Shown: piece by piece, positions 1 to 64,000 of the stretch | Layout: every line of letters starts with the position of its first letter | How positions within the stretch are numbered: the first letter of the stretch is position 1 | Source: a virus | Lineage: Duplodnaviria > Heunggongvirae > Uroviricota > Caudoviricetes | IMG/VR virus record: IMGVR_UViG_3300024272_000009 | Reading direction: 5' to 3' (one strand) | DNA: 64,000 nucleotides | The notes under the pieces: generated by a model | Told to the model about the DNA's origin: nothing | Database searches by the model: none | Seen by the model: the letters and a program-made list of their open reading frames with translations, nothing else | Made by a program: the position numbers and the translations under genes

Positions 1-96
1 GCAATCTTCACAAGTCTTTTATTTAATCTTAGTTCGTCAAATAAATCCAGATACAAAATTGAAATCCTCCGAGTTTCGTTTTTTATTATATTATAC

Positions 97-127
97 AATA
101 TAAAAGGCCGGGGTTTTAAGCCGGCCT
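97..127 (-). terminator. Rho-independent terminator downstream of gene 134..994
   Basis: Perfect 7-bp GC stem aggccgg/ccggcct (105-111, 121-127) with 9-nt loop. On the minus strand it is followed by ttttatat. Confidence 0.75.
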
Positions 128-133
128 AGAGTT

Positions 134-994
134 TTACAGCGCATAACTTACCTTAAGCTCAGCAAGACAACTCTTAAGGTACTTATAAAGCTTCTGATTG
201 TTAGCTCTCTCAATCGCATCGAGAACCGTAGTAAGTTTCTCTTCTGAAATGTGATAACGTCTCATAAAAGAACTCTTATATGTAGCCGGAAGCTTACTTA
301 CAATCTGAACCAGCTTATAGGGCCAGAACTCTGAGCTGTGCTCAGTATATCTATAAGTCTCACCGTCGGCATTAGTGGTCTTAATAGTTCTTTTAGAGTG
401 TCGCTGTACGTCATTGAAAGCAATATTATCAATTAAGATAGCTTCAATGATTTTATTACGATTGATATAGTTCTGAACCAGCATCATAACGTCATCAGCA
501 CTAGTGTCGAAGCAGTCGTCTTCATCCTCAAGCATATCACCGAGAGTCTTTGCCTCATCATCAGAATCACCGGCAATCGGAGCGTCCATACTAGTGCAGT
601 AGTTTACAGCCTTCTTCTTATCAAGCCTGAGATCATAGTACTTCTGAAGCTTAATAGTATCAATACACTTATTGATACACTGCTGTGCATTAAGTTTCTT
701 AGTCTCGTCTCTCCAGCCTCTGTACTTACAAGCGTACTCGATTGCTTCATAGAGCCACCAGAAGAAATCTTCGTACTCGAGACAAGGTGCAACAGTATTC
801 TCTCTGTACATCTTATCAATCTTATACCAGAAGCGAAGAATAAGTGCCGAGATATAAATGTTCTTCAGCTGTTCATTACCAGTGTCAGTTGCGTCGCAGT
901 AAGCATCGGCAAGTTCGTCGATAGAATACTGCTCATAGGGCTTTACAAGTTTGCGGGCCTGCTCAATCAAATCTTTCTTAGTATCATTTAGCAT
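134..994 (-). CDS. hypothetical protein; possible transcription-regulator/sigma-like protein (speculative)
   Basis: 286-aa ORF with a GGAGG RBS 8 nt before the ATG. It has its own sigma-A-like promoter and terminator. The core is aromatic-rich and the C-terminal segment is HTH-like. No motif I can firmly name. Confidence 0.3.
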   Translation of the reverse strand: MLNDTKKDLIEQARKLVKPYEQYSIDELADAYCDATDTGNEQLKNIYISALILRFWYKIDKMYRENTVAPCLEYEDFFWWLYEAIEYACKYRGWRDETKKLNAQQCINKCIDTIKLQKYYDLRLDKKKAVNYCTSMDAPIAGDSDDEAKTLGDMLEDEDDCFDTSADDVMMLVQNYINRNKIIEAILIDNIAFNDVQRHSKRTIKTTNADGETYRYTEHSSEFWPYKLVQIVSKLPATYKSSFMRRYHISEEKLTTVLDAIERANNQKLYKYLKSCLAELKVSYAL

Positions 995-1027
995 ATGTAT
1001 ATCCTCCGTTTATCTTTCGTATAATAC

Positions 1028-1056
1028 ATTATAACACATTTTGTGACAAAAGTAAA
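1028..1056 (-). promoter_or_regulatory. sigma-A-like promoter for gene 134..994
   Basis: On the coding strand: -35 TTTACT, 17-bp spacer, extended -10 TGtTATAAT. The GGAGG RBS and ATG at 994 follow. Confidence 0.55.
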
Positions 1057-1091
1057 CCCCTTTTGGCATATGTTTACAAACTATTCACAAA

Positions 1092-1847
1092 TTAGTAATG
1101 CTCATAATACGTTATTCCGTTATCATCACAGGTAATAGAATACCCAGAGTCAGAACGGTCTGCAAGCTTAATAAAAGCTTCCATCAAGCAAGCAAGTTGA
1201 CGAATCTCAGAGCAGTCTACCTTACCCTCATCCGTGCAAGAGAGCTCAGCAAAGCCGAGGTACTCGAGGTCGTCAGCATAAATATAGTTGAAGTCTTCGA
1301 CAGCTTTATCCATCTCGATAACTTCGAACTTAAGCTGAGACAGCCAATCACAGAAAGCTCTGAGTTCATCACAAAGTTTATCGAACTCACGAACGAGCTT
1401 AGTAAACATCTGAAGCTCAAAGCGGTTTTCTTTTACCGTATATCCGTAATAACGACACCATTCCTTATACTGAGAATAATCATCATTATCAGTTATAGAG
1501 CAAGGAAGAACATCACCACGGTCGTCTTTGTTATAAAGAACAAGATAACCACCGCTTCTTCCATTGAAGCCGACAACGTAACCGGGATGCTCCCTCTCCC
1601 ATTCTCTGATTATATCGTTAAGTACTTCGTACTCTCCGTTATTAAGAAGATTAAGAGCAGTCCAGCAGTCTCCGCTGAGATTAAGTCTATGTACCTTTAC
1701 GTTGTTTGCAATAGAATAAACTCCGTTCCAAGAGTTCATAGTAGGGTATCTGAAGTGGTCCTTAAGAAAATTGAACATTTGCTTATCGTTTGTAATATCA
1801 ATTCCAGTCTGGTAAAACATTATGTAGTCCTCCTCAGTGCTCAGCAA
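1092..1847 (-). CDS. hypothetical protein
   Basis: 251-aa minus-strand ORF with normal composition. The overlapping plus-strand ORF 1098..1850 is low-complexity (I/L/S-rich) and treated as an antisense artefact. Confidence 0.6.
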   Translation of the reverse strand: MLSTEEDYIMFYQTGIDITNDKQMFNFLKDHFRYPTMNSWNGVYSIANNVKVHRLNLSGDCWTALNLLNNGEYEVLNDIIREWEREHPGYVVGFNGRSGGYLVLYNKDDRGDVLPCSITDNDDYSQYKEWCRYYGYTVKENRFELQMFTKLVREFDKLCDELRAFCDWLSQLKFEVIEMDKAVEDFNYIYADDLEYLGFAELSCTDEGKVDCSEIRQLACLMEAFIKLADRSDSGYSITCDDNGITYYEHY

Positions 1848-2145
1848 TAGTAATATAGATTTCGTTGGTCACATCTGCAAAGTCCCAATCAATCTCGAAG
1901 TACTCTTCAGCCTCGGAACCATAGACTCTGGTACGAGACATGTTGTACTCAAGCTCCACATGGTCATCGGACTGAACAACCTCGTCATAGCAGACATCCT
2001 TACACTCTACAAGACCTTTGAGAGCGTCAGACTTAGAAGTATAAACTCCGTGAACTCCGCAAAAAGCTTTAGAGTTTCCAACATCGTCCTGTCCAGCCGA
2101 GCCCCAACAAACAATATAAAGTTTTTCCATTTTACTTTCCTCCAA
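1834..2145 (-). CDS. hypothetical protein
   Basis: 103-aa ORF with a GGAGG RBS. It is preceded by a near-consensus promoter at 2170-2198. Confidence 0.6.
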   Translation of the reverse strand: MEESKMEKLYIVCWGSAGQDDVGNSKAFCGVHGVYTSKSDALKGLVECKDVCYDEVVQSDDHVELEYNMSRTRVYGSEAEEYFEIDWDFADVTNEIYITIAEH

Positions 2146-2169
2146 AGTATCAGTGTTTCTTACGTATAT

Positions 2170-2198
2170 ATTATATCACAAAAAGGTCGATTTGTAAA
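2170..2198 (-). promoter_or_regulatory. near-consensus sigma-A-type promoter (copy A of a duplicated ~85-bp cassette)
   Basis: Coding strand reads GTTTACA-aatcgacctttttgTGaTATAAT: -35 TTTACA, 17-bp spacer, TGnTATAAT. Flanking sequence over 2170-2252 is about 75 % identical to 3884-3970. Confidence 0.65.
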
Positions 2199-2423
2199 CT
2201 GACAAAACAACCGAAGTTTTCAAAATTATTTTATTTATTTCTGTGCAATATGTAGAGACACCATAAGGAAGAGCCGATTAAGAAGGTTTATAGAAGTTAG
2301 GCAATTAGAATAAAAATATTATAATGCTCTTCCCTATGAGTCTACGGAAAAACGTTTGGCTTTAATGGTTGTGTATTTAGGATACAAGTCTATTATATAA
2401 TAAATGAAGAGTTTTGTAAACCC

Positions 2424-3011
2424 TTAAATAATAAGTTCGCAGTGGTAATAGTTGCCGTCAGCGTAAGTAACCTTCGAAATAATCTTATAGAAGAGAATAG
2501 CCTTGTTGACTTCTTTAACAAAGTCGATTCCAATAAGATCATTCTTATTGAAGTCTCTTAGCAGTTTGCAGGGAATCTTAAGAGTGCCATCATCGAGGAG
2601 TTCATAATCTTCATCAGCAAGAGCTACTATATTCTCTTCATAGTCGGGACCGTACTCATCATCAATCCAAAGGTCTCTCGAATAGATAGTACCAATATTT
2701 ATAGTACCTTCATCGTCAGGATCAGCCACTACAGTTTCAACTTCAATAGAGAAGTACATAGTAGACTTATCAAGTTTCTCATAACCGATCTCATCGAGTG
2801 CTACTACAGTAACTTTCTCTGCACAAGCGACGGCTTCATCAGGGTTAACAAACTCTCCAACAAGAACTTCGGTATCGGTAGGCTCGTCCTCATCATTGTA
2901 GCCGAGTGCCCATACTTCGTAAGTTACTTCAGAGTCTTCAGGAATATCCTCGATGTCCTCTACGATAGAATCCATAAGCTCTTCATTCTCAAACAATTCT
3001 TTTACGTTCAT
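2424..3011 (-). CDS. hypothetical acidic protein
   Basis: 195-aa ORF, strongly D/E-rich, with an AGAGAGG RBS. Confidence 0.55.
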   Translation of the reverse strand: MNVKELFENEELMDSIVEDIEDIPEDSEVTYEVWALGYNDEDEPTDTEVLVGEFVNPDEAVACAEKVTVVALDEIGYEKLDKSTMYFSIEVETVVADPDDEGTINIGTIYSRDLWIDDEYGPDYEENIVALADEDYELLDDGTLKIPCKLLRDFNKNDLIGIDFVKEVNKAILFYKIISKVTYADGNYYHCELII

Positions 3012-3103
3012 AATATGTACCTCTCTTAAATTTTTCTTACATTTATATTATAACATATTTTGTCAGATAATGTGCTAACAGACTGTAAATAAATTGTTAA
3101 TAA

Positions 3104-3403
3104 TTATTTGATGCGCACCCAACCAACAATATCACAATAATAAAAGCTTGTGGTAATATCAGTCTTAAGCTCAATCACGTCGCTCACTGATAAAGAGTGT
3201 CCCTTAAAGTCTGCCGGCATTCTCATGTTAAATACATGAAAGATAATATCACAAATCTCGGTAGCAGTCTTTGCTTCTGCATCGAACTCTCCCTCTCCGA
3301 GGCACTCGTAATCCTTGAAATTAAACTTCTTAGGATCATAACCTCTGAAAGCATAGTCAGTATTTGCGATGTCCTTAATCTGATGAATCTTATATGTAAT
3401 CAT
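3104..3403 (-). CDS. hypothetical protein
   Basis: 99-aa ORF on the minus strand with a GGAGGA RBS. Confidence 0.55.
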   Translation of the reverse strand: MITYKIHQIKDIANTDYAFRGYDPKKFNFKDYECLGEGEFDAEAKTATEICDIIFHVFNMRMPADFKGHSLSVSDVIELKTDITTSFYYCDIVGWVRIK

Positions 3404-3406
3404 ATT

Positions 3407-3589
3407 TTAGTCCTCCATGTAATTGGGTTTATACTTAGGCTTTCTCTTTCGGCGGTCGTCAAAGACCTGAGCTTTGTTCTTTAGCCGGCTAAACTTTCTA
3501 TCAGGGTTAGGAACTGAAGCAACATCGATCGTAAAGCGAATAATGTTGTCAGGCTTCTTAGCTCTGACTTCATGCGTTCTTTGTCTCAT
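3407..3589 (-). CDS. small basic hypothetical protein
   Basis: 60-aa K/R-rich ORF with a strong GAGGAGG RBS 7 nt upstream. Confidence 0.5.
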   Translation of the reverse strand: MRQRTHEVRAKKPDNIIRFTIDVASVPNPDRKFSRLKNKAQVFDDRRKRKPKYKPNYMED

Positions 3590-3601
3590 CTGTTTTCCTC
3601 C

Positions 3602-3853
3602 TCACATCTTTCCATTGGTCATATCCATAATCGTCATGAGAACTTCATTTGATGGATTGGGATCAAGTTCCATCCACTCGTCTGCGTAGACATGAGTGCT
3701 GCCGAAAGAGAATACATGATTCACATCGATGTAGGCAACTAAAGTTTTATTGCCTCTGTCTTCGAGAACGAGGTATCTCTCCTCACCAGTCTCACGAGGT
3801 CCGAGCCACTCGGGCTTTGCTTTGATAATGTCACCAACATTAAATTTACTCAT
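3602..3853 (-). CDS. hypothetical protein
   Basis: 83-aa ORF with a GGAGG RBS. Promoter copy B lies immediately upstream. Confidence 0.55.
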   Translation of the reverse strand: MSKFNVGDIIKAKPEWLGPRETGEERYLVLEDRGNKTLVAYIDVNHVFSFGSTHVYADEWMELDPNPSNEVLMTIMDMTNGKM

Positions 3854-3885
3854 TTTAATTTCCTCCGTTGTTTTCTTACATTAAT

Positions 3886-3914
3886 ATTATATCACGTTTC
3901 GCGCGATTTGTAAA
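3886..3914 (-). promoter_or_regulatory. near-consensus sigma-A-type promoter (copy B of the duplicated cassette)
   Basis: Coding strand reads GTTTACA-aatcgcgcgaaacgTGaTATAAT: -35 TTTACA, 17-bp spacer, extended -10. Confidence 0.65.
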
Positions 3915-3971
3915 CCGACAAAACCAACAAAGTTTCAATAATTTTTCTGTGTGCTTTTGTGCAAAATAAAA

Positions 3972-4028
3972 ATAACGTTTGTTAATATAAACGAAATATA
4001 GGGTTTCGTCAATAATAACAAACGTTAA
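3972..4028 (-). terminator. nested hairpin terminator after nrdG
   Basis: 11-bp inverted repeat aacgtttgtta / taacaaacgtt (3974-3984, 4016-4026). An inner acgaaa/tttcgt pair sits between them. The structure lies directly after the nrdG stop. Confidence 0.5.
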
Positions 4029-4033
4029 TCTTT

Positions 4034-4534
4034 TTATTCATATAATATAAGGTCGCCGGTTCGGAGAGTTTCTTTTAGGTCGATAATTCTTTGGTTCGAA
4101 GATCCGCGATATTTCAGTCTAAGGTCTTTTAGTTCTTCTACGAATCTACCGTCGACTACTACATCGATTCCGGAATCTACTAGACCCTCTAATACTTCTT
4201 CTAACAAGTAGCCGGTCCAAAGCCAAACAGTTTTATCCGGATACACTTCCTTAAATCTTCTGGCAAGTCGACATACCTCAGCAAGGTTCCTAGGGTGCAA
4301 GGGTTCTCCACCAAGAATACTCAGTCCGCTAATATGATCCGGCTTAGCGAGTTTGAGGATACTAGTTAAAATATCCTCAGTAAACTCCTTGCCATGATCA
4401 AAGTTCCAAGTTTCCGGGTTAAAGCAGTTCTTACATCTGTGCTCGCAGCCACTAACGAAGAGACTGATCCGGCAGCCAGGGCCATTAGCAATATCTAAAC
4501 TTCTAATCTGACTATAATTCATTAGCACCCACAC
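4034..4534 (-). CDS. nrdG: anaerobic ribonucleotide reductase activating protein (radical SAM)
   Basis: 166-aa protein with the CxxxCxxC radical-SAM cluster motif (GCEHRCKNC). It overlaps the nrdD stop by 13 nt, the typical coupled nrdDG arrangement. Confidence 0.85.
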   Translation of the reverse strand: MWVLMNYSQIRSLDIANGPGCRISLFVSGCEHRCKNCFNPETWNFDHGKEFTEDILTSILKLAKPDHISGLSILGGEPLHPRNLAEVCRLARRFKEVYPDKTVWLWTGYLLEEVLEGLVDSGIDVVVDGRFVEELKDLRLKYRGSSNQRIIDLKETLRTGDLILYE

Positions 4535-6732
4535 TCATGACAGTCCATATGAACGAAGCGGTCTTTAATCTCTGCAGTTCTGCCTTGGTTAAAGAACTGA
4601 GTTCCGATGTAGCCACAAGTTCTTCTAGCAACATTCATCTTGCTTTGGTCTCTGTTACCACAGTTAGGACACTCCCAGACAAGCTTACCCGACTCATCTT
4701 CTACGATCATGATCTCACGATCCCAGCCACACTCCTGACAGTAGTCTGACTTAATGTTGAGTTCCGCATACATGATGTTATCGTAGATATACTGGATTAC
4801 TGTAAGTACTGCTTCGAGGTTATTCTCTAGGTTCGCACTTTCGATGTAGCTGATTGCACCGCCGGAAGAAAGTCTCTGGAACTTCGCTTCTACCGCAAGC
4901 TTTTCGAAAGGATCTATCTCTTTAGTTACATGAACATGATAACTATTAGTAATATAGTTCTTATCTGTAACTCCGGGAATTTCGCCCCAGCGCTTCTGCA
5001 AGCACTTAGCAAACTTGTAAGTAGTGCTCTCAAGAGGGGTTCCGTAGATTCCGAAGCCGAGATAGAGTTCCTTGTTCCACTCATCGCACTTCTTGTTCAT
5101 GTATCGCATGATCTCGAGTCCGAGTTCCTGGCCTTCTTCGGTTAGAAGGTCCTTACCAATAAGTTCTACCACACATTCCCACAAACCAGCGTATCCAAGT
5201 GAGATAGTCGAGTATCCGCCAGTAAGAAGCTTATCGATAGTCTCACCTTTCTTAAGTCTAGCGATAGCACCATGCTGCCAGAGGATGGGAGCGACGTCGC
5301 TTACTGTACCCTTGAGTCTTTCGTAGCGGCAGAGCAGGGCTTTATGACAGAGCTCAAGTACTTCATCGAAGTTCTTCCAGAAGCTACTAAGATCCTTCGA
5401 GTAGTTCGCACCATCGGATCCACACGCGACATCAACTAAGTTGACGGTGACTACACCCTTATTAAAGCGGCCGTACCACTTCTGTTTACCATTCTCATCA
5501 TACCAAGGAGAGAGACAGGATCTACAACCCATAGGAGCGAAGCATCCGCCTTCCTTGAGTTCCTTCATGATCTTCTCACTAATGTAATCCGGAACAAGTC
5601 GCTTAGCAGTACACTTTGCTGCAAGCTTAGTAAGATACCAGTACTCGGAATTAGGATACACGTTATCTTCTTCTAGAACATATACAAGTTTTGGGAACGC
5701 GGGGGAAACCCAGACGCCTTTCTCATTCTTGATGCCCTCAGTTCTCTGACGAAGAACTTCTTCGATAACCATCGCAAGATCTTTCTTAGTCCGCTCATCT
5801 TCTACTTCATTGAGATACATAAACACAGTGATGAAAGGGGCTTGACCATTTGTAGTGAGCAGGGTATTAACCTGATACTGGATAGTCTGAACGCCGCGCT
5901 TTACTTCTGCTCTTACACGCTTTTCTGTAATTGCAGCAATTTCGGCTTCAGCTTCTGTATCGAAACCTACCATATCGAATTCAGCTCTTACTTCATCCAT
6001 AATCTTACGCCTAGAGACGTCTACGAAAGGAGCAAGATGTGAGAGGGTGATTGACTGACCGCCATACTGGTTACTACTTACTTGTGCGATGATCTGTGTC
6101 GCAATATTACAAGCGGTAGCAAAACTATGAGGCTTCTCAACTAGAGTACCGGAAATTACGGTTCCGTTCTGAAGCATATCTTCGAGATTAACTAAATCAC
6201 AGTTATGCATCTTCTGAATGAAGTAATCTGAGTCATGGAAGTGAATAGTACCATCATCATGAGCCTTGACTACATCCTTAGGAAGAAGAAGTCTTCTGGT
6301 AATATCCTTACTAGTTTCTCCTGCCATGTAATCTCTCTGCGTAGAATTAACTACAGGATTCTTGTTCGCGTTCTCCTGCTTGAGTTCCTCATTTGCGAGG
6401 TTAATCAAACTCAAGATCGAATCATCGGTAGTGTTTGACTTTCTAACAAGCTCCTTATTGTATCTATATTTAATAAATGCACGAACGAGATTGTTGTAAT
6501 TTCGGGAGATGAGTTCGTCTTCGATCAGGTCATTAATGTCCTCGACTTTAATTGCCCTCTTATATACTTTACACTTCTCTTCTACAATAGTTGCAAGCTG
6601 ATCAATCTTTCTAGGACCAATCTGCTTTGATTTAATAACTTCCTGATTAGCCTGAGAAATTGCCTTGATAATCTTAGACTTATCGAATTCGACTTCTCTG
6701 CCATCACGCTTAATAACTCTTTGCATAATCAA
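4522..6732 (-). CDS. nrdD: anaerobic ribonucleoside-triphosphate reductase (class III RNR)
   Basis: 736-aa protein. The C-terminal glycyl-radical motif RTCGYIG is preceded by a Zn-ribbon (CQECG...CPNCG). Length and layout are typical of NrdD. Confidence 0.9.
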   Translation of the reverse strand: MIMQRVIKRDGREVEFDKSKIIKAISQANQEVIKSKQIGPRKIDQLATIVEEKCKVYKRAIKVEDINDLIEDELISRNYNNLVRAFIKYRYNKELVRKSNTTDDSILSLINLANEELKQENANKNPVVNSTQRDYMAGETSKDITRRLLLPKDVVKAHDDGTIHFHDSDYFIQKMHNCDLVNLEDMLQNGTVISGTLVEKPHSFATACNIATQIIAQVSSNQYGGQSITLSHLAPFVDVSRRKIMDEVRAEFDMVGFDTEAEAEIAAITEKRVRAEVKRGVQTIQYQVNTLLTTNGQAPFITVFMYLNEVEDERTKKDLAMVIEEVLRQRTEGIKNEKGVWVSPAFPKLVYVLEEDNVYPNSEYWYLTKLAAKCTAKRLVPDYISEKIMKELKEGGCFAPMGCRSCLSPWYDENGKQKWYGRFNKGVVTVNLVDVACGSDGANYSKDLSSFWKNFDEVLELCHKALLCRYERLKGTVSDVAPILWQHGAIARLKKGETIDKLLTGGYSTISLGYAGLWECVVELIGKDLLTEEGQELGLEIMRYMNKKCDEWNKELYLGFGIYGTPLESTTYKFAKCLQKRWGEIPGVTDKNYITNSYHVHVTKEIDPFEKLAVEAKFQRLSSGGAISYIESANLENNLEAVLTVIQYIYDNIMYAELNIKSDYCQECGWDREIMIVEDESGKLVWECPNCGNRDQSKMNVARRTCGYIGTQFFNQGRTAEIKDRFVHMDCHECGC

Positions 6733-6777
6733 TACCTTTCCTTAATTTTTATGTCTAAGAGCCGAAACTCTGTATTT

Positions 6778-6785
6778 AATTTAGC
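6778..6785 (-). promoter_or_regulatory. GCTAAATT box (conserved intergenic motif) upstream of nrdD
   Basis: Plus-strand aatttagc equals minus-strand GCTAAATT. It is one of at least 14 copies of this box in intergenic DNA. Confidence 0.5.
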
Positions 6786-6900
6786 TGATTACAGGGTCAA
6801 TTTTACCCTATAAAAGGAGCGGGACGACGAGTTTTACCTCATCGCCCCTGATGCCAATGAACACCACATACTCGCAATCACCTATAATATTATACGATAA

Positions 6901-7119
6901 TTACGGTGTTATTTTTTGATAAAAAGAGAAATAAATTCCGAGTCCATCGACATAAAGATAGTACTTCTCAGAGTTATTCGTTTCGGATACTACGAAATTC
7001 TTATACTTAAACTTATCTAAATAGATAGCTCCAACCGGTTCTTTCCGGATATTAAGTAGTTCAATTACCGGCGGGTTCTCAAGCTCAGCATAAGTCTGAA
7101 ATAGAGTAGTTAGTTCCAT
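6901..7119 (-). CDS. hypothetical protein
   Basis: 72-aa ORF. A GC-rich imperfect hairpin follows it at 6819-6849. Confidence 0.45.
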   Translation of the reverse strand: MELTTLFQTYAELENPPVIELLNIRKEPVGAIYLDKFKYKNFVVSETNNSEKYYLYVDGLGIYFSFYQKITP

Positions 7120-7553
7120 AAGTCCCTCTCGCCTCCTAAGAAAGAATACCAGAAGTGGCCATTCCCAAGATATTCATCGTACTCATCCAGCATACTTCGT
7201 AATACCGCAAGATCTCTCTCATAGAACTCAATAACGTTCTGCAGTCTATTATAAGCAAGAAGCTTTTCTACTACAGCAGATCCGGTAGCTACCTCACTAC
7301 AGTACTCCTTAAATAAGGTTGCAGAAGAATCTTTAAGAGCGTTAATAATTAACTTAGTTGCTTTATGGAATTTCCAGCAGCCTATAAAAGCATCCCAAGA
7401 AGTAATAAGCTGAAATTCTGTAATCTGTTCTTTTTCGGCTCGTTCAAATATTTCTGATAAAAGCTGTTGTGCTTCTGTTGTTTGCATAATACATCCTATA
7501 ACTAAATAAAATAAAAACGCCTTGATCGGAGGAATCATCAAGGCGTTTAACAA
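7110..7553 (-). CDS. hypothetical protein
   Basis: 147-aa ORF that overlaps the downstream gene by 10 nt. Confidence 0.5.
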   Translation of the reverse strand: MLNALMIPPIKAFLFYLVIGCIMQTTEAQQLLSEIFERAEKEQITEFQLITSWDAFIGCWKFHKATKLIINALKDSSATLFKEYCSEVATGSAVVEKLLAYNRLQNVIEFYERDLAVLRSMLDEYDEYLGNGHFWYSFLGGERDLWN

Positions 7554-7648
7554 AGGAGGAAACTTGTCTACAAGATTTTCATCTTATATTATATAATACA
7601 ATAAAAAATCGAAATTTTTAAATTGTCTCAGTAATTTTTTATGTATAC

Positions 7649-8161
7649 TTAAATATTAAACAGCAGGCTGAAGATATCCGCGAGATTCTTATTATCAAAA
7701 GTATTCTTCGTGGTCTGACTACTAATAGTCGTTTCGAAATCGCCATCCTTAAGAGTAAGGTGATATCCTTCAGGATACTTTTCGGTAAAGGTTCTGAGCG
7801 CATCATCATAAGCTTTCTCTGCGGCAGCGAGAGTGTTATGGATGTCAGCCTTACCAAGCTCGTAAGCTTTCTTAAGGTCTGCGAGTGCTTCACTGAACTC
7901 TTCCGTAAGCTGATTAAGCTTACTCTTATAATCTCTACGAGCTGCGTTGAGAGCTTTAAAAGCATCCTCTACTTTCTGAGCATCTGCTTTCTTAGCAGCG
8001 GCTTTCTCATCCTTAGCTCTGAGCTTATCATAGTAAGCAGTTTCTGCTGCAGCAAGCTCTTCTACTGTATCGAAAGGCTTGCCGAGCAATCTGGAATAGA
8101 AGGAGTAGCCAAGCTTGGTATCCTTCGCAACATTTTCAATGTTCTGATTATCTTTCTTCAT
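7649..8161 (-). CDS. hypothetical coiled-coil protein
   Basis: 170-aa ORF, A/K/E-rich with heptad-like periodicity. The alternative frame 7639..7965 is rejected. Confidence 0.55.
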   Translation of the reverse strand: MKKDNQNIENVAKDTKLGYSFYSRLLGKPFDTVEELAAAETAYYDKLRAKDEKAAAKKADAQKVEDAFKALNAARRDYKSKLNQLTEEFSEALADLKKAYELGKADIHNTLAAAEKAYDDALRTFTEKYPEGYHLTLKDGDFETTISSQTTKNTFDNKNLADIFSLLFNI

Positions 8162-8274
8162 TTTAAATTACCATCCTATTAGTTTATTTATTTTCGTATA
8201 TTAAGTCCTCTCATAATATACGATATATTAAAATGAATTTCTAACCTGAGACTTATTAGTTATTCAGTTTAAAC

Positions 8275-9483
8275 TTAATTAAATCCGCACTTAAGGCAGA
8301 AACGTGTTTCAGCATCGTATGACTCACTGCCACATTCAGGGCAAGCAGTCAAACGCTTTCTGTAATCTGTAGCTTCTTCAAGAGTATCCACTTTAGAAGT
8401 GCTCTCCTCAAGCTCATCTACCGGAATTACCTGGACATCTTCGTTATTGTATCTATATTCTGGCCAAGTCTGTTCCATCTTAAGATAAGCTTCTTCTTCA
8501 GTAGTAGCTTCTACTGTACCAAGGTCATTACCATTAAGATAGCACATCCAAGTACGAGTTTCAGGATAACCACCATCGTAAGTATTTCCAAGGTCATGAA
8601 GTTCCTCTACATCTTCGTCAAGGAAATCCCAATAGTTTCCCTCTCGGAAAGTAAGAGTTTCACCTCTCGACTTAATAGCAGCTTCGCATCTACTGCAGAG
8701 CCATCCAAGGTCTACTTCATAACGACACTCACTTTTATCATAAAGTTCTTCGCACCAAGTGCACTTAACTATTCTGTCTTCGCAATCACCACAGAGCCAG
8801 CCAATATCATCTTTATGGAAACACTCGTCCTTAGGAAAGAGCTCTTCACAACCAGCACACTCAACCATGTCCTCGTTCTCTTGCATGGTCTCTACTAACT
8901 GCTCAATAGTCATTCCCTCAGGAATCGGCTTTCTTTGGCACTCCTCGATCTTAAAGTCATCTCCGAGTTCTGCTCTGTACTCTCTAAGCTTAGCAAGAAT
9001 ATTGCTGTCATCTGCACCAAACTCATCCATAAACTTCTTAAGGTCCGCACCTGTAACTATACCAATTTCGGAACAAAGCTTAAAAAACTCATCTCTGTCG
9101 GCATTATTAGTAAACGAAATTTCGGCACTTTCGTATAAGTCGTCATTAACAGCAAAAAAATCGTCATCTGCGAATTCAGGGTCAGTGTCTGGGTCGTAGT
9201 CACTCACAACGTCATCTTTAGAGAACTTAGTTTCAGGTTCTGCTTCGGGTTCTTCCATCTCATCTTCCCAAGACCAGATAGTTCCGAGATCAGAAGAGTC
9301 AGTACACTCACCAAAGTCATTTCTCTCTACCTCAGTCTGAGTGATAATAGGTTTCTTACTCATGCAACCTCTTGCGAAAGCTTTAGCATCATCAAAGAAA
9401 TCAAAGTGCTCATCTTCACAGTTAGGGCACTTTACAAAATAAATGTATGTTACCATTATGTAATTCTCCTTACAAAAATTCAA
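8275..9483 (-). CDS. acidic Cys-rich zinc-binding protein with tandem CxxCEEL...GWLC repeats
   Basis: 402-aa ORF with an AAGGAG RBS. It has an N-terminal CPNC, two tandem copies of C-x2-C-EEL-x-K-x-EC-x7-GWLC-x2-CE, and a C-terminal CPECG...CLKCG ribbon. Confidence 0.6.
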   Translation of the reverse strand: MNFCKENYIMVTYIYFVKCPNCEDEHFDFFDDAKAFARGCMSKKPIITQTEVERNDFGECTDSSDLGTIWSWEDEMEEPEAEPETKFSKDDVVSDYDPDTDPEFADDDFFAVNDDLYESAEISFTNNADRDEFFKLCSEIGIVTGADLKKFMDEFGADDSNILAKLREYRAELGDDFKIEECQRKPIPEGMTIEQLVETMQENEDMVECAGCEELFPKDECFHKDDIGWLCGDCEDRIVKCTWCEELYDKSECRYEVDLGWLCSRCEAAIKSRGETLTFREGNYWDFLDEDVEELHDLGNTYDGGYPETRTWMCYLNGNDLGTVEATTEEEAYLKMEQTWPEYRYNNEDVQVIPVDELEESTSKVDTLEEATDYRKRLTACPECGSESYDAETRFCLKCGFN

Positions 9484-9489
9484 TCGTAT

Positions 9490-9497
9490 AATTTAGC
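9490..9497 (-). promoter_or_regulatory. GCTAAATT box upstream of gene 8275..9483
   Basis: Coding strand reads TTGACG-N17-TTTGCTAAATTATACG. The RBS and ATG follow. Confidence 0.5.
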
Positions 9498-9509
9498 AAA
9501 CGAAATTGA

Positions 9510-9977
9510 TCAAGTTTCGTCAATAATTCCCGGCGTTCTAAGAATCCGGGTTGATTCCGAAATTAGGAAAGTTTCGTTCACTTCGCCGGCGACTAAGAAG
9601 ACTTTAAGTATCCGACCTTTGTAGCAGAGTCTAATATCTCTAAAGTCGCCGTTATGAAAATACTCTAATTTCGCGCCGGCGAAATCCGGACAATTACGGA
9701 AGTCAGTTATAAGGTCGAGTTCTCGATCCACAAACTTACACATATCTTCTTTGTAGTAGATATTGTTTAATCCTAGATCTACCAGCTTCCCTCTCCACTG
9801 AGCGAAACACTGATGACCGGGAGGATCAGAGAGGAAGTTCACAGTTTCCCCTCTGTACTCTATAGTATCGTAGCGAACTACTAATCCGAGTTCCCTGGCT
9901 TCCTTAGAGATCTCGAAGGATTGCTCTGAGTTCGTCGTCAAGCTTGTAGTTATTGGTGTTATTAAATTCGACTCCAT
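9510..9977 (-). CDS. hypothetical protein
   Basis: 155-aa ORF whose 5' end overlaps the 3' end of the SNF2 gene by 74 nt in another frame. Confidence 0.4.
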   Translation of the reverse strand: MESNLITPITTSLTTNSEQSFEISKEARELGLVVRYDTIEYRGETVNFLSDPPGHQCFAQWRGKLVDLGLNNIYYKEDMCKFVDRELDLITDFRNCPDFAGAKLEYFHNGDFRDIRLCYKGRILKVFLVAGEVNETFLISESTRILRTPGIIDET

Positions 9978-11631
9978 CTACGAGATACTCTCCTAGTTCT
10001 TTCTTAGTCTCTATGATCTGCTGAACCCTCTCGTCTATTGTATCCTTACACATGAGCACAGTAATGAAAGCGGGTCGAGTGTTATTAACTCTCCAGATTC
10101 TATCTGTGCCCTGGTCGAACATTGCTGCTGTATAAGGTGTATCTAGACATATGAGGTAAGAAGAAGAGTTCAAGGTCCAGCCAGTTCCGACTTTACCCCA
10201 AGTTCCTATAAAGACTTGCTCCTTAGGATCATCCTGGAATCTAGCAACGTTGTTAGCGACTACCGGATCCGGGATATCTCCAGTATTTATACTAAAACGA
10301 AATTCCCCGAGTTTCGCTGCAAGCTCATTTAGAGTTTCTTTAAAGACAGAGAGTACCACAACTTTCTCTCCTTGAGAAGTAAGTTCTTGGATCAGCTCTA
10401 GACAGCGATCCACTTTACATGAACTAACCGGCTGAGTAGTCAGGATACTCGGGCAGGCTGAAGCTTGTCTAAGTCTAGTAGTGAGAGCAAGGAGACTCGA
10501 GGTCTTAAGTTCGATCTTATCGGCTTCTTCCTTGACTCCTTCTTTGATTGCTTCATAGAACTTACGCTGATCATCTTCCGGCTCTAGAAGTTCCAGGGTT
10601 ACTGTCTTCGGCGGCATGTCTGATCTAACTTGGTCTAGAGTTCTTCTAAGTGAACACGACTTAATAACTTCCTGTAGAACCTCAAGATTCTTGAATCCTA
10701 TAACTTGGTTGTTTTTGAAACCTCCGAAATTACAGTACTGAGATTTATAGTTAGTCAGAATAGAGTTATCATTCCCGGTCCACGAGAGAGGGACATAGGC
10801 CGAGAGGGGATTATTAGTTATCAGGGTTCCGGTAGCGGCGATCTTAAAGGGAGCTTCAAGCTTAAGTAGGTTAGTTCCCTGCTGAGAAGTTTTAGTCGCT
10901 GCCTTATGAGCTTCATCGAAAGCAATCATCCCAAACTTATTAGCTGACTTATTGAAAGCTTCGATGATCCGGTCGTCTCTGAGTGACTCTAAGTTAGTGA
11001 TCACGAAGAACTCCTCTATTGGATCCTTGAGTTGCTGAGCTCTCTTGTCCATGGACCTATAGCGAGTAGTTCCGGTTCTAGTAGTGTACTCTCCTAGTAC
11101 AACAGCCGACTCGGTCGAGAACTTCTGAATCTCTTTCTTCCAGTTCTGCTTTAGGGAGTTGACTCCGCAGATAATGAAACAGTGATCGATTATCCCTCTC
11201 CTCTTAAGAGTCTCTGCTAGCCAGATGATAGAGTTAGTCTTTCCTAGACCCATAGAGTCAAGGAGTAGCCACTTCTCTTTGTCTAACCCAAAGTTAATAG
11301 CCTCGAGCTGATGTTCGAATGGTTTCATCTTGAACGAAACTTTCTCAATTTCGGTCAAGGGCTCCAGGTCAAAGTTTTTATTAAAATGAAATTCACCGTT
11401 TTCCGGTGTATCAAGTAATCGTAGTTGTATCTCATCCAAGAAAGTCAGGCTATCAAGTAATCTACCTAGATAACAAACAGGCAGCTCCCAAACCTTTTCT
11501 TTCTTGTGGTAGTGGGCAGTAGGAATAGTCTTAATAGAATCTACTATGTATTCATTATAGTCGAATTGGACTATAAGAGAACTAAGGCCTGATATTTTCT
11601 GTGGAGGAGAAATCTCGTAAATCTTAATCAT
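9904..11631 (-). CDS. SNF2/DEAD-like superfamily-2 helicase
   Basis: 575-aa protein with motif I LDSMGLGKT and motif II FDEAHK (DEAH box) at typical spacing. The C-terminal helicase domain is present. An AGGAG RBS precedes it. Confidence 0.85.
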   Translation of the reverse strand: MIKIYEISPPQKISGLSSLIVQFDYNEYIVDSIKTIPTAHYHKKEKVWELPVCYLGRLLDSLTFLDEIQLRLLDTPENGEFHFNKNFDLEPLTEIEKVSFKMKPFEHQLEAINFGLDKEKWLLLDSMGLGKTNSIIWLAETLKRRGIIDHCFIICGVNSLKQNWKKEIQKFSTESAVVLGEYTTRTGTTRYRSMDKRAQQLKDPIEEFFVITNLESLRDDRIIEAFNKSANKFGMIAFDEAHKAATKTSQQGTNLLKLEAPFKIAATGTLITNNPLSAYVPLSWTGNDNSILTNYKSQYCNFGGFKNNQVIGFKNLEVLQEVIKSCSLRRTLDQVRSDMPPKTVTLELLEPEDDQRKFYEAIKEGVKEEADKIELKTSSLLALTTRLRQASACPSILTTQPVSSCKVDRCLELIQELTSQGEKVVVLSVFKETLNELAAKLGEFRFSINTGDIPDPVVANNVARFQDDPKEQVFIGTWGKVGTGWTLNSSSYLICLDTPYTAAMFDQGTDRIWRVNNTRPAFITVLMCKDTIDERVQQIIETKKELGEYLVDGVEFNNTNNYKLDDELRAILRDL

Positions 11632-11645
11632 AACGAAATCTCCTA

Positions 11646-11747
11646 AGTTACGTATTTGAAATAAATGAGATTACCGAAATTACAGAAGTTACAGAATGAG
11701 ATTTTTGTAATTTCGGAAGTTACGCACGCCTTTACGCGCACGCGTAA
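11646..11747. repeat. iteron-like region: three AAGTTAC(G/A) direct repeats, an 11-bp inverted repeat and the CG palindrome TTACGCG-ca-CGCGTAA
   Basis: AAGTTACG is at 11646-11653 and 11717-11724, and AAGTTACA at 11687-11694. ccgaaattaca (11674-11684) pairs with tgtaatttcgg (11706-11716). The palindrome is at 11732-11747. Confidence 0.6.
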
Positions 11748-11753
11748 GGAAAA

Positions 11754-11808
11754 GGCTAAATTTGTGCTAAAAAACGCAAAAATGTGCAAATTAGCACTAA
11801 ATTTAGCC
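11754..11808. promoter_or_regulatory. 17/18-bp inverted repeat built from two GCTAAATTT half-sites (operator/terminator-like hairpin)
   Basis: ggctaaatttgtgctaa (11754-11770) and ttagcactaaatttagcc (11791-11808) are reverse complements with one bulge. The loop is 20 nt. Confidence 0.6.
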
Positions 11809-11822
11809 TGAAATATGTATAA

Positions 11823-12128
11823 TTAGTCTAAGAGTGAGACATATTGGGTAGAAAAGTCCTTCTCTGGTGCTTCTGCCATAGTCTTATATGTAATAGTTGC
11901 TTCAACTACAAAGGGTTTATCACAGTAATCACAAATATAATGCTCAATCATGTCGGGTTCTTTTCCCTCTCGGTAGTCTTCATAAATGATCTTACCAAGA
12001 GAATCCTTTACTAAATCTTCCGGCTGGCCGATCAAGGCACCAGGTATATAAATTTCTCCCGGAAGGTATTGAGCACCACAATGTGGGCACTTAAAACTAG
12101 CTGATTTACGGGTGGTATTAGAACACAT
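11823..12128 (-). CDS. zinc-ribbon protein (CxxC...CxxC)
   Basis: 101-aa ORF with an AAGGAG RBS. The Cys pairs are CPHCG and CDYCD. The 11-mer CGCGCACGCGT flanks it on both sides. Confidence 0.6.
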   Translation of the reverse strand: MCSNTTRKSASFKCPHCGAQYLPGEIYIPGALIGQPEDLVKDSLGKIIYEDYREGKEPDMIEHYICDYCDKPFVVEATITYKTMAEAPEKDFSTQYVSLLD

Positions 12129-12701
12129 AATCTATCAAACTCCTTAAAATTCGAAAAATAAATTTTTTATGAAAAATAATTAGCACGCGCGCACGCGTCT
12201 AACGCTATATATATAATACTCCAGCGTTATATTATATATCTATAATAGATATATTTATTTTTTTTATATATTTTTTATTTTTATTTTAGATCTTGAGAAA
12301 AATATATAGCTATTGCGGCAAGCCGCTAGGCCGTTGGCCTATAGAGCTAAACAATATTTATTATTATAGATCTATATATAATAATATACAGTATAATATC
12401 TAGTAATTTATCAATTTATTAAAAAATTTTCAGAAAAATATGTTATTTATTGAGGCGAGCTATTAATTTATTAATTTAATAGTTTAATAAATATTTGCAA
12501 ACTTTTTGTAAATTATTTTCCGGGCACAGGTAGGTAAGGCTAGAACATCGACGACAGGGCTCCTTATTCTCTCTGTATCGAGTTTTATGGTAGGGGGCCT
12601 GGTGTTTATATGTCTGCAGTCTTAAACGCGAAATAGGTAGCTTAAAACGCGCCAAAACAAATTGTAAAAATAAAGGCCCCTGTGAAGAGGCCTTAAATTT
12701 A
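12129..12701. other. 570-bp non-coding AT-rich region with GC-rich mini-palindromes (candidate replication origin or packaging region)
   Basis: It contains no credible ORF. Runs of TA/TATATA are interrupted by gcggcaagccgc and ggccgttggcc palindromes, aacgct...agcgtt, and two AGATCT sites. It is the only large gap in an otherwise dense genome. Confidence 0.45.
12661..12694 (-). terminator. Rho-independent terminator after gene 12702..13817
   Basis: aaggcc (12673-12678) pairs with ggcctt (12689-12694) around a 10-nt loop. On the minus strand it is followed by tatttttaca. Confidence 0.6.
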
Positions 12702-13817
12702 TTAAATTGATTCTTTCCAGCCTGTAGGAGTTTTTGTGTACACACCACAGGACTCCTTCCAGCCATTAGGGGTCTTAACCCAGACTTGACCTTCTACCCA
12801 ACCCTTAGAAGTTTTGATTCTTACTAAACCGAGTTGTTTATTAAGTGCCTCAGAAGAAATTCCGGGACCGGCGAGTAAAGAGCTATTTAGTATCTCATCC
12901 TCTGTCGGCTCGTAGTCTACAGAAAGTCCATAAACCGTAAAAGGATATACAGCAACCTTTATTTGATAATCTCTCTCTATACCCAGGTCTAATGGATTAA
13001 AATAAATTTCAGTAGTATCGGCGCCTAAGATAGGGACTTCAATATCTTTACCGGCTATTTCATAACTTTCGATCGGCGGCTCATCCTCGAGTGCCTCTAT
13101 AGAAGCCGTAACAGCAGGATCAGACTTCTCAAGCCAGTAGCCTGAATCTTTCTTTACTGCGGTCAGTCCTTTTACCACACTAAAAGATCCTGACTCTCCT
13201 GCTCTATATCTAAGCTCTACACAGTAGCCATATACAGGAGAATAGTCTGCAGCCGGCTCTGCCTTAGTCCAAGAGCACTTAGTTCTATAGGAAGTCTCCT
13301 TCTTTACTTCTACCACGCCGCTCATGGTTGGGGCGAACTCAAGATAATAAGGAAGCTTCGCTGCTGCAGTATTTATTGAACAGGTTTTTTCATAAACAGC
13401 GCCAGTATCGCTGAAGGCTTTTACCTTAGCAGTAAAGCAGCCGTTAGCTTTACATAAAGTTTTTAAGTCCAGATTTTCAAAAGGTATGCGACATTCAAAT
13501 ATAGTTGCATTTCTATAATAATTATTATATACTTCTAACTTACTTTTTGTCTTGTAAGCAGTGACAGTGGCAGCCTTAAAGGTAGTTAGAATGGGAAGGT
13601 AGACACCTTCGAGATAATAAAATTCTAACTTGTCCCTACCGCTAGCAAAACCAAGACTTTCTCCATCGGATACTTTTGTGTGCGCGGCAGTATAAACAGC
13701 ACCATGAAAAAGTTTACACTTAATAGTAAAAAATCTTTTATAATCCCAATGGCACTCAAGCTGTCGCCACTCATCTTCAAATTCTACTGAACATTCTAGC
13801 TTTAAAGGTTCAGCCAT
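12702..13817 (-). CDS. hypothetical protein with C-terminal tandem peptide repeats (possible virion/adsorption protein)
   Basis: 371-aa ORF. The C-terminus reads GWVEGQVWVKTPNGWKESCGVYTKTPTGWKESI, with repeated TPxGWKES units. Confidence 0.55.
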   Translation of the reverse strand: MAEPLKLECSVEFEDEWRQLECHWDYKRFFTIKCKLFHGAVYTAAHTKVSDGESLGFASGRDKLEFYYLEGVYLPILTTFKAATVTAYKTKSKLEVYNNYYRNATIFECRIPFENLDLKTLCKANGCFTAKVKAFSDTGAVYEKTCSINTAAAKLPYYLEFAPTMSGVVEVKKETSYRTKCSWTKAEPAADYSPVYGYCVELRYRAGESGSFSVVKGLTAVKKDSGYWLEKSDPAVTASIEALEDEPPIESYEIAGKDIEVPILGADTTEIYFNPLDLGIERDYQIKVAVYPFTVYGLSVDYEPTEDEILNSSLLAGPGISSEALNKQLGLVRIKTSKGWVEGQVWVKTPNGWKESCGVYTKTPTGWKESI

Positions 13818-13820
13818 AAG

Positions 13821-14414
13821 TTATTCCTCTCTTTCTGCCGCGGACTCTATATGAGAAAGAACATCTTGGATTATTTCTTTAGTAGCATCAGAAAGATTCT
13901 TCTCCGGGTCGTCCATAGCTTTATTATAATAAAAATCAGAAAGTTCTTTTAGGTCTCCCTTATCTATAGAGAAGGAACCCCAGTCGCAGAGCATCTCAAG
14001 AATATAGATATAAGGCATGTCTTCTCCCAGCCAGAATTCAGGGTGATGCTCATTGTTCATCCAGTGATGCTTCCATGCTTCCTCATACTCGAAGGTCTTC
14101 TCTCCGTTGCCATACCACTTCTGAGCGTAAGGCTCGAACTCTTCTTCCGAGAATTTAGACTCATCGTGTTCATTAATAACTTCATGGAAAGCATCGAGGT
14201 CGACGCCCTCGAAAACTTCAGGACAATTTTCTTCTAGCCAGGAAGCAAACTTCTTTACTCTTTCTTTATGTGCTTCTATATACTCTTGATATTCTTTCTG
14301 ATAATCCGCTCCGCCCTCTGCTATAGCGCTAAGAGCATGAAGAGCATTAATAAAATTCATATTCATCTTTTCTTGCTGCCTTTCTATATAGATTAAAAGC
14401 TTCCAAGGAAGCAA
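13821..14414 (-). CDS. hypothetical protein
   Basis: 197-aa acidic ORF with His/Trp-rich motifs (HHWMNNEHHPEFW). Confidence 0.55.
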   Translation of the reverse strand: MLPWKLLIYIERQQEKMNMNFINALHALSAIAEGGADYQKEYQEYIEAHKERVKKFASWLEENCPEVFEGVDLDAFHEVINEHDESKFSEEEFEPYAQKWYGNGEKTFEYEEAWKHHWMNNEHHPEFWLGEDMPYIYILEMLCDWGSFSIDKGDLKELSDFYYNKAMDDPEKNLSDATKEIIQDVLSHIESAAEREE

Positions 14415-14497
14415 GCCTCAGAAGCAAGTAGTTAGCTATTTAAATAGGTTATATTAGATTTGAGTCTAACTATGCCAATCCTTTTTCCCATTCAATT

Positions 14498-14505
14498 AAT
14501 TTAGC
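14498..14505 (-). promoter_or_regulatory. GCTAAATT box
   Basis: Minus strand reads ACGCTAAATTAATTG, in the intergenic region upstream of gene 13821..14414. Confidence 0.4.
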
Positions 14506-14704
14506 GTAATATTTTTAACTTATTTATTATTTTAATAACTTGATGGTTTAATAAGGGGGCTTAAGGAAGAAAGAAGTTTTATTTATATATATGAAAAGGT
14601 ATAACTCATTTTATATATAGTAGGATTATTATATGTATTCTATATATGAGATTAAGAAGGAAATATAACTCATATTATTTTTTTTTCATGTCGGCCGAAA
14701 AAGA

Positions 14705-14740
14705 AAAAGAACGAATACTTTTTATACTCGTTCTTTTTAT
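14705..14740 (-). terminator. imperfect hairpin terminator after gene 14748..15902
   Basis: agaacgaata pairs with tactcgttct with one mismatch. T/A runs flank it on both sides. Confidence 0.5.
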
Positions 14741-14747
14741 TATTTAA

Positions 14748-15902
14748 TTAGTTCCACATATCTTCGTATATCTTAAAGTCGTCGGCAAAGGAAGTAGACT
14801 CACATAAGTCGGTATCTCCTATAATACCTTCGATAATTAAAAGCTTTAGAACATCTTCAAAAGTATCACAGTTATTATCATAGCCGTCGACTTGAACTAA
14901 GTAGCAAGGAACATAAGGTTTAAAAATTATTTTTACTCCGACTCCGTTATTAAGAGTAATAGCAAGTATTCTATCATCTAATATATTAATAGTATACTTA
15001 CAAAATCCGTCTGAGTCAATTTGGGCTAAAAGCTTTTTATATCTTTCTGTTTGGTCTGGATAATTTTTAGTAGAAGTCTTATTAGTTGTCTGTGCAGCAG
15101 AATTGTTTAAATTTATCTTTTTTCCATTCTTATCTACAAACTCATTAAGTGCCGACTCACAGAGATTAGTATCTTTAATAATTTTTCCTATTACTAATAA
15201 TTCCAGAATATCTTTTTTGTAGTCACAGCCTTTAAGCTCACGTCCAAGCATTCTCAGAGTATATGTGTCAGTAGCAGGGTCATAGATTATTTTAATATCT
15301 AAAGTTTTATTATTAGGACGGTTTACTGTAATATTAAGTTCGGTAGCATTTAAATCATTTAATGTATAAGTGCTAATGCCATCAGCATCTATTTGTGCCA
15401 CTAGACTTTTATATCTGTCTGTCTGATCAACATTGTTTTTGATAGAAGTACTTGTGGTGGGTGTCGAAGAAGAGATACTTACTTTATTTCCTTTACTGTC
15501 TAGCCACTCACATAGTTTATCATATTCCTTTGTACCAGATACAGGAACATTATAATAACCCTCGAGAGCTTCTAATAAAGTCTCCCATGATTCTCCTGCA
15601 TAGTTATCTACACATTTACCGTTTTTATAGATACTCATGTGCCAACGATCATCGGTAAAAATTACTACGGCAATTAGTTCTTCTTGACCAGTTGGTATCT
15701 TACGTAATTCTCTGTAAGTAAAGCCAGTATCATTAAGACCTAGCACTTTAGAATCAAGCACTTGAGAACCTCTGTTTCTCATTATATAATAAAGTAAACT
15801 AATAAACTTATCTTTATTTGTTTTAGTCATAGTAGCGGCCGTTGCAGACGAAGCCTGTCCAATTTTATTTCCGTTACCATCTTTCCATTCGTTTAATTTC
15901 AT
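14748..15902 (-). CDS. hypothetical protein with internal ~115-aa tandem domain duplication
   Basis: 384-aa ORF. Residues around NVDQTDRYKSLVAQIDADG...DTNLCESA repeat as NYPDQTERYKKLLAQIDSDG...DTDLCEST. An xEWxDxxGNK linker recurs three times. Confidence 0.6.
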   Translation of the reverse strand: MKLNEWKDGNGNKIGQASSATAATMTKTNKDKFISLLYYIMRNRGSQVLDSKVLGLNDTGFTYRELRKIPTGQEELIAVVIFTDDRWHMSIYKNGKCVDNYAGESWETLLEALEGYYNVPVSGTKEYDKLCEWLDSKGNKVSISSSTPTTSTSIKNNVDQTDRYKSLVAQIDADGISTYTLNDLNATELNITVNRPNNKTLDIKIIYDPATDTYTLRMLGRELKGCDYKKDILELLVIGKIIKDTNLCESALNEFVDKNGKKINLNNSAAQTTNKTSTKNYPDQTERYKKLLAQIDSDGFCKYTINILDDRILAITLNNGVGVKIIFKPYVPCYLVQVDGYDNNCDTFEDVLKLLIIEGIIGDTDLCESTSFADDFKIYEDMWN

Positions 15903-15938
15903 AGGGTTTGTCCCTTTCTGTGATATTTTCTTACGTAT

Positions 15939-15946
15939 AATTTAGC
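15939..15946 (-). promoter_or_regulatory. GCTAAATT box upstream of gene 14748..15902
   Basis: Minus strand reads TTTGCTAAATTATACGTAAG, about 40 nt before the ATG. Confidence 0.5.
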
Positions 15947-15952
15947 AAAAGA

Positions 15953-15992
15953 AAAGAACAATACAAAGATCTGAATCTTTATATTGTTCTTT
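15953..15992 (-). terminator. hairpin terminator after the lipoprotein gene
   Basis: agaacaata (15955-15963) pairs with tattgttct (15982-15990). The stem sequence is shared with the terminator at 18301-18340. Confidence 0.6.
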
Positions 15993-16003
15993 ATAATATT
16001 CTT

Positions 16004-16393
16004 TTACTTATTTACATCGAAATCAGGAAGGGCTGTATAGAAGTGTACCTTATAGTGGAAGGGATCAGTAGAAGTGCCCGTAATATCTTCGACTACATAG
16101 ATAACATATTCATTAAGATAGATGTAATTCTTTTTGTACTCATCAGCGCCGGTCTTACAAGTAACAACAAGCTCACTCGTAGATGTATTAGAAAGACTCA
16201 TATAACCTTCCATTTCCATAACAATGAGGTCTGTTCTAGCATTATAAACCGTGATCTTTCTGAGACATTGGAAATTGTCGGCTGCCTGGGAAAGATTGTG
16301 GTTTACATTGTCTGCTGCAGTGCAGGAAGCAAAGCCGACGCAGCAAGTTCCCAGAACAATAATACAAAGAAGTAGTGCAAAAAGTTTTTTCAT
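16004..16393 (-). CDS. putative lipoprotein
   Basis: 129-aa ORF. The N-terminus MKKLFALLLCIIVLGTCCVGFASC carries a signal peptide and a lipobox-like FASC. Confidence 0.6.
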   Translation of the reverse strand: MKKLFALLLCIIVLGTCCVGFASCTAADNVNHNLSQAADNFQCLRKITVYNARTDLIVMEMEGYMSLSNTSTSELVVTCKTGADEYKKNYIYLNEYVIYVVEDITGTSTDPFHYKVHFYTALPDFDVNK

Positions 16394-16451
16394 TTTTTAA
16401 ATATCCTTTCAAATTTAATTTATTATATTATACAATATTAACTATTTAAAA

Positions 16452-17138
16452 TTACGCGGCCTTCTGAAGTTTAGTCCAGTTATACCAACCGTAGAAAGCA
16501 TTAGCAGTCCAAGCAATATACATAGCAACCATAGACCACTGACCGAGAATAATAAACATAACCAAACTTACTACATCGATAAGAATCCAGCACGCCCACT
16601 GTTCTCTATATCTCCAAATCATAAGAAGCTGGGCAATAACAGCAAGAGCAACAGTCATAGCATCAAGATAAGGAAGGGTGCTTCCGAGAACGGCTTCACC
16701 GAAATAACCAAGAAGGAAAGTACTTACCGCTACTACGCCAACAGACCCAAGCCACTGCCAAAGCTTAAACTTCTTTGCCTTAACCTGTTCAGTACCGTCG
16801 TCATTCTTCTTCATATTCTTCTTCCACATAAAAACGCCGAAGATACAAACAATAAAGTAGAACACCTGTTCGCCAAACTCAAGATAGAGAGCAAGGTCCC
16901 AGCAAATAATCATATAAGTAATCATCTGCACAAAGTTAAAGATATACGAAGAAATCTTTCCCTTTGCTGTGAGAGCGACACAGATAACACCCGCAAGTCC
17001 ACAGATAATTCCGATAGCAGTGTCAGGGACGATGAAATACATAATTACCTGAAGCAAAATCAAGGAAGCGAAAAAGATTCTCTCAAAAGCCGTGTAGCCG
17101 TTCCAAAATTCATTCTTAAGCCATTTTACCATTTTCAA
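16452..17138 (-). CDS. pnuC: nicotinamide riboside transporter PnuC-like membrane protein
   Basis: 228 aa with about 7 predicted TM helices. It is Trp-rich, with conserved W/N-containing helices typical of PnuC. It overlaps the nadR-like gene by 23 nt. Confidence 0.65.
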   Translation of the reverse strand: MKMVKWLKNEFWNGYTAFERIFFASLILLQVIMYFIVPDTAIGIICGLAGVICVALTAKGKISSYIFNFVQMITYMIICWDLALYLEFGEQVFYFIVCIFGVFMWKKNMKKNDDGTEQVKAKKFKLWQWLGSVGVVAVSTFLLGYFGEAVLGSTLPYLDAMTVALAVIAQLLMIWRYREQWACWILIDVVSLVMFIILGQWSMVAMYIAWTANAFYGWYNWTKLQKAA

Positions 17139-18225
17139 TAATCTCCTTTACATCATCAACAATTTTCTTAAAGTTATTATAATATCCGCCGTCGAGGATA
17201 ACTACCTTATCCCAATTACCTGAAGCTTTGATATTGTTACAAAGAATCTCAAAGAGTTCTCTTCTTTCTGTATCGCCGCTGAAAGCCATGTATCTAGTAT
17301 GGTCGTCTACAAATACTCCGTGAGGGCAGAGAAGATAAATTTTATCCCAACGACATTTCTTAGTGATCGCATCCGCAGCAACAGCGATTTCTTTAAACTC
17401 TTCCTCAGTTAGGTCGAGATCAGGGTCTCTGTGATAATACTCAGCATACATTCGAGTAGTCATACTATCAGAGTCTGCGAAGAAGATTCCCTGATTACTT
17501 GGCGAGTTGATGAGTTTCTTATTCATCTGATACTGACCGTCAAGAAAAGCAAGATAGTCAGCCCCGTCGAGTTCCCACTCAGAAATATAACTTTCTTCCA
17601 TATAGTCTCTTGCATATTCAGTAGAATAGGGTGCGTTGAAATACTTACCAAGGTCTTTTACAAGAGTAGTTTTTCCTTCACTTGCTGTGCCGCAGATAAG
17701 AATATTAGTACTGAAGACTCTTCTGAAGGGAAAAGTAATTTTATCCCAATACTTAATAGGATTATGTCTGATCATTGTCGCAGAAATAGGGTTAAGTGTT
17801 CTATCAAGTAACACCACTTCATAGCCAAGACTTTCAAGATGAGTAGCATATGCCTCCTCGCTTACATAGAAAACAGCCTCGCACAAATCTGTAGCATTTC
17901 TGATAATCTCATTTACCTTAAGCATAAACTTATTCCACCCATTAGGATAAGCTTCGATACCAAGCTCAGTCTCATCGATAGGGTAAACAGCCACAAGGTC
18001 GTCGTCGGCAAAGAACTCTCTTACATAACGATAACGCTTTCTAAGAGGCATAAGCTCACCACCACGATCTCCGTCTCTACCGTCTACGATAACAATACAA
18101 CCACCGTCGCATTCTTTCTTAGCTCGCATAATAACATCAAGGTGTCCCTGATGAAGCGGAGCAAAAGTTCCGAAGACAACACCAACTGTTTTACCTTGCA
18201 AAGGCTTCTGATAAGTATAAATCAT
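17116..18225 (-). CDS. nadR: NadR-like bifunctional NMN adenylyltransferase / ribosylnicotinamide kinase
   Basis: 369 aa. The N-terminal nucleotidyltransferase motif is GVVFGTFAPLHQGHL (GxFxPxHxGH). The C-terminal P-loop kinase domain carries ICGTASEGKTT. There is no N-terminal HTH, as in Haemophilus-type NadR. Confidence 0.8.
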   Translation of the reverse strand: MIYTYQKPLQGKTVGVVFGTFAPLHQGHLDVIMRAKKECDGGCIVIVDGRDGDRGGELMPLRKRYRYVREFFADDDLVAVYPIDETELGIEAYPNGWNKFMLKVNEIIRNATDLCEAVFYVSEEAYATHLESLGYEVVLLDRTLNPISATMIRHNPIKYWDKITFPFRRVFSTNILICGTASEGKTTLVKDLGKYFNAPYSTEYARDYMEESYISEWELDGADYLAFLDGQYQMNKKLINSPSNQGIFFADSDSMTTRMYAEYYHRDPDLDLTEEEFKEIAVAADAITKKCRWDKIYLLCPHGVFVDDHTRYMAFSGDTERRELFEILCNNIKASGNWDKVVILDGGYYNNFKKIVDDVKEIIENGKMA

Positions 18226-18291
18226 TTACGTCCTCCTTAATCACTTTGTAATATATAATACAATATGAAATTTATTAAATTAATAAATTAA

Positions 18292-18340
18292 TAGAAAAAA
18301 AAAGAACAATACCGAGATAAAATTCTCAGTATTGTTCTTT
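18292..18340 (-). terminator. strong Rho-independent terminator after the SPFH gene
   Basis: Perfect 12-bp stem: aaagaacaatac (18301-18312) and gtattgttcttt (18329-18340). On the minus strand a T9 run follows. Confidence 0.8.
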
Positions 18341-18350
18341 ATACTATTCT

Positions 18351-19547
18351 TTAGTTATTACCGATAATGATATTAGAAACGTCGCCGTCACCTACAAAAG
18401 TATCAGGAAGCTTTCCGTCCCAAGACTGAGTGTAATAATACTCAATAAGTCTCTGAGCACCAATCTTAAGGTCAGCTTCAGTTACAGGAGTGCCATCTGC
18501 ATAACACACAGTATACTTAGTGTGTGTATCATCAATCTTTTCTGTCTTTACTGTCCAACCATTAATAGAAGCAAGTCTCTGGAGCGCAATAGCTGCATCC
18601 TTCTGACCCTGATACTCTGCTGCGTTTGCACTAATCTCAGCAACTTTTGCATCTGCCTCTGCCTTAATTTTATCAACTTCGGCCTGTGCATTTGCATTGA
18701 TCTTATTTACCTCAGCCTGAGCTGCAGCTTCGACCTTAGCACGCTCTGCAGCTTGCTGAGCTTCCATAGTAAGTCTTTCCTGCTCAATCTGAGCCTGAAG
18801 CTTATTCTGAGCAGCAACAGCTTTAGCCTCAACTGCATTAGTAAAGCTATCGGTAAAGTCCATATTCTCAATAGCAGTAGAAGATACATCAATATTATAC
18901 TTCTGAAGATTTGTAGTAAGCAAAGTCTCAATTTCTACAGCAACTTCTGCACGCTTACCGATAAGTTCCTCTGCCGTATATTTTGCAATAATAGTTTTTA
19001 CTGTTTCCTGAATTGTGGGATTTACAACAGTCTCAAGATAACCAGTTCCAATATCTCTATAGAGGTTCTGAGCATTAGTCTTTGAAATCTGATAGTTTAC
19101 AGTATATGTAGTATTTACTTCCTGGATGTCGGAGCTAAAGCAAGGAAGCTCAATAGTAGTCTTCTGTACTCTGTTATCCATCTTAGTTACAGACTGCCAA
19201 GGTGCCTTGAGATGAAAACCTGCATCAAAGGTATAATTCTCAACCTTACCAAATGTTCTTACAATACCAACATGACCGGTATCAACTGAAGCAATACAGC
19301 CGAAGAAAGTAAGAAGAAGACCGAGGAAAATACCTGCAACTACAGAAACTACACTGAACTTTGCAAGAGGCTTTGTAACTGTACTCTTCATTGTAGTCTG
19401 ATAACCGCCATAAGCGTTTCTTACGCGATTGCCTCCTTCGTCGAGTACGTACTCTTCAGTCTTCTCAGTCTTCTTATACTGTGCAAGACAAACAGCGGTA
19501 ATAATACCGGCGATGAGGAAGATAATGCCAAAAATAAATCCAACCAT
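18351..19547 (-). CDS. SPFH/band-7 (HflK/C-, prohibitin-like) membrane protein with coiled-coil and C-terminal domain
   Basis: 398 aa with two N-terminal TM segments. The SPFH core shows an HVGIVRTFGKV...DIQEV...YQI pattern. It is followed by an A/Q/E-rich coiled-coil (AQAEVNKINANAQAEVDKIKAEADAKV) and a C-terminal globular domain. Confidence 0.75.
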   Translation of the reverse strand: MVGFIFGIIFLIAGIITAVCLAQYKKTEKTEEYVLDEGGNRVRNAYGGYQTTMKSTVTKPLAKFSVVSVVAGIFLGLLLTFFGCIASVDTGHVGIVRTFGKVENYTFDAGFHLKAPWQSVTKMDNRVQKTTIELPCFSSDIQEVNTTYTVNYQISKTNAQNLYRDIGTGYLETVVNPTIQETVKTIIAKYTAEELIGKRAEVAVEIETLLTTNLQKYNIDVSSTAIENMDFTDSFTNAVEAKAVAAQNKLQAQIEQERLTMEAQQAAERAKVEAAAQAEVNKINANAQAEVDKIKAEADAKVAEISANAAEYQGQKDAAIALQRLASINGWTVKTEKIDDTHTKYTVCYADGTPVTEADLKIGAQRLIEYYYTQSWDGKLPDTFVGDGDVSNIIIGNN

Positions 19548-19595
19548 TTTTTTGTTTCCTTTCGATTTTAAAAATATTTTTTTTTGTAAATAAAA

Positions 19596-19634
19596 GTGGA
19601 AGGTGCTATTTTATTATACAGTAAGCTCCTTCCA
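19596..19634 (-). terminator. hairpin after the gatB/yqeY-like gene
   Basis: ggaaggtgct pairs with agctccttcc, a 10-bp stem with one mismatch. Confidence 0.45.
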
Positions 19635-19656
19635 AATTTAATACCTTTTTTAATTT

Positions 19657-20079
19657 TTATACATTCTTTACCAACTGAGCAATCTTAGACTTATCGAATC
19701 TGTTGCCGACTTCTTTTACAGTAAGACCGATAACTTTTCCCATATTAGACTCAGTCTCTTTGATCCTTCTGATAATCTCAATAACTTCGTCTTCTGACAT
19801 TTGCTTAGGAAGATACTGAGAAAGTTCTTTAATAGAATACTCTGCAAGAATATACTGTTCATCCTCGGGTTTATATACAGAAAGTAGCTCTTCTCTTTCC
19901 TTTACTTCTTTTGCAATGATATTTACAATTTGCTCATCAGTAAGCGGAAGCTCAAACTGCCCGGACTTCTCAGCTGTCATAATTCTCTGCTTCATAATTT
20001 CATAAGGATATCTTCGGATATACTCTCTTGTTTTGAAAGCTTCAATAAACTTTTGGTTAATCATTTCTTTAAGCGCCAT
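19657..20079 (-). CDS. GatB/YqeY-domain protein
   Basis: 140 aa. The pattern LTDEQIVNIIAKEVKERE...YLPKQMSEDEV...MGKVIG matches the YqeY/GatB C-terminal domain family. Confidence 0.7.
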   Translation of the reverse strand: MALKEMINQKFIEAFKTREYIRRYPYEIMKQRIMTAEKSGQFELPLTDEQIVNIIAKEVKEREELLSVYKPEDEQYILAEYSIKELSQYLPKQMSEDEVIEIIRRIKETESNMGKVIGLTVKEVGNRFDKSKIAQLVKNV

Positions 20080-20094
20080 AAAAAATCTCCTTTA

Positions 20095-20135
20095 AAATAA
20101 AAATAACCTTATTATATAATACAATAAGGTTATCT
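20095..20135 (-). terminator. hairpin terminator after gene 20149..21438
   Basis: 11-bp perfect inverted repeat: ataaccttatt (20103-20113) and aataaggttat (20123-20133). Confidence 0.55.
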
Positions 20136-20148
20136 TAGTTTTTAGTAT

Positions 20149-21438
20149 TTAATTAATTTTATCCATGTCACCTTTAATTCTTGTTAAGCCAAGGTTTGTA
20201 GCATAACCATTCGGTCCAATATTATCTATCTGTCTAGTTACAATATAAAGGCCGCTGGCTATATGCTTATTACCACCAGGGAAAATTACATTTAGTTTTA
20301 CATACTGCATGAGTGTAGCAGGTCGTAAGAGTCCCTGAATCTGTATTGTGGCATTTATAGGGAACTGTGTAGCCTTTGTCCACCAAACTACATCATTAGT
20401 ACTCAAGCTGGATTGGTCATTTCTTAGCAGGCCGGTTGGTGCATATTCGTCGGTCCAAAGTCCATCATCACCCAGTCTACGAACATACTCCTGTGGGTGT
20501 GCCAGATTCTGGTACTCATAGTAGATTGAGTAGTTTTCGTTAGCTTCAATTTCAAAAGATCTTACAATAGTAGATGTATTTATACCAATATCGATTTCGT
20601 AGGCATCATCTCTTTCCATTACTGCAGAAACTTTTGATACCTTGAAATAAGGACCTTTGTTACTAAGGTTTTTATCAGAATTAGTAATTGAGTCGTCATA
20701 GATAGTCATGATGTAGACTTCTTTACTTAAACCACTTTGAGTACCTTCCGGTATCATACAACCAACCAGATAATTTATGTAGTCGATCGCCGAGATATTT
20801 CGTTTAGAGTCAAGGGTAACTGCCATATCATCACCAGCAATAAGAGACTCTAAGTTTCCAACTGACATACCTGTAAAAGTATTTTGTAGGCTTTTATTAT
20901 TTTTAAATAATTTTTTTATTTCATCACTTGGCTTTACTTTTGCTCCACCTGAGCCGAGCATGGTTATATTGCCGTCTACTGAGAGTGCTGCGCTTGACAC
21001 AGCTTCTACAGTATATGCGATTGTGCTACTAGCCAGTCTAAACTGCTGAGATACCTTTGTTATGATTGCCTCTTCGTTTCTATAAATATATGCAGGAGTT
21101 TCCGCATCACCGTAGGTAAAAATAATCTTTCTGGTTTTGCTAACACTTGAAAAAACTTTTTCAAAAAAGTTTGGGTCGTCAAACTGAGTAACTGGATATT
21201 CAATACTTAGAGTATATCTATTTACCTGACCGTTTATCTTTTTTACTTCAAGCTGCTTGATATACTGCGGATACTGTATAGAAAAAGGCTGATAGAAGCC
21301 GGCGTTATCCTCGCCCCACCTTTTAGTTTGGTCATCAAATATACCGAAAGTATAGTCGCCAATTGTTACCTTAACCCATGGAACCTGAATTCTAGCTTGG
21401 CTTGATAGAAGTTTTCTGTTTAAAATTAAGTTACTCAT
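20149..21438 (-). CDS. putative distal tail/baseplate protein
   Basis: 429-aa ORF that ends the tail-gene run after the LysM protein. The call rests on position only. Confidence 0.35.
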   Translation of the reverse strand: MSNLILNRKLLSSQARIQVPWVKVTIGDYTFGIFDDQTKRWGEDNAGFYQPFSIQYPQYIKQLEVKKINGQVNRYTLSIEYPVTQFDDPNFFEKVFSSVSKTRKIIFTYGDAETPAYIYRNEEAIITKVSQQFRLASSTIAYTVEAVSSAALSVDGNITMLGSGGAKVKPSDEIKKLFKNNKSLQNTFTGMSVGNLESLIAGDDMAVTLDSKRNISAIDYINYLVGCMIPEGTQSGLSKEVYIMTIYDDSITNSDKNLSNKGPYFKVSKVSAVMERDDAYEIDIGINTSTIVRSFEIEANENYSIYYEYQNLAHPQEYVRRLGDDGLWTDEYAPTGLLRNDQSSLSTNDVVWWTKATQFPINATIQIQGLLRPATLMQYVKLNVIFPGGNKHIASGLYIVTRQIDNIGPNGYATNLGLTRIKGDMDKIN

Positions 21439-21764
21439 TTATTCACACTTCCAAACTCAACACTTGTAATATTAGGAATTTTAAGTGTTTGATACTTTTC
21501 AATAAGTGGTTTAAAAGAGTCCTGTACATTATTAAAATATGCAATTACCCACCAATAAGTAGGATTATTATAATACTTAAGCGCAAGCGAATGTAGAGTA
21601 TCGTTACTCTTTACTTTATGAGTAACGAACTCTGTATTAGTTTTTAGGTTAGTGCCAATACCAAATATTTGTCTATCCTTTAAAGTATCATAATAATAGG
21701 GTACGTTAGTATATCTACTTAAGTAATCAAAGCTAGCATAGGTTTTATTTTTTAGTGTATCCAT
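21435..21764 (-). CDS. LysM-domain tail protein (P2 gpX-like)
   Basis: 109 aa. THKVKSNDTLHSLALKYYNNPTYWWVIAYFNN...LKIP fits the LysM consensus. It sits in the distal tail cluster. Confidence 0.5.
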   Translation of the reverse strand: MDTLKNKTYASFDYLSRYTNVPYYYDTLKDRQIFGIGTNLKTNTEFVTHKVKSNDTLHSLALKYYNNPTYWWVIAYFNNVQDSFKPLIEKYQTLKIPNITSVEFGSVNK

Positions 21765-21783
21765 AATTTTGCTCCTTTACTAC

Positions 21784-22371
21784 TTAATAATGTAAGCCAG
21801 ACCTGAGTGTAGCTGTTAGTCCGCGGAAAGATCCATTTTTATATACTGTAGAAGCATCATAAGGGTCTACTTCAGATACAGTAAAACTAATATCAACTAA
21901 AGCATACTTTTCATTTGATAAAATAGGCTTTCCGTAAGTAACTGAAACGCCACCAGAAACGATTCCTTTTATAAAGACTTCTCTACCAAGTCGAATGGCG
22001 ACAAGAGGCGGCTCAACTGCCTTATTAGCAAGATTATATTTTGGTACTGCAATTGCCTGTAGCGCATGAATAAAGCTTTCTGCTTTATCCTCACCTTCTT
22101 CTAAAGTAACATTGGTAGGCATTTCGTCAAACATATCACGATGAAAACTAATATTTATCTGAACAGAACGTGGACCAGAGTGGCTGAACGTATATACCGG
22201 AGCTGAACGACCTAACGCAGTATTTTCCTGAAAGGAAGATTGCATTTGGTCTGTAACTTTGTCTGGGTAGCCGGGAAGCTGCCAATACTTAGCTTCCTCT
22301 GGAACATCTAGGTGTGAAATATATAGGTAGCAGTCTGGTAAAACTCTGCTTAAAATATCTGCACTTGCCAT
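21784..22371 (-). CDS. putative tail protein
   Basis: 195-aa ORF between the tail proteins. Call rests on position only. Confidence 0.35.
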   Translation of the reverse strand: MASADILSRVLPDCYLYISHLDVPEEAKYWQLPGYPDKVTDQMQSSFQENTALGRSAPVYTFSHSGPRSVQINISFHRDMFDEMPTNVTLEEGEDKAESFIHALQAIAVPKYNLANKAVEPPLVAIRLGREVFIKGIVSGGVSVTYGKPILSNEKYALVDISFTVSEVDPYDASTVYKNGSFRGLTATLRSGLHY

Positions 22372-22382
22372 TTTATTCCTCC

Positions 22383-23897
22383 TTAAATGTCATATAGACC
22401 GTCATAAATATCTACATTTTGAATATTATTTTTAGTTACTACTTTATTGTTTTCTATTTTCCAGCTAGAGTAACGCTTCTCAGTGTCTTTATCAATATAG
22501 CCTAAGACATCAAATGTTGTACTTTTCTTGGTTCGTCCGAGTCCATTGTTATAACCAAGTCTTCTATCCAAGATTTTACCATCTTGTGCTGAGAAAGGTC
22601 CTGCATTTAACATATTATCATAGACTATATTACGCATTTTATTTTCCCATAGTCCTTCTATTCTAAAGTAGTTTTTATTTTGAGACATGACGCGCTGTGC
22701 TCTTTTGATGTTATCCGTAATTGGATCCAGCGGTGTTATTGCACTACCGCCAAGATACTCTATAAGCTTGTCAGAAAAAGGATAAGACTCTTCTGTGTTA
22801 AAAGCTAATAGTTGTAATTGACAGATAGGATTAAAGTCATATCTGTTCAGGTCTACCTGATTAGCATTAAAGTTCATTATACTTTTATTGTTTTGGTAAA
22901 CCCACATTGCCTTGACCGCTGCATCTTCAGGGTCTATCTTTGGATTATAAACTGTTCCATCCTGCTTGTACTGAACCGGCGCATATTTTACATTATTATA
23001 ATTTCTAAAGTCTCCTTCTAATATCGTAATAGAAGAACGACATCCAGTTGGCACTTTTATAAAAAGTCTTAAGTTTTGTTCACGCAAAGTGAGATCCCAT
23101 CTGGTATATCTATCCATATACGGAAGACCGGTTGTAGCATTAAAATCTGTTTCAGCGTTCCAGTAGGCAAGACTGAGTTTATCGTATATAAAAGGACGCT
23201 TAAATAAGGTTTTGCTGGCTTTTTCATATGTTTTGCTTGCTAGCTCTTCTCCTTTTGTGGACGTATCAAGACTAGTACTGTACAGACCACAGAATAGCTC
23301 TATATCCTGTTCACAGTCTATTGCAATAGTATAATTAGCAAAAAGTTTAACTGGTAGGGCATAGATCCTATAGTTAGAATCCTGTGAGTTAAATATTACT
23401 CTTTTGCTATTATTTGGAAAGGAGAAGGATATATTATTATATATTTTATTACTAAAACAGTTATAAAGAGGCATCAAATCTACATTATGATAATCTCTTA
23501 GGAATCGTAGGTACTCTCCTAAATATTCGTGCGTTTCAGTATCGTAAGTAGCACTTTGGTTATAGAGTGAACGTGTCAAACCTCTAATAGTTTTGTCGCT
23601 GGTATAAAATACGTCAGCACTTTTTTTCCAGGCAGCTTTTCCGTTTAAACTGGGGGTTTTAGAAAAATAGCTATAAGGTACATTATTTTTTAAGTAGTTT
23701 ATACGCACAGCTGCCTTTTCTTTCTCACCGACTGCAAAAGAGTCAAAAGATTGAAGTACTCTTGGATCTTCTGTGCCGTGCTGCTCTAAATATTTTGCAA
23801 AATCTCTCGTATATATTTTGCATGTAGGCAGGTTAAATGAAGCAAGAAGCTGCTTCAAATAACCTGTAAAAATATGTGTATTATTAAATTTAAACAT
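22383..23897 (-). CDS. putative distal tail protein (follows tape measure)
   Basis: 504-aa ORF immediately downstream of the tape measure gene. Call rests on position only. Confidence 0.4.
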   Translation of the reverse strand: MFKFNNTHIFTGYLKQLLASFNLPTCKIYTRDFAKYLEQHGTEDPRVLQSFDSFAVGEKEKAAVRINYLKNNVPYSYFSKTPSLNGKAAWKKSADVFYTSDKTIRGLTRSLYNQSATYDTETHEYLGEYLRFLRDYHNVDLMPLYNCFSNKIYNNISFSFPNNSKRVIFNSQDSNYRIYALPVKLFANYTIAIDCEQDIELFCGLYSTSLDTSTKGEELASKTYEKASKTLFKRPFIYDKLSLAYWNAETDFNATTGLPYMDRYTRWDLTLREQNLRLFIKVPTGCRSSITILEGDFRNYNNVKYAPVQYKQDGTVYNPKIDPEDAAVKAMWVYQNNKSIMNFNANQVDLNRYDFNPICQLQLLAFNTEESYPFSDKLIEYLGGSAITPLDPITDNIKRAQRVMSQNKNYFRIEGLWENKMRNIVYDNMLNAGPFSAQDGKILDRRLGYNNGLGRTKKSTTFDVLGYIDKDTEKRYSSWKIENNKVVTKNNIQNVDIYDGLYDI

Positions 23898-23909
23898 TTA
23901 GTACACTCC

Positions 23910-26900
23910 TTATCCCATTACCCAGCCACCAAGGCTAACATTTCCACTGCCAGTACCCGGAGTTACGCTACCAGTTTCATCAGTGGCTACTTTATCACTG
24001 ACTTGTCCACTGCTAGAAGTTGTATCACTGCTTATACCAGGAACTCCGCCAAGAGCTGTGTCCCCAGAGCCAAGTCCGCCACCAGTTAAGCCGTAGCCAG
24101 CGACTTTAACGGTAATAGCTCTGCTACCACTAGCAACTTTATCAAGTAGTTCATAGATTTTTATTACATAAGAGTTTAGTACATCTACCTGGTTGTCTTC
24201 TGCTTCTTCCTTGGCCTCAACCATTTGTTTCTTTTTGTCGTCCTCAGCACCTTGAACAGTTGAGTCTTTGAGGTCGCTGCCTGAACCATTTCCAACAGTA
24301 GCAGAACCAGATGTAGTTTGTGCACCACCGCCGGTAAGACCACCGCCACTTATTTCACCACGAGGTGTAATAGTTAAGCCGGAGCCTTCCTTTATACCCA
24401 TCTTATTTAACATAGATCGTCCACTGAAGGATGAAAATAAACCAGAGATCATAGGACCGATGCTTCCAAGAATACCTGTACCGACAGAAGCAACACGCAT
24501 TAAGTCCGCAACAGTAGTTTCAAGGTCAACACCAAAGCCCATTACGTTTAAGAATGGGAGAGCAATACCGCCAGTAGTATCTTCAAGTAAGCCTGCCATT
24601 TTGTAGGTTAGGTAGGAGATTGGGTTATTTGCCATGCTGCTAGCTATTGTATACTGACCGTTTTCCCAAATATTGGTCATCATCTCACCAATACTTGTAC
24701 GCATAAACATCGTGCCAGCCATGTCGTATAGCTGATTTATTAGATTACCATATGTTTTATAATCACCAAATATATTTGCGGTAGTATTATCTTTAGCAAG
24801 GTTAACAGCTGCTTTTAGGTCAGAAGCTTTAACACCAAATACATTTGCCAGCTGCTGCTGAACTACGTTATTACCCTTAGAGGATTCTGCAATTTCAGCC
24901 AAGTAATTTACAGTTGCTTGTAATAATTTATTTGTATTTTCTGCATCCAAGCCTTCAGAAAGAATTTCCGCAATTGGAATATCCGCATTGTTTGCGGCCA
25001 TAACAAGTAAGTTACCTGCACCATTTCCAGTAAGAGCATCAATCTGACCAGAAGCAATTTGGCCTAATGCGCCAGCAATTGCCTGTACTGAAGAGGATGA
25101 CATACCTACTGAATAAAGTGAACCCATCCACTTCTGAACTTGGTACTCAACTTCAGTAGCAGCAGCTCCACCCATAAGAGCTTCCATTTCTTCTAAGCTA
25201 CCACGTACACTTGCGGCAACATCTGTTAGATACTCAGATGTTTCATACATGTTATTTAAGAAAGAGTTCAAAGCAGACTCCATGCCAAGACGACCAGCAG
25301 TAGAGTCTTCTTGCTGAATTCTTATTAATCTTAGTAGGGTGCCATCAGCCACATTAAAAGTATTAGCAATCTTTTCTTGAACAGTCATCAAGAAAGCACG
25401 CTGTTTAAGATCAAAAGAAATACCTTTATTAACGAGCTCTTTGATGTTATTCGCAAAGTCTTCTTGTTTAAAGAAAGGCGTAACAGCGCCAACACTCATC
25501 ATATCTTTGGTAAGCTGGTTCCAATAGGAGCCCATAGACTTTTTATTGTTAGAGCCTTGGAGACGTGTGTCTATTCCACCTTGGTACTGAGCAATACTGT
25601 CTATCTTGCTCTCAAGTTGAGCCATAAGACTGCTTATTGCTTTTATAGCAACAGCCATCTGTGCTGCGCCCTTATCTTCATCATCAACAGAGTCTGTTAT
25701 ACTCTTTAGTTCTTTAAATCTAGAAACAAGATTATCTTCTTTACTGAGATTCTGGAAAGAAGCTGCATGCTCGATTTTACTATCAGTAGCAGCAACAGAA
25801 TCTCGTTTTTCTTTTTTAGCAGCTTCTAGCTGCAACTTTTCTAGCTTTTTCTGATTTTTCTCGTCAAGAACATACTCTTCGTTTTTCTGTTTTTTGAGGT
25901 CTTTTAGTTTTTTGGCAAGCTCTTCACCACTATACTTTTTTCTAAGCTTTATTTCTTCATTTACGATGTCAATAGCTTTTTTCTTTTCAAAAGCAGCGAC
26001 AGCTTCTTGGTTTGCCTCTTTAAACTCTTCAAGCTTTTTAGCTTCTAGTGCAGCTCTAAAACGCTTAGCGGTGAGCTCGTCTAAATGCTTTTGTTTAGTA
26101 TCAAATTCATCTTTAAGCTGTTTTTCGATAGCCGCAGCGTCAGCAGCTCTGAGCTTACCATTATTATTGGCCATAGCCTCAAGCTCTAATGCTTGTCGCC
26201 TCTCGGCCATAGCAGTTTTAATTTCTTCTAAAGACTTTGCATTTTCTTCCGCTGCAATTTGTTCAGCTCTTAGCTTACCAAGTTCTCTTCTACTAGCAGC
26301 ATTTCTAGCATAGTCAAGTTGAGTATTAATCTCATCCATTAGTTGCTGTGCTTTTGTTTCAGCATCAACAACTTCTTGTATACGAGCTATTTTATATTCT
26401 ACTCTCTGGCGCTCCAAATCTTCTTCGGTTTTGTTCCTTGCTAGAGCTAAGGCAACTTGTGCATCATGTGCTTCCTTAGCTGAAGTTAATAACGTAGTCA
26501 GATGCTTAGTAATACGTTCTTTACGCGCAGCATCAATTTCTGCTTCACGTACATTTAACGCATCCATAACTGCACTCAAGTCGACTACTGCATCAGAAAG
26601 CCCAGCAATTTCATCCTCTGCCGCGAAAGTTCGTACTGTAACGTCTGGCACGACGGGAGGTCGACCTTCGTCACCAGCTCCAGCGTCAGCACCACCGCTA
26701 CCGGGAGTTGGAGTATAATGGCTTGCTCTAAGTGCCTCTATAAGTGCCGAAGAGATATCATTAATAGCAGAAGCATTATCTTGACGAGTAGCTGCTACTT
26801 CCCCCGCCGCAGGACTAACTTCTTCGGTTCTACTTACACTTGGTGTATCACCGCTTGTTATTGCAGTAAAGTTGCTGGCTTTAAGGGCGTCTCTTAGTGT

Positions 26901-27398
26901 AGTAGCATACTCATCACTATTTGCTGCGCTGCTAGCACGACTTGCCGTTAGAGCATCTCTTAGAGCCATTGCTGCTTCTACAAAACGAGTTTCTTCTCTG
27001 CTAGCCTTAGTAGCCCGCGTTGTTCTGCTTGTTGTAGTAGCTGAAGCACTCTCAGAGCCATCAGGTTTGTCTTTTGGTCGTTCTGTTTTTTCTCGACGTT
27101 GCTGCTCTCGAGAAGCTCTTTCAGCAGATTTAAAGCTTTCATTGAGTAATTCGTTTGCTAACAAAAAGGCATCGTTTAGCTTGCTATATTTTCGAGCAAT
27201 CATATCAAGATTCTTTGAATATATATCAAAGTATTCTTCTAGATATGAAATTCGGAGTTCGCCAATATCTTCTTCACCAGATAAGACTCTTCCGATAATT
27301 TCCTCCTGTTGGCTAGTGAGGCTCTTTGCTTCAGAAATTACATTACCAAGTCTTTGTAATTGTTCTGGCGATAGTTTGCCTAATTCTTCATTAGCCAT
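23910..27398 (-). CDS. tail tape measure protein
   Basis: 1162 aa. It has a long A/E/K-rich coiled-coil centre, a Gly-rich C-terminus (GGGLTGGGAQTTSGS...) and a hydrophobic segment. It sits after the chaperone-like pair. Confidence 0.8.
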   Translation of the reverse strand: MANEELGKLSPEQLQRLGNVISEAKSLTSQQEEIIGRVLSGEEDIGELRISYLEEYFDIYSKNLDMIARKYSKLNDAFLLANELLNESFKSAERASREQQRREKTERPKDKPDGSESASATTTSRTTRATKASREETRFVEAAMALRDALTASRASSAANSDEYATTLRDALKASNFTAITSGDTPSVSRTEEVSPAAGEVAATRQDNASAINDISSALIEALRASHYTPTPGSGGADAGAGDEGRPPVVPDVTVRTFAAEDEIAGLSDAVVDLSAVMDALNVREAEIDAARKERITKHLTTLLTSAKEAHDAQVALALARNKTEEDLERQRVEYKIARIQEVVDAETKAQQLMDEINTQLDYARNAASRRELGKLRAEQIAAEENAKSLEEIKTAMAERRQALELEAMANNNGKLRAADAAAIEKQLKDEFDTKQKHLDELTAKRFRAALEAKKLEEFKEANQEAVAAFEKKKAIDIVNEEIKLRKKYSGEELAKKLKDLKKQKNEEYVLDEKNQKKLEKLQLEAAKKEKRDSVAATDSKIEHAASFQNLSKEDNLVSRFKELKSITDSVDDEDKGAAQMAVAIKAISSLMAQLESKIDSIAQYQGGIDTRLQGSNNKKSMGSYWNQLTKDMMSVGAVTPFFKQEDFANNIKELVNKGISFDLKQRAFLMTVQEKIANTFNVADGTLLRLIRIQQEDSTAGRLGMESALNSFLNNMYETSEYLTDVAASVRGSLEEMEALMGGAAATEVEYQVQKWMGSLYSVGMSSSSVQAIAGALGQIASGQIDALTGNGAGNLLVMAANNADIPIAEILSEGLDAENTNKLLQATVNYLAEIAESSKGNNVVQQQLANVFGVKASDLKAAVNLAKDNTTANIFGDYKTYGNLINQLYDMAGTMFMRTSIGEMMTNIWENGQYTIASSMANNPISYLTYKMAGLLEDTTGGIALPFLNVMGFGVDLETTVADLMRVASVGTGILGSIGPMISGLFSSFSGRSMLNKMGIKEGSGLTITPRGEISGGGLTGGGAQTTSGSATVGNGSGSDLKDSTVQGAEDDKKKQMVEAKEEAEDNQVDVLNSYVIKIYELLDKVASGSRAITVKVAGYGLTGGGLGSGDTALGGVPGISSDTTSSSGQVSDKVATDETGSVTPGTGSGNVSLGGWVMG

Positions 27399-27421
27399 AA
27401 ATGGTTCCCTCCTTAGAAAGT

Positions 27422-27682
27422 TTAGTTAGAAAGCCGTGCCTCTTCTATGGCCCTTGCAGTAGCTTCCTTTTTTTCATTTATACATTCTATAAGATAAATT
27501 CTATCTTGATAGGCAAGGTTTAAAACATCTGTATAGCTGGTATGCAGATTATCGCTAACATACCAGCATTCCCTAACGAGCTCTTTATAATGTTTAGGCC
27601 CATAGGGTGTACCGTCATTAGATGTTTGTGGGTCTAAAAAACTCGGGCCCGAAGCGAAAAAAGGTAGTAATTTCTTCGCCAC
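27422..27682 (-). CDS. tail assembly chaperone-like ORF (candidate +1 frameshift extension of 27618..28400)
   Basis: 86-aa ORF starting with GTG and lacking an SD sequence. It overlaps the upstream ORF by 65 nt in the +1 frame, and the overlap contains TTT TTC and a U-run. Confidence 0.45.
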   Translation of the reverse strand: MAKKLLPFFASGPSFLDPQTSNDGTPYGPKHYKELVRECWYVSDNLHTSYTDVLNLAYQDRIYLIECINEKKEATARAIEEARLSN

Positions 27683-28400
27683 ACTTTGGACAAGTTAGGT
27701 AAAGAACATTATCTAAGCCAACCTGCTGATTAAGCTTGTCTATGTTATTTAGAATTTTCTGTAAATCCATTGCAGGTAGGTTGGTAATAATATTTTCAAG
27801 TTCAGTCTCTGTCTTCTTTTCACCGTCAACAAGGTCAATATTAGAAAGAAGTCTTACAAGAGTTTCAAAGTCAATTGTAGCTGTCTTGTACTTACGCTTC
27901 ATATCTTTTACCTTTACTTCCATTTCTTCGACTCTGCGAGGAGAAATGAAGTCAAGAGTAATGCTACGACCACTCTTAGGGAGAGAGAAAACGCGAAGAG
28001 CATTTATAGCTTCCTCGTCAAACTCTTTAACGCTAAGTTGGTCAAGCTTAGCAATAGTTTCTATAGTTTCTCCACACTCTGAGCAACGAAGGGCTACCTT
28101 GTAGTCTTCGCCATATGTAACAATTCTTAGCTTATGAAGTAAGAACTCATAATCACCGAGGCTCATGTCATATACATGAATAGCAGGTTTTTCAATACAA
28201 CATCCTTCGATGATATCTGCAAGTGTTTTTAGCGGAGTACTGGAAGGAGAAAGTCTCTTCATCTCATCTCTTGCAGTCATAGAGCGAAGCTCTACATGAG
28301 GATTTACATTTTCGCTATAAATTTTTCCCTTTGAAGGGAGCTCATAGCCTTCCATAATAGTGTAATCGGTCTGTCTATCCATAATAATAAGTCCTTTCAT
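27618..28400 (-). CDS. putative tail assembly chaperone (gpG-like position)
   Basis: 260-aa ORF between the tube-like gene and the tape measure gene. Confidence 0.45.
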   Translation of the reverse strand: MKGLIIMDRQTDYTIMEGYELPSKGKIYSENVNPHVELRSMTARDEMKRLSPSSTPLKTLADIIEGCCIEKPAIHVYDMSLGDYEFLLHKLRIVTYGEDYKVALRCSECGETIETIAKLDQLSVKEFDEEAINALRVFSLPKSGRSITLDFISPRRVEEMEVKVKDMKRKYKTATIDFETLVRLLSNIDLVDGEKKTETELENIITNLPAMDLQKILNNIDKLNQQVGLDNVLYLTCPKCGEEITTFFRFGPEFFRPTNI

Positions 28401-28414
28401 TTAATATTCAATTA

Positions 28415-28579
28415 TTATAGTTCTCGATTTTCAAAGTAGTGTTCTAAAATATACCTTATAAGAGCTGATACAGTAATACCTCTGGCATTAGCAGTTTCTT
28501 TTAAACGTTCAATCAGCGGTTTTGATGACTCAAAAGTTTGTATAACCTTGTCACTTCTATCTACTTTTTTACGTCCCAT
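28415..28579 (-). CDS. ribbon-helix-helix (CopG/Arc/MetJ-like) DNA-binding protein; absent from the ORF track because shorter than 60 aa
   Basis: Minus-strand ATG at 28579 through TAA at 28415 gives 54 aa: MGRKKVDRSDKVIQTFESSKPLIERLKETANARGITVSALIRYILEHYFENREL. An RBS sits 8 nt upstream. The beta-strand/helix/helix pattern is that of RHH proteins. Confidence 0.55.
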   Translation of the reverse strand: MGRKKVDRSDKVIQTFESSKPLIERLKETANARGITVSALIRYILEHYFENREL

Positions 28580-28625
28580 TATAAAAGTCCTTTCTCTAAG
28601 ATATATAGCTTTTGACTACTATATA

Positions 28626-28633
28626 ATTTAGCA
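28626..28633 (-). promoter_or_regulatory. GCTAAATT box
   Basis: Minus strand reads TCTGCTAAATTATATAG, between the tube terminator and the RHH gene. Confidence 0.5.
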
Positions 28634-28654
28634 GAACAATAAATAGATTTATTA

Positions 28655-28690
28655 AAAATAAAAAAGAGTAGTAACTTACTACTCTTTTTT
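28655..28690 (-). terminator. Rho-independent terminator after the tube-like gene
   Basis: aaagagtagta (28664-28674) pairs with tactactcttt (28678-28688). A/T runs flank it. Confidence 0.7.
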
Positions 28691-28708
28691 ATTTTTATTT
28701 ATTATATA

Positions 28709-29290
28709 TTAGTCAGGCATTACCATAATAGCTCGGTCGTATTGAAGCTCTGCAGTAATCTGTCTCTTGCCGTCGTTTTCTTTGTCGAACTCGCCCTCGC
28801 TGATTTTATTAATCCAGCAGCCGTAGAGAGTCCAGCTTCTAACCTGCTCAAAGTCCTGGGTATACTCAATGAGTGTGCAGTTTTTCTTGTAGTCCTTCAT
28901 GCGGCCACCCTTACGAGTATGAACGTTGTAAGCAAGTGCCTGCCAAGCCATTAGGATAGACTTAGTATCCAAACCAACAACGTCATCAACAGTTATAGAA
29001 CCTGCCTCATATTCAGGAGTACCAGCGAAGGTAACAGTGTCATTACCACGCTTATACTTAAGAACCTCGAGGCCAAAGTGAGGAACAGGAGCTTTAACTA
29101 CATTAAGCTTAAGAGTTTCTTGAGCCTTTTTAATTTTATCACTATCAGCAGCCGCGCTATGGTCGCCTGTATAAGCTGCGCTAACGATATTGTCGATATC
29201 ATCTACGATTAGCGAGAAAAAGCCAGATCTGGCAGCTTCATAGTTAGCGAGGTTGGTGCTGATATGCATAGCAGATAAACTATTTGACAT
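28709..29290 (-). CDS. putative tail tube protein
   Basis: 193 aa, placed directly after the sheath-like gene and before the chaperones and tape measure. Codon usage suggests high expression. Confidence 0.45.
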   Translation of the reverse strand: MSNSLSAMHISTNLANYEAARSGFFSLIVDDIDNIVSAAYTGDHSAAADSDKIKKAQETLKLNVVKAPVPHFGLEVLKYKRGNDTVTFAGTPEYEAGSITVDDVVGLDTKSILMAWQALAYNVHTRKGGRMKDYKKNCTLIEYTQDFEQVRSWTLYGCWINKISEGEFDKENDGKRQITAELQYDRAIMVMPD

Positions 29291-29310
29291 ATTCTATAAT
29301 CTCCTTTCAA

Positions 29311-31062
29311 TTAACCATTTACAACAGCAGAGGTTTCACCGAAAGAATCTTCAAGAGAGATTTCAAGGTCAAAGTCCTCAACAGCTTCGATAGGAATAAT
29401 TCTAAGCTTAGCTTTTAGAGTTGCTTTCTTATCAGTGTATACCTTGATAATCTTGTAATCTCTTACACCCTGGTCAGCTTTCATTCTTTCGAGGGTAGGT
29501 GTAATAGCGTTTACAAAGTTGAACCAGAGAGTATCACTGTTAGGATCGAATGTAAATCTACGGCAAGCAACATAAAGCTGTTTCTTAATTGTGGTGCAGA
29601 GCTGTCTGATGTTTAGGAAGTCATCAGCAGTAAGGTCATTACCGCCTGCAGCTGCACCAAGCTCAGCAGCAGTTCTGTTACCCCAGAGGTAATAGCTACC
29701 ACGGAAGTTAGCAATTACATTACAAGCAAACTTAGGCTGTGCAGAAGCATCTACAATGTTTCTAGGCTCAAGAGCGTTGATAGCAATTTCACCAAGTTTA
29801 ACATCAGTATGGTCGATTACATAACTAGCAACACCGCGAGTATAACCAGCAGCTGCATACCACTCAGCAAAACCACCACCAAGAGCATTCATAAAGCAAG
29901 CAAGATAATGGAATGCGCCAGGGAATTCAACAACATCGCCGGACATTTTGTAGTGTACGCTAGGTACTGTCATAGCACAGTAAGGACCTTCAGTTTTAGT
30001 AACCGTAGACATGTTATTGATGCCATCAGCAATAAGCTTTTCAGGTCTGTCTGTAGAATTAGTATCAACATAGCAGTTCTTATCAAGCTCGATAAGCGCA
30101 GTACAGTCACCACGACCACCACAAAGAACTACACCTGCATCATCAGTTCTGTAGCAAGCAAGCTTTGCAATAATACCGTTAATCTTATTGAATACGTTTG
30201 GTGTAACGGTTGTGTCGTCGTAAGCGTCCACGAAATCTTTCTGAGTATCGTAAGCAGTGATTTTGCCTTCGCTGTTTTCTGTTAGGTTGTTAACTGCCTC
30301 AGCATAGCTGTAGGTGGCCGTTCCAGCCTTCCCAGATTCCGTCGATACCTTAAATCCAGTATAACCCTTATCAATTACTTCAGCATAAGCATCCGCATAT
30401 AGATCAGCAATATCGCCTTGTATATTAACTTTTTCAGTCTCTGTTGCAGTTTTGAGGCTAGCTTCAAGAGTTTTATAAGCATCAGACGCCTCTACATCAG
30501 CAATGATCTCAGCAAGTTTTGCTATATCAGCTTTAATTGCTTTCAAACGATCATTTAATGGATCAAATGTATCTTTTTCATAGGTAGTCTTAAGTAAGCC
30601 ATGGCTAATAAAGCGGAAGTCGTAGCTTGCTTTATCCTTAAAGATTTCCCAGTTAGCTTCAGAGCTAATATCGTCAATAGAGTTAATAGGTAAATAAATA
30701 ATGGTATATCCAAGACTTAAAAGCTCGGCAGCCATTCTGTTACCATAATGACACTCTGTTCTCGTTGAAGTAACTTCCTTGCCTTCTGCATCTACAGAAG
30801 TTACAATAGTGACTTCTTTTTCAATGTCTGTTAGTCCAATAACATCCTCAAAATCCTGTCTAGAACTAAACTCATAAACACCATTAGAGTCAGGAAGCAC
30901 TACGTCAGCAGGTGTTTTTATAGTCTTACCATCAGCTTCATAAATAGGTGCTAAAACAGGCTCGCGGTTTTTGTAGCCGGCGATTAGAACTGAATAGTTG
31001 GCATAACTAGCAGGTGTGCCGGGAGAAGTTCTATCTTTCTCATTAATAAGTATTTTAGGCAT
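29311..31062 (-). CDS. putative tail sheath protein
   Basis: 583 aa. Position and size fit a myovirus sheath in the order sheath, tube, chaperones, tape measure. Confidence 0.45.
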   Translation of the reverse strand: MPKILINEKDRTSPGTPASYANYSVLIAGYKNREPVLAPIYEADGKTIKTPADVVLPDSNGVYEFSSRQDFEDVIGLTDIEKEVTIVTSVDAEGKEVTSTRTECHYGNRMAAELLSLGYTIIYLPINSIDDISSEANWEIFKDKASYDFRFISHGLLKTTYEKDTFDPLNDRLKAIKADIAKLAEIIADVEASDAYKTLEASLKTATETEKVNIQGDIADLYADAYAEVIDKGYTGFKVSTESGKAGTATYSYAEAVNNLTENSEGKITAYDTQKDFVDAYDDTTVTPNVFNKINGIIAKLACYRTDDAGVVLCGGRGDCTALIELDKNCYVDTNSTDRPEKLIADGINNMSTVTKTEGPYCAMTVPSVHYKMSGDVVEFPGAFHYLACFMNALGGGFAEWYAAAGYTRGVASYVIDHTDVKLGEIAINALEPRNIVDASAQPKFACNVIANFRGSYYLWGNRTAAELGAAAGGNDLTADDFLNIRQLCTTIKKQLYVACRRFTFDPNSDTLWFNFVNAITPTLERMKADQGVRDYKIIKVYTDKKATLKAKLRIIPIEAVEDFDLEISLEDSFGETSAVVNG

Positions 31063-31129
31063 ACTAATTATATCTCCTTGTTTAATTTAATAACTTTAAT
31101 TGTTGAAAGTTCTTTTTGCAACTTCAAAT

Positions 31130-31137
31130 AATTTAGC
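31130..31137 (-). promoter_or_regulatory. GCTAAATT box upstream of the sheath-like gene
   Basis: Minus strand reads TCTGCTAAATTATTTG. Confidence 0.5.
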
Positions 31138-31140
31138 AGA

Positions 31141-31794
31141 TTATTTTATGCTACATTCAAATAAAATTTCTTCTTCTGTAGGGTCAGAAATTTTGTCAGC
31201 AGCAGTAACTTCAATACCTACGATACGCCAGTTTTGCTTCTGAGGTATACTAAATAGGAAACCATCTTGAAGCTCCAACTGAATAGTCCACTTATAAAAC
31301 TGTCCGGCAAATAGATGTGATGGTATATCACTTGTATCAGATACTGTATTAAGTACTCTTAGATTTGCAGTATGTTTTACAACATAATTATTATAAGGAA
31401 TTTCTATAATAATTTGCGGATTATTTATAAGCTTAAATAGATATTGTCTAACATACTCATCAGCCTCAATTCTTTTCTTTGTGTAAATATCTAACTGATA
31501 AGTAGTTTTTACTGGGATAACATTTAAATGAATAGTTGCTGCAGTAGTAGCATCTTGCCCAATTACTAAGCCATCAAAAGATTTATTTTGTTTGATAGTG
31601 GATTCTATTTCTAAATCCCTATTTCTTGATATTGCAATTAGAGGTAACTTAAGCGGTTCGTCATTGGTATCTTCAGCATGTAACTGAATTAGTCTATTAG
31701 ACTCATCTGGTGCTAATACTCTTAGTTTAGAAGAGTCAGCTAGCCAGCCTTTGATTTTTTGAGTAACCGCTTCATCATAGTAGTTTATTGCCAT
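31141..31794 (-). CDS. hypothetical structural (neck/tail terminator region) protein
   Basis: 217-aa ORF between the head and tail modules. Confidence 0.35.
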   Translation of the reverse strand: MAINYYDEAVTQKIKGWLADSSKLRVLAPDESNRLIQLHAEDTNDEPLKLPLIAISRNRDLEIESTIKQNKSFDGLVIGQDATTAATIHLNVIPVKTTYQLDIYTKKRIEADEYVRQYLFKLINNPQIIIEIPYNNYVVKHTANLRVLNTVSDTSDIPSHLFAGQFYKWTIQLELQDGFLFSIPQKQNWRIVGIEVTAADKISDPTEEEILFECSIK

Positions 31795-31807
31795 AGTTTG
31801 TACCTCC

Positions 31808-32134
31808 TTATGATTTTAGAGCTACTTGAAGAATTCGACTACCGGGGATAGCTCCATTACCATAGGTAATCAAACTTGCTATTGTATCATACTTAGGGTC
31901 CTTAAATAAAAGCACCAAGTTTCCATCATTATCTGTATAAAATGATAAGCTGAGCAGCAGTTTAATACACATATTTTTTAAAGTTGTTTTATACTGCTGT
32001 TGTATGTAATTATCCAGAATTATTTCAGACGCATGTAGAGAATAATTTTCAATCAGAAAGTAAGCATCAAGTAGAGTATTTGTTCGCAATTGTTCTTGAG
32101 ACATATAATGTTTATTGTTAACGATAAATAGCAT
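31808..32134 (-). CDS. hypothetical structural protein
   Basis: 108-aa ORF in the head-tail joining region. Confidence 0.35.
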   Translation of the reverse strand: MLFIVNNKHYMSQEQLRTNTLLDAYFLIENYSLHASEIILDNYIQQQYKTTLKNMCIKLLLSLSFYTDNDGNLVLLFKDPKYDTIASLITYGNGAIPGSRILQVALKS

Positions 32135-32137
32135 AGC

Positions 32138-33238
32138 TTATACCTTACTTAGTTTAGTTACTATACTATTTACTATTGCATCAGCATCAGCCGTTTGTAT
32201 ATGTCCCTTTGGAATAATACTTGAGGTAGCTAGCATAACAACTGCTGCGTTTATCTGCTCAGTATTAAGTCCTTTAAAATAGGGCAGGGCAAGAGCTTTT
32301 CTGGCCTCGGTACTATCTGAGTTCATACTAACAGCCAATAATGCCGCATATGCATGTGATACGGAAGTTATTTTGCTAGTAATAGCTGCAACACCAGAGG
32401 TATCTACATGAATAGTTTCTTTGGTGTTTTTACCTAAAAGAAGCTTAACTACATCAAGGCTATTAAGTTTAGCACTTTCCATAGAAAAGGCTACTACTTC
32501 ATCATCACTTGGCATAGGATTTTCTTTTCTAAATACTTTTTCTACGTACTTTTGAGGCTCGTGCTCACCAACACTATCGAAATGACAAAACGTTCTTTTA
32601 TTTGCTATCTGGTCAGCAGCGGTATAAGTATCTTTGTTTAGGGCAAGTCTACTGCTGCTACTTTGGTATTCTAAGTACTGCTCAATATCTTTTGGTGACT
32701 TGTTATATAGATCTTTACAGTAAATTATATTATAATTATTTTGCTGTATAAATTCACTATCAGCAACTAATTTTTTAGCAACAGCATTATAAATAGCTTT
32801 AAAGGTAAGTATATTTAGCTTACCACTACGAAGTAATTCTTTTGTAAAATCAAGTGTTATAAAGATAAGAATTTGGTTTGTTTCTTTAATACCAAGTACT
32901 TTTAATATTTTTCTTAGCGGTTCACCGATATCTATTAGTTTTGCAGCAATATCGGCTTCCCAGTTTGCTTTAAAAAATTCTTCAAAAAACACCTGCTCTA
33001 TTTCATAATCAGGTTTTTTGTTTCTAGCAGTTTTATTTTTCTCCAGTCTAGCTTTTAGAAGCTCACTCCAAGCTGCCCAATCACCAGCGCTTGGTAGTGC
33101 CTCTTTTACTCGTGTCTTTGGCACCGCTGAGCTAGCAGGAGTAGCAGAAGTGGCTGCAGCATCCGCTGGCGCACCACCACTAAGTAAAGATCTTATATCA
33201 ACTGAAATAAAATCAGCTTCAAGTAATTTTTCAGACAT
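32138..33238 (-). CDS. hypothetical structural protein
   Basis: 366-aa ORF. Confidence 0.4.
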   Translation of the reverse strand: MSEKLLEADFISVDIRSLLSGGAPADAAATSATPASSAVPKTRVKEALPSAGDWAAWSELLKARLEKNKTARNKKPDYEIEQVFFEEFFKANWEADIAAKLIDIGEPLRKILKVLGIKETNQILIFITLDFTKELLRSGKLNILTFKAIYNAVAKKLVADSEFIQQNNYNIIYCKDLYNKSPKDIEQYLEYQSSSSRLALNKDTYTAADQIANKRTFCHFDSVGEHEPQKYVEKVFRKENPMPSDDEVVAFSMESAKLNSLDVVKLLLGKNTKETIHVDTSGVAAITSKITSVSHAYAALLAVSMNSDSTEARKALALPYFKGLNTEQINAAVVMLATSSIIPKGHIQTADADAIVNSIVTKLSKV

Positions 33239-33858
33239 TAATCATCCTCCTCTCTATCAATAAGCAAAGGCATGTCTTCTTGCTCATGCGCAGCAGAAAT
33301 TAGACGCTGTTCATCATTTGACTCATATTCAAGAGCTATTTCACAAGCAATTGAAGCAGGATATATCATAATATTTGACATGCTTATTACACGGAACAAT
33401 CTGCCTTTGCCATTATCTAGTCCGCTAGGGACCTCAAATAAAGCTCCGACTTGAAGGTCAGGTAGGTCATACGGAACATGAATAACTGAAGAGCCTTCTT
33501 GAAGCTCTGCAACCCAACCAGCTTTCTTTAATGACTTCTGATCTGGGTGTTCTACAAACAAACAGCCAACAAGAATTTCTGGCTTATAACCTGTTTGTAA
33601 GTCGCCATGTACATCATATTCTTTATTTTTAAGAGGAGCCTTATATTTACAATTAATACCATGCAGTGCCGTCATTTGTTTAAACCACATTCTATGTAGT
33701 TTTATGTCTTTATTTAGTAAAAGACCATAGTTTGTATTAAGATCTGACATTCTGGCTCCTTTATATTTTTTTGTTAACAACGAGATGGTTATCATCTCGT
33801 TGTTAACTTTAATTTTTTTATGCTTAGTTAAAAGATTCAGTAATAAATACTTTATCAA
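33238..33858 (-). CDS. hypothetical structural protein
   Basis: 206-aa ORF whose start overlaps the stop of the upstream gene. Confidence 0.4.
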   Translation of the reverse strand: MIKYLLLNLLTKHKKIKVNNEMITISLLTKKYKGARMSDLNTNYGLLLNKDIKLHRMWFKQMTALHGINCKYKAPLKNKEYDVHGDLQTGYKPEILVGCLFVEHPDQKSLKKAGWVAELQEGSSVIHVPYDLPDLQVGALFEVPSGLDNGKGRLFRVISMSNIMIYPASIACEIALEYESNDEQRLISAAHEQEDMPLLIDREEDD

Positions 33859-35920
33859 CGGTACGACCGGTCATAGTAACTTTAGTACCAAGAGCCTCAT
33901 TACAACCAATTAGGTTAACAAGTGCATCTTCAGCACTTAGTGCTTCTGTAAATACAAAAGTAGTAGCTTCAGAGTTACCAGACTTAAAAGTAATATTACC
34001 TTCTACTGAGAGCTTCTCATTTAAGTAGGAACAGTTAGTAAGTGTAAAGCCTTCAACATTTCCGCAGGTTTCAGCTAAGCTCTTTGCAATCTGACTTTCC
34101 AGCGAGGCTTCCTGAAGCTCTTCAATGCCTTCAACGATAGTAGCTAGATCATTTTGTACTTCTAGGCCCTCAGTTGCAGGTGTTTCTTCTTCAGCAGTGT
34201 CAGTGCTAGTAGCGCTTTGTGCTCTAAGCATAACACCTTCAAAGTTCTTTTTAATAGTATCAAAATAGTTATCTAGCTGGTCAAGCTCAAGCTTGCCTTC
34301 AAAGAACTCACACAAGAAAGCTGCTTTTGGATCCTCTTTATTTTCAGCTAGATAAATAAAAGCGGGACCGTTTTCAGAAAGCATGCTCCAACCCTTTGCA
34401 GCAGCCTCAGCGTCTTTGTAAGTGCCTTTCTCTTGAACCTCTTTTGGTACTAAGCCCTTTTGATCATAAGCGGGAGCAGCAGTAAATGGCTTGCCTTTGG
34501 CATCTTTACCATCAAAGCCAATAACTAAGAAAGTTTTAAATCTACGGTTTTCTTCTTCTGGAACAACTCCGGTTTTGTCAACTTTTGCTTTGGCATAATC
34601 TTTTAGGGCGTTGGCTAGAATCCAGTCTGCTCTTTCTTCTCTGGTTGTAGCATCTTTAGTTAGTGAATCAATAGCAGCAGAAATTTTATTTTTAAAACTA
34701 CCACCAGCCTGTTTTACTTTTTTTAACAATGCTTTACCAAGGTCTAGCAGATTTCCTTCAGTAAGCAGAGCCTCTTCTAAAGACTCTTCAACTTCAGCTT
34801 CTTCTTCTTTCTCGTCATTGAGCATTGCTCTAACAGAAGTGTCAGAAATAGGCTTCTTAAATTCAGGTGTGTTAATGAGTTTTTCAAACTCGTCTGCCGA
34901 AACTTCTAGGTCGGCATCTTCATGAAGCTCTTCTGTGAGAGCTTCAATAATATCATCAAGTTCCTTGTCTTCTTCTGAGATCTCTTCTACAGGCTCCGCA
35001 GTCTCATCAACTACAGGCTCTTCAATAGTTTCATTTTTAACTGCATCAGGAAGAGCTGCCTCAAGGTCTGCCTTAAAGGCATCAATATTTCTTTGGATAG
35101 CAACCTTAACTTGATCGTTAGTTGCTTTTTCAAGCTTCTCTTCCTCTTGAGCAATAGCATCTCTTAGATACTCAATATACTCACTGTGTGCTTTAAGCTT
35201 ATCATCAAGGTCTTTATCATCAGCTAAGTCTTCTACAAGAGCCTCGCCAGTATGTTCTACAAAGTGTGATTCTTCAACCTCTTCATCAGAAGTTTCGTCT
35301 TCAATATTAAGGTCCAGCTCATCAAGATTTAGATCCTCAAAATCCTCACTGTCAGTAAGGTCGTTAGTAGTTTCCTCATCCACAGTTTCCTCGGCAGACT
35401 CTTCACTGGTGTCCTCTAGAGGAAGTTCGTCAGTAGGGAGTTCTTCCTCAGCCTCAGCTTCCCCAACTTTACCAACAAGAGTATAGCCAGACTCGTTTCC
35501 ACAGTGCTGACATACTTCATTTACATTTACAGTTAGTGGATCATCCTCAGATTCTACAATGTCTTCCTTATCTTTATAGAATAGTGTCATACACTGAGGA
35601 CATTGCATAATATATTTACCAACATAGGAAGTTAGTAAGTCCTCAGGCGAATCAGCATCAAGATCAACAATTTTCTCAATACGAGCAAGCTTAGCTTTTG
35701 CAACTTCTGCTTCACGTGCTTCTTGAGCATCTGTTAAATCTTCAGAATTGTTGATATCATAGTATTCTTCAAACAAAGAATCAAACTTAGTCTTGCGAGA
35801 GAAGATCTCTGTAAGTGCAGGTCTATTAGCTCTAATACCTGGTTCTGCTACTGGAATATCTATCTCATCAAGAGCCTTGAAAGCTGACTCAAAGTCAAAT
35901 TTAGTGACAGATTCTTTCAT
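33824..35920 (-). CDS. acidic zinc-ribbon protein (virion-associated candidate)
   Basis: 698 aa. An N-terminal CPQC...CQHCG ribbon is followed by a very long D/E-rich region. Confidence 0.45.
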   Translation of the reverse strand: MKESVTKFDFESAFKALDEIDIPVAEPGIRANRPALTEIFSRKTKFDSLFEEYYDINNSEDLTDAQEAREAEVAKAKLARIEKIVDLDADSPEDLLTSYVGKYIMQCPQCMTLFYKDKEDIVESEDDPLTVNVNEVCQHCGNESGYTLVGKVGEAEAEEELPTDELPLEDTSEESAEETVDEETTNDLTDSEDFEDLNLDELDLNIEDETSDEEVEESHFVEHTGEALVEDLADDKDLDDKLKAHSEYIEYLRDAIAQEEEKLEKATNDQVKVAIQRNIDAFKADLEAALPDAVKNETIEEPVVDETAEPVEEISEEDKELDDIIEALTEELHEDADLEVSADEFEKLINTPEFKKPISDTSVRAMLNDEKEEEAEVEESLEEALLTEGNLLDLGKALLKKVKQAGGSFKNKISAAIDSLTKDATTREERADWILANALKDYAKAKVDKTGVVPEEENRRFKTFLVIGFDGKDAKGKPFTAAPAYDQKGLVPKEVQEKGTYKDAEAAAKGWSMLSENGPAFIYLAENKEDPKAAFLCEFFEGKLELDQLDNYFDTIKKNFEGVMLRAQSATSTDTAEEETPATEGLEVQNDLATIVEGIEELQEASLESQIAKSLAETCGNVEGFTLTNCSYLNEKLSVEGNITFKSGNSEATTFVFTEALSAEDALVNLIGCNEALGTKVTMTGRTVDKVFITESFN

Positions 35921-35940
35921 TTATATTTCTCCTTAGTTTA

Positions 35941-36663
35941 TTAATCGATTAAGTAAGTCATGTTAGAGTTTACACGAAGTATCTCACGCAGTTCTTTTAA
36001 CTCAGTGTTACCCTCTTCAAGAATTTTATCGCCGTCTTGTGTCCAAAGAGCATTAGACTGAGCAAAACGTGTTCTAATTCTACCTAGAACTACTTTTGTA
36101 AGAGCAACACAGTATTTAATTAAGATATCAATCCAATAGTCACTTTTAATATCTTCAACAGAGTTTAGCTTTGGAATATACTCTATTGTAACCATACTAG
36201 GTGCACTATTGGCTCTATTAATATATAATTTTTTATTGTGGCGGTCTTCTTTAAAAGCCATGTCAGTAGACATAGTATTTTTCATCTGGCTTAATGACAT
36301 CCAAGAAGCATAGTTCATTACATAGTCTTGTAAGTTATACATAGTACCACCATTGCTAAAAATAGCAAATTGAGCGAGCTGAATGGGATCATTCATAACA
36401 GACACGCCACCTTCCATATCACCAAAGCCTTCAGTTCTGTATACTTTTACAATAGAACTTACTTTTTCTTTAAAAAAGTCGCCGTCAAGGTCGATACAGG
36501 AAGCAAATGGTACTCTAATAAGTGTAGTCTCGTCCCAAAACCTTTCGAGCTCTCTTAACGCCTTTTTAATAACTGAAACTAGCGTTTCATCTGTTATTTC
36601 CATATCAAGTATGTAGCCAGTTAGCTCTAATTTAACTTCATCAATAATATCTTCAAGTTTCAT
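35941..36663 (-). CDS. hypothetical head-associated protein
   Basis: 240-aa ORF directly after the capsid gene. Confidence 0.4.
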   Translation of the reverse strand: MKLEDIIDEVKLELTGYILDMEITDETLVSVIKKALRELERFWDETTLIRVPFASCIDLDGDFFKEKVSSIVKVYRTEGFGDMEGGVSVMNDPIQLAQFAIFSNGGTMYNLQDYVMNYASWMSLSQMKNTMSTDMAFKEDRHNKKLYINRANSAPSMVTIEYIPKLNSVEDIKSDYWIDILIKYCVALTKVVLGRIRTRFAQSNALWTQDGDKILEEGNTELKELREILRVNSNMTYLID

Positions 36664-36692
36664 TATTTTAACTCCTTGCTAACTAATCAATT

Positions 36693-36700
36693 AATTTAGC
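36693..36700 (-). promoter_or_regulatory. GCTAAATT box
   Basis: Minus strand reads TTTGCTAAATTAATTG. Confidence 0.5.
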
Positions 36701-36719
36701 AAATAATTTTAATAATGTA

Positions 36720-36753
36720 TAAGAAAAGCACGCAGCTTTTACACTGCGTGCTT
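36720..36753 (-). terminator. strong terminator after the major capsid gene
   Basis: Perfect 10-bp stem: aagcacgcag (36726-36735) and ctgcgtgctt (36744-36753). The loop is 8 nt and a U-rich tract follows on the minus strand. Confidence 0.8.
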
Positions 36754-36788
36754 CATTAATTGGTTTATTAGCGTTAGTTAGTCAGCAA

Positions 36789-38120
36789 TTAGTCAACGAT
36801 CTTACCGGAAACAAGGAGAGCCTCGTTAAGGAGTGCCTTAGCATACCAAGTGCTGAAGCCCTGTGCCATACCGCCATCGGGAGTACCGAGAAGCTGAGTA
36901 GGAACGATTGCCATGTAAGGAGCGTAAACACCAGCAGAGCTCATCATGTCGTTACCGTTGAGGCCGAGGAAGAATTCACCCTTGCCAAGGATAGGAGAAA
37001 CGTAAACGTTAAGGCCGTCAAGCTCACCAACCTTGTAAGGACCATTCATCTTAGCGTTCTTAACAGCAGTAAAGCCGTTAACGAAACGGAGAACAGGAAG
37101 AACGTCAGAAGCGATTACCATGTAGTTAGGATGGAACTTCTTGGTTCTGTTATAGATAACCATCTTAGCTTCTTCGATAACTTCAAGGAAGCCGTTGTAG
37201 TGCTCGAACTTAGAAACGCCAGCAGGAAGTGTCTTAGACCACTCTCTAACACCCTCGAGTTTCTTAGAGCCCTGGTAAAGCATGTCAACGATCTCAGTGT
37301 CGATTTCGTAAGCGAGCTCACCGCAAGCCTGCTCAGCGATCTGCTTGTCAAGAGAGAAGCCATAGTCAGTCTTAGCCTGGAAAGCAGTGATCTGGTCGTA
37401 ACGAACAGCAATTCTACGAGGCTCAGCAACGAGAGGAATGTGCTTCATGCGAGGACCGATAGTAGGAATGTTCTCAGCAGGAACTTTCTCCATCTGATAC
37501 TCCATAGCCTTGTAAGCAACTCTGTCGCCTGCCTTAGGAGTGTAGGAAGTCTCATACTTGCCGTTTACCTTGTAAGCAGCAGTCTTAACAGTCTTGGTCT
37601 CTTCATCGAAGTACTTGAAGCCTTCAGGATCAATTTCGCTAGCCTCGAATGCAAGAGCAACATTACCATCTTCGTCAGCAACAAGAGTTTCAACAACGAT
37701 CTGGGAAGTGTAGCTCATACGCTCAGTGCTCATTTCACCAAGACCGAATACACCGTTAAGAACCTTACCCTGCATACCAGCCTTGTCAGAAAGTGCTACG
37801 TACTCAAGGTAAGCAACAGAACCAGAGTAACTGGTCATAGGATGAACGATAACGAGGTCGTTAGCGATAAGAGAAGGAACAGCGATGTTGGTGAGGTTCA
37901 AGCAGAACTTCTTCCAAGCGCCAAGCTGGCTACGGTCAGTAGCGTTGCCAAGAGCACCGATATCCATAGACTCGGTCATCCAACGGTTAGTGTTGTCAAG
38001 AAGAACAGCAGTAGTAAGTGCTGTGTTAGAAGAAATAGTCTTGCCTTCAAAGTTCTTAGCTACATAAGCTTCAGCAACCTTGAGCTGACGAGAATAAGTC
38101 TCAAGAAGATTTTGTTTCAT
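36789..38120 (-). CDS. putative major capsid protein
   Basis: 443 aa. Codon usage is very different from its neighbours, with G/C-ending preferred codons, indicating very high expression. It follows the scaffold-like gene downstream of the portal. Confidence 0.6.
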   Translation of the reverse strand: MKQNLLETYSRQLKVAEAYVAKNFEGKTISSNTALTTAVLLDNTNRWMTESMDIGALGNATDRSQLGAWKKFCLNLTNIAVPSLIANDLVIVHPMTSYSGSVAYLEYVALSDKAGMQGKVLNGVFGLGEMSTERMSYTSQIVVETLVADEDGNVALAFEASEIDPEGFKYFDEETKTVKTAAYKVNGKYETSYTPKAGDRVAYKAMEYQMEKVPAENIPTIGPRMKHIPLVAEPRRIAVRYDQITAFQAKTDYGFSLDKQIAEQACGELAYEIDTEIVDMLYQGSKKLEGVREWSKTLPAGVSKFEHYNGFLEVIEEAKMVIYNRTKKFHPNYMVIASDVLPVLRFVNGFTAVKNAKMNGPYKVGELDGLNVYVSPILGKGEFFLGLNGNDMMSSAGVYAPYMAIVPTQLLGTPDGGMAQGFSTWYAKALLNEALLVSGKIVD

Positions 38121-38191
38121 AATATACCTCTTTCTAAAAGTAATAATTAGTTTTTGTTTTTTGTTTAGATTTTGTGTTTAAGCTTTCTGGT

Positions 38192-40102
38192 TTATTTCTT
38201 CAATCCGGCAAGCTCGAGAAGGTCACTAAGGTCATCGTCGTCATAATTATTCTTAGCAGGTCTAGATACAGATTCAGCTATACGAGCAGATGTTTTAGTT
38301 CTTCCACCGAAAGGAAGTCTACTGAAATTGACAGTAGAATCAAGAATTTTGTCACAAACAGCATCAACATCTGAGAGAGTAAAGTTCTCATTGAGGCGGC
38401 TTGTAATTTCTGAAGGTGCAACACCGAGCATGTCAGCTTTAGATTTTACATACTTATTGAGTGACTCAATATAGCGTGCTTTATAAGCTTTTGCAAGGTT
38501 TGTTCTTTCCTGAAGTTTTTCAGTATAAACTTTTGTTTGACCTTCAAGTTTAGCTTCAAGAGCTTTAGACTCTTTAGTAAGTCTAGACACTTCTTCATTT
38601 AAGCGTCTTTCATTTGCCTTATTGCCTTCAATGCTCTCTTTTAGCTGTTGTGCTTTATTAACCTTTTCAGTTAATACTTTTACATTTTGTTGCGATTGGT
38701 TAAGTTTTTCTGTGAGCTCTTCAACTTTTGCAATTAGCTCAGGAACTTTTGCAGCTTCTGCACTAGTATTTCTAAATGCAGTTCTGTACCGGCCAAGCTT
38801 TTCTTGTAACTCTTGTTCTTTGGCATCGCCAACTGCTTTAGCTTTACGCAAATCACTAAGTTCGGTTTCCAAAGCTTCTTTCTGTCTGACCATCTCTTTC
38901 AAGCTCTCAATGACCTCGTCATCTCCGTCATCGTCGGCTGTGCCTTCATCATTGGTTACTTCTTCGATGGTTTCAACAGGAATTTCATCAGTTTCAGTCT
39001 CTATATTTGAATCTGCGACTTCTGAAGGTTCTTCTTCAGCTTCGCAGGATTTCACATTAAGAACAAGAACATCATCGTCTATGTAATGTTCGATATTATC
39101 TACAGGAGCAACTTCTCCATTGGCATCAGTAGCCTCGAATTCTACTTTAGTATCTTCGTCGAATTCTTTAAGCAACTCGATAGCATCTCCGACAGTGCTG
39201 ACATCCGCTTCACCGTCACCGGTTACATCAACTACTTCAGGCTCTTCTACCTCTGCTTCTTCTGCTTCTACAGGAACTTCTTCATCAGTAGGTTCAGCTA
39301 CATCAGCTTCTTCAGTAGCTTCCTCAGTAGTCTCTTCTTCGGCTTCCTCAGTTTCCTCTTCAGCAGGCATCTCTTCTGTTAGAATCTCTTCATCGTCTGC
39401 CCAAGGAATATCCTCAGCAGTAAGTCTAGTTGACTCTTCGATAGGTGCCTCGTCAGAGATTTCATTTTCAATATCAATATTTAAATTTTCTAGTGCCTTT
39501 TTCATAGTATCTTTATCCTCTTCTTTTGCAGCCTTATAAGACTCAGCTAAAGCTTTCTTAAGCTTAAGGCCTTCAGAGTCTAAAGATTCACAAACATTAA
39601 GTCTTGCTTTTTTAACTGCAGGTAGTTGAACAATATCCCAAGTTTCCAAAAAGAATGTTTCTGGGTCAACCTGGTTGTTGTCCATTACATCACCGGAACC
39701 ACGTGAACTGATTCCAGGAACAAATCCATAATCTACGAGCGTTTTTAGCAGTCTACCGTTAGGAGTATCTAGAATATCAACATAAGCACAAAGGTCGTCG
39801 CCGACAATCTTTGGCACCTCAGGAATACAAGCACATGCCTGCTTCATATCTGTCTCTTCTCTATCAGCGGGATGACCGAGTTCTAGGAAAAGTGCTTTAG
39901 TAGCTACCTTCTCTAAAAAGATGTCATCTTGTAGGGCTCTCTCCCAAAGTGGCTTGTTGTAAAGTCTACCGTTTCTGGTGCTTTCAACACACGTAGCAAT
40001 AGGACCATACAATCTGCCTAAAATATGTCTAGAGGCCATCTCCTCAGGTGATAGTGGCTGCATCTGTAACGCTTCAAGAATTCTTTTTTTATTTAAATCC
40101 AT
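38192..40102 (-). CDS. putative prohead protease / scaffolding fusion protein
   Basis: 636 aa. An N-terminal globular domain of about 170 aa is followed by a hyper-acidic linker (EEPE/EEAEE repeats) and a C-terminal K/E-rich coiled-coil. It sits between the portal and capsid genes. Confidence 0.4.
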   Translation of the reverse strand: MDLNKKRILEALQMQPLSPEEMASRHILGRLYGPIATCVESTRNGRLYNKPLWERALQDDIFLEKVATKALFLELGHPADREETDMKQACACIPEVPKIVGDDLCAYVDILDTPNGRLLKTLVDYGFVPGISSRGSGDVMDNNQVDPETFFLETWDIVQLPAVKKARLNVCESLDSEGLKLKKALAESYKAAKEEDKDTMKKALENLNIDIENEISDEAPIEESTRLTAEDIPWADDEEILTEEMPAEEETEEAEEETTEEATEEADVAEPTDEEVPVEAEEAEVEEPEVVDVTGDGEADVSTVGDAIELLKEFDEDTKVEFEATDANGEVAPVDNIEHYIDDDVLVLNVKSCEAEEEPSEVADSNIETETDEIPVETIEEVTNDEGTADDDGDDEVIESLKEMVRQKEALETELSDLRKAKAVGDAKEQELQEKLGRYRTAFRNTSAEAAKVPELIAKVEELTEKLNQSQQNVKVLTEKVNKAQQLKESIEGNKANERRLNEEVSRLTKESKALEAKLEGQTKVYTEKLQERTNLAKAYKARYIESLNKYVKSKADMLGVAPSEITSRLNENFTLSDVDAVCDKILDSTVNFSRLPFGGRTKTSARIAESVSRPAKNNYDDDDLSDLLELAGLKK

Positions 40103-40132
40103 AATCGTCCTCTTAGTTACAGCGTTCTAAAT

Positions 40133-40140
40133 AATTTAGC
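40133..40140 (-). promoter_or_regulatory. GCTAAATT box
   Basis: Minus strand reads TCTGCTAAATTATTTAG. Confidence 0.5.
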
Positions 40141-40182
40141 AGATAATAAATTAATAATTAAATAATTTAATAATAATTTTTA

Positions 40183-40557
40183 TTACTCAGCAGGAACAAA
40201 GTCAGGGTCAGCCGTACCGCACTTTGTGCAAACACCGTCTACGAATTCGTGCTCGCACACAGGGGCTTCCTCTACCTCAGGCTCTTCAGTCTTAGCAACA
40301 AAAACTTCTGCAAAAGCTTCATCCGTAATGAGTGCCTCATCGGCAGGGGTTCCATCATCGTTGTATGTAGGAACAAAGTTATCACCGGTGCCATAGAACT
40401 TACCTTCGTACTGGTATATAAGCTTATTAGCTCCGATTGTATTAGAAGTAATTACAAAGTCATCATCAGCGGGTACACCAGTCTTAGATGCTCTGAACTC
40501 TCTTACTCCGTTATCAACAACTTCATAAATTAGTTTGTAGCCGTTCTCAAGCTTCAT
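40183..40557 (-). CDS. hypothetical protein
   Basis: 124-aa ORF with a C-terminal CEHEFVDGVCTKCG. Confidence 0.45.
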   Translation of the reverse strand: MKLENGYKLIYEVVDNGVREFRASKTGVPADDDFVITSNTIGANKLIYQYEGKFYGTGDNFVPTYNDDGTPADEALITDEAFAEVFVAKTEEPEVEEAPVCEHEFVDGVCTKCGTADPDFVPAE

Positions 40558-40634
40558 TTTTAACTCTCCTTATAGGTGATAATTTTTAATTAATTTAATT
40601 TAAGATGTTTAATTACACATCTTTATGATCAATT

Positions 40635-40642
40635 AATTTAGC
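40635..40642 (-). promoter_or_regulatory. GCTAAATT box
   Basis: Minus strand reads TTAGCTAAATTAATTG. Confidence 0.45.
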
Positions 40643-40670
40643 TAATATTTTTGTATTAAAATTAAATAAA

Positions 40671-40708
40671 AAATAAACTATATTATTTTTTATTAATATA
40701 GTTTATTT
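40671..40708 (-). terminator. AT-rich 15-bp inverted-repeat terminator after gene 40723..41196
   Basis: aaataaactatatta pairs with taatatagtttattt. The loop is ttttttat. Confidence 0.55.
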
Positions 40709-40722
40709 TTTATATTATATTT

Positions 40723-41196
40723 TTAATTTAGTGCGTCACGTCGACCGCTGATATGCTCGAGTACAAGTAAATCTGACTTGAGTAGCTTTAGCAGAGCGAT
40801 GCACTGATCAAACTCGCCAGTGCTGTAATAGCTGTTTAGCACTCTTGAAATTTCTTCGGCGCGTACTTCTCGCTGAAAAATTTCTTTATTTGTCGGAAGC
40901 TTTCTTCCATACAGGGTGATTTGTACTAGTAGACAGGCAAGTGTTGTAATAACCTCATCAGTATCATAAATGTCTTTTACAATATTATGATATAGAGGTG
41001 ATTTCTTCTGGTTGTGTTTTTTACGAAGCATTTCATAAAAATTAGCAACCTCAATACCACGGTTGTCTAAGATAAACTTTAGCACTTCCATAGGAATTTC
41101 TTTGCTCGTTACAAGCTTCCTCATAGGCTTATCTATATTGATTCCCTTGTCTTCAAGTGAGACCAGGATAGTCAAACAATCATTTTTTGTAATCAT
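40723..41196 (-). CDS. hypothetical protein
   Basis: 157-aa ORF directly after the portal gene. Confidence 0.45.
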   Translation of the reverse strand: MITKNDCLTILVSLEDKGINIDKPMRKLVTSKEIPMEVLKFILDNRGIEVANFYEMLRKKHNQKKSPLYHNIVKDIYDTDEVITTLACLLVQITLYGRKLPTNKEIFQREVRAEEISRVLNSYYSTGEFDQCIALLKLLKSDLLVLEHISGRRDALN

Positions 41197-41222
41197 TATA
41201 ATATATACCTTTCAAATATCCA

Positions 41223-43178
41223 TTAGTTATTTTCAGAGAAATCTTTTTCCGCATCTAAGTCACTTGGTGAGGGGAGGTCATCTTCAGTAAGAATTATATT
41301 ACTAAGAACATCCTGCTCCTCTAACAACAAATCACCGGTGCCTACATTAAATGCTTCTAGATTAAGTTCCTCAAGTGAGCCCAAATCTATATCTTCTGCT
41401 GGTTCCTCGGCTGCTTCTGTTTCCACTTCTGTATCTTCTGCTGTGGTGTTTTCTTCATTTTCAGCTTCGAGAGCTGCTTCAGCAGCGGCTTCTTCAATAG
41501 CCTTAATTTCGGCATCTATTTCCACATTAATATCATCGCCATAGTCAAGTCCAGCAAGAAGAGCTTTTAAGATACGCAGACGTCTAGGCTTATCTTCAAT
41601 ATCAGTAAATAATCCCTGCATACTGCTGATTGCATTAATCTTGTTAGAAAGGTCAGCACGGTAGTCAATTTCTTCCTGAGTGATAGGCGCTTTCATTTTA
41701 AGAGTAAAGTTATTGAGATAGCTCTTGAGGCCCTTGTTAAGAAGGAAAAGATTGATAGCGTCTGTGAGTGCCTGAATCATTGCATTCTGAACTCTCTTAA
41801 CACCTTTAGCATAAACGCTAGAAAGAATAGTAAGAGAAGTACCCCCATTAAAGCCTGCACCATCGTCGGTCCAGCCAAAGTACTGCTTAGGAATACCATA
41901 AGAAGAATAGAACTTATTATTCCACCAGTCAAGGTCAGCGAGGTTCTTTACTTCAACATCACCGCCGACTGCTTCTACGGTAATATTTCCTTGGCCACCG
42001 TGTGTTGCAAAATAAATATTATTTTCCATTGGGCCTGGGTTGTTATACTCATTCATTGAGTTGCCAACGTTTAGAGCACTCTTTTGCTCCATCATTTCCT
42101 TAACGCGACGTAGGGTTTGCTGAACTTGTTCTTTCGGCATGTCACCGACTTCTACGCCAACTTTACGTACTACACTTGAACGGGTAATTCTGTTTAAGAG
42201 TGCGGCGCTTTCAAGTAGTGCTTTCTCTCGCCAAATCTTATAAGAATCGTATAGAAGTGATTTACCACGTCTAACACTATAAGATTGGCTCTTTGTACCA
42301 TCAGCATCGATAAACAAATCAACAGTTTCTGGGTATCTAGTAAAGTTATCTTCAAGACAGGCGTGAACAAAGTCATCAGCTTGGAATACATTTACATCTG
42401 CAGACTTCATTCTAAAGTTATATGTACCAGAAGCAGTTACACCTGTAAAAGCTGATGTATTATCTACGGTAGATGTTTCATTTGGTGTTTCTATATAGCC
42501 GTAGGTTTTACCAAATTTGGTAAGCTCAAACATTGTGCCAGGGTCATCTACTGCTTCTACATAGTAGCTGTATGGGTCTGAAGCGGTGTGTAAATTAAGT
42601 TTAACTGCCTCATCAAGAGTCTCTTTCTTAGGCTCTTCATCTATACTTATATCAAAAGCTTCATTAAGTGTATTTCTCGCAGAATATACTTTATCAATGT
42701 TATCAGTCTTAAATAATGCATCGGCATAGTCTGACTCTCGATAAAGTCGTAGGTACACATCACCGTATTTTAATAGTGCATACGTCCAGCCAAACATATT
42801 TTTATCTGCATTCATGGTGTTTAGCAAGTAGTTAACAAATTTACTAACTTTTGGGTCGCTAGCCTCACACCAAATAACATGTCCATTGTCTGCAGGCTCA
42901 CAGACATCTTCTGCATACGTTCTTAATATCGAGGCGACAGAAGAATCCTGAGCCATAGTATCAATTAACTGATATATCTGGTCACGTGAATTTGAGATAC
43001 TGGTAAAGTTCTCAAGTGCTGCAACATCAAGCTTGCTATTTAAGCCAGCTTCTATAATATTGTCTACTAAAGTTTTATTGACGTCAATATCTAGCGTGGT
43101 CGTATTGTCAAGTGTTATTGGTTGTGTCTGACTGCCGACTAGCGCATGCGACGTTTTAGTTGTAGTATTTTCCGCCAT
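41223..43178 (-). CDS. putative portal protein
   Basis: 651-aa ORF immediately downstream of the large terminase. The C-terminus is an acidic tail. The call rests on size and position. Confidence 0.55.
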   Translation of the reverse strand: MAENTTTKTSHALVGSQTQPITLDNTTTLDIDVNKTLVDNIIEAGLNSKLDVAALENFTSISNSRDQIYQLIDTMAQDSSVASILRTYAEDVCEPADNGHVIWCEASDPKVSKFVNYLLNTMNADKNMFGWTYALLKYGDVYLRLYRESDYADALFKTDNIDKVYSARNTLNEAFDISIDEEPKKETLDEAVKLNLHTASDPYSYYVEAVDDPGTMFELTKFGKTYGYIETPNETSTVDNTSAFTGVTASGTYNFRMKSADVNVFQADDFVHACLEDNFTRYPETVDLFIDADGTKSQSYSVRRGKSLLYDSYKIWREKALLESAALLNRITRSSVVRKVGVEVGDMPKEQVQQTLRRVKEMMEQKSALNVGNSMNEYNNPGPMENNIYFATHGGQGNITVEAVGGDVEVKNLADLDWWNNKFYSSYGIPKQYFGWTDDGAGFNGGTSLTILSSVYAKGVKRVQNAMIQALTDAINLFLLNKGLKSYLNNFTLKMKAPITQEEIDYRADLSNKINAISSMQGLFTDIEDKPRRLRILKALLAGLDYGDDINVEIDAEIKAIEEAAAEAALEAENEENTTAEDTEVETEAAEEPAEDIDLGSLEELNLEAFNVGTGDLLLEEQDVLSNIILTEDDLPSPSDLDAEKDFSENN

Positions 43179-43192
43179 AATCTATGGTCTCC

Positions 43193-45241
43193 TTATAAAA
43201 TAATTATACCATTCAAAATATCTTGGTATGTTTCATATTCTTTTTTCTTTTGATAATCTACTTTCTCAACGGCTATAGCATTATCCATATAAATCCTAGT
43301 TAGCTCTTCCTGGAACTCGAGGATCATTTGTTGTTTTCTAAAGTCATCTGCTACCGCATTAACTTCCAAGGATGTTTCAAGGCTCTCGCCATAATCGTAA
43401 GAGTATTCTTCTGCAAATTCGCTTGCAAGGAAGAGTGCACCACACACGGCGTCGGCCTGGTCTTTTGAGAAGTTTTGAGGGTGATCGATATGACCATCAG
43501 AAAGTCTTTCCAAACTAACTATCTCGTTAGTAAGTAATTCACAATCTTTATATAACTGCAGGTGTCTTTCATATATTGCAGATTTAAAGAAAGCATATGG
43601 TAAGCATTGTTTTGTAGCACTATCTACGCGGTCCACAGATAAGATTTTAGTATTAAAATTATCTGCTTTAAGTTGCTGTTGAATCTGCGCAGATTGATAA
43701 GTATCGCTTGATACTCCTTTGATTGCAAAGCCTCGGTCACGAAGCCAGCGTATAAAGTTTCTATTCTTCTCAAAGCTTACTTGGAAACCTTTAGGTGCCT
43801 TAACAGAAACAGAGAACGCGACCTTGAATTCAAGTTCTTTGCTTGGGTCATTTGTTCCGGCTTGTGGTGGCCTTTTACCTGTTATCCAGATACCGGCGAT
43901 ACCAGTTTTGTCTCCAGAAAGCGACATATCGAGATGTATAAACAGAGGTCTTGAAAGATCTCGTGGATTTACTCTTGATATATCAAAGAAGTTAGAATAC
44001 TGTAATATATCATCTGGGCTGTTGCCAACTTCGATAATATCTTTTGTAAATGGATTTTTATATGTGTCTGTCTTAATCTGATTTAAACGAACACCGGAGA
44101 TATACTTAGTAGAACTTGAAGTAGAAATACCGGCGTTATCAGTGAGCGCAAGGTCAATGTTATCTTCAAAAGCTTCTCTATAAATCGGAGGAACTTTTAG
44201 CATGAAATAACCTTTTTCTCTGTATGCATTTATTTCATCTTCTGTCGCTCCGACTGGAAGTAGCTCATGTGCTAGGAACTTATTTCCGACAGCAACATAG
44301 AAGCTTCCTGGGTCATCCGGCGAACCTTTATCATTTCTGACTATCCACTGAGGTTCGTCAACAATTAGAGTAGTTTTACTCTCATTTTGGCGTTTCATTT
44401 CAATATAAGATTCCATGAAAGCCTGTTCAGAGTCTTTTGATGAAGCGATAATATTCATCGTAGGAAGGTAGGTACCTTTACCAAAACGAGAAATCATACG
44501 GGCGTCGATCTGAGAAATCATTTTCTTAAGCTTAGCTTTTTGTTTCTCTACATTATTACCGACACCGAAGTTAACTTCATCCGAGAAGTTAGAGAATAGT
44601 GCACGACCAACTACGTGTCTATTACTAGAACCGAATACAAGCTCAATTCCTTTAGGCGGTTGCCACTGAGGGTTTGTCCTACTAGCATTCATATTGCCTC
44701 GTTCCATGAACCAATCAGAGCTTTGGAGCAGCTGCTGCATCTTATCCCAGCCGACACCTTGTGCTGCTTCCAATGTTACGTTTAACATTGAAAATGTGAT
44801 TTTATCGATAGGCTGGAGGCCATAATAAGTATAAGGATCTTTTAAGCAAAGCATTCTATACAGCAGGTAAAGCTGACAAACGACTGCAATAAAAGACTTA
44901 CCAAGACCGATAGAACCAGTTAATACAATAGTATTATATCTAGTTGTCAAGTTATCTGGAAATATCTCTTTAAGCTTTTCTATCCAGTACGGGAATACTG
45001 TGCACTTTCTTTCTCCAGTAAACTCATCTTTTATGTAGAGGCCTCGGCCGAGATAACGTTCATCAGAGATAAACGTCATAATATCTACTGGGATTTCTTC
45101 ATAGTCAGAGTATTTAAGATCTTCTAATATACCGGAGAAACCTTCTTGTGAGTACTCTTTTAAAATTTCAAGGGCGAGAGCTCTTTCCTCAGGAGATAGA
45201 TTATTTAGTTGTTCTAAATTTAGTTCGTTTGATATCATCAA
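43193..45241 (-). CDS. terminase large subunit
   Basis: 682 aa. The N-terminal P-loop ATPase reads LTGSIGLGKSF. A C-terminal RNase-H-like nuclease region carries conserved Asp residues. It sits in front of the portal. Confidence 0.7.
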   Translation of the reverse strand: MMISNELNLEQLNNLSPEERALALEILKEYSQEGFSGILEDLKYSDYEEIPVDIMTFISDERYLGRGLYIKDEFTGERKCTVFPYWIEKLKEIFPDNLTTRYNTIVLTGSIGLGKSFIAVVCQLYLLYRMLCLKDPYTYYGLQPIDKITFSMLNVTLEAAQGVGWDKMQQLLQSSDWFMERGNMNASRTNPQWQPPKGIELVFGSSNRHVVGRALFSNFSDEVNFGVGNNVEKQKAKLKKMISQIDARMISRFGKGTYLPTMNIIASSKDSEQAFMESYIEMKRQNESKTTLIVDEPQWIVRNDKGSPDDPGSFYVAVGNKFLAHELLPVGATEDEINAYREKGYFMLKVPPIYREAFEDNIDLALTDNAGISTSSSTKYISGVRLNQIKTDTYKNPFTKDIIEVGNSPDDILQYSNFFDISRVNPRDLSRPLFIHLDMSLSGDKTGIAGIWITGKRPPQAGTNDPSKELEFKVAFSVSVKAPKGFQVSFEKNRNFIRWLRDRGFAIKGVSSDTYQSAQIQQQLKADNFNTKILSVDRVDSATKQCLPYAFFKSAIYERHLQLYKDCELLTNEIVSLERLSDGHIDHPQNFSKDQADAVCGALFLASEFAEEYSYDYGESLETSLEVNAVADDFRKQQMILEFQEELTRIYMDNAIAVEKVDYQKKKEYETYQDILNGIIIL

Positions 45242-45286
45242 TTCGAAAATCTCCTATCTATATATTATACAATATTTTAAAAATAG

Positions 45287-46243
45287 TTAGTTTTTATTCT
45301 GTTTATCGTTTTCTTCTGAATCTTCCTTAGGTGCCTCTTTAGGTTCCTCAGCAGGTTCTTCAACCTTTTTAGTAGGCTTTTCCTCAGGTTTTTCTTCCTC
45401 AGGCTTTTCAGCTTTCTGTTTACCGCCAGTTCCAGTAACAGGATTTTTATTAGAACCTTTCTGGAATTTACCGCGGTTCTTACCGTATTCATTAACTATA
45501 TCAATAAGGTCTTTTCCTGTTTCGAGATCTTCGTTGTCGGCCACAAGTCCATTCTCAGCAGCCTCATCAGCAGGAACTCCATATAGTTTAGGGAACACAA
45601 GTTTCAAGAAAGCTTCTGGCTTTTTCTCTGATAGGAAGTGACAATAGTTATTTATAACTGACGCAACTTTGAGCATCCAGTCGCCATTACTGAGAACAAG
45701 TAGGATATGTTTACAACCTCTTCCCTTATCATCATTTGGGTTAGCGATTCCTTTACCAGGGCCAGGGTCGGCAGAAGAATCATCTACAGAAACATTTTTT
45801 ATAATGTTCCAGTGTGCAAAGCGATATTTAAAGTCAGGACAGGTGCATTTTACATAAACATCTGTAGTATTAAAAACTTTTGTGAGTGACTGAACTATTG
45901 TTCGGAATTCCATCTTATTGTTGTTGTTTTTAATATTTTTCTGCATTTCTCCAATGACGCCTTCGATTTTGATGGTAACAGTGTACTCATCATTTTCACC
46001 GACAACAGGAATATTTACTTGAAGTATATCTTGTTTGAACAGCTTGTTCATATCTATTTCATTATAATTCTTAACAGCGTTAGCAATCTTAGAATACTTC
46101 TTACGTTCCATTCTATTTTTGCCACGCTCTTGGTTTTTATAGGCCCCAGCATTTCTAGATTGGGCTATCAAAGAAGTTCTGTTTGCCTCAGTCAGCTTAA
46201 GAAGCTCTGATAAGCATTGTTCTTGCAAAGTTTGTTTTCTCAT
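45287..46243 (-). CDS. SWIM-type zinc-finger protein with Lys/Glu/Pro-rich tail
   Basis: 318 aa. The motifs CTCPDFKYRFAHWN...GCKHILLV give a C-x-C...C-x-H SWIM-like layout. The C-terminus reads KPEEEKPEEKPTKKVEEPAEEPKEAPKE. Confidence 0.45.
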   Translation of the reverse strand: MRKQTLQEQCLSELLKLTEANRTSLIAQSRNAGAYKNQERGKNRMERKKYSKIANAVKNYNEIDMNKLFKQDILQVNIPVVGENDEYTVTIKIEGVIGEMQKNIKNNNNKMEFRTIVQSLTKVFNTTDVYVKCTCPDFKYRFAHWNIIKNVSVDDSSADPGPGKGIANPNDDKGRGCKHILLVLSNGDWMLKVASVINNYCHFLSEKKPEAFLKLVFPKLYGVPADEAAENGLVADNEDLETGKDLIDIVNEYGKNRGKFQKGSNKNPVTGTGGKQKAEKPEEEKPEEKPTKKVEEPAEEPKEAPKEDSEENDKQNKN

Positions 46244-46277
46244 TGCTGGACTATCCTTTCAAAATGTTCTACTGTAT

Positions 46278-46285
46278 AATTTAGC
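46278..46285 (-). promoter_or_regulatory. GCTAAATT box
   Basis: Minus strand reads TTTGCTAAATTATACAG. Confidence 0.5.
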
Positions 46286-46295
46286 AAATAAATTT

Positions 46296-46334
46296 AATAA
46301 AAATAAAGCACTCTATCAAAAATAGAGTGCTTTT
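46296..46334 (-). terminator. Rho-independent terminator after gene 46338..47801
   Basis: aaagcactcta (46305-46315) pairs with tagagtgcttt (46323-46333). The stem is shared with the terminator at 48669-48696. Confidence 0.75.
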
Positions 46335-46337
46335 ACT

Positions 46338-47801
46338 TTATATTTTAAGAGTACCTCGGATATTATAGTATTTCTTAGGTATTTTGTTCATTGCTATATC
46401 AAGTGTATTTGAGAAGTCATACTTTCCATTTTCATTTGCATGGACTTCAATAACAAATGGAAGTCTTCTTATCGCACTTAACGCAGCGTCAACCTCAGAA
46501 GCCTTTAGATTATATATAAAGAACATTCCGTTATCTTGGATAACTGGCTGTGTGCCGGCAGCTCTAAAAAGCTGGTTATAAATATCAACTCTTTGCTGTC
46601 TATCGAGTTTTTCCTCAAGAGATAATCTCTTTGATACAAGCTCATTTCTGTAGTCTTTTAGCTGGTCCAAATATCCTTTATTACGAAGCTCTTTAAAAGT
46701 TAAATTTTCTGTAGAGTATTCACCTTTCGAGATGCCTTTTTTACGGAGTTTATCATATATCTCTTCTAGCATCTTAACTACTTTCTTTTCATCTTCAAGC
46801 TTATCTGCTTTTATATCATCAATAAGTTTTTTACACTTATCTTCCCACTCATCAACAAGTTTGTTTAGTGCTTCCTTGTCATAGTCTGGGATATCTTCGT
46901 GAACAGGCTTTTTAATCCACTTATTTTTCTTTACGGAATAAACACCATTGCTTACTCTTGTGCTCTCCTCAGTTTCAACAAAGATTTCAAGCGGAATGCC
47001 AAACAATTTGATATCTAAATTTTTATTAAATAGTGAACGATATGCACTATATAGAGCATTTGCTATATCGGTAGAGTAGTCAGCGGCTTTAGCGTTAGCA
47101 AGAACGTGAAGGTCAATATCACTATCTTTTGTATAATTATAGCTAGCATTAGAGCCAATCATAAGGATATCATCAACTTTTATTTTAACATCCTGCTCTT
47201 TAAGGTCTGCTAAAAATTCGTCGACAATTTCAAGCATCTTATCTCTTACTTGATCTTTTAGCAACTCTTCTTTTGTAAAGAGCTTATTGTTTAAGCTATC
47301 ATGTTTCTCAATAGCTTCGGTTAGTTCTGTTTTAGACTGCTCGCCAAGCTCTTGCTCAATTAACTTGGTTACTGTAACACGGTCACATAGATTTGCAATA
47401 TACTGCGCGTCAGTTAACCAAACATTTTTAGCGATATTTTGTAAATCTTGTGAGGTATAGCCCCAATTTTTTAGAGTTCTTTTTAATTGGTCAATTAGCT
47501 CTTTCCAATCAATTGCTACAGCAACGATAAGATACTTTAAAGCTACATCAGCTTTTTGCTGTGGTGGATTCTTAGACTTTCTTTGAACTTTGTTATAAGA
47601 AGCCACCGATTTATCATACTTAGCTTTACTACAGTTATATGCAATACCCCAAGGCGTTTCATTAAAGTGAGCTTTATTCCAAGTATCGCGCTCAGGTGTG
47701 TTCTGTTTTGCTTCATAACTTAATTTTGCTGTTAGAAGTTTTTCAATATCTTCTTGTGTAGGTATTACTAATTTAGGGTCTGTAATCACTGGCGCCGCCA
47801 T
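46338..47801 (-). CDS. Pol-beta-superfamily nucleotidyltransferase-domain protein
   Basis: 487 aa. The central segment GSNASYNYTKDSDIDLHV matches the hG[GS]-x9-13-DhDh nucleotidyltransferase signature. A downstream acidic segment reads EIFVETEE. Confidence 0.5.
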   Translation of the reverse strand: MAAPVITDPKLVIPTQEDIEKLLTAKLSYEAKQNTPERDTWNKAHFNETPWGIAYNCSKAKYDKSVASYNKVQRKSKNPPQQKADVALKYLIVAVAIDWKELIDQLKRTLKNWGYTSQDLQNIAKNVWLTDAQYIANLCDRVTVTKLIEQELGEQSKTELTEAIEKHDSLNNKLFTKEELLKDQVRDKMLEIVDEFLADLKEQDVKIKVDDILMIGSNASYNYTKDSDIDLHVLANAKAADYSTDIANALYSAYRSLFNKNLDIKLFGIPLEIFVETEESTRVSNGVYSVKKNKWIKKPVHEDIPDYDKEALNKLVDEWEDKCKKLIDDIKADKLEDEKKVVKMLEEIYDKLRKKGISKGEYSTENLTFKELRNKGYLDQLKDYRNELVSKRLSLEEKLDRQQRVDIYNQLFRAAGTQPVIQDNGMFFIYNLKASEVDAALSAIRRLPFVIEVHANENGKYDFSNTLDIAMNKIPKKYYNIRGTLKI

Positions 47802-47802
47802 A

Positions 47803-48564
47803 TTAATCCTCCATTCTATCTAGTCGCATAGGAATAACAAACTTGAGATTACAACCGTCACAACATCTGCCATCATCTGCAGACATAAAAGGCTCAGGGT
47901 TATTTCCATGACCTTCGATAGGTTCACCACAAATACAACAAAAGCTTTCTTTTGCTTCTGTTAGTTTTTCACCAAATACATTAACAGCGTCAAAATCAAG
48001 ATTAAAGAAGCTCTCCTCAAGTTCTGTTGCGTCTGTCATTCTATCCTCATACTCTGCCTTAAATTCTTTTTCAGGAGCTTTGTCCACGTTAGCAAAGTGT
48101 TTACGGTCCTCTTCTTTCTTAATTGAGAGGTCGTAGTCCATTACTTTTACTCTATTTTTATCATAAAGAATACCATCATCATAATAATAAATAATGTCAC
48201 TATTCATAAGTTTAGTTACATCTTTATCATCTCCAAGATTATTTAGAGTATAAACAGAGCAGTTAGCATTATCTAGTTCAATAAGAGCTTTTAAGATCTC
48301 AGCTTTATTTGAACAGAAGATATTTTGAGGACGAATATAGTATCTACGAACGTAACGTTTAGCCTCCTTTAGCTCAACACTTTCAGTCATACCACAGCCT
48401 TCAGTGCCTTCAGCAGAAGTCTCCACACAGTCTGTCCCCATAGCCTGATTGAATCTACCTATATTTAAAGAAATATCACCAGTTGTATATGTGATAGAAT
48501 CATAAGGCTTTTTCTTAGTTTTTAGTTTTTTCTCCTCTGTAATAGGAGTTTTATTTATTTTCAT
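47803..48564 (-). CDS. hypothetical Cys-rich protein
   Basis: 253 aa. The C-terminus reads CCICGEPIEGHGN...CCDGCN. A GC-rich leader precedes the RBS. Confidence 0.45.
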   Translation of the reverse strand: MKINKTPITEEKKLKTKKKPYDSITYTTGDISLNIGRFNQAMGTDCVETSAEGTEGCGMTESVELKEAKRYVRRYYIRPQNIFCSNKAEILKALIELDNANCSVYTLNNLGDDKDVTKLMNSDIIYYYDDGILYDKNRVKVMDYDLSIKKEEDRKHFANVDKAPEKEFKAEYEDRMTDATELEESFFNLDFDAVNVFGEKLTEAKESFCCICGEPIEGHGNNPEPFMSADDGRCCDGCNLKFVIPMRLDRMED

Positions 48565-48651
48565 TGAAAGATACTCTCCTTCTTGTTATTTACAAAGAAA
48601 GACGACCACAGCAACGGTGAAAGGCTAAGTCCGCCGCCGCGACCGTCATAT

Positions 48652-48659
48652 AATTTAGC
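48652..48659 (-). promoter_or_regulatory. GCTAAATT box
   Basis: Minus strand reads TTTGCTAAATTATATGACG. Confidence 0.5.
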
Positions 48660-48661
48660 AA

Positions 48662-48697
48662 ATAAAGAAAAGCACTCTAAATATTTAGAGTGCTTTT
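48662..48697 (-). terminator. Rho-independent terminator after gene 48702..49118
   Basis: The palindrome is aaagcactctaaata / tatttagagtgcttt. Confidence 0.75.
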
Positions 48698-48701
48698 ATT
48701 G

Positions 48702-49118
48702 TTAATTGTATAAGTCTTTGTCGGTAAGTGGCTCACCTGTTGGCTCGTCAAAATCTACAAAGTACTCAAAAGGTTCACTAATATCGAGGTCTATTGTTTT
48801 TGCTTGAGTATTTTCGTCTTCCGGCTCAAACATTATATCAGGTTCTGCCTGAGGTTCTATTTTAACAACTTCCGGTTCTTTAACGTGTACAACATCTTGT
48901 GTAGTATAATTGATATCATCTAGATTTTCTAGACTTCCAATGAATACATAGTAACTCGTAATCAGGTTTTTTAGGAGCTGCTTTACTTTTTTGCCTTCAT
49001 CAGAGTCAGCTATATTAGCGAGCTGTGTCTGAAGTTGCTCAATATCTTGCCAGCTTTTACTACAGAGCTCATCAATAAAATCTTTTGTTACCGTAAGTTT
49101 ATCTTTTAATTCTACCAT
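48702..49118 (-). CDS. hypothetical acidic protein
   Basis: 138-aa ORF. Confidence 0.5.
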   Translation of the reverse strand: MVELKDKLTVTKDFIDELCSKSWQDIEQLQTQLANIADSDEGKKVKQLLKNLITSYYVFIGSLENLDDINYTTQDVVHVKEPEVVKIEPQAEPDIMFEPEDENTQAKTIDLDISEPFEYFVDFDEPTGEPLTDKDLYN

Positions 49119-49138
49119 ATATACCTTAACCTCATTTA

Positions 49139-50842
49139 TCAGAAGGAATACTGCATAGTACCACCACGACCTTTTAGGTCACGAGGAAGTCTTGGTGCGT
49201 TAACACCATTACGCCATAGATACCAAACAAAACCAGGAACAGTGTAGGACAATGCTTTTGGCCCGTCCCACCAATCTTCCATGTCAGAGTCGGTCATAAT
49301 AACAACGTTAGTTGCTTCAGTTGTTATTATGTTTTTAATTATGTCGTTCCAGGCACGGGTACCACCTTCTGCTCTTGCTGATGCAGCATCAGTATGAACA
49401 TGATTAGAAAAATAGTAAATATTGATTTTTATCTTACCATCTTCTTGCATTTTTGCAAGAGCTTCTACTGCCTGATTTCCTACTTCTACATCGCTCTCAT
49501 CCCAAGAACCAGACTGGTCAAAATAGAAATCGATGATAGGAATTTTTTTATTTGGAAGCTCATTAATTTTCTGTCCTTGTCTAAGAACACCTGCACCACT
49601 ATTTCTACGACTTATTGCAGACCAAGTGTCATCACGCTCTTCTTCGTAAGAAACCTGTAAAGCAATACCACGCTGCAAGCTATCCATAAACGCTTGGAAA
49701 CCTTGGAACGAGCTTCTGGATTTTGTTTTATATTTGTCTGCTTCTTTTTCTCTTGCTTTAATTGCTTGAGTTTCAGCTCTTATTTGAGCTGCATCTTCTG
49801 CTGAAAGTTCCGCCTGTGTTTTACTACTCGCCAAGTCAGTTTTTATCTCTTGAGCTCTTGCTTGACGATCTTCTTCGGAAGAATACGTCAAATCACCAGT
49901 ACCAAGAGCATCTATAGCATCGAATACTCTGTTAACTAATTGATTAAACTCTTCATCTGACACGTCTGCAATATTTTTTGCAACAGCCTCTGTGAGAGCT
50001 TCAAGTGCCTCAATAGCGCTTTCGAGCTCAGATATAAGTGCTTTTGATGCACCGCGTTCATTAGCTTTTCTCAAAGCTTCTTTTGCTGCAAGCAACGTGC
50101 GCTCTCTTTTTACTTTACGAGCCTCTGCCTTACTGCTAATGCCATTATCAGTCATAGCATCTCGAGTATCGTCGTCTAGCCAATCATGCTCATCTGGAAA
50201 TTCTTCTTCATCGCTAAATTCAGCCTCTTCATCTGAATCTTCAGTTTCGTCAGCTATCTCAGACTCACCGTCTAACTCCGTGTTAGTATCCTCAGAGTTT
50301 TCACCTTCCTCAGAATCTTCCTCAGAATCTTCCTCAGAAGAATCTTCAGCTTCTTCCTCTTCTACTTCTTCAGAATTTTCAGTTTCGCTTGTTTCTTTAG
50401 TATCACCAGTATCGGCGCTTTCAGAGTCGTCAGTATCATCTTGCTCAGAGCTCTCGTCGGAGCCATCAAAGTCACTTGACTCCCCTGACTCACTTGAGTC
50501 CTCTGAATTGCTCTGGTTATCTTGGCCCCTTGTTTCAGGCTCTTCCTCATCTTCAGCTTTATTGTGTTTTATTTTATCGAGTAGCTTTTCTTCATCTTCT
50601 ACTTCAAGGTCATCCCCACCGCCTTTTGGATGGTGTTTTACTGAAGGCTGCAGCAAATCAGGGTCAATCTCTACTTCGATCTCTCCTCCGTTTCCGTTAA
50701 GGTCCGGACCACCACCTGCGCCTCCAGAGCCTAAGTCAACTCTCGAAGAAAGAATAGCATCGATCGCTTCTAAAGCTCCACGTTTTGCATCAGGGTTAGA
50801 AAAGTCTATTCCGAGTTTACTTAATATATCTTTAATTTCCAT
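49139..50842 (-). CDS. vWA-domain protein with long S/E/D-rich disordered region
   Basis: 567 aa. A C-terminal MIDAS-like DQSGSW is followed by a Rossmann-like pattern. The centre is 200 aa of E/D/S low complexity. Confidence 0.55.
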   Translation of the reverse strand: MEIKDILSKLGIDFSNPDAKRGALEAIDAILSSRVDLGSGGAGGGPDLNGNGGEIEVEIDPDLLQPSVKHHPKGGGDDLEVEDEEKLLDKIKHNKAEDEEEPETRGQDNQSNSEDSSESGESSDFDGSDESSEQDDTDDSESADTGDTKETSETENSEEVEEEEAEDSSEEDSEEDSEEGENSEDTNTELDGESEIADETEDSDEEAEFSDEEEFPDEHDWLDDDTRDAMTDNGISSKAEARKVKRERTLLAAKEALRKANERGASKALISELESAIEALEALTEAVAKNIADVSDEEFNQLVNRVFDAIDALGTGDLTYSSEEDRQARAQEIKTDLASSKTQAELSAEDAAQIRAETQAIKAREKEADKYKTKSRSSFQGFQAFMDSLQRGIALQVSYEEERDDTWSAISRRNSGAGVLRQGQKINELPNKKIPIIDFYFDQSGSWDESDVEVGNQAVEALAKMQEDGKIKINIYYFSNHVHTDAASARAEGGTRAWNDIIKNIITTEATNVVIMTDSDMEDWWDGPKALSYTVPGFVWYLWRNGVNAPRLPRDLKGRGGTMQYSF

Positions 50843-50866
50843 AATTATCTCTGCCTTTCACAGTTT

Positions 50867-52027
50867 TTACATTGCATTAATAGCATCTTGTAACTGTCTA
50901 AGGGTCTCATCATCAAACTTACTAGAATCTAGCTGACGAACAACCTCATTCCAAGCGTCTTTATACTCCTGTGGGTTTACTTGACGCTTAACATTAAATT
51001 TTAATGGATTATAATTAATATTACCACCAAGATTTTTTAAAACATCCGTAGCAATTAGTTTATCTTCTGGTGTATATAAAATACAAACTACTTCGCCCGT
51101 AAGAGGATTTAAAACATCGCATGCTTGCTGTGGTGCCGATACTGCTATATCATCAATAAGGTCAAGTAGGCGCTGCTTATCAGCATCAGAAGTAAAATCT
51201 TTAAATTCGTCATATAGCCGCTGTACAAGCTTTTGGAAAACTTCTGGCCATTTTTTATAAGTTTTAGACTTCATAAATACGTCAATAGGCGCCTTTATAC
51301 CGGAAGGCTTCATTATGTTCTGATATAGGCTTGCTGCTTTGGCAGTACTATACTCAATGTTGTCTACAGCAACTCTGCCATTATGAGTTCTTGTGTTTGG
51401 CCGCCAATAAGGGTCACTTCTGATTGCGCTGTTTATTCTAATTATTTCCTTAGAAAGCTCTTCATACATTTGCTCAAGAGACATCTTATCCCAGCCTCTA
51501 TGATCCTCAGTTACTAAACCGCCAATTATTTCACCATTTAGCATCATGTTACGTACAATCTGCTTATCAGTAGCACTATAACGTTTATTGGAGATTTCAA
51601 AGTCTTCAATAATGTTTAAAAGGTTATGAAGTGTACTACTATATTTAATATGTTCATAAGCTTCGTCCGGGTCATGTGCATGAAGTTTTTTAAACACATA
51701 CATCATTCTAATCTGATGCATCATTAAATTATGAGCCATTTCGTGGCGCATTAATACATCTAACTGATTAAAAATACCTTCGCCACTACCAAGAAAGCCA
51801 TCGCTAATAAAAACAGTCGCATCATCAAAAGAAATTGCAGCAGTAAAATCAGGATGCTTCTTAGAGTCTATGATATTGAAATCTAGTTTCCAGAATCGTT
51901 CTGCATATTTTCTATGCCCTTTATCTATTAAAAGCTGGCAGAGAGCTTTTTTGACCTGTCTCTCTCTGCCAGTCATAAAGTGCTTAGTAATATCAGAAGA
52001 TTCAAGTAATGCTCTATTTATATGCAT
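50867..52027 (-). CDS. HExxH zinc metallopeptidase-like protein (SprT/WLM-like motif)
   Basis: 386 aa. The motif RHEMAHNLMMH has the form HExxH-x4-H. Confidence 0.5.
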   Translation of the reverse strand: MHINRALLESSDITKHFMTGRERQVKKALCQLLIDKGHRKYAERFWKLDFNIIDSKKHPDFTAAISFDDATVFISDGFLGSGEGIFNQLDVLMRHEMAHNLMMHQIRMMYVFKKLHAHDPDEAYEHIKYSSTLHNLLNIIEDFEISNKRYSATDKQIVRNMMLNGEIIGGLVTEDHRGWDKMSLEQMYEELSKEIIRINSAIRSDPYWRPNTRTHNGRVAVDNIEYSTAKAASLYQNIMKPSGIKAPIDVFMKSKTYKKWPEVFQKLVQRLYDEFKDFTSDADKQRLLDLIDDIAVSAPQQACDVLNPLTGEVVCILYTPEDKLIATDVLKNLGGNINYNPLKFNVKRQVNPQEYKDAWNEVVRQLDSSKFDDETLRQLQDAINAM

Positions 52028-52052
52028 AGTATAAATCTCCTTTATACTAGAA

Positions 52053-53507
52053 TTAAAGTGAGAAGTCGAAACTCTTAATACGGTTTAGTGCGTCAGCTGA
52101 GCTAACCTTTGCAGCAGCACCTGCCGCAGATGCAGTTGAACCGAAGAGGTCAGTATCAGTCTCATCACCGCCAGCACCGAATACACTATCAAAATCATCA
52201 CTATCTGAAGTAGTACTCTTAGCGCTTGAAGTTGTTGGGGCAGGCTCTTCATTGTTATCTCCGGCACCTGGCATAATAACGTCAGGCTCAACCCAAGAAT
52301 CAAGGATCTCATGGATTATTTCTTTATCCTTATCTAGGAATTTAGACTTTTGGTCTACCCAAGCAAGGAATTTATTTTTATCATGACCATGTTTCATAAT
52401 AGCGTCGGTAATTGAGCGCTGGTTTAACATCTTTGATTTTGTCTGAAACAAGTCAAGTAAGTCATCGCGTGAGTCAAACTCAAAACGATAGTCTGCAAGC
52501 AATGCGTTAGCTAAATTTAATCTCTTCTTAGCTCTAATGTAAAGAGCATTGTAATTCTCGTCATGAGGAATGCTCTTAATAACTTTTTCAGGAATGTACC
52601 AGTTAATATATTTAATTGCTTCCTCAGGAGTAGAGTCCCAATCCATAGTGTCTACAAAACGAGACATTTCAGCGTCATTAAGCTCCATTGCGCCAGGGTC
52701 TGTGGGAACTGCAGGGTTAATACAAGCTACAGTAAAGAGCAGGTTATCAAAGTGTCTATAACCATCAGGACCATTACCGTCAATTACGTGCTCATTAATT
52801 AGTGAAAGAAGTACGGCACGAAGCTTAGCAGGAGCTCTGTTAAATTCATCAAGGAATAGTACAGATCTTTCTTTGTCTAGCGCATCAAGTGAGTTAGAAT
52901 AAGATCTAGCTACTGTATGTACACTTCTGCCATCATCTGTTGTTTCTGTTGTATCAACAGGGAAACCGTTAAGGATAGCGCCGAGGTCATCGTTTTTAGC
53001 ATTGAGGTAGAATAGATTTACACCTCTATCCCTTGCCCACTGCTTTGTGATACCGGTTTTACCGGAACCAGGAAGTCCTGAAATTAGAATGTCAGTACCA
53101 TCATGAGTACCAATAGCTTTAGACTCGAATGAAGCCGCAAGGCAGTCATCAAGCGCATCAGTAAGAGCACTTCTTACATCAAGAGGTGCCCAAGTAGCAG
53201 TATCAAAGCCTTTAGCATAAGTCTTGATTTCATTTGCTACTTTTTCTGCTTTAGCATCGGAGTAAGTTTCCTCGCCATCAGAAGCTTCTTCAGCAGCAGC
53301 CTTAACTGCGTCAGCGATTTCATCTACAGGCGCATTTACAACATTATCGATAACTAGCTCGTCCGCAGAAGCTTCAGCGGCTGTATCTTCAGCCTCAGTA
53401 ATAACTTCTTCTACAAGCTCTGTATCTAAAATACTTTCAGTTATAATTTTATTAATTTTCATTGTTATCCTCCTATTAATCTTTGCGCATCCAAGTGTGC
53501 AGCTCAT
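52053..53507 (-). CDS. MoxR-like AAA+ ATPase
   Basis: 484 aa. Walker A is GLPGSGKTG. Walker B and sensor follow as LFLDEFNRA, the hhhDEhNRA pattern typical of the MoxR/AAA_5 family. N- and C-terminal acidic extensions flank the core. Confidence 0.65.
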   Translation of the reverse strand: MSCTLGCAKINRRITMKINKIITESILDTELVEEVITEAEDTAAEASADELVIDNVVNAPVDEIADAVKAAAEEASDGEETYSDAKAEKVANEIKTYAKGFDTATWAPLDVRSALTDALDDCLAASFESKAIGTHDGTDILISGLPGSGKTGITKQWARDRGVNLFYLNAKNDDLGAILNGFPVDTTETTDDGRSVHTVARSYSNSLDALDKERSVLFLDEFNRAPAKLRAVLLSLINEHVIDGNGPDGYRHFDNLLFTVACINPAVPTDPGAMELNDAEMSRFVDTMDWDSTPEEAIKYINWYIPEKVIKSIPHDENYNALYIRAKKRLNLANALLADYRFEFDSRDDLLDLFQTKSKMLNQRSITDAIMKHGHDKNKFLAWVDQKSKFLDKDKEIIHEILDSWVEPDVIMPGAGDNNEEPAPTTSSAKSTTSDSDDFDSVFGAGGDETDTDLFGSTASAAGAAAKVSSADALNRIKSFDFSL

Positions 53508-54477
53508 CTAGTTCTTCCTTGCTACAGCCTTCTGTAGCCTTTTTCCAGCCGCCAGAAAGGTCTTCAGTAACACCTTCATTAAGTGCTTCATTTAAGGTTT
53601 TAGCACTAACGGCTACTACACCAAATTCAGTACCAACAAGGAAATAGCCATTTGGGTCTGCCTTCATTTTAACGACACGTAGATTATTAATATTAGCAGG
53701 CACACGGTTAGCTGCTACAATCTTATCTAAGAAAGTCTGAGCCTCATTAGGGTCATCAAAATAGCATGTACAGTCTGTATAACCGTTACCGCTACTGATA
53801 AAAATCTTATTAGTATTTCCGGTTGCACCAGAAGAACTTAGAGGCTTAATAAACACATTAGGAGTGTTTTTACCTACCTTATCAGCAATAATTTTATAAA
53901 TAAGGCTAGTATCTGCGGTCACCTTATCACCTGGATTACCTTGTAGGTCTCTAACATTACCGGACTGAGGACCAGACTGCTTATAATTATTTTGAGGCGC
54001 AGAAGGTGCAACCTGAGCACCACCAGTAGAAGCTGTGGCAGAGCTCTGTGCAGTCTTACCAGAAAGCGCTGAAATATATCTGCCATACTTATAAACAGCT
54101 TCACCTAAAAGTGTTTTCTTAAATTCTGTTATCTCATAAGGAGTTCTAATAGTATCATCCCAATACAAGCCAACACATTCTGCCATATAAACCACAGCTT
54201 TAGCGATAGCTTCAGGCTTATAGCGGAAGTAACGTCCTCCATTCATAGGCTCAAAGCCATAATACGAGACATTTTTAATAGCTGCATCAACATCTTTAAA
54301 CTCACGTTCAACAAGCTCTGTACAAATTTGCTGTGCTGCACCAATAAAGCTGCTTGAGAAATTAGTAGAACCGCCGCTTCTTTGGTTACTTGTTCTAATT
54401 CCACCTGCCAGAGTCAAGTCATGCATTACAAGTTTTGCTTTCTGCTCTGACTCAGGTGTAGTAAAAATACGAGCCAT
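53476..54477 (-). CDS. hypothetical protein
   Basis: 333-aa ORF with a Gly/Ser/Gln-rich middle. It overlaps the AAA gene by 32 nt. Confidence 0.45.
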   Translation of the reverse strand: MARIFTTPESEQKAKLVMHDLTLAGGIRTSNQRSGGSTNFSSSFIGAAQQICTELVEREFKDVDAAIKNVSYYGFEPMNGGRYFRYKPEAIAKAVVYMAECVGLYWDDTIRTPYEITEFKKTLLGEAVYKYGRYISALSGKTAQSSATASTGGAQVAPSAPQNNYKQSGPQSGNVRDLQGNPGDKVTADTSLIYKIIADKVGKNTPNVFIKPLSSSGATGNTNKIFISSGNGYTDCTCYFDDPNEAQTFLDKIVAANRVPANINNLRVVKMKADPNGYFLVGTEFGVVAVSAKTLNEALNEGVTEDLSGGWKKATEGCSKEELDELHTWMRKD

Positions 54478-54522
54478 AATAACTCTCCTTTATTTATTTT
54501 TGTAATTATTAAATTATCAATT

Positions 54523-54530
54523 AATTTAGC
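54523..54530 (-). promoter_or_regulatory. GCTAAATT box
   Basis: Minus strand reads TTGCTAAATTAATTG, upstream of gene 53476..54477. Confidence 0.45.
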
Positions 54531-54539
54531 AATTAATTA

Positions 54540-56408
54540 CTAATCAATACTGATAATTCCTCTGCATTTAGGGTAGGCAGAGCAACCATAGAATAGTTTT
54601 CCAAATCTGCTTCTTCTAACTACCATAGGTTTGCCGCAATTTGGGCACTCTTTCTCTGGCATCTCTGGAGCAATACCGGTTTCATTAGTGGCTCCAATAA
54701 TATCTTGTAAATTTTTATAGAAATTTTCCATAAAGTCAAGCCAAAGAATTTTACCGCCGGCAATTTTATCAAGGCTTTCTTCCATTTCTTTAGTATAATT
54801 TAAATTTATTAAAGTAGGGAATGACCTATTACAGTAGTCAGCTAATTGCATACCACGATCAGTAGGAACAATGTGCTTTTCTTCCAACTTTGCGTAACCT
54901 CTTGTTGGGCTTAAAATTGTTTCTACTATTGTTACATAAGTAGATGGTCGGCCGATACTTCTATTCTGAAGCTCTTTAACTAAACTTGCCTCTGTATACC
55001 TAGGCTTAGGTTGTGTAAATTTTTTAGCTGCCTCAAGCTCAGCATCTTCCAAGGTTTCGCCAACGGTAAATATAGGCGTAGAAGCTATGTCAGAAGTATC
55101 ATCGTATTCATATACTGCTTTATAACCAGCACTTAAAAGCTCTTTTGAGCTAAGCGTAAATTTATGCCCGTTATTATTAATTATATAAATTGTTTCTGAA
55201 ATAACTGCATTTGGCATTGCTGAAGCAACAGTACGTTGCCATATTAGCCTATAAACTTTTGCAAGTAGTTCATTGCCAGTGGTAGCCTCTACAATATCTG
55301 GAGTCAGATTCGGGTTTGTGACTCTAAGGGCTTCGTGCCCATCTTGGTCTGTTTCTTTTTGTTTAGACTTTCTTGGCCCTACATAACTGGCTGCGCCGTA
55401 AGTATTTTCTATAAAAGTTTTTAGTTCTGGAATAAATTCTTGTGCAAATTCCGTAGAGTCTGTACGCATATACGTAATCAAACCAATGTGTTCGCCAGCT
55501 AGACTAATTCCTTCAAAGAGTTTTTGCGCACAGCTCATAGCATCTTTTACTTTAAGACCGAGCTTATTCGCTGCCTCCTGTTGAAAAGTAGCAGTACAAA
55601 ACGGCGGTTTTGGAGACTCTTGGTGCTTAACCACTTTGGTATCTTCAATTATATAAGCACCACCTTTGCAGTTGTTTATAACCGCATCAACGTCAGCTTG
55701 CCTTGAAAATTTATCAATAACCTCGTCATTATACCCAGCATATTTTGCTTTAAAAGCTGTACCATTTTTTATAAAGTTTAAATATAGATTAAAATACATT
55801 TCTGGTACAAAATCCATAATTTCTTTTTCTCTGTCTGAAACAAGTTTAAGTCCAACGGACTGACACCGCCCAACTGACTTAGCACCAAGATACTTTTTCG
55901 CTAAAGGACTAAGACCGTAGCCAATAAGTTTATCTATCATCATTCTGGTTAGCCCAGCATTTACGATATTATCATCAAAAGGTACAGGATTTTCTAATGC
56001 ATATACAACTGCTTTAGGTGTTATTTCATGCATAACGATCCTAAAGCACTTGTCAACAGGCAGTTCACAAAATTTAATTAAGCTCCACCCAATTACAAAG
56101 CCTTCTCTATCTTGGTCGGTTCCAATATAAATTTTATCTGCAATTTTTGCCTGTGCGATAATATCTGCTACTACTTTTTGCTTATCATCAGCAATAGCCA
56201 GATTCATTCTAAATTTTTGCTTTGGATATATGCCTGAATTATAAGCAGGTCCACCATCGCCAAGTTTCATAATGTGACCGACAGAGGCCATTACTACTGC
56301 TTTTGCATAACCAGCCTTTTTCAGTATTCCTGAGATAGTTTTTACCTTATTAGGCGATTCGACTATTACAAGTATCCTTTCATTGTTTGTTTTCACTTTG
56401 CTGCTCAT
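54540..56408 (-). CDS. type IA DNA topoisomerase (Topo I/III-like) with C-terminal zinc ribbon
   Basis: 622 aa. The TOPRIM motif reads ILVIVESPNKVKTI. The acidic triad reads IYIGTDQDREG. The C-terminal ribbon is CPNCGKPMVV...CSAYPKC. Confidence 0.85.
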   Translation of the reverse strand: MSSKVKTNNERILVIVESPNKVKTISGILKKAGYAKAVVMASVGHIMKLGDGGPAYNSGIYPKQKFRMNLAIADDKQKVVADIIAQAKIADKIYIGTDQDREGFVIGWSLIKFCELPVDKCFRIVMHEITPKAVVYALENPVPFDDNIVNAGLTRMMIDKLIGYGLSPLAKKYLGAKSVGRCQSVGLKLVSDREKEIMDFVPEMYFNLYLNFIKNGTAFKAKYAGYNDEVIDKFSRQADVDAVINNCKGGAYIIEDTKVVKHQESPKPPFCTATFQQEAANKLGLKVKDAMSCAQKLFEGISLAGEHIGLITYMRTDSTEFAQEFIPELKTFIENTYGAASYVGPRKSKQKETDQDGHEALRVTNPNLTPDIVEATTGNELLAKVYRLIWQRTVASAMPNAVISETIYIINNNGHKFTLSSKELLSAGYKAVYEYDDTSDIASTPIFTVGETLEDAELEAAKKFTQPKPRYTEASLVKELQNRSIGRPSTYVTIVETILSPTRGYAKLEEKHIVPTDRGMQLADYCNRSFPTLINLNYTKEMEESLDKIAGGKILWLDFMENFYKNLQDIIGATNETGIAPEMPEKECPNCGKPMVVRRSRFGKLFYGCSAYPKCRGIISID

Positions 56409-56562
56409 TAGATCTCTCCTTATGTAAACTTTCTTCTAAGAGTTGTCTAATAACAGCAGAAATACTAACTGAACGTTTGAAAGCTTCTAATCTAAGCTCT
56501 TCTCGTAATTCGTCAGATATTTCTAAGCTTATCATCTTCTTTGCCATTATTTTATTCCTCAC
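56380..56562 (-). CDS. ribbon-helix-helix DNA-binding protein
   Basis: 60 aa. KMISLEISDELREELRLEAFKRSVSISAVIRQLLEE shows the RHH beta-alpha-alpha pattern. It overlaps the topoisomerase start by 29 nt. Confidence 0.5.
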   Translation of the reverse strand: MRNKIMAKKMISLEISDELREELRLEAFKRSVSISAVIRQLLEESLHKERSNEQQSENKQ

Positions 56563-57347
56563 TTATGAGACTTTTTGTGTACTTTTGACACAAAGTTTTT
56601 AAACTCGGCTCTTTGTCTGGCCTTTTCAGAGGCACCTGCCGTCGCAATAGCTTTGTTAGCTGCCTTATTTGCCTTTGCATGTCGGTCTGTCTCGTGCTCA
56701 GACTCTACTACTGTAATACGACCATTGATAACATTTTCAGTAAACTTGAGATTTCTAAACTGCTTAGCAGCAACATCGTCTGATTCGATAACAGTCTTTA
56801 AACTTTCGATACGCGCAGGTAAGAAGGTATCTTTGTAGAAAGGAATAATCTCAGCAAGGTCTGACTCTTCGATCTTGCCATCTTCTTCAATGTCAGAAAC
56901 AAGGCCAAGCGCACTAGGAAGAACTCCGTCAATAATTTGAGCCTGTTGATCAAACATGCTTGCCGCAATGCCTATAAGCTTGTTATCTTCGTACTTAAAA
57001 TCATCATTGTAATAAACAACAGTAATTTCTTCAGGTCTACCGATTACAATCTCTTTGCCAGGCATTGATGCACAGGTTTCGATAACAATGTTGAGGCCCT
57101 TCTTTTTCGTGATAATAGGGTTAATAAAAGTCTTAATCTGGTCATTAAATCTTAAACAAAAGATACGCTTATTAATACCAATCTGAGGAGCAGAAAGTGC
57201 AATAAGATCTGGATTCGCATTAAGAACTTCTTTGATCTTGCTGATAATCTCAGTGCCTTCCTCAGTTTTAGGACCTTCTTCTGTTAAAAATGTTAAAGGT
57301 TCTACTGGTGTGCTAAGTACTTCAGCATCAGTAATAATTGTTTCCAT
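56559..57347 (-). CDS. peptide deformylase-like protein with degenerate catalytic motif
   Basis: 262 aa. PDF motif I is present as ALSAPQIG, and motif II is ETCAS (EGCLS-like, Cys kept). In place of HEXXH the sequence reads QQAQIIDG. A C-terminal K/A-rich extension of about 100 aa follows. Confidence 0.5.
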   Translation of the reverse strand: METIITDAEVLSTPVEPLTFLTEEGPKTEEGTEIISKIKEVLNANPDLIALSAPQIGINKRIFCLRFNDQIKTFINPIITKKKGLNIVIETCASMPGKEIVIGRPEEITVVYYNDDFKYEDNKLIGIAASMFDQQAQIIDGVLPSALGLVSDIEEDGKIEESDLAEIIPFYKDTFLPARIESLKTVIESDDVAAKQFRNLKFTENVINGRITVVESEHETDRHAKANKAANKAIATAGASEKARQRAEFKNFVSKVHKKSHK

Positions 57348-57393
57348 TTAAATATCTCCTTATAAATCTAAATATACAATATATTATACATTA

Positions 57394-57401
57394 AATTTAG
57401 C
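57394..57401 (-). promoter_or_regulatory. GCTAAATT box plus TGTATAAT element upstream of the PDF-like gene
   Basis: Minus strand reads GGCTAAATTTAATGTATAATATATTG. It is followed by AAGGAG and the ATG. Confidence 0.5.
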
Positions 57402-57454
57402 CAATTTTAATAATTTTAAATCTATTAAATTAATAAATTAATAACTTAATAGCC

Positions 57455-57487
57455 GAAAAAAGCGAGCTTAGTGCTCGCTTTTGTTTT
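57455..57487 (-). terminator. bidirectional hairpin terminator overlapping the stop of gene 57468..57836
   Basis: aagcgagc (57460-57467) pairs with gctcgctt (57473-57480). T runs lie on both sides. Confidence 0.65.
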
Positions 57488-57836
57488 TAAGAGACTCAAG
57501 AGCTGCTTTAAAGTGGATAAGCATGTCTGAGTTTTCTGCTTTAACTGAGTCAATATCTGCACCAAGTCTTGTTAGTTCATCAAGAATTTCTTTGTGCTGT
57601 TTTACATAAGCTTCTTTTTTAGATTTACGGTTAGGCATATTTAGAAGATACATAATGTAAACAAGCCTATGATAATTTTCTTCTAGCCCTGCGACAATCT
57701 CTATAGCTTCTTGCATTTGGTCTTCAGTAATATGCCCTTCTTTTAGTGCTTCTTCGAAGTCAGCTAAATTCTGTTTTTCTTCAATATACTGACAAAGCAT
57801 CGTATAAAAATAATTCTTTACATCTTTTAGTGCCAT
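57468..57836 (-). CDS. hypothetical protein
   Basis: 122-aa ORF. Confidence 0.5.
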   Translation of the reverse strand: MALKDVKNYFYTMLCQYIEEKQNLADFEEALKEGHITEDQMQEAIEIVAGLEENYHRLVYIMYLLNMPNRKSKKEAYVKQHKEILDELTRLGADIDSVKAENSDMLIHFKAALESLKNKSEH

Positions 57837-57845
57837 AAATACCTC

Positions 57846-58205
57846 TTAAGCATTTTCAAAGTACTGTTGCACAGCTGGAAAAGCTTGCCATGCTTCGTAT
57901 TCGGTGATTTCTTCTATTGAATTAATTTCTTTTCTGAAGTCGTTTATAAACTTGTCAATTTCTTTACAAATACCTGCTTCTTTATAGTCCATTTTTTTAT
58001 AGGTAACTGAAAAGTCATTTATAAGTACTTCGATATCTGGACAGACCGGGCCAAACTTAATAATAGAAGTTTTGCCCATAATTGTTCTTAGGATAATGTA
58101 ATAGTCATCGAGTTTTACATTTGTGCATCTCAATGCAGTATTACCAATATCTACTACATCAATTGAATCGTTAAAAGTTCTTTGTGCGGAGTATTCAAAA
58201 ATCAT
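57846..58205 (-). CDS. hypothetical protein
   Basis: 119-aa ORF. Confidence 0.5.
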   Translation of the reverse strand: MIFEYSAQRTFNDSIDVVDIGNTALRCTNVKLDDYYIILRTIMGKTSIIKFGPVCPDIEVLINDFSVTYKKMDYKEAGICKEIDKFINDFRKEINSIEEITEYEAWQAFPAVQQYFENA

Positions 58206-58522
58206 TAGTTGGTAAAACCTCCGATTTTTAAATAATATTTATCATTATCGAAGTCAGCAATCAAGAAAAGAGTATACTTTTCATTATCTTCTTCGAGCTC
58301 AAAATAATTCGTAACTTTTACGGTAGAGTTGCTAGTATTTGTACCAAAAGTAGGAAATTCAGTGTTAATTGCATTCTTACTTAGCTTGGTGTACATTTTT
58401 GCATACTCATCACTATTTTCGATATTAATAATATAAAAGCGATTATCATACTTGCCGGTTTCTTCGATGCCAAGTCTGGCTAAAATATTTTTTAACGGAT
58501 TATTCATCGTCTGTTTCCTCAC
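58205..58522 (-). CDS. hypothetical protein
   Basis: 105-aa ORF. Confidence 0.45.
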   Translation of the reverse strand: MRKQTMNNPLKNILARLGIEETGKYDNRFYIINIENSDEYAKMYTKLSKNAINTEFPTFGTNTSNSTVKVTNYFELEEDNEKYTLFLIADFDNDKYYLKIGGFTN

Positions 58523-59063
58523 TTATTATTTCTTCTGCTTCAACTTCAGTGTACTCAGCAGGTTGTGCTTCAGCAGTTGATGCATTAGATATGCTACTTA
58601 ATAGACTCATTACAGCAGACTTAACACGTTCTCTTGAGTCTCTATTTAAGTTATTTCCAGCACCACCAATATTGACTTCGTTGGTCTGCTGATTTACTTG
58701 AATTAGAGGAGTTTCTCCGGAGCCAGAAACCTGTTTTTGACCGCGTTCAATAAGATCTTGCACTATCTTTAGACCGTCGAAAAGTTCTTTATTTGAAATT
58801 TCATCCGGCCTGGTAGTAAATCTTGTAACTGCCTGGTCTGTGATCGTATCTAGCAGGTCACTCAGCTTGTTAACTCTTACCATAGTTTTTTTATTCTGGT
58901 TTGCATTAAATAGCTGTGTTAGGTCTCTAGCTCGCTGCTCATCAGTTTCAGAAACAATCTGTTCAATTAATGCCATAGACTCCTCATTAAGTTTAACCCT
59001 AGAACTAACTGGTACAATACCAGTTTCAGTATCATTGGTTTCTACTGGGTAGTCATTTGACAT
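58500..59063 (-). CDS. hypothetical protein
   Basis: 187-aa ORF with acidic termini. Confidence 0.5.
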   Translation of the reverse strand: MSNDYPVETNDTETGIVPVSSRVKLNEESMALIEQIVSETDEQRARDLTQLFNANQNKKTMVRVNKLSDLLDTITDQAVTRFTTRPDEISNKELFDGLKIVQDLIERGQKQVSGSGETPLIQVNQQTNEVNIGGAGNNLNRDSRERVKSAVMSLLSSISNASTAEAQPAEYTEVEAEEIISEETDDE

Positions 59064-59064
59064 A

Positions 59065-59421
59065 TTAAATCACCTCATCACAGATTGCGAGAAGTCTATC
59101 CGCAAAGGCCTGCTCCAGCATAATCTCAAGCGGGTCAGTCTGGTTAGTCACAGCAGATTTAATTGCAGTTTTAAGGTTTTTTCCAGGTACAAACTTACAC
59201 TGCATATCGATCAAGTTAATGCTAAGTGTGCCGATTCCAATGCCAATAGTCAAGCACTCTTCTCCATTGCGCTTTGCTTCATTAATTGCACTACCGATAC
59301 ACAAACAGGCTTTATCAGTTAACTCGGTAGTAACTTTAGTAGGAATTTTAAGTAGTGTTCCTACATCACTTACAATATTTATTTGTGTTGACATAACTTT
59401 ATTCCTTTCAGTTGCTATCAA
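59065..59421 (-). CDS. hypothetical protein
   Basis: 118-aa ORF. Confidence 0.45.
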   Translation of the reverse strand: MIATERNKVMSTQINIVSDVGTLLKIPTKVTTELTDKACLCIGSAINEAKRNGEECLTIGIGIGTLSINLIDMQCKFVPGKNLKTAIKSAVTNQTDPLEIMLEQAFADRLLAICDEVI

Positions 59422-59629
59422 TACGCTTTAGGATTTTCATTGGGTCTTGCCCATTTAGGTTCCAGATACTTTTTAAAATATCTGATAAATAAATCTCATA
59501 GGATTTATCTAGTTTATATTTAATGCTGTGTGCCATTATTTCTGTTGGCGTATGCTTATTTGCAAAAATATCGTGGATAAAATTAACTCTAGTCTCAAAC
59601 GTTCGTGCATTTCTATCAAATTTTGCCAT
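59408..59629 (-). CDS. hypothetical protein
   Basis: 73-aa ORF. Confidence 0.4.
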   Translation of the reverse strand: MAKFDRNARTFETRVNFIHDIFANKHTPTEIMAHSIKYKLDKSYEIYLSDILKSIWNLNGQDPMKILKRIDSN

Positions 59630-60024
59630 TAGCTTTTTTGAATTTGACTCCTATCAATATTATATTGTTTCATTATAGGAATTAACTTTACATATAGCTC
59701 AGTTACTTCATCTTTTTCTTTATTGGTAAGCTTACCAAGTTTATTTTGGGCCGCAGTAAAGGTTTCTCCGTCAATATTTATGTACTGATACATTAACAAC
59801 GCGTTTGTTACTATAGTCATTTCCGATTCCGTAGGAAATGTGACCGTTCTACCTGCAAAGTAAGTTAGCAGGCGTGTCATATTTGCGCCATCAAGTAGAT
59901 AACATAATTCACTAGTAACAGCATATTCAGGTATTTCTTGTACCTTAAACAGAATAAACAGCATTAAAGAATAGATATCCGACAGATGTAGGTTATTTAA
60001 ATTCTTTTTAATATTAGTCTTCAT
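59629..60024 (-). CDS. hypothetical protein
   Basis: 131-aa ORF. Confidence 0.45.
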   Translation of the reverse strand: MKTNIKKNLNNLHLSDIYSLMLFILFKVQEIPEYAVTSELCYLLDGANMTRLLTYFAGRTVTFPTESEMTIVTNALLMYQYINIDGETFTAAQNKLGKLTNKEKDEVTELYVKLIPIMKQYNIDRSQIQKS

Positions 60025-60832
60025 TAAGATGCCAATCCTCCGTAGTGGTTGTTAAGATATTTTCTAAGACATCATCACTTAAGTCTGCTTCTTTATAACA
60101 ATCGATAATTTCAAGCTTAAGTGCTGTAAAAAATTCTTTTAAAAGCACTTTAGTATAACTTGACATGCTCTTAGGTAAATGCCATAAAATAACACTCTGA
60201 GGTGTTGCATTTAGCTTTTTCTTGTTTTTTAGCACCTGTAGACTTGTAAGTAAAATAGAGATCTTTAAATTTTGATACTCAGGAGTAGTACTATTAAAAG
60301 GTGACTTCTGTAAAACTTCTTCCAAGATTGCATCACTATGCTTTAAAGCTGTAGTAACGTATTCTTTAAATTGGTCTGTTACACCTGAGTCAGCTCTTGC
60401 TTGACTCTTTAGCTGTTCTTTGTATGCGATAGCATCAAACTTAGTGGATACAAACTCTTCTTCAATAATCTCTCTAAAGCTTTCTCGCTGGTACTCAATC
60501 TTCATGGGGTAGAGCAGTGCCTTAGTATAATTTAAGCAAGATTTAATCGGTCGAATTAGTTTACCTTTAATAGTTTTACCTTGATTTAGTTGATTTTTTC
60601 TTAGTGCTAGATATAATCGATTTGCTGAGTAAAAAGCATACATATCATAATCTTGGAAGTCTTTGAACATACACTTTTTAATTGCAAGAGCTTTAACTAG
60701 CAGCCACAAATAATTATAGATTGTATTTTCTAGCTCTGGGTGCTCTCCTGGGTTAACGATCTTCGGCACGTTTTCATCGATAAAGATACACATATCGGTG
60801 AACTTCATGCCACTGGGTTTTTTCCATAACAT
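60014..60832 (-). CDS. hypothetical protein
   Basis: 272-aa ORF. Confidence 0.5.
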   Translation of the reverse strand: MLWKKPSGMKFTDMCIFIDENVPKIVNPGEHPELENTIYNYLWLLVKALAIKKCMFKDFQDYDMYAFYSANRLYLALRKNQLNQGKTIKGKLIRPIKSCLNYTKALLYPMKIEYQRESFREIIEEEFVSTKFDAIAYKEQLKSQARADSGVTDQFKEYVTTALKHSDAILEEVLQKSPFNSTTPEYQNLKISILLTSLQVLKNKKKLNATPQSVILWHLPKSMSSYTKVLLKEFFTALKLEIIDCYKEADLSDDVLENILTTTTEDWHLNED

Positions 60833-60847
60833 TTATAATACCTCACT

Positions 60848-62710
60848 TTAGCACAGTTCACTGATGCCGTGCTCATTTTTTATTACTTTAATTTCCGAGT
60901 CTACTGGAATTTCCAGCTCATCAACATGATGAGAAATAATAAAGACTGACTCGACAGTTTGTAGTTCTTTCTCAAGAAGTTGCATTACTGCTTGACAACT
61001 TTTCTTATCCAGGAAGTCTGTTATCTCATCGAGTACAAGAATATTTGCGCTTAGTCCGAGATAGGAGTTTAAAAGATCTCTTATAGCAAGCTGCAAGATT
61101 AGGTCAACTCTCTGTTTTTCGCCGCCGGACAGGCCATCAAATGATTTACCACAATATGTAATATCAAGGGCATTGCCATTTATTTCAAGCACAAGCTCTC
61201 GTGTACCAAAAACTGTTGCACAGTAATCTTTTGCTTTATTATCAATATAGTTAATAATATTTGTAAGTAAATACCCACGAAAATCTCGTTTGGTCAGCTG
61301 GTCCATTTTCTTAACAATTAAGAGGCGCTGATCTAAGTCTTCTTTTGATAAGCTTGTGAGTGAAATAATATTAGTCAACCTTGCAATTTCGGCCTCAAGA
61401 CAGCTAATTTCATCCTGCTGTCTTTTAACGTAGCTATCCCAGTTTTGTTTATCATAAACAAGTTTATTATAGTTATTTCGCTCAAGCTCGAGAGCCGCTA
61501 TACAGCTTGCGTAGTCAGTTCGTGCTTTTTGTAGCACGGCCTTTTCTGATGCAATAGTTTTATTCAAAGACTCAAACTCGTCCTTAAAAGCATTTTCAAT
61601 TTGTGTTTTATACTCAGAGTGTTTTGCTTCACACTGACTGACTTCTGTATTCAAATCATCAAGTGCTTTATAAAGTTTCTCCAAGTCTCTTTCCATGTAG
61701 CCAGTATCTGGCTTTTGTACATTTGGAATGTGCTGACCACAAGTAGGACAAGTATCAATGATAGACTGAAGCTTTTTAATTTCTTTTTGCATTGCCTTAA
61801 TATCAAATTCAAGTCTAGCTTTGTTTGTAGTAAGGGCAGTACTAGAAGCAGTATAAGCAGCAAGCTCTTCATTGCTTACCTTGGCCTTTTCATTGGTAAG
61901 CTCAAGAAGTCTGGTATTCAGAACTTCAAGTTCTGCCTCTGCTGAAGCAATCAAGACATCAAGCTGTGCCTTCTGTTGTTCTGCTTGTGCTATCTTTACA
62001 TCATGGCAAGCAAGCAATAAATCAAAATCAGGACGATGTTGATTTTCTAAAGTAGTTTTTAGTCTATCGATGTTTGTTGTGTAGCTATTTAACTGTGTTC
62101 TATTTGCTAGCAGGCTATCTTCAAACTCTCGTATCTTATCACTTAATTCTTGCTGTCTGGCGGCGATACGAGTCTTAAGGTCATCAATCATAAAATCAGA
62201 TTTAGTAAGTCTTTCAAGCAAGTCCTTTCGTCCAGACGGACTAAAAGAGGAAAACTTATTTGGCATACCCTGTCCAATAATGATTGTAGAGGCAATAAGA
62301 TCTTTTGAAAGCTCTGGCAAAAGCTCTGACAGCTTTTTCTCTGACTCTCTTATACCCTTACCACTAAGGTCAATATCATTCTTAAAAATTTTTAAATCTG
62401 ACTTTGGTGCTAGCGTTCTAAGCAAATTATACAAATCTTTATTATATAAAAATTCTAGCTGAATATAGCAGTCAGGTTCATCTGTGTGAATGTTTTTAAG
62501 ATTTGTTTTAATACCATTAATAGTTTCACCAGTTAAAGCATAACAGATTGCACTCCATAAGAAGCTCTTTCCTGAACCATTTGATAGAGCATTGTCTTTT
62601 ATAAAATTGTTTTGTCCAGAAACTAAACAAAACCCACGATTTTGAAGCTCAAGCTCTACATGCCCGTAGCTACCAAAATTGTGTATTACTACTTTTTTAA
62701 ATTGGATCAT
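60848..62710 (-). CDS. Rad50/SbcC-like recombination ATPase (T4 gp46-like)
   Basis: 620 aa. The N-terminal Walker A reads SNGSGKSF. A long central coiled-coil has a CPTCG zinc hook. The C-terminal signature and Walker B read LSGGEKQRVDL...ILVLDEITDFLD. Confidence 0.8.
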   Translation of the reverse strand: MIQFKKVVIHNFGSYGHVELELQNRGFCLVSGQNNFIKDNALSNGSGKSFLWSAICYALTGETINGIKTNLKNIHTDEPDCYIQLEFLYNKDLYNLLRTLAPKSDLKIFKNDIDLSGKGIRESEKKLSELLPELSKDLIASTIIIGQGMPNKFSSFSPSGRKDLLERLTKSDFMIDDLKTRIAARQQELSDKIREFEDSLLANRTQLNSYTTNIDRLKTTLENQHRPDFDLLLACHDVKIAQAEQQKAQLDVLIASAEAELEVLNTRLLELTNEKAKVSNEELAAYTASSTALTTNKARLEFDIKAMQKEIKKLQSIIDTCPTCGQHIPNVQKPDTGYMERDLEKLYKALDDLNTEVSQCEAKHSEYKTQIENAFKDEFESLNKTIASEKAVLQKARTDYASCIAALELERNNYNKLVYDKQNWDSYVKRQQDEISCLEAEIARLTNIISLTSLSKEDLDQRLLIVKKMDQLTKRDFRGYLLTNIINYIDNKAKDYCATVFGTRELVLEINGNALDITYCGKSFDGLSGGEKQRVDLILQLAIRDLLNSYLGLSANILVLDEITDFLDKKSCQAVMQLLEKELQTVESVFIISHHVDELEIPVDSEIKVIKNEHGISELC

Positions 62711-63017
62711 TTAATACTAGCCATTCCTCCATGTTTAGTTTTAAAAACTCGCAGAAGTTTTTCCAATGAAATTCTTTCAGTTTGTTATCTTCACAAACCT
62801 GATACGCCTCAAATTCATCAATAGCAACCATAAGAGCAGCTAATGAAGCGTTTTCTGAAATATTTAAGTTAGAAATAATACAAATATCTCTTATATACTT
62901 TAAATGTTCCACAAACAAAATAATGCTAGCCTGCGGCACCTTAATCAAAAGCTTCTTTAAGTTATTAAATCTTTTATTATAAGCTTTGTTTAGGTTATTT
63001 AATTGCCTATTTTTCAT
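62697..63017 (-). CDS. hypothetical protein
   Basis: 106-aa ORF between the nuclease and ATPase genes. Confidence 0.45.
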   Translation of the reverse strand: MKNRQLNNLNKAYNKRFNNLKKLLIKVPQASIILFVEHLKYIRDICIISNLNISENASLAALMVAIDEFEAYQVCEDNKLKEFHWKNFCEFLKLNMEEWLVLNDPI

Positions 63018-63078
63018 GTTAGTCTAAGTAACTCCTTAATATATTATACGATATTTTAAATAAATACTGACTTTGTAT

Positions 63079-64000
63079 TTACTTGCAAATTTCACCGAGT
63101 TCTTCGTCTAACAAAGTAGAATTCTCAATAGTTGCTTTGCAACACTCAATAAATCTGGCGAGGTGATCTACAGTAAGGTCAAGCTCAGTTACTTCTGATT
63201 CACTAGCTACTTGACGTTTAGTTAAGATTATTCTAGACTCAGTAATATTATTGAGCGTACTAATTTTATTCTTAGTCTGTTCAACAAGCGCCTGCTCACA
63301 CTTAATAGATACAACAGAGTTATTTTTTAAACCATCTAGACACAAAATATCGCTTTCACAGTCAATTTGTATCTTATAAAAATTATAGGCATAAGGATTT
63401 TCTATGTACTCCAGTTGCAAAGTTTCTGTGTCAAGAATGGCAATATTGTGTCTATACTTCATAGCATCTTCACCAAAATCTTTACCAGTTAGATTACCTA
63501 AGTTAATAACTTTCGGTGATAACGCTTGTCCGTTGTGTAAATGACCATTTAAGAAAAGATCGCAATTTGCCTCAATTTCCTCAATACTAAAGCCAGTTTT
63601 AGAAACAACAGGACCAAGCTGAATACCACTGATGTCATTATGAGAAAAAATAATTCGATGCGGATTAAAAGTGTGCTCTGTGAAATACTCATTCAAAGGC
63701 TTTCTATCGCACTCAGTTACATATGGTAGAAAGCATAGATCACAGTCTCCTGCCTGCAACATCAGAGGCTCAGTAATTACTCTATGATTATCATTGCTTA
63801 GACAATTTGCTGAGTTAAAAGTTAAACTGCTATTAGATGCATCATGGTTACCAACAAGATGATAATGCTGTAGCCAAGACCACTGAATATCCTGACAAGC
63901 AGTAATAGTCTCACTCGTTAAATCAGGCTTATCAAAGAAGTCTCCAAGGCTAATAATATAATCACAGCCGAGCTCTTCCGCCTTTCTTTCAAGCCAGTTC
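63079..64000 (-). CDS. Mre11/SbcD-like calcineurin-type phosphoesterase (T4 gp47-like), 5' end beyond window
   Basis: The reading frame stays open upstream of the tracked Met through to the window edge. The extended translation contains LGDFFD (motif II), GNHD (motif III) and DNH. Confidence 0.75.
   Translation of the reverse strand, partial: NWLERKAEELGCDYIISLGDFFDKPDLTSETITACQDIQWSWLQHYHLVGNHDASNSSLTFNSANCLSNDNHRVITEPLMLQAGDCDLCFLPYVTECDRKPLNEYFTEHTFNPHRIIFSHNDISGIQLGPVVSKTGFSIEEIEANCDLFLNGHLHNGQALSPKVINLGNLTGKDFGEDAMKYRHNIAILDTETLQLEYIENPYAYNFYKIQIDCESDILCLDGLKNNSVVSIKCEQALVEQTKNKISTLNNITESRIILTKRQVASESEVTELDLTVDHLARFIECCKATIENSTLLDEELGEICK

Follow-up and report, generated by a model that had tools for sequence, protein, structure and literature searches.

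A Repeated Intergenic Box with Features of a T4-Type Late Promoter in an Uncultured Phage

Gene Content and Affiliation of the Window

The window, the whole 64-kb stretch of phage DNA analyzed here, contains about 67 open reading frames (ORFs), including genes for the prohead protease, major capsid protein, head-tail adaptor, tail sheath, tail tube, and baseplate hub, as well as gp46/gp47-like genes, nrdD, and nrdG. The portal protein is T4 gp20-like and matched 779 phage records, mostly Tequatrovirus, in a tblastn search, with the best matches in large Gram-positive myoviruses. The gp20-type portal, together with the gp46-like gene, nrdD, and nrdG, placed the phage within the T4 superfamily. 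Contigs carrying the same genes reach 220–243 kb, and the window corresponds to approximately 30% of a genome of roughly 220 kb. The source is most likely an uncultured gut jumbo phage, a distant relative of T4, and its host is likely an anaerobe of the gut whose ribosome-binding sites are of the Gram-positive style. A phmmer search with T4 gp45 over the ORFs of the window, about 30% of the genome, found no homologue, and a gene resembling a clamp loader was located just beyond the window (L061).

Sequence, Strand, and Position of the Box

The exact 9-mer GCTAAATTA occurred 12 times in the window, in all 12 cases on the minus (coding) strand, against an expectation of 2.03 and a maximum of 7 in 100 dinucleotide shuffles. 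This comparison confirmed the repeated intergenic box noticed in the initial annotation of this DNA, and the GCTAAATTA box is a real feature of the window. The shorter 8-mer GCTAAATT was found in 14 copies on the coding strand, every one in non-coding DNA, and in four copies on the opposite strand, one of them within a palindrome (11755) and three antisense within genes (50213, 52510, and 57763).

The window was then scanned with a weight matrix whose training sites came exclusively from related phages. Thirteen sites scoring 12.3–29.4 bits were obtained, comprising the 12 exact copies of GCTAAATTA and one weaker variant, while the runner-up scored 8.5 bits and everything on the opposite strand scored below 8 bits. 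All 13 sites were intergenic and on the coding strand; as non-coding DNA makes up 6.9% of the window, the probability of such a placement by chance is about 7e-16. The full conserved motif spans 18 nt, ttATTtGCTAAATTAwwT(G/A)(A/G), so that the core described previously was real but shorter than the conserved stretch. The plus-strand coordinates previously assigned were exact for 12 of 13 copies, 28626 being an error for 28625. The 13 sites are as follows.

57388–57405, minus strand: Box 1, weak variant GCTAAATTT, 12.3 bits; 5′ of the peptide-deformylase-like gene 56559–57347
54517–54534, minus strand: Box 2, 25.5 bits; 44 nt 5′ of gene 53476–54477 (333 aa, no assigned function)
48646–48663, minus strand: Box 3, 28.9 bits; terminator hairpin 8 nt before, gene 47803–48564 86 nt downstream
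46272–46289, minus strand: Box 4, 27.0 bits; terminator 19 nt before, gene 45287–46243 33 nt downstream
40629–40646, minus strand: Box 5, 25.5 bits; follows a terminator, gene 40183–40557 76 nt downstream
40127–40144, minus strand: Box 6, 26.8 bits; prohead protease gene 38192–40102 29 nt downstream
36687–36704, minus strand: Box 7, 29.4 bits; terminator 25 nt before, head-tail adaptor gene 35941–36663 28 nt downstream
31124–31141, minus strand: Box 8, 25.5 bits; tail sheath gene 29311–31062 66 nt downstream, then tube gene 28709–29290
28619–28636, minus strand: Box 9, 18.8 bits; terminator 27 nt before, followed by a 54-aa ORF and baseplate hub gene 27618–28400
15933–15950, minus strand: Box 10, 18.8 bits; terminator 9 nt before, gene 14748–15902 (no assigned function) 35 nt downstream
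14492–14509, minus strand: Box 11, 19.7 bits; within a 333-nt non-coding stretch, DUF5662 gene 13821–14414 about 130 nt downstream
9484–9501, minus strand: Box 12, 20.9 bits; right behind the stop codon of ORF 9510–9977 and 32 nt 5′ of the ATG at 9456 (gene 8275–9456)
6772–6789, minus strand: Box 13, 16.8 bits; nrdD 4522–6732 44 nt downstream

One further locus carries the 8-mer in both of its arms.

11754–11808, no strand assigned: palindrome, 3′ of gene 11823–12128, outside the box set

Its two copies (plus strand at 11755, minus strand at 11807) had formerly been counted among the boxes. They contain the 8-mer, lack the box flanks, and score below 8 bits; they form the arms of a long terminator-like hairpin with a U run behind it (z = −4.97). 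The palindrome was therefore regarded as a different element and removed from the set.

Placement of the Boxes Relative to Terminators and Genes

A terminator hairpin was located 8–59 nt upstream of seven of the 13 boxes, which puts figures on the terminator-box cassettes reported earlier, and the hairpins upstream of sites across the family had a mean z of −2.68. No −35 element was detected, the information content being at most 0.5 bit from −45 to −7 relative to the G of the box, and no other conserved promoter element was found between terminator and gene. Positions +8 to +10 relative to G are A/W/W, that is, A/T directly after the box, and a conserved T-R-R follows 2–4 nt after it, with Y-R-R at the expected position of a start site. 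A leader hairpin starting 10–15 nt from G follows 40% of the sites, and at Box 3 a stable one begins at the predicted 5′ end. The distance from the end of the box to the start codon was 28–130 nt in the window (28–45 nt at nine of the 13 sites) and 28–140 nt overall, a wider range than the 20–45 nt given in the initial annotation.

We considered whether the box might instead be an RNA-level element, namely a processing or regulator-binding site in 5′ leaders, as it is strand-specific, located in leaders, and often followed by hairpins. This is highly improbable, because the box stands directly behind terminators and is therefore usually untranscribed from upstream, its spacing to the ribosome-binding site is variable, and an Rfam search gave no match; moreover, a promoter would still be required, and no other one is conserved.

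The genes behind the boxes include the operons of the protease and major capsid protein, the adaptor, the sheath and tube, and the baseplate hub. The major capsid gene (36789–38120) comes next after the protease gene and has no box of its own. Boxes also precede nrdD, the DUF5662 gene, and unassigned genes near the helicase. The middle/late regulon postulated previously thus agrees with our data insofar as most structural operons are box-led, although the set is not purely structural. The structural region showed no enrichment of canonical sigma-70-type promoters (61 observed versus 54 ± 8 expected).

Conservation among Related Phages

Across 39 metagenomic loci of related phages (559 kb of DNA), the 9-mer occurred 156 times in the forward and 0 times in the reverse orientation; 38 of the 39 loci, with GC contents of 31–51%, carried it, and its sequence was constant among relatives with portal identity down to 46%. 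Upstream of orthologues of the box-bearing genes, the box was kept in 49 of 53 regions, and upstream of orthologues of genes without a box here it was present in one of 85. Footprints at orthologous sites showed the box kept and the flanks diverged. For individual sites, the box was kept at 6/9 (Box 4), 8/8 (Box 5), 19/20 (Box 6), 13/13 (Box 7), and 3/3 (Box 8) orthologous sites; Box 12 was kept in loci L047 and L048, and Box 13 before nrdD in the same two loci and in the very distant L043. The early-gene arrays (window positions 1–6700; L044, L045, and L052) were without the box. Across 100 family sites, the G (100%), the C at −13 (invariant), the hexamer (invariably TAAATT), and the following A (95%) were conserved, and a T before the G was present at 60%.

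Two host-type promoter forms distinct from the box, TTTAC(A/T)-N17-TGnTATAAT and (T/C)GTATAATATA, occur in the same genome. One of them lies near the start of the window.

1028–1056, minus strand: canonical host-type early promoter, TTTACT, a 17-nt spacer, and TGTTATAAT, before the sigma-like gene 134–994

These promoters bear on the reading of the box as an ordinary extended −10 promoter (TGn-TAAATT) of the host primary sigma, for which a phage factor would be unneeded. TAAATT does retain the −12 T, −11 A, and −7 T of TATAAT, nine of 14 window sites have a T ahead of the GC, the G at −14, TAnnnT, and −35 independence are common to both, and a generic scan called one box (46285) as TTGATA-17-TAAATT. 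However, the T of TG is unconserved, with A or C in its place at several sites in L014 and L024, against 95–100% conservation of the G, C, and trailing A; the invariant C, the non-consensus TAAATT, the following A, and the upstream ATT are unexplained by sigma-70 contacts. The constancy of the box over the above ranges of GC content and portal identity also argues against this reading, as do the perfect TGnTATAAT and TATAAT promoters elsewhere in the genome, whose extended −10 is unlike the box. We thus consider it quite unlikely, and the "extended −10 TGC-TAAATT" interpretation of the initial annotation was not supported, while the behavior of the box supported the phage-specific, rather than ordinary host, recognition that it had also suggested.

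We likewise weighed whether a regulatory DNA-binding protein of the phage might use the box as its operator or activator site beside a weak promoter. Some sites are near-palindromic (GCTAAATTATTTAGA; CTAAAT-T-ATTTAG), as would suit a dimeric protein, an ATTT...AAAT dyad surrounds the GC of the box, several boxes are preceded by AT-rich TTAATAAATTATTAA-like repeats, and small putative DNA-binding proteins are among the products of the window (gene 11823–12128). The absolute polarity of the box would nevertheless be needless for a symmetric operator, each site has a single copy, the downstream half is degenerate (TTAG, TTGA, TACA), and no further conserved promoter element stands between terminator and gene, making such a role very unlikely.

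A Sigma-Like Protein as Candidate Reader

The gene behind the early promoter encodes a protein that the initial annotation had listed as sigma-like.

134–994, minus strand: sigma-like candidate reader, 286 aa

The protein combines a sigma domain-2 fold at its N terminus with a C-terminal helix-turn-helix or winged-helix-like domain, an acidic linker lying in between. It matched the PHROG "sigma factor" family phrog_351 with an E value of 2.7e-6. A Pfam search with the protein, including the Sigma70_r2/r4 models, gave no hit, a PDB sequence search no match, and Foldseek nothing significant; among 50 family members, two showed a weak Sigma70_r3 match at E 0.003. Profile comparison by hhalign aligned the gp55 family with the 134–994 family over 94 columns (probability 67%, E 5e-5) with a shared DETK motif, whereas the single T4 gp55 sequence gave no match and no detectable pairwise identity with the protein, which exceeds gp55 by 100 aa and carries an extra C-terminal domain. 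Some 3 kb separate the gene from nrdD-nrdG upstream of it, a location matching that of gene 55 in T4. Homologues at 100%, 72–76%, 43%, and 28% identity were all on box-carrying contigs. The family comprises about 400 clusters at 50% identity with no Pfam domain, and a tblastn search of 50,697 phage records detected no homologue.

The sigma fold and the canonical early promoter before the gene therefore make the 134–994 protein a sensible candidate reader, as originally put forward; for a ribbon-helix-helix (RHH) protein, another candidate proposed, no evidence was found. The reader is probably a very divergent phage-encoded sigma factor. The genome also contains a second phage-specific box class (class B), exemplified by TGTATAATATA directly after Box 1 (site 57401), and the phage sigma could therefore read class B instead. 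A more far-reaching view, which we hold to be doubtful, is that the 134–994 family represents a new sigma architecture, in which a gp55-like domain 2 and a winged-helix-like C-terminal domain would read a contiguous stretch of ~18 bp (ATTt-GCTAAATTA-wwTRR) around −10, without −35 spacing and without the gp33/gp45 clamp coupling that marks late transcription in T4, where gp55 acts with the co-activator gp33 and the activating sliding clamp gp45. If so, a large clade of gut jumbo phages would possess a late sigma that is self-sufficient.

Comparison with Known Promoters and Proposed Mechanism

T4 late promoters consist of the 8-bp TATAAATA at −13 to −6, with A/T-rich DNA downstream and no −35 element, and the late box of Aeromonas phage Aeh1 has CTAAATA from −12, with (a/g)C at −13/−12 (PMC2988020, PMC1524935). 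Aligned to the T4 box, GCTAAATTA would span −13 to −5. It matches TATAAATA at five of eight positions with an identical TAAAT core, and Aeh1 (A/G)CTAAATA / GCTAAATA at seven of eight positions with an identical GCTAAAT. The T4/Aeh1 late box is thus the closest precedent, which the initial annotation had missed. The resemblance to T4 extends to the single short A/T-rich −10 box followed by A/T-rich DNA, the position 5′ of orthologues of late (virion) genes, the T4-type portal, and the presence near nrdDG of a sigma-fold protein weakly similar to gp55. The differences are that −6 is T rather than A and is followed by an extra conserved A, that an upstream ATT(t) and a downstream T-R-R are conserved as well (~18 nt in total), that the boxes share a single strand while T4 has late promoters on both, and that, unlike gp55, the candidate sigma carries an extra C-terminal HTH-like domain; the likely host, a gut anaerobe, also sets this phage apart from the T4 system. 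Canonical TATAAATA and GCTAAATA were not enriched here.

As the T4/Aeh1 late box is read by gp55 (PMC1524935), the likeness also speaks against another explanation, in which the box would be the promoter of a phage-encoded RNA polymerase, either non-canonical multisubunit (phiKZ/AR9-like) or single-subunit, encoded outside the window and using neither host core nor sigma. This explanation is unlikely. Conservation does reach the predicted start site, as in phage-polymerase promoters, the genome is of jumbo size with 64 kb inspected, and several large proteins of the window are unannotated; yet scans of the ~67 window ORFs (PHROGs or Pfam) and of the fetched flanks showed no polymerase-like protein, the virion module resembles that of T4 rather than that of phiKZ, and the sigma-fold protein of the phage makes sense only with a host-type core enzyme.

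Taken together, these data led us to infer, with a probability of roughly 0.6, that the box forms the central part of a T4-type late (or middle-late) promoter specific to the phage, a −10-only element recognized by a phage sigma bound to the host core RNA polymerase. The box would be a new sequence variant of a promoter mechanism that is already known. Early genes, behind canonical −35/extended −10 promoters, would be transcribed by the host RNA polymerase carrying its own primary sigma, and the 134–994 sigma-like protein would be one early product. This protein, or a phage sigma encoded outside the window, would then displace the host sigma on the host core and direct it to the boxes, and thereby to the operons for the head, neck, tail, and baseplate and to a small number of further ones, among them nrdD, with the upstream terminators insulating each unit. 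Transcription is predicted to start at the conserved purine(s) 4–5 nt past the box, after the conserved T.

Large Bacillus phages use sigma cascades, in SPO1 gp28 followed by gp33/34. Promoters of SPO1 have two parts, −35 and −10, and their sequences differ from the box, which has no −35 partner. The scheme proposed here shares with SPO1 an early phage sigma that would redirect the host core polymerase to phage-specific middle/late promoters, and the host context of the present phage likewise looks low-GC Gram-positive.

Repetition, strand and extent of the box

All genes of the window are located on the minus strand, and transcription therefore runs from 64000 to 1. The repeated intergenic box was counted against shuffled sequence, as the initial annotation had proposed. 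Its 9-mer, GCTAAATTA, was found 12 times, always on the minus (coding) strand, compared with a mean of 2.03 and never more than 7 in dinucleotide-preserving shuffles of the window. The 8-mer GCTAAATT occurred in 14 coding-strand copies, all outside genes, and in four copies on the opposite strand, one in the palindrome at 11754-11808 and three antisense within genes; the plus-strand 8-mer coordinates reported previously were correct, except that one copy lies at 28625 and not at 28626. A looser pattern, TGCTAAATT with one mismatch allowed, was not enriched in the window (38 matches vs 41.7 expected), and the signal therefore sits in the exact core.

Alignment of the 14 window copies with 100 distinct intergenic copies from related phages gave the consensus ttATTtGCTAAATTAwwT(G/A)(A/G), in which the invariance of G, C and TAAATT is by construction. 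The A directly after TAAATT was 95% conserved, and conservation extended upstream to A(-4), T(-3) and T(-2) (85, 91 and 80%) and downstream to T/C at +11 (96% together) and purines at +12 (94%) and +13 (93%). No conserved element was observed at the -35 position of the alignment, only A/T-richness. A weight matrix trained on the relatives' sites only and then run over the window returned 13 sites of 12.3 to 29.4 bits; the 14th-ranked match scored 8.5 bits, and no opposite-strand match exceeded 8 bits. All 13 sites were on the coding strand and within the 6.9% of the window that is non-coding (chance ~7e-16); the initial annotation had named an equal frequency in coding sequence as fatal to its proposal. 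The two copies in the palindrome, previously counted as members, both failed this matrix.

Conservation of the box in related phages

By megablast, 20 kb of the window had no DNA match among 50,697 phage records. The portal protein is of the T4 gp20 type and matched 779 phage records, the best being Streptococcus phage vB_SagM-GXN1, Listeria LIS04 and Bacillus SP-15 (25-31% identity); vB_SagM-GXN1, the nearest cultured relative by portal (31% identity), does not share the box. A portal search of IMG/VR yielded 39 loci with 46-83% identity, on contigs of up to 233 kb and 31-51% GC. Across these 559 kb, GCTAAATTA had 156 coding-strand occurrences and none on the opposite strand, and it was present in 38 of the 39 loci. 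The box was also conserved in position, being kept in 49 of 53 orthologous upstream regions of box-bearing genes; for window genes lacking it (portal, major capsid and others), it was found in 1 of 85 orthologous regions.

Box at orthologous sites in related loci
Protease: 19/20
Adaptor: 13/13
Gene 40183-40557: 8/8
Sheath: 3/3
Gene 45287-46243: 6/9

In the alignments, the box formed an island of identity amid diverged flanks, with a varying distance to the start codon, and did so likewise in relatives of 49-51% GC, whose composition would not predict an A/T-rich word. That the box is an operator for a separate regulator is an alternative that we regard as quite improbable.

A PnuC-like transporter gene and a NadR-like adenylyltransferase gene are located at 16452-18225 and link this phage to the animal-gut "NAD-jumbo phages", described in a paper that does not discuss promoters (PMC11662467). 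Relatives had been assigned to MAGs from the caecum of yak and water deer.

Genes and signals around the boxes

The distance from the end of the box to the start codon was 28-130 nt, rather than the 20-45 nt originally claimed, and a terminator (hairpin and T-run) was located 8-59 nt upstream of 7 of the 13 boxes.

Genes downstream of boxes (minus strand)
Prohead protease; the major capsid gene follows without its own box
Head-tail adaptor
Tail sheath, then tube
Small ORF and baseplate hub
nrdD, DUF5662 gene and zinc-ribbon protein
Several genes of unknown function

Generic sigma-70-type promoter matches in the structural region were at chance level (61 vs 54 +/- 8). Use of the box by a host sigma alone is given a low likelihood.

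Throughout the family, a hairpin came after 40% of boxes, with its start 10-15 nt from the G. Behind box 48659, the predicted 5' end is also where a stable 17-bp leader hairpin begins (48565-48650, minus strand); in a relative of 49% GC, the equivalent place is occupied by a hairpin whose stem sequence differs (L014:2610-2665). Such hairpins might suggest that the box itself is an RNA-level element, an explanation that we consider highly improbable. Some boxes, and one site of class B (a second promoter-like motif, described below), have A/T repeats resembling TTAATAAATTATTAA immediately upstream; in many relatives, such repeats were kept ahead of the protease box. These repeats could be a putative UP-element or architectural-protein binding site.

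TTAATAAATTATTAA-like repeats
57405-57450
40145-40182
18262-18310

Comparison with T4-type late promoters

The late promoter of T4 is an 8-bp box, TATAAATA, at -13 to -6, followed by A/T-rich DNA and lacking a -35 element, and its reader is the minimal sigma gp55, acting with gp33 and the gp45 clamp; the late promoter of Aeromonas phage Aeh1 has CTAAATA from -12, with (a/g)C at -13/-12 (PMC2988020; PMC1524935). When the G of GCTAAATTA was set at -13, the box agreed with Aeh1 at 7 of 8 positions and with T4 at 5 of 8, and the conserved purine was placed at +1. Neither of the canonical T4/Aeh1 boxes, TATAAATA and GCTAAATA, was enriched in intergenic DNA of the window, so the box variant is specific. 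A sigma-54 reading, with TTGCT as the -12 element, was rejected, as the logo had no GG 10 bp upstream. In a full-text literature search for the motif, the only matches were primer sequences unrelated to it, and no paper on the motif was found.

The explanation that we favour for the box is a T4-style, -10-only late promoter of a new sequence variant. Sequence statistics, positional conservation, the lack of a -35 element and the sigma fold of a phage protein are shown, whereas promoter activity, start site and timing are inferred. The probable reader is a phage sigma acting on the host core polymerase. On this reading, the boxes would provide a late transcription-unit map for a widespread uncultured clade of animal-gut jumbo phages, and T4-style "-10 box only" late promoters would reach far beyond Straboviridae, to phages with Gram-positive-looking ribosome-binding sites. 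The conserved box could also be used as a marker when fragmentary contigs of the clade are oriented and annotated.

Candidate reader of the box

The leading candidate for the reader is the sigma-like 286-aa product of the minus-strand gene at 134-994, one of the candidates named in the initial annotation. This protein gave a weak PHROG match to a sigma-factor family, no Pfam hit and nothing in a tblastn search of the 50,697 phage records. Its metagenomic family is large, with 1,283 homologues returned by one search and, by another, 399 clusters at 50% identity; an AlphaFold model from 50 family members, with a sigma fold, was confident (pLDDT 91). The family profile had no match among PDB sequences, and a Foldseek search of the PDB with the model was not significant. 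A nine-protein gp55 profile aligned with the family profile (hhalign probability 67%, E 5e-5), pairing gp55 residues 30-124 with residues 35-132 and a DETK motif common to both; hhalign of the family against the single T4 gp55 was negative. The gene lies ~3 kb downstream of nrdD-nrdG, as does gene 55 in T4, and has a canonical class A promoter in front of it. Contigs carrying homologues of 100%, 72-76%, 43% and 28% identity were all box-bearing, the most distant having the box before nrdD; the arrays of early genes that follow the sigma gene had no box. The simple, strictly conserved promoter and its candidate sigma form a pair that can be tested in vitro and might be used as an orthogonal expression part.

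A phmmer search of all ORFs in the window, which covers about 30% of the genome, found matches for T4 gp46 and nrdG and a weak one for gp44, and none for gp55, gp45, gp62 or rpbA. Reading of the box by a phage-encoded polymerase, instead of a phage sigma on the host core enzyme, is unlikely, although it is the foremost of the alternatives.

The neighbouring early proteins 1092-1847 and 2424-3011 were rejected as sigma candidates, not being paralogues of the sigma-like family. Several T4-like phages have the gene order 55-47-46; a 190-aa unknown ORF in this gene 55 position, upstream of the SbcD homologue just outside the window (L061:3636-4208), showed no detectable gp55 similarity. In distant relatives, a 138-aa HATPase_c_2 protein of the anti-sigma SpoIIAB/RsbW type is encoded three genes downstream of the sigma homologue.

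HATPase_c_2 genes
L043:12059-12475
L044:2543-2959
L045:2681-3097

Other promoter classes

Class A consists of (G)TTTAC(A/T), a 17-nt spacer and TGnTATAAT, and was found four times before small ORFs at 1-4033; these are canonical early-type promoters, and three (3894, 3055 and 2178) have GTAAG ~10 nt downstream. In class B, atat(T/C)GTAT(A/T)ATATA, a G immediately precedes a perfect TATAAT and no -35 is present; the class has ten intergenic coding-strand sites and none within genes. It precedes the large terminase, NAD-salvage genes, small ORFs and, just outside the window, the SbcD homologue.

Class A and class B sites
3894, 3055, 2178, 1036; minus; class A, before small unknown ORFs and the 134-994 gene
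63050, 57390, 45271, 20123, 19620, 18262, 16434, 7600, 6896, 97; minus; class B
L061:4251 and L043 about 4060; class B outside the window

Class B is possibly a middle-class promoter; as a second phage-specific motif, it could compete for the same sigma. Since these TATAAT-type classes occur in the same genome, the box is a third, clearly different class. A more distant relative of 48% GC with a sigma homologue of 36% identity (L052) has about ten early promoters, each with a conserved CTAC(T/C)GCGTT upstream of TGnTATAAT.

Palindrome and nearby non-coding DNA

The element at 11754-11808 is a 55-bp imperfect palindrome with the 8-mer in each arm and with a long hairpin and U run (z = -4.97), and looks like the terminator of gene 11823-12128. 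It is followed by a second, GC-rich hairpin (ACGCGTGCGCGT, 11730-11745) and, at 11674-11716, by 14-nt inverted repeats; the SNF2 helicase gene lies downstream of all these elements. The region at 12129-12701 comprises 573 nt of A/T-rich non-coding DNA, in which GC-rich islands and numerous short repeats, both direct and inverted, are present, and may be a replication origin or regulatory hub. Rfam and tRNA scans of the whole window were empty, including Rfam at 14415-14747, a 333-nt non-coding stretch with a terminator at its beginning. Box 14505, within this stretch, is unusually distant (~130 nt) from the next start codon, and the gap after it is large enough to hold an unannotated ORF or a small RNA.

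Follow-up and report, generated by a model that had tools for sequence, protein, structure and literature searches.

Conserved base-pairing identifies a probable terminator hairpin, rather than a promoter-box operator, between the zinc-ribbon and SNF2 helicase genes of an uncultured myovirus

An inverted repeat at 11754-11808 of a 64,000-nucleotide stretch of phage DNA (the window, meaning the whole stretch analysed) carries the octamer GCTAAATT in both of its arms and in opposite orientations. This raises the question as to whether the element is recognised as duplex DNA by a dimeric protein or functions as a hairpin within the transcript that crosses it. The original prediction allowed for a strong RNA hairpin terminator, a dimeric operator or both, and put the palindrome forward as the best candidate for the primary site of the factor that reads the octamer elsewhere.

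Every gene and long open reading frame of the window lies on the minus strand, and the repeat occupies a 191-nt intergenic gap. The upstream gene (11823-12128, minus; TAA stop at 11823-11825 in the open reading frame list) encodes a 101-residue protein with a CxxC...CxxC motif, and the downstream gene (9904-11631, minus; ATG at 11631) a 575-residue SNF2-family helicase. Both had been named beforehand. The helicase is borne out by Pfam (SNF2-rel_dom at 3e-24, ResIII and Helicase_C), whereas the putative zinc ribbon takes its label from the CxxC...CxxC motif and nothing else. Searches of Pfam, NCBIfam, PHROGs and PDB sequences returned nothing significant for the 101-residue protein. It is always encoded directly upstream of the SNF2 helicase, even in relatives of ~40% identity (L160, L013-L025), and is probably a conserved helicase partner. 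The phage also encodes a tail sheath, a portal, a head maturation protease and NrdD, and is therefore classed as an uncultured myovirus, the host of which is probably a Firmicute. A megablast search of positions 9000-14000 against cultured phages gave no match. The nearest cultured helicases found by tblastn, in Bacillus phage Flasso, Clostridium phiCTP1 and Streptococcus Dp-1, are only 34% identical, and there is therefore no annotated orthologous region for comparison.

The 17/18-bp inverted repeat is recovered both from the sequence and by a repeat search, as originally described. Its plus-strand arms, ggctaaatttgtgctaa at 11754-11770 and ttagcactaaatttagcc at 11791-11808, pair 17/18 with one bulged base around the 20-nt spacer aaaacgcaaaaatgtgcaaa (11771-11790), and the spacer does hold gcaaaaatgtgc, at 11777-11788. 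The inverted-repeat search divides the palindrome at the bulge into 11753-11763/11799-11809 (100%) and a second repeat. Read as RNA from the minus strand, the 5′ arm (A)GGCUAAAUUUAGUGCUAA (11791-11809, the right arm of the plus strand) holds the forward copy of the GCTAAATT core and the 3′ arm UUAGCACAAAUUUAGCC(U) (11753-11770, the left arm of the plus strand) holds the reverse copy. Between them is the U-rich 20-nt loop UUUGCACAUUUUUGCGUUUU (11771-11790, minus), within which a few weak pairs are predicted. The stem starts 13 nt past the zinc-ribbon TAA stop, is 17-18 bp long and mostly A-U, and has a G+C-rich base (GGC/GCC) in which three of the four basal pairs are G-C. Directly past the stem, and on the minus strand only, comes a T-tract (11746-11753, minus; UUUUCCUU on the transcript), which is broken by CC (UUUCCUU) and whose first U may close the stem. 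The hairpin lies 122 nt before the SNF2 start, and the transcript reads, in order, TAA, 13 nt, 5′ arm, spacer, 3′ arm, UUUCCUU, ACGCGTGCGCGTA, GGCGTGCGTAACTTCCGAAATTAC, short repeats, the SNF2 ribosome-binding site and ATG. Folding of the minus strand gives -25.7 kcal/mol against -9.8 +/- 2.3 kcal/mol for 200 dinucleotide-preserving shuffles, none of which is as stable (0/200; z = -7.0). Rfam 15, searched over 11000-13000 at a permissive E-value, has no family at its gathering score; two sub-threshold matches, snoR110 (25.8 vs 44 bits) and mir-7637 (22.1 vs 88 bits), are chance matches of hairpin shape. Small open reading frames across the hairpin (11643-11789, minus; 11665-11811, plus) were rejected, as the length of the hairpin in relatives varies by non-multiples of three.

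The window has 18 copies of the octamer, where 6.1 +/- 2.5 are expected and 0/100 shuffles reach 18. Two copies belong to the hairpin arms, three lie on the plus strand inside genes, and 13 are single intergenic copies on the coding strand, usually just past the T-run of a short-loop terminator hairpin and 30-95 nt ahead of a start codon (for example 48652-48659, 36693-36700, 31130-31137 and 9490-9497, all minus). The hairpin arms are, as had been claimed, the only opposed copies. The 13 single boxes share an extended 20-nt consensus, T.ATYT-GCTAAATT-AwwYR (T.ATYTGCTAAATTAwwYR). A matrix spanning -6 to +13 and built on these boxes scores them at 9.1-27.4 bits (mean 20.2) by leave-one-out, and a scan of both strands above 14 bits returns just the 13 single boxes, all on the minus strand. 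Copies of GCTAAATT in coding sequence score -4.7 to 4.9 bits, the range of chance. Judged by its sequence context, GCTAAATT is a genuine signal of promoter-like character. The tTGCTAAATTa of the single boxes presumably corresponds to the TGnTAnnnT extended -10 pattern of sigma-70/sigma-A. As in extended -10 promoters, the single GCTAAATTA boxes are strand-specific, follow AT-rich sequence and stand at a short distance (30-95 nt) before starts, but the C of TGC and the A at +8, which the host consensus leaves free, are invariant in these boxes and in relatives. The single boxes may therefore have a phage-specific reader. A sigma-70 consensus scan, which does not see the box, gave 32 matches against 28.4 in shuffles and is thus uninformative, and a literature search for GCTAAATT together with promoter and phage yielded just incidental matches of primer type. 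The leader between the box at 48652 and the open reading frame at 47803-48564 (48565-48651, minus; ~95 nt) is unusually long, GC-rich and self-complementary, gacggtcgcggcggcggac...ccgttgctgtggtcgtc, and might represent a small RNA or a 5′ UTR with structure.

Relatives were gathered by SNF2-anchored searches, which provided 51 loci from viruses and 80 from metagenomes, with rumen and goat gut as the main sources; matches to the exact 16-mer RAACTTCCGAAATTWC in viral contigs are mostly unrelated chance matches and proved useless for gathering homologues. The intergenic module is present where SNF2 is at least 82% identical, and at one further locus at 69%, and comprises the hairpin 10-20 nt past the zinc-ribbon stop, the T-run, CCTTACGCG... 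and ACTTCCGAAATTAC. A covariance model derived from 14 homologous hairpins finds exactly one match per genome in 32/46 sources, and scores the window hairpin at 93.7 bits (11742-11822, minus). Across 30 distinct rows of an alignment fitted to the model, and hence with pair counts that lean towards the structure, standard pairs fill 79.0% of cells against 65.4 +/- 1.2% when shuffled (0/500), while partners slid by 1-3 columns pair in 28-52% of cells. In the same rows changes have occurred on both sides of 16/18 stem pairs, with a covariation score of 0.431 against 0.207 shuffled (0/500), and the T of the GCT core appears as U-A in 11 rows, C-G in 9, U-G in 7 and A-U in 2. Independent checks on the pairing come from a structure-blind alignment and from individual folds. 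A structure-blind MAFFT alignment of 14 long-form hairpins gives an RNAalifold stem with compensatory change in 8/11 pairs, and twelve relatives folded singly reach -13.9 to -25.6 kcal/mol (z -3.1 to -8.4). The 30 variants range from 46 to 65 nt, with stems of 12-14 bp in several relatives and spacers of 9-21 nt that fall into two classes of about 10 and about 19-20 nt. Two to four of the four basal pairs are G-C in 29/30 distinct variants, and 5-7 T are found within the 8 nt past the stem in 30/30. Complementarity between the arms (a mean of 12.7 ungapped matches) exceeds both the self-palindromy of each arm (9.7/10.1) and the direct similarity of one arm to the other (9.1). Where the A/T cores are asymmetric, one arm has the complement of the other and not a repeat of it (for example AATTTTT vs AAAAATT in L170). 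Together these data argue that the element is very probably selected as a nucleic-acid hairpin, rather than as a protein-binding box palindrome.

Other features of the locus vary among relatives. A motif, TT(A/G)CAC-N-TTTT(T), is common to the 5′ flank and a portion of the spacer in many of them; it is not universal, and common descent or a local duplication accounts for it best. TTRCACNTTTT, ACACNTTTTT and GCACNTTTTT are no commoner than chance genome-wide and occur on the coding strand only at the hairpin locus. A promoter made up of the loop TTGCAC/TTTACA as a -35-like and the 3′-arm YAAATT as a -10-like element was rejected, the spacing between them ranging from ~7 to 19 nt among relatives. 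Six relatives (L152, L186, L188, L190, L196 and L215) are without the whole module of hairpin, GC-tract and repeats, and in these SNF2 starts 22-24 nt past the zinc-ribbon stop. Co-transcription of the gene pair is therefore possible and the pair can do without the hairpin, which makes the module an optional insertion or deletion within the clade. In L011 (about 3400-3990), L174, L182 and L184 an extra open reading frame that looks like a mobile, homing-endonuclease-like gene lies between module and SNF2, and part of the ACTTCCGGAATTTCGGAGG leader is duplicated ahead of SNF2.

A terminator is the most likely role for the hairpin because relatives keep its base-pairing and T-run rather than the GCTAAATT box, and we place at about 0.6 the probability that it works at the 3′ end of the zinc-ribbon gene as an intrinsic terminator or attenuator. 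An RNA polymerase leaving that gene would transcribe both arms, 5′ before 3′, with the U-rich spacer between them, and the stem would form as the polymerase sits on the UUUUCCUU tract, with release of the transcript. Acting as a factor-independent terminator or a leaky attenuator, the hairpin would insulate the zinc-ribbon unit from an SNF2 unit that would begin right past the T-run, with a conserved region of its own, made up of a GC-rich alternating purine-pyrimidine tract followed by TAACTTCCGAAATTAC and short repeats. Observed directly are the position, strand, stability, T-tract and covariation of the hairpin and the non-conservation of its box; termination by the hairpin, its efficiency and the promoter after it are what we infer. 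The likeness to intrinsic (Rho-independent) terminators lies in a stem-loop that follows a stop codon on the transcribed strand, has a G+C-rich base and runs directly into U residues, and in the conservation of pairing but not of sequence. The differences are the large apical spacer, the mostly A-U stem and the CC-interrupted U-tract. Textbook intrinsic terminators have 3-8-nt loops, and the 20-nt spacer (9-21 nt in relatives) is well above these. A terminator consensus scan that admits loops of 3-8 nt at most leaves the site uncalled because the spacer exceeds its limit. The loop motif is also unexplained by termination, and the relatives that co-transcribe the gene pair likewise count against a strong, canonical terminator. 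The predicted terminator thus stands as regards strand, position, T-run and compensatory changes in ~30 relatives, but the epithet 'strong' does not, given the atypical spacer and interrupted U-tract.

The phage itself provides further comparisons. Its other gene-end hairpins fold at -12 to -25 kcal/mol with similar T-runs, and the present hairpin ranks with the most stable of them. The layout elsewhere in the window runs from terminator hairpin to T-run to promoter box, and a hairpin and T-run ahead of a new regulatory region fits this layout. The terminator-promoter junctions at 48700-48652, 15992-15939 and 46341-46278 likewise combine similar stability with a T-run and the regulatory region of the next gene, but their loops are of 3-8 nt and a full TTGCTAAATTA box follows, whereas at 11754-11808 the box core lies inside the arms and the GC-rich alternating tract comes instead. 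No ordinary GCTAAATTA box is found after the hairpin, and a fully efficient terminator would therefore need a so far unrecognised SNF2 promoter.

The alternative favoured originally is an operator in duplex DNA, made up of the two opposed GCTAAATT half-sites and serving as the primary site of a dimeric box-reading factor. The arms were said to carry the same box that marks promoters, and both do hold the 8-mer core, but the extended consensus (T-rich -6..-1, A at +8, Y-R at +11/+12) is absent. The forward copy (11800-11807, minus) has no T-rich -6..-1 flank and a T rather than A at +8, and scores 4.1 bits, within the chance range of the in-gene copies and below the 9.1-27.4 bits of the single boxes; its flank-only score is -10.5 bits, as for chance matches in coding sequence, and the reverse copy, read on the plus strand, scores -10.5 bits. 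Among 33 distinct hairpins the exact box is found in the forward position in 7, in the reverse position in 8 and in both in 5, so that the arm box is lost in 26/33. At the next orthologous promoter, after the SNF2 cluster, the single box is kept as exact GCTAAATT(A) in 24/24 loci, these being the members of the same set of loci that hold >2.7 kb downstream, and single boxes are kept also in relatives with SNF2 just 53-62% identical. On flanks, conservation and distance from the start codon alike, the hairpin copy falls outside the putative promoter-box class of this phage, and the GCTAAATT core in the arms would be an incidental variant of a drifting arm consensus, RGCYRAATTT, that is not read as a box. 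An operator could draw on the occurrence of the core in both orientations only at this hairpin, on arms that are each partly palindromic round AAATTT with GGCY...RGCY clamps, and on the five relatives that have both boxes. The palindromic operators of phages (lambda/P22 type, bound by dimeric repressors of RHH or HTH kind) share with this site an inverted repeat in an intergenic control region and partly self-palindromic arms, but they keep sequence and phase, whereas here half-sites and spacing vary and the changes are compensatory between arms. Core positions co-vary with their pairing partners, the flanks misfit the box consensus, and arm-to-arm complementarity outweighs self-palindromy and direct similarity. 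The spacer of 9-21 nt does not hold the half-sites in phase, which argues against one large dimeric operator. Two tandem palindromic operators were rejected in turn, since inter-arm complementarity is greater than intra-arm palindromy and the A/T cores are complementary and unrepeated. Finally, the single boxes are one-stranded (13/13 on the coding strand), which suits an orientation-specific promoter element of TGnTAnnnT-like kind and not a symmetric dimer site. We therefore regard an operator as very improbable. Neither the dimeric operator nor the primary binding site of the original prediction survives the comparison with related phages that it had called for: relatives conserve the single boxes but mostly not the box palindrome, whose half-site sequence and spacing both vary. 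The forward core could alternatively serve as an SNF2 promoter placed inside the terminator, which is quite unlikely. Transcripts started in the 5′ arm would be without the full arm and escape termination while those from upstream stop, a scheme that we likewise hold to be quite unlikely. The geometry would make a neat insulator, the core octamer, on the coding strand, precedes the SNF2 ATG by 176 nt, and the column consensus of the 5′ arm across relatives is the core. The true boxes stand 30-95 nt from their start codons, however, and the lowest of them (9.1 bits) outscores the arm copy, which is on a par with in-gene chance matches (-4.7 to 4.9 bits) and lacks the T-rich flank and the A at +8 of the true boxes. 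Moreover, most relatives have lost the box and must still express SNF2.

Three further readings accept a hairpin and assign it another role. An RNA processing or stability element, cleaved between the cistrons in the manner of RNase III or left as a protective 3′ stem-loop after processing, is unlikely, although it would fit a bulged and mostly A-U stem of 17-18 bp, which is long, encloses a large spacer and is maintained by covariation. It would also fit the co-transcription of the zinc-ribbon and SNF2 genes in some relatives and the lack of an ordinary box promoter after the hairpin. RNase III sites of the T7 type consist of about two turns of double-stranded RNA, often with an internal loop. 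The 12-14 bp stems of several relatives would be short for RNase III, and a processing site would have no need of the invariant T-run and G+C-rich stem base, which are features of terminators. We consider it very improbable that the element is a DNA hairpin or cruciform for replication or packaging, such as an origin or single-strand initiation signal. It does lie ~320 nt downstream of a conserved non-coding region (12129-12700), adjoins a helicase gene and sits in a cluster of repeats and GC-rich alternating tracts, and covariation cannot separate RNA from single-stranded DNA hairpins. Such a role, however, leaves the coupling to the stop codon and the strand-specific T-run unexplained, and the module is missing in otherwise similar relatives. 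G-U pairs are also frequent (9 G-U at one pair, 7 U-G at another), and those of the coding-strand RNA would be A-C mismatches on the other DNA strand. The hairpin might, lastly, be part of a composite switch that heads the replication module together with the U-tract, the Z-DNA-prone tract and the CGAAAT/GTAACT repeats, which we think very unlikely. The same low expectation applies to the proposal that the box-like arm competes for a box-reading factor, or is occluded from it, according to the state of the DNA or RNA hairpin. Involvement of the CGAAAT/GTAACT repeat array through complementarity to the SNF2 ribosome-binding region is no less doubtful. If true, the switch would time the shift from zinc-ribbon to SNF2 expression.

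After the hairpin, the GC-rich, alternating purine-pyrimidine and self-complementary tract at 11733-11746 (minus; ACGCGTGCGCGTA, then GGCGTGCGTAACTTCCGAAATTAC) may open the promoter or regulatory region of SNF2. A twin tract precedes the zinc-ribbon gene at 12183-12198, and the two Z-DNA-prone tracts, TACGCGCACGCGTA and GCACGCGCGCACGCGT, flank that gene. GC-rich alternating tracts of at least 13 nt are limited to these two in 64 kb, against 0.31 expected, and each is followed by a sequence of TAAYTW type (GCGTGC-TAATTA and GCGTGCG-TAACTT). In relatives the place and length of the tract (about 27 nt) are kept while its sequence varies, as in CGCGCGTATACGCG or CGCGAGCATATATGCTCGCG. The tracts may represent a second and distinct class of early promoter for the first genes past the 570-nt non-coding region, or a supercoil-sensitive element. 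That AT-rich region (12129-12700, minus) extends between the terminator of the gene for a 371-residue protein (12673-12694) and the zinc-ribbon gene, has blocks conserved in relatives (ATTAAATTAATAGCCCGCC, TTTTCTGAAAATTTTTTAATAA, TATACTGTATA, GACTGAGGCC...GGCCGAAGGC and GCGGCTTGCCGCAAT) and could serve as an origin, a genome end or an early control region. Short repeats in either orientation (CCGAAATTAC, GAAATCTC, CGTAACTYC and GTAATTTCGG) form an array at 11632-11725, between the GC-rich tract and the start of SNF2, and some of these repeats show complementarity to GGAGATTTCG, the ribosome-binding region of SNF2. The window has an excess of AACTTCCGAAATTAC-like 15-mers (13 at <=3 mismatches vs 2.8 expected), and the distant relatives L013, L021 and L025 have 2-3 direct repeats of GGGAG(A/T)TTTCG at the place of the array.

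Our results put a probable limit between two transcription units in the gap that separates the zinc-ribbon gene from the SNF2 helicase operon of this uncultured myovirus of the rumen or gut. The palindrome is unfit as a reference site for the reader of the GCTAAATTA box, which removes a false lead, and useful targets for that question are the 13 single boxes, kept even at 53-62% protein identity. If the GC-rich tract is a promoter class of its own, the hairpin would be a normal terminator-before-promoter insulator. The hairpin itself is an ordinary regulatory element, and the less ordinary features of the locus are the GC-rich alternating tracts and the 570-nt conserved non-coding region.

Follow-up and report, generated by a model that had tools for sequence, protein, structure and literature searches.

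A long conserved non-coding region preceding paired zinc-ribbon and SNF2-helicase genes in a large uncultured phage

Multi-promoter and leader regions are known at the boundaries of phage gene modules. Stable tetraloop hairpins occur in phage intercistronic RNA, as in the C(UUCG)G hairpins of T4, and the early RNAs of Bacillus phages carry stabiliser hairpins at their 5' ends. Replication origins of the iteron type are represented by lambda ori, SPP1 oriL and the lactococcal phage origins. The T4 origins oriF and oriG consist of a middle-mode promoter with a DNA unwinding element downstream of it (PMC4412123).

The region described here occupies positions 12129-12701 of the window, which is the whole stretch of DNA analysed (64,000 nt, IMG/VR record IMGVR_UViG_3300024272_000009). 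As in phage multi-promoter and leader regions at module boundaries, a terminator is followed by tandem promoter-like motifs, and a ribosome-binding site precedes the first gene of the operon. As in the tetraloop hairpins of other phages, its hairpins are GC-rich, with a CUUG loop and compensatory changes on the transcribed strand. However, the region is far longer than known phage leader regions, at 530-930 bp among its relatives, and its hairpins lie about 35-60 nt from the predicted transcript start, unlike 5' stabiliser hairpins, which lie at the extreme 5' end. Known phage leader systems also have no counterpart of its unique repeated module, its invariant alternating GC box or its extreme AT tract. 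Elements of this kind are known; their arrangement here has not previously been described. The region gives a first map of the transcription signals of an abundant uncultured phage group, comprising three motif classes, terminators and two long structured leaders.

A non-coding gap at a gene-module boundary

The source is a large uncultured phage of the gut or rumen. All genes of the 64-kb window share the minus strand. Together they make up the repertoire of a large tailed phage, with portal, protease, major capsid and sheath genes at 29-43 kb. The window also encodes a topoisomerase, an SbcC-like protein, NadR-like and PnuC-like proteins, an anaerobic ribonucleotide reductase and an SNF2-family helicase. 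This gene set fits with the gut "NAD-jumbo phages" that have been described (PMC11662467). The terminase large subunit was not found in the window by sequence searches of PHROGs, Pfam and the PDB in which the 682-aa and 567-aa proteins were queried.

A blastn search of positions 11000-14000 against 50,697 phage records returned no match, and the SNF2 helicase is at best 24-35% identical to proteins of cultured phages. Relatives are numerous in IMG/VR and metagenome collections and include contigs of 168 and 233 kb, the latter being IMGVR_UViG_3300031555_003626. A search with the zinc-ribbon protein Znf returned 495 relatives, all without annotation, and the protein forms about 500 clusters in public metagenomes. 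Two relatives sit in metagenome bins labelled Bacteroidales; we treat a Bacteroidales host with caution, because the ribosome-binding sites are consistently AGGAG.

The genes that matter for what follows are these:

9904-11631, minus strand: SNF2 helicase gene, which follows znf
11823-12128, minus strand: zinc-ribbon gene znf (101 aa), bordering the gap on its downstream side
12476-12766, minus strand: 96-aa open reading frame, spurious, overlapping the 3' end of the upstream gene and its terminator
12702-13817, minus strand: gene for a 371-aa protein, bordering the gap on its upstream side
36789-38120: protease and capsid genes
41223-43178: portal gene

With the 96-aa frame discounted, the gap of 573 bp is the longest stretch of the window that is free of open reading frames. 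The initial annotation had described about 570 bp of gene-free DNA here, which is confirmed for 12129-12701 and is conserved as non-coding DNA in relatives. It had also called this the only long non-coding stretch, which slightly overstates the case: the gap is the longest, and the next-longest such stretches measure 333, 308 and 278 bp. Its dismissal of the 96-aa frame was well founded, as the frame has no PHROG match, overlaps the gene end and terminator, and was negative by tblastn in every relative, even where the helicases are 97% identical. The GC content is 23% in the left 347 bp of the gap (12129-12475) versus about 38% in the whole window.

The znf gene stands between the gap and the SNF2 helicase gene. 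Its product matches only zinc-ribbons in Pfam and PHROGs, in each case below threshold, and its AlphaFold model has a pLDDT of 48. The SNF2-family protein has a weak HARP-domain match. The gap is best read as a boundary, with variable accessory and late genes upstream of it and genes of replication and nucleotide metabolism downstream.

Conserved elements of the gap

Using the helicase and Znf proteins as anchors, we collected 81 loci and aligned the gap across 23 distinct sequences, representing at least 23 distinct relatives. Close relatives, with a Znf identity of at least 63%, almost all have a non-coding stretch of 530-930 bp directly upstream of znf, and this length is kept despite the gene on the far side differing among relatives. 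The gap itself diverges quickly: its identity is only about 70% in relatives with a helicase protein identity of 92-97%. Despite this divergence, one order of blocks is common to the 23 distinct relatives. On the gene strand it runs from a terminator through one or more modules of ~100 nt and AT repeats to a TAYTGTATAWTAT motif; then follow a conserved TAGATAGATCTAT block, two or three GC mini-hairpins, an A-rich tract, short repeats, a GC box, and finally AGGAG and the ATG of znf. A more distant relative, L027, whose helicase is 62% identical to that of the window, has a recognisably similar layout built of different sequences: AT repeats, TTGTATAAT, two GC hairpins, four CTAGGGAC repeats in the position of the short repeats, and an alternating GC box. 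In another relative, L064, two added genes (ribbon-helix-helix-like and HNH-like) separate the GC box from znf and the blocks upstream remain intact, as would be expected if those blocks drive whatever lies downstream of them. The gap is a real, conserved and functional non-coding region. In the window its elements are as follows, in the direction of transcription of the genes:

12664-12694, minus strand: intrinsic terminator of the 371-aa gene, AAGGCCTCT-TCAC-AGGGGCCTT then TATTTTT
12540-12656, minus strand: ~100-nt module with conserved core ..TATAA..AGGSCC..AAAACGCGATACAGAGAGAATTTGGAGCC
12484-12512, minus strand: P1, possible weak sigma-70-type promoter (TTTACA 12512-12507, 17-nt spacer, TATTAA 12489-12484)
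12454-12490, minus strand: three TTATTAAAYTA repeats, then conserved AATAGCYCGCC (direct-repeat family D1, invariant alignment columns)
12398-12428, minus strand: second AT-rich repeat block TTTTTTAATAAATTGATAAATTACTAG, directly upstream of P2 (family D1, conserved in the alignment)
12381-12393, minus strand: P2, promoter-like motif TACTGTATATTAT, of class ii (consensus TATYGTATAWTAT, one mismatch)
12327-12341, minus strand: mini-hairpin 1, TAGGCC-AAC-GGCCTA, with compensatory changes
12315-12326, minus strand: mini-hairpin 2, GCGG-CTTG-CCGC, with a CUUG-type loop and compensatory changes
12228-12310: A-rich and TA-rich low-complexity tract, a candidate easily melted element or leader spacer
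12197-12229, minus strand: short repeats TATAACGCTGGAG and TATAGCGTTAGAC, also readable as an inverted repeat AACGCT/AGCGTT
12183-12198: GC box ACGCGTGCGCGCGTGC, alternating purine/pyrimidine, nearly invariant in the 23 relatives
12172-12184, minus strand: P3, GCTAATTATTTTT, a variant of the class-iii motif TGCTAAATTAW that is one base shorter and follows the GC box
12145-12140 and 12128-12126, minus strand: ribosome-binding site AAGGAG and start codon of znf
11733-11746: second GC box, reading TACGCGTGCGCGTA on the minus strand and lying in the intergenic stretch that separates znf from the helicase gene

The terminator has the GC hairpin and U-run of an intrinsic (Rho-independent) terminator behind a stop codon on the same strand: a terminator scan found nine pairs (12694-12673) and a T-run, beginning 8 nt past the stop codon at 12704-12702. 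Relatives likewise have a GC hairpin and T-run right after the upstream gene, the position being kept and the sequence different. The ~100-nt module that follows is present once in the window and in one to three tandem copies in relatives. Within the 64 kb it is restricted to the gap, and nhmmer located 23 distinct copies in relatives, in the same gap every time. The module has partial dyad symmetry and RNAalifold gave no consensus structure for it, so that we read it as a probable DNA-level repeat. A structured RNA was considered and rejected, as a hand-drawn hairpin of 17 pairs was 59.5% paired compared with 58.2% in shuffled columns and showed no covariation. Folds of the single sequence 12500-12701 on the two strands, with z scores of -1.1 and -0.5, were not informative. 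Downstream of the module, aligned relatives share a TTTACAAAAA-TTCACAAAT block and the three TTATTAAAYTA repeats, closing with AATAGCCCGCC. Repeat blocks of the TTATTAAATTA type also precede promoter-like motifs near 18262, 40140 and 57390 and are therefore associated with promoters, rather than being iterons specific to an origin.

P2 belongs to a class of motif that is over-represented, strand-specific and intergenic. At one mismatch or fewer the TATYGTATAWTAT consensus has 12 sites in the window (P2 and 11 others), all of them intergenic and on the minus strand, and its total matches number 48 versus 13.7 expected, a count reached in none of 100 shuffles. From its consensus and distribution we take TATYGTATAWTAT to be a general promoter-like signal of the phage. 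Within P2, T.TA.TGTAT..TA is invariant across the 23 relatives. Nine of the other sites lie 25-53 nt before a start codon, a short distance that P2 does not share: it ends 254 nt from the ATG of znf in the window and roughly 210-340 nt from it in relatives. The site ahead of nrdD is the only other class-ii site with a long leader, of about 155-156 nt.

The gap has two further candidate motifs. P1 falls below the pass mark of the promoter scan, and its -35 context, GTTTACAAA, is like that of two promoters with canonical -35 and -10 boxes near 2180 and 3890; it may be a weak sigma-70-type promoter. Of the 14 copies of the class-iii motif to which P3 is related, 13 are on the minus strand; most precede structural genes. 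P3 is conserved in relatives as GC[TA]AAT[TA][AT]TTTTT. It is possible that P3 acts as a proximal promoter. All of these motifs are putative promoters, identified by matches to a consensus.

The mini-hairpins are the best-supported structural element of the gap. Over both hairpins and 23 sequences, 91% of cells are paired and seven of ten pairs show change on both sides, values that none of 500 shuffles matched, while controls slid along the alignment are 16-56% paired. In mini-hairpin 1 the compensatory changes are exemplified by TAGGCT/AGCCTA in one relative, L057; in mini-hairpin 2 a double change to GCAG/CTGC is found in six sequences, and three relatives (L001, L012 and L013) have unrelated stems with CTTG(T) loops in the same place. 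The G-U pairs of mini-hairpin 1, present in 10 of the 23 sequences, occur on the gene strand only. As such pairs would be C-A mismatches on the other strand, the hairpins act as single-stranded sequence of the gene strand, most simply, we suggest, as an RNA transcribed from the promoter-like motif that lies about 45 nt upstream. The initial annotation had held that a conserved ncRNA found here by comparison would count against its interpretation, and comparison goes part of the way, having yielded covarying, strand-specific hairpins but no Rfam family.

The low-complexity tract behind the hairpins contains the least stable 60-bp duplex of the entire window (12228-12287), and in 14 of 16 loci from relatives the 60-mer of lowest stability falls at the equivalent position. 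Its composition is kept among relatives and its sequence is not. The AT-rich unwinding region proposed earlier therefore stands as a marked, easily melted tract. It has the low stability expected of a DNA unwinding element, although not exclusively, as 40631-40730 is less stable and ranks first at 100 and 200 bp.

Next to the tract, the place of the short repeats is taken in relatives by TATATAG-N5-AGA(S)GCG, in one to three copies. The GC box lies 51-69 nt from the znf ATG in relatives and is followed by GCTAAT(W)ATTTTT. It is the longest GC-rich alternating run of the window and contains its sole GCGCGC. Both GC boxes contain ACGCGTGCGCG. The box has two copies in the 64 kb, one ahead of znf and one ahead of the helicase gene; many relatives retain the znf-helicase gap, and six lack it. 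A GC-box hairpin was considered as an attenuator and judged weak, its T-run being distant from the stem. AGGAG lies 7-12 nt before the znf ATG in all relatives.

Proposed transcription control and the alternatives

We favour, with modest confidence, a reading of the gap as a terminator, promoter and structured-leader region that heads the znf/SNF2-helicase gene pair. Most of the gap would then consist of transcription signals and a transcribed, structured leader of ~250 nt. The intrinsic terminator would close the upstream operon. Next would come repeats that resemble protein-binding sites, namely the ~100-nt module, a TTYACAAA pair and the TTATTAAATTA blocks, with a promoter of the recurrent TATYGTATAWTAT class downstream of them. 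The transcript from this promoter would open its ~250-nt leader with a pair of stable GC hairpins, of which one has a CUUG-type loop, and would pass through the A-rich tract, the short repeats and the invariant GC box to reach the znf ribosome-binding site. The most likely role of the mini-hairpins would be in protection or processing of the RNA in its 5' part. The GC box and adjoining repeats would most likely act as an operator or else belong to a second promoter, proximal to znf, by which the expression of znf and the helicase gene is set.

The phage also seems to make a habit of long structured leaders before genes of replication and nucleotide metabolism. Single-sequence folds of the P2 leader only modestly beat shuffles (z -1.2 to -1.9). 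The 155-nt leader of nrdD is strongly structured (z -3.7 versus shuffles), with compensatory changes in a relative, which indicates that long structured leaders are indeed used by this phage ahead of such genes. Several points tell against a promoter and leader. At 530-930 bp, the gap would make a very long phage promoter region; this reading leaves the ~100-nt module, in one to three copies, and the extreme AT tract without a clear job; and a promoter, a meltable tract and repeats beside replication genes also resemble a transcription-activated origin.

Such an origin, alone or in addition to promoter function, is the main alternative, and one that we entertain tentatively. In this model, the P2 transcript would enter the unstable AT tract 95-160 nt downstream, where a persistent RNA-DNA hybrid would prime the leading strand. 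The GC hairpins could form in the gene-sense strand once it is displaced. The short repeats, the GC box and the modules upstream would serve as binding sites for an initiator or mark the limits of the melted region. It is consistent with this model that the gap is the longest non-coding region of the window and keeps a similar length in relatives, that it adjoins replication-type genes, and that relatives vary in copy number, with one to three modules and one to four short repeats before the GC box. The unstable tract lies 95-160 nt beyond the promoter-like motif, and the least stable 60-mer falls just downstream of this motif in the window and likewise in 14 of the 16 relatives, despite the sequence not being conserved. 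In T4 oriF and oriG, an unwinding element follows a promoter and an R-loop supplies the primer (PMC4412123). The gap is similar in that its promoter-like motif precedes, in the direction of transcription, a non-coding tract that conserves low stability but not sequence. The phage is unrelated to T4, and the differences are that its unstable tract begins about 95 nt downstream, after two hairpins, and that its promoter class is a general one in this phage, recognised from sequence alone. The gap resembles the iteron-type origins in having direct repeats beside an AT-rich region near replication genes, with a repeat number that varies among relatives. Unlike those origins, it has only two short, degenerate repeats in the window; its larger AT repeats are shared with other promoters, and no initiator gene was found beside it.

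Several observations weigh against the origin. The AT-repeat blocks and promoter motif are common to ordinary promoters elsewhere in the window, and the TTATTAAATTA repeats are not site-specific. Other intergenic gaps are almost as unstable, with 40631-40730 ranking above the gap over longer spans. The initial annotation had proposed an origin on the strength of an AT-rich region with structured GC elements and an adjacent helicase gene; the helicase is of the SNF2 type and not replicative, znf intervenes, and no initiator, primase or polymerase gene was found nearby. No DnaA box was present in 12129-12701 at one mismatch or fewer. The annotation had also suggested looking for an inflection in cumulative GC skew. 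On the 64-kb window, the skew falls steadily, with a flat stretch only at 10-13 kb and without a turn or a clean change of slope at the gap. The slight difference in skew between the two sides of the gap is too weak to use, and GC skew is a weak origin test here, because all genes are co-oriented and the calculation was made on the 64-kb window. The earlier reading of the gap as functional non-coding DNA is upheld; no test gave a sign of origin or packaging activity.

A fuller version of the origin model, which we regard as speculative, would make the gap the origin of a widespread group of large gut or rumen phages and would have it fired by transcription. RNA from a promoter of general use in the phage would run through two CUUG-type hairpins into an unwinding tract of conserved composition, bounded by the short repeats and a GC "clamp" that is invariant and alternating, and the tandem 100-nt modules would be landing pads for an initiator, possibly the zinc-ribbon protein. 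The gap is the one non-coding region of the window worth testing for origin activity. If the origin reading is true, large gut phages, which at present lack genetics, would gain an origin and promoter set that is defined and portable; if it is not confirmed, the gap would be an ordinary, though unusually elaborate, phage control region.

It is improbable that the gap holds one or more free-standing small ncRNA genes, whether the ~100-nt module or a P2-driven hairpin segment that is not part of the znf mRNA. Covarying, strand-specific hairpins, a conserved, tandemly repeated module confined to the gap, and the unusually long distance from P2 to the ATG would be accommodated by such genes. However, no Rfam family was matched at the gathering score in the window or in 14 relatives, and below threshold the only matches were weak ones to the terminator-like hairpin of the window. 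ARAGORN found no tRNA or tmRNA genes in the window, the module has no consensus fold or covariation, and no terminator lies between the hairpins and znf except the weak GC-box hairpin with its T-run off the stem.

A pac or cos site, which the initial annotation had offered beside an origin, or a physical genome end, is very unlikely: AT-rich DNA with GC palindromes superficially resembles some cos and pac regions and several metagenome contigs terminate inside the gap, but the portal, protease and capsid genes (36.8-43.2 kb) are 24-30 kb away, the gap is internal in the 168-kb and 233-kb relatives, and the contig ends are scattered over 400 bp (-175 to -575 from the ATG), more as if assemblies had broken in variable AT-rich DNA than as if there were a fixed end. 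In view of this scatter and of a biased sampling, the contig ends were given no evidential weight. A caveat is that the searches did not identify the large terminase gene in the window.

Palindromes and GC elements

Each of the GC and AGATCT palindromes named in the initial annotation was found in the gap, at these positions:

12184-12198: ACGCG-CGCA-CGCGT palindrome
12201-12206 and 12223-12228: AACGCT/AGCGTT inverted pair
12315-12326: GCGGCAAGCCGC palindrome
12329-12339: GGCCGTTGGCC palindrome
12288 and 12368: AGATCT

The two GC palindromes GCGGCAAGCCGC and GGCCGTTGGCC are bracketed by ATAGCTAT and CTATAGAGCT. The GC elements of the gap are not chance occurrences, and the weight that the annotation gave to its GC mini-palindromes was justified, as they are real conserved elements: the hairpins covary and GCGCGC occurs at a single place in the 64 kb. 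The two longest GC-rich alternating purine/pyrimidine runs of the window are those of the two GC boxes, 12183-12198 and 11733-11746. ACGCGT has three copies in the window. The two copies of AGATCT in 573 bp amount to a mild excess only, because the window has 26.

A predicted structured leader of nrdD

6733-6899, minus strand: nrdD leader region, a class-ii promoter-like motif (6899-6887) and then a leader of ~155 nt, upstream of nrdD

The leader of nrdD, the anaerobic ribonucleotide reductase gene, has a folding energy of -47.8 kcal/mol (z of -3.72), which was equaled by none of 200 shuffled sequences. It is 85% identical in the relative L004, and in the relative L011 the leader hairpin GGGGCGATGAG-GTAAAA-CTCGTCGTCCC is preserved through compensatory changes. 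No match to the leader was found in Rfam, and it is a candidate for a new cis-regulatory RNA.

Gaps flanking the zinc-ribbon gene and the adjacent helicase

11632-11822, minus strand: gap between the zinc-ribbon and helicase genes, with a long hairpin and T-run, a second GC box and an 11-bp inverted repeat
11746-11733, minus strand: second copy of the GC box, within this gap

The hairpin and T-run correspond to AGGCTAAATTTAGTGCTAA...TTAGCACAAATTTAGCCT, and the inverted repeat to CCGAAATTACA/TGTAATTTCGG. This gap is present in many relatives and is wholly absent from six loci (L054, L058, L060, L061, L063 and L066). The SNF2 helicase encoded downstream (9904-11631, minus strand) has a weak N-terminal match to the HARP domain (E 5.7e-4, under the Pfam cut-off), which hints that it belongs to the annealing-helicase type and is not an enzyme that unwinds DNA.

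On the other side of the zinc-ribbon gene, metagenome contigs L055, L057, L060, L065, L068, L070 and L074-L076 end inside the upstream gap, at offsets between -175 and -575 from the ATG. The likely cause is that the assembly broke in DNA that is AT-rich and varies between strains. One close relative (L064:1080-1760) carries two inserted genes between the first GC box, in the upstream gap, and the zinc-ribbon gene: a small one that is ribbon-helix-helix-like and one that is HNH-like.

Other promoter-like motifs and additional genes

9488, 15937, 28623, 31128, 36691, 40131, 46276, 48650 and 54521, among 13 sites, minus strand: TGCTAAATTAW, a second recurrent motif
~2165-2205 and ~3885-3925, minus strand: two predicted canonical sigma-70-type promoters, a near-identical pair (GTTTACAAATCG...GTGATATAATAT)
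28420-28578, minus strand: small ORF (MGRKKVDRSDKV...ITVSALIRYILEHYFENREL) inside the 308-bp "gap" 28401-28708
16452-18225, minus strand: genes for a PnuC-like transporter and a NadR-like protein (cytidylyltransferase plus AAA_28)

TGCTAAATTAW is strand-specific and intergenic within the window. Because it often directly follows a terminator and mostly precedes structural genes, it probably represents a late-promoter class. In both predicted sigma-70-type promoters, a 17-nt spacer separates TTTACA from TATAAT, and the -10 element is extended. The small ORF looks like a ribbon-helix-helix regulator, and the 308-bp stretch that contains it is therefore probably not gene-free. The PnuC-like and NadR-like genes are matched by the NAD salvage genes that have been reported for gut jumbo phages (PMC11662467).

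Follow-up and report, generated by a model that had tools for sequence, protein, structure and literature searches.

The closest described system to the locus studied here is NARP3, which consists of Bas30_86 (NadR-like) and Bas30_87 (PnuC-like) from Escherichia phage TrudiRoth and related T5-like phages and was published in Science Advances in August 2026 (PDB 9X6F/9X6H; PMC13464706). Bas30_86 and Bas30_87 import nicotinamide riboside (NR), make NAD+ and restore NAD+, and they rescue infection from Sir2-HerA and DSR1, both genes being needed; the module was reported to be largely limited to phages of Enterobacteriaceae (PMC13464706). The evidence for the role of NARP3 came from heterologous expression and not from the native phage itself, and a NadR/PnuC pair had been proposed as a route of NAD+ reconstitution in 2024. 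NARP1 (Adps and Namat) and NARP2 (Nampt and NMNAT/Nudix) are also two-gene phage pathways that rebuild NAD+ against NAD+-depleting defences, but their enzymes are unrelated and recycle intracellular ADPR and nicotinamide, whereas the cassette described below needs an imported precursor and a membrane transporter. Transporters of the Pnu family act by facilitated diffusion, combined with metabolic trapping by the linked kinase.

We analysed a 64-kb stretch of DNA (the window, at its full length) that carries a NadR-like gene followed by a PnuC-like gene. In our opinion, this pair is probably a NARP3-type NAD+ reconstitution cassette on a large myovirus-like gut phage.

Organization of the nadR-pnuC locus

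Phage genes follow one another without interruption on a single strand of the window, among them those for terminase, portal, protease, sheath, tube and baseplate. An earlier note on this DNA had placed the pair in a structural-gene context; tail and baseplate genes are close by, but they stop at ~20149 and the pair sits just beyond, in an accessory block with YqeY, SPFH/Band 7, VG64-family lipoprotein and DUF5662 genes, after which come a helicase and anaerobic ribonucleotide reductase genes. The features of the locus are the following.

18301..18340, minus strand: terminator-like hairpin, 17-bp stem and T-run (terminator scan and sequence)
18252..18264, minus strand: promoter-like motif of the extended -10 type, ATTGTATTATATA, 27 nt 5' of the start codon of NadR
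18232..18238, minus strand: Shine-Dalgarno AAGGAGG of NadR, 6 nt from its ATG (sequence)
17116-18225, minus strand: NadR-like ORF, ATG start, 369 aa
17731..18192, minus strand: NMN adenylyltransferase (NMNAT) domain, ~residues 12-165, with GTFAPLHQGH, R64 and ISATMIR
17188..17712, minus strand: ribosylnicotinamide kinase (RNK, P-loop) domain, ~residues 172-346, PF13521
17143..17148, minus strand: Shine-Dalgarno AAGGAG of PnuC, within the 3' end of the NadR gene, conserved in relatives
16452-17132, minus strand: PnuC-like ORF, 226 aa when read from the conserved ATG (228 aa with the TTG at 17138 as start)
16424..16436, minus strand: the promoter-like motif again, as ATTGTATAATATA, immediately 3' of the PnuC stop and 5' of the VG64-family lipoprotein gene
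16004-16393: VG64-family lipoprotein gene, the next gene after PnuC
15953..15992, minus strand: second terminator-like hairpin, its stem identical in sequence to that of the hairpin at 18301-18340

Both ORFs had been called previously, at 17116-18225 and 16452-17138 on the minus strand, and both are there. The TTG at 17138 was nevertheless dropped as the PnuC start in favour of the ATG at 17132, since it is not conserved: the equivalent position reads ATGAAC, ATCGAA, ATAGAA or ATTGAA in five relatives, so that the TTG is mostly missing there, whereas all five keep the ATG. This ATG sits 10 nt downstream of AAGGAG, and independent gene calls in relatives agree with it and with the resulting overlap. 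These observations point to a PnuC-like protein that is most likely of 226 aa and to an overlap with the NadR-like gene of 17 nt, counted in the window sequence from the conserved ATG, and not of 23 nt as first proposed. The overlap itself is real and remains consistent with the translational coupling that had been suggested for the two genes.

The terminator-like hairpin at 18301..18340 is predicted to close the upstream SPFH/Band 7 gene and to insulate the cassette. The promoter-like motif has 10 matches in the window versus 0.58 expected; nine of these lie on the coding strand, for the most part in gaps immediately 5' of genes, and we infer that it may work as a promoter. A strong Shine-Dalgarno core precedes 33 of the 49 window ORFs considered, against a background of 3.3%. 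The terminator scan found no terminator between PnuC and the VG64-family lipoprotein gene, and any read-through transcript from the cassette probably ends at the hairpin at 15953..15992. The idea that a structured RNA such as a riboswitch precedes the cassette was rejected, as a search with Rfam at gathering thresholds gave no match in the whole window, be it to an NAD+ or pnuC-type riboswitch or to RNA structures of another kind. The window has no tRNAs.

The NadR-like protein has both catalytic domains

The NadR-like protein matches PF01467 over residues 17-154 (2.3e-8) and PF13521 over residues 175-337 (6.7e-18), passing the Pfam domain cutoffs, and it matches phrog_3462 at E=2.3e-71. Its match to TIGR01526 (E=4e-65, 220.1 bits) is below the cutoff of 341.15, as is that to NF005988 (140.1 bits, cutoff 201); on these scores it is a divergent member of the NadR family, below the NCBIfam trusted cutoffs. 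Among solved structures, the sequence matches NadR from L. lactis (6GYE, 1.6e-66, residues 7-346), the NARP3 enzyme chain (9X6F, 3.8e-34) and also the E. coli (8X7F) and H. influenzae (1LW7) proteins. The alignment to the full-length NadR profile, which has 411 positions, starts at position 58, the HTH being absent.

The two activities that the earlier note had read from the letters could be confirmed at the level of motifs. Its GxFxPxHxGH signature of NMN adenylyltransferases is present as GTFAPLHQGH at residues 19-28, and the second nucleotidyltransferase motif, ISxTxxR, as ISATMIR at residues 147-153; G19, P23, H25, G27, H28, R64 and R153 are conserved in at least 90% of 82 diverse family representatives. 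Its P-loop kinase domain has Walker A GTASEGKT at residues 179-186 (K185), E203, Walker B D251 and the lid residues D308/R311, each of K185, E203, D251 and D308/R311 being equally conserved (at least 90%) in these 82 representatives. The positions of the kinase motifs agree with those described for L. lactis NadR. With both sets of motifs intact, the enzyme is predicted to convert NR and ATP into NMN, and then NMN and ATP into NAD+.

In the AF2 model of the protein, pLDDT is ~90 in the adenylyltransferase domain and ~50-58 in the RNK domain. With this model, the top eight Foldseek matches are all NadR structures, over the full length (E 4e-25 to 1e-15), with a TM of only ~0.46, because the RNK half is modelled at low confidence; this in turn comes from the shallow input alignment, made of sequences 83-94% identical. 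We therefore left this model out of residue-level inference.

The PnuC-like protein is a predicted nicotinamide riboside facilitator

Membership of the second protein in the PnuC family, also claimed earlier, is clear: it matches PF04973 (E=1.2e-43, 149.5 bits versus a cutoff of 27.3), TIGR01528 (142.1 bits versus 42.45) and phrog_1880 (3.4e-46). By sequence it matches PnuC 4QTN at E=2.2e-37, and its model (pLDDT 80.8) has a TM of 0.84 to 4QTN, which is the sole significant PDB match in the fold search; the protein thus has the PnuC fold, which consists of a core of seven helices and an optional N-terminal one. The TM6 ligand motif WxxW(x)3[D/N] is present as W179-A-C-W182-I-L-I-D186, the Pnu family motif accepting D or N at its last position. 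We predict that the protein is a nicotinamide riboside facilitator, its specificity for NR being deduced from the linkage of its gene to that of an RNK-containing enzyme.

4QTN is PnuC from Neisseria mucosa. Its fold agrees with that of the window protein over the full length, down to the extra helix at the N terminus, and the two proteins have Q168, WxxW and a C-terminal NxxYG motif in common. They differ in the pocket, where Q99, N189 and Y217 are replaced by C96, D186 and W208. In the numbering of PMC13464706, the NR contacts Q124, Q196, N214 and Y242 correspond to C96, Q168, D186 and W208, so that one of the four is identical (Q168) and two are similar. C96 is invariant among the PnuC-like proteins of the clade of the window.

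The pair is linked and conserved in gut phages

Each of the 16 related loci has NadR followed by PnuC, and the relatives in which start and overlap were checked retain both the ATG and the overlap of 17 nt; the accessory genes flanking the pair are shuffled among related contigs. With dN/dS of 0.04-0.11 for the NadR-like gene and 0.04-0.14 for the PnuC-like gene, both are under purifying selection. The same pair was detected at 10 loci on IMG/VR viral contigs in a single-protein scan. We also counted 2,858 metagenomic NadR-like proteins at E<=1e-20, on contigs of up to 227 kb, and among PHROG-annotated phage records 433 with a NadR-like gene and 798 with a PnuC-like gene.

Close relatives sit in six metagenome bins, on phage-like contigs of 106-162 kb. 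The labels of these bins conflict (Clostridia, Eubacterium, Faecalimonas and Lachnospiraceae versus Bacteroidales and Paludibacteraceae), and an assignment of the host from them was dropped because the six disagree taxonomically. The strong use of Shine-Dalgarno sequences and the best match of the SPFH gene, which is to a Faecalibacterium phage, favour a Bacillota host; the carrier is probably a myovirus-like gut phage infecting an anaerobic member of this phylum.

The SPFH/Band 7 gene lies directly upstream of the pair both in the window and in the T5-like phage saus132. A three-gene module of SPFH, NadR and PnuC was rejected as a conserved feature because a terminator-like hairpin and a promoter-like motif part SPFH from NadR in the window, because SPFH adjoins the pair in only one of ~16 close relatives (L018), and because phages without NadR commonly carry SPFH genes.

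Comparison with NARP3 and other NadR-PnuC pairs

As in NARP3, a NadR-like gene precedes a co-oriented, abutting PnuC-like gene on a lytic-type tailed phage. The enzyme has NMNAT and RNK domains without HTH, as Bas30_86 does, the transporter has the PnuC fold including the extra N-terminal helix, and the predicted pathway is identical, from NR to NMN to NAD+. The two pairs differ in sequence, the enzymes being ~32% and the transporters ~30% identical when measured against T5-like phage saus132, and in spacing, since the window genes overlap by 17 nt and those of NARP3 are 1 nt apart. They also differ in their carriers, which are an uncultivated gut myovirus-like phage with a probably anaerobic Gram-positive host for the window and an Enterobacteriaceae siphovirus for NARP3.

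We compared 17 residues of Bas30_86 that were shown or proposed as needed (K10, F11, S37, E80, P84, G89, F110, S112, D115, V139, I141, K163, D164, R167, K168, E230 and D275; PMC13464706). Six are identical in the window enzyme (F21, E85, G96, S122, I147 and D294), two are conservative changes (Y120 and R169) and nine differ. The NR-binding residues N45, Q94 and N180 of Bas30_87 are each essential by mutagenesis (PMC13464706), and none of the three is conserved in the window protein, which has G48, C96 and D186 instead. Given this and an identity of ~30% to the validated pair, the function of the window pair, that is NR as the substrate, both enzymatic steps and the anti-defence role, is one that we infer. 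N. mucosa PnuC also has a Gly where Bas30_87 has N45.

L. lactis NadR (6GYE/6GYF/6GZO), the best solved-structure match, is naturally without HTH and its Walker A, Walker B and lid align with those of the window enzyme; it is, however, a cellular housekeeping enzyme, not phage-borne and, in the sources consulted, not described as joined with pnuC in one cassette. The closest pair in the phage database is that of the Prevotella Lak megaphage Lak-B7, with NadR (385 aa) then PnuC (220 aa) overlapping by 14 nt and identities of 38.5% (NadR) and 39.5% (PnuC); it shares D186, and short stretches of ~80% nucleotide identity, with the window. The order NadR then PnuC (PHROG 3462 and PHROG 1880) also occurs in T5-like, Lak, Vibrio, Aeromonas and Enterococcus phages. 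The Lactobacillus phage differs in having PnuC then NadR, plus a Nudix ADP-ribose pyrophosphatase, and Seunavirus in having five small ORFs between the two genes.

Proposed mechanism and alternative explanations

We propose that the cassette is driven by its own promoter-like element and that NadR and PnuC are translated as a coupled pair. The PnuC-family membrane protein would let nicotinamide riboside diffuse into the infected cell, where the NadR-type enzyme, which lacks an HTH, would phosphorylate it to NMN with its P-loop kinase domain and thereby trap it metabolically. The N-terminal adenylyltransferase domain would then join NMN and ATP into NAD+, and the NAD+ pool destroyed by host NADase-type defences (SIR2, TIR, DSR and similar) would be refilled, so that replication could continue. 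Because an external precursor is used, such a cassette would be independent of breakdown products and of PRPP. This counter-defence interpretation, from NR import to NMN and NAD+, is supported by the homology to Bas30_86/87. Of the checks suggested in the earlier note, all those that can be made by computation gave a positive result.

The same biochemistry could have been selected for another reason, and the two reasons are compatible with each other: the pair may be a general auxiliary metabolic module that supplies NAD+ for the phage's own needs, such as a NAD+-dependent ligase, its redox metabolism or a large burst, or in a host that produces little of it, regardless of any NADase defence. 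A related contig with an 86% identical NadR encodes a NAD+-dependent DNA ligase within ~7 kb of the pair, NadR-like and PnuC-like genes concentrate in medium-sized and large phages, and pnuC, nadR and further genes of NAD+ synthesis are frequent in gut jumbo phages, where the literature interprets them as an independent supply complementing host pathways. In the 64-kb window, however, tblastn with the ligase of the related contig did not find LigA, and a scan of ~60 ORFs with Pfam or PHROGs, covering all but a few of less than 100 aa, found no other NAD-related gene (NAD+-dependent ligase, Nudix, Nampt, Sir2, macro domain). Moreover, experiments on the homologous pair have reported a single phenotype, the rescue from NAD+-depleting defences. 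Sequence hardly separates the metabolic from the counter-defence role, and we consider a purely metabolic role unlikely. It is quite doubtful that the pair represents a separate, old NARP3-like branch among uncultivated phages of gut anaerobes, including Lak megaphages, with import tuned to gut metabolites. In such a branch, the enzyme is nearer to the Gram-positive, HTH-less NadR type, and the remodelled pocket (C96, D186, W208) could change the affinity or the imported precursor, with nicotinic acid riboside and other pyridine nucleosides of gut origin as candidates.

Since the pocket residues differ from those of the two characterised NR transporters, we also considered that the transporter, and with it the pair, handles another substrate, e.g. 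nicotinic acid riboside, another vitamin or another pyridine nucleoside. The equivalent of Bas30_87 Q94 is the clade-invariant C96, D186 matches an essential Asp of the thiamine transporter PnuT, the NR-transporting PnuC having Asn at this place, and the Pnu family also includes thiamine and riboflavin transporters. But a Pnu gene is usually linked to that of the kinase acting on its substrate, and here the gene is apparently coupled by translation to that of an enzyme with intact NMNAT and RNK signatures; the Asp variant, allowed by the published motif, is also found in the NadR-linked PnuC of Lak and Lactobacillus phages, and TIGR01528 is matched at 142 bits, so that we hold another substrate to be very improbable. 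As for the genes not being working phage genes at all, but bacterial host DNA (by misassembly or recent passive capture) or decaying passengers, the presence of close relatives in bins labelled with six different bacterial taxa and a frameshifted NadR in one relative (L007) could be taken in this sense. The bin taxonomies contradict each other on contigs that are phage-like, the window is an unbroken one-strand run of phage genes from terminase to baseplate, the pair recurs on ten IMG/VR viral contigs, dN/dS is 0.04-0.14 and the phage's own recurrent promoter-like motif precedes the cassette; this explanation is effectively refuted already.

Significance

The earlier note had presented the pair as a distinct, import-dependent variant of NAD+ reconstitution. 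The biology that it foresaw has been shown for the homologous Bas30_86/87, but the idea was already hypothesised in 2024 and published in 2026; the window pair is a divergent further example of the NARP3 type and not a new system, and it brings no new mechanism and unlocks no open question. For annotation, it means that NadR-PnuC pairs can be flagged as anti-defence candidates. Large gut phages of an abundant lineage have the same cassette as a fixed feature, and it is also present in Lak megaphages, which extends the range known for import-dependent NAD+ reconstitution beyond phages of Enterobacteriaceae. If the pair did belong to a separate branch, import-dependent NAD+ reconstitution would be gut-adapted and not a copy of the enterobacterial system. 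The fixation of the cassette in these phages suggests that NAD+-depleting immunity matters in anaerobic gut communities.

Organization of the NadR-PnuC cassette

In the interval where the earlier note had placed a translationally coupled NadR-PnuC pair, two minus-strand ORFs were confirmed, with two Shine-Dalgarno-type motifs in the nucleotide sequence:

17116-18225, minus: NadR-like ORF, 369 aa, ATG start
16452-17138, minus: PnuC-like ORF, long form, 228 aa counted from TTG
six bases 5' of the NadR ATG, minus: Shine-Dalgarno-type AAGGAGG
within the 3' end of the NadR gene, minus: second AAGGAG

The 23-nt overlap initially proposed relied on TTG 17138 and has to be corrected. In related contigs there is mostly no start codon at the equivalent position, whereas an ATG equivalent to 17132 was found in every contig compared. 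TTG 17138 was thus dropped as the PnuC start; the transporter is most likely a 226-aa protein starting at ATG 17132, which gives an overlap of 17 nt, and translational coupling of the two genes is plausible.

Active-site motifs of the NadR-like enzyme

In profile searches, the NadR-like protein matched PF01467 (residues 17-154), PF13521 (residues 175-337), TIGR01526 (E=4e-65) and phrog_3462, "nicotinamide-nucleotide adenylyltransferase" (E=2e-71). The full-length NadR profile is matched from its position 58 onward, so the protein has no HTH domain, and a score under the NCBIfam trusted cutoffs points to a divergent member of the family. Searches of solved structures returned L. lactis NadR 6GYE (E=1.6e-66, residues 7-346), chain 9X6F (E=3.8e-34), E. 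coli NadR 8X7F and H. influenzae 1LW7. We identify 9X6F as Bas30_86, the NARP3 enzyme, since 17 of the 17 residues named in its publication line up with the chain once the numbering is shifted by a constant 6. With a predicted model, whose kinase half is poorly modelled because the usable alignment is shallow, the best eight Foldseek matches were all NadR structures.

The adenylyltransferase signature GxFxPxHxGH and the P-loop kinase motif read earlier from the sequence are indeed present, as GTFAPLHQGH (residues 19-28) and GTASEGKT (179-186), together with ISATMIR (147-153). We aligned 82 full-length NadR-like representatives, taken from clusters built at 50% identity. M1 aside, conservation reaches at least 90% at G19, P23, H25, G27, H28, R64, R153, W160, G179, S182, G184, K185, L188, E203, D251, D308 and R311; all are present in the window protein and they match the HIGH, ISxTxxR, Walker A, Walker B and lid elements known from the L. 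lactis and H. influenzae enzymes.

The PnuC-like transporter

The assignment of the second protein to PnuC was also borne out, by PF04973 (E=1.2e-43), TIGR01528 (142 bits, cutoff 42), phrog_1880 and N. mucosa PnuC 4QTN (E=2.2e-37 across the whole length). Its predicted model (pLDDT 81) superimposes on 4QTN, the sole significant PDB match, with a TM score of 0.84. The WxxW(x)3[D/N] family motif corresponds to W179/W182/D186, and the conserved Q168 and the C-terminal NxxYG are both present.

Phage context and putative host

The window is a single-strand series of phage genes. Its structural genes encode terminase, portal, prohead protease, tail sheath, tail tube and a T4-type baseplate protein; an SbcC-like nuclease, a helicase and the non-structural proteins listed here are also encoded. 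Coordinates:

43193-45241: terminase
4034-6732, minus: anaerobic ribonucleotide reductase NrdD with radical-SAM activase
54540-56408, minus: type IA topoisomerase
56559-57347, minus: peptide deformylase

The cassette had been described as lying in a structural-gene context; phage structural genes do occur in the window, but the cassette is located immediately beyond the tail/baseplate block, which makes that description only partly correct. No other NAD-related gene was found within the 64-kb window. NrdD with its activase, the topoisomerase and the deformylase are consistent with a large phage infecting a strict anaerobe. The anaerobic reductase, the frequent use of strong Shine-Dalgarno sequences (33/49 window ORFs versus 3% background) and the best SPFH match, a Faecalibacterium phage, point to an anaerobic member of the Bacillota as host; on this, the MAG labels of relatives contradict one another.

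An SPFH/Band 7 membrane protein gene (18351-19547, minus) lies directly upstream of NadR-PnuC. The same holds for saus132, a T5-like phage with a NadR-PnuC pair, where this gene is annotated "lipoprotein" (L010 730-1674); the two SPFH proteins are only 22% identical. This adjacency looks coincidental, since most close relatives have no SPFH gene at this position and such genes also occur widely in phages that lack NadR. After PnuC, a 129-aa protein (16004-16393, minus) has a lipoprotein-type signal peptide (…GFASC) and matches PF25682 (Phage_VG64) as well as phrog_478; the latter is labelled "recombination directionality factor", which looks improbable for a lipoprotein that is secreted. In relatives, VG64-family genes are found upstream or downstream of the pair. 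Further downstream are genes for a DUF5662 protein (phrog_20637; 13821-14414, minus) and a 384-aa protein (14748-15902, minus) with an internal duplication, its repeats "…YKSLVAQIDADG…" and "…YKKLLAQIDSDG…" each closing in "…DTNLCES".

A promoter-like motif and terminator-like hairpins

The cassette is accompanied by the following elements:

18340-18301, minus: terminator-like hairpin closing the upstream SPFH gene
18264-18252, minus: motif ATTGTATWATATA, after the hairpin and ahead of NadR
16436-16424, minus: repeat copy of the motif, directly after the PnuC stop
15992-15953, minus: next terminator-like hairpin downstream of the cassette
87-99, 7585-7602, 16424-16436, 18252-18264, 20113-20125, 45261-45273, 57380-57392, 63040-63052, minus: motif sites
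35602-35614, plus: motif site

This 13-mer occurs 10 times in the window at no more than one mismatch (0.58 expected), 9 of the 10 on the coding strand, where most lie in gaps immediately 5' of a gene, NadR, YqeY and terminase among them. We take it to be a probable promoter of the phage itself, of extended -10 type, which would make NadR-PnuC a self-contained, moron-like transcription unit with possible read-through to the terminator at 15992-15953. The stem sequence (AAAGAACAATA...TATTGTTCTTT) is the same in both hairpins, which flank the block NadR-PnuC-VG64-like gene and may represent a recurring terminator element or the footprint of a cassette insertion. A search of the window against Rfam gave no riboswitch or other family.

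Linkage, selection and abundance

In 16 related loci from ENA contigs, MAGs and IMG/VR, PnuC directly follows NadR in every case, and start and overlap agree with the window wherever examined. The flanks vary, YqeY, SPFH, the VG64-family lipoprotein and DUF5662 being reshuffled or missing, and in one lineage GmrSD, Mom, methyltransferases and LigA are among the changing genes. As its linkage stays constant while the flanks are reshuffled, the pair behaves as one unit within a variable accessory region. Compared with five relatives, dN/dS was 0.04-0.11 in NadR and 0.04-0.14 in PnuC.

In a 122-kb relative (L002, ENA/UMGS1550 contig), the same pair (86% identical for NadR, 78% for PnuC) has as neighbours GmrSD, Mom, DNA methyltransferases, a PemK toxin, IS605 OrfB/TnpB and an NAD+-dependent DNA ligase. 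This setting, rich in defence and anti-defence genes, is very different from the one in the window. Another relative (L007 6001-7108, MAG contig JAZRQP010000051.1) has a NadR frameshift after about codon 37 and an intact PnuC, which points either to a misassembly or to a gene copy undergoing decay.

The family is highly abundant in metagenomes: under the thresholds used, 2,858 NadR-like and 1,163 PnuC-like proteins were found; the best 120 of each are 78-94% identical, and some relatives sit on contigs of 100-234 kb.

Relationship to NARP3 and proposed role

Families for both genes exist in PHROGs, making the pair an annotated module. By tblastn on 50,697 phage records, NadR-like genes were detected in 433 and PnuC-like genes in 798, and the two stand side by side in T5-like, Lak, Lactobacillus, Enterococcus, Vibrio and Aeromonas phages. 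Phage NadR was already listed by Iyer et al. (2022), the NadR and PnuC operon was explicitly proposed by Osterman et al. (2024) as a further NAD+ reconstitution pathway, and Yan et al. (Science Advances, August 2026; PMC13464706) demonstrated the pathway and named it NARP3. The route from import to NAD+ suggested in the earlier note is thus backed by homology and by experiments carried out recently on homologous pairs, and was already published.

With the T5-like pair the proteins share little identity (32% for the enzyme, 30% for the transporter), the Lak phage pair being closer (38.5% for NadR over the whole protein, 39.5% for PnuC); the enzyme has a closer affinity to L. lactis-type NadR than to the T5-like one. 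Between 17598 and 18153, the NadR gene contains short segments with about 80% nucleotide identity to Prevotella phages Lak-B1..B9 (at about position 31.9 kb in those phages); these segments span the best-conserved motifs, HQGHLDVIMRAKKE and the Walker A region. Nine of the 17 residues highlighted in Bas30_86 are not kept in the window enzyme, the transporter retains none of the three NR-binding residues of Bas30_87 that were validated by mutagenesis (N45->G48, Q94->C96, N180->D186), and only one of four NR contacts of N. mucosa PnuC is identical. Since Asp at 186 is allowed by the published family motif and common to other NadR-linked phage PnuCs, we treat these differences as probable lineage variation, with a small chance of an altered substrate preference.

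The PnuC-type protein would facilitate substrate entry, accumulation in Pnu-type systems depending on phosphorylation by a linked kinase. The NadR-type kinase domain would convert imported NR to NMN and the adenylyltransferase domain would form NAD+ from NMN and ATP, refilling the NAD+ lost to SIR2/TIR-type defences. Transport and the two enzymatic steps are most likely, given the intact motifs and the experiments on homologues; refilling against defence is proposed by analogy with NARP3, for which it was shown versus Sir2-HerA and DSR1 by heterologous expression of Bas30_86/87 rather than in the native phage (PMC13464706). The pair may also have a defence-independent role in NAD+ supply, perhaps alongside counter-defence: one relative encodes an NAD+-dependent ligase near the pair, and gut jumbo phages have already been interpreted in the literature as NAD+-supplying.

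By sequence and analogy, we regard the cassette as a divergent NARP3-type pair, of a system already known and recently validated. While unsurprising to a specialist, the finding is useful for annotation and extends the range of this cassette into abundant gut phages.
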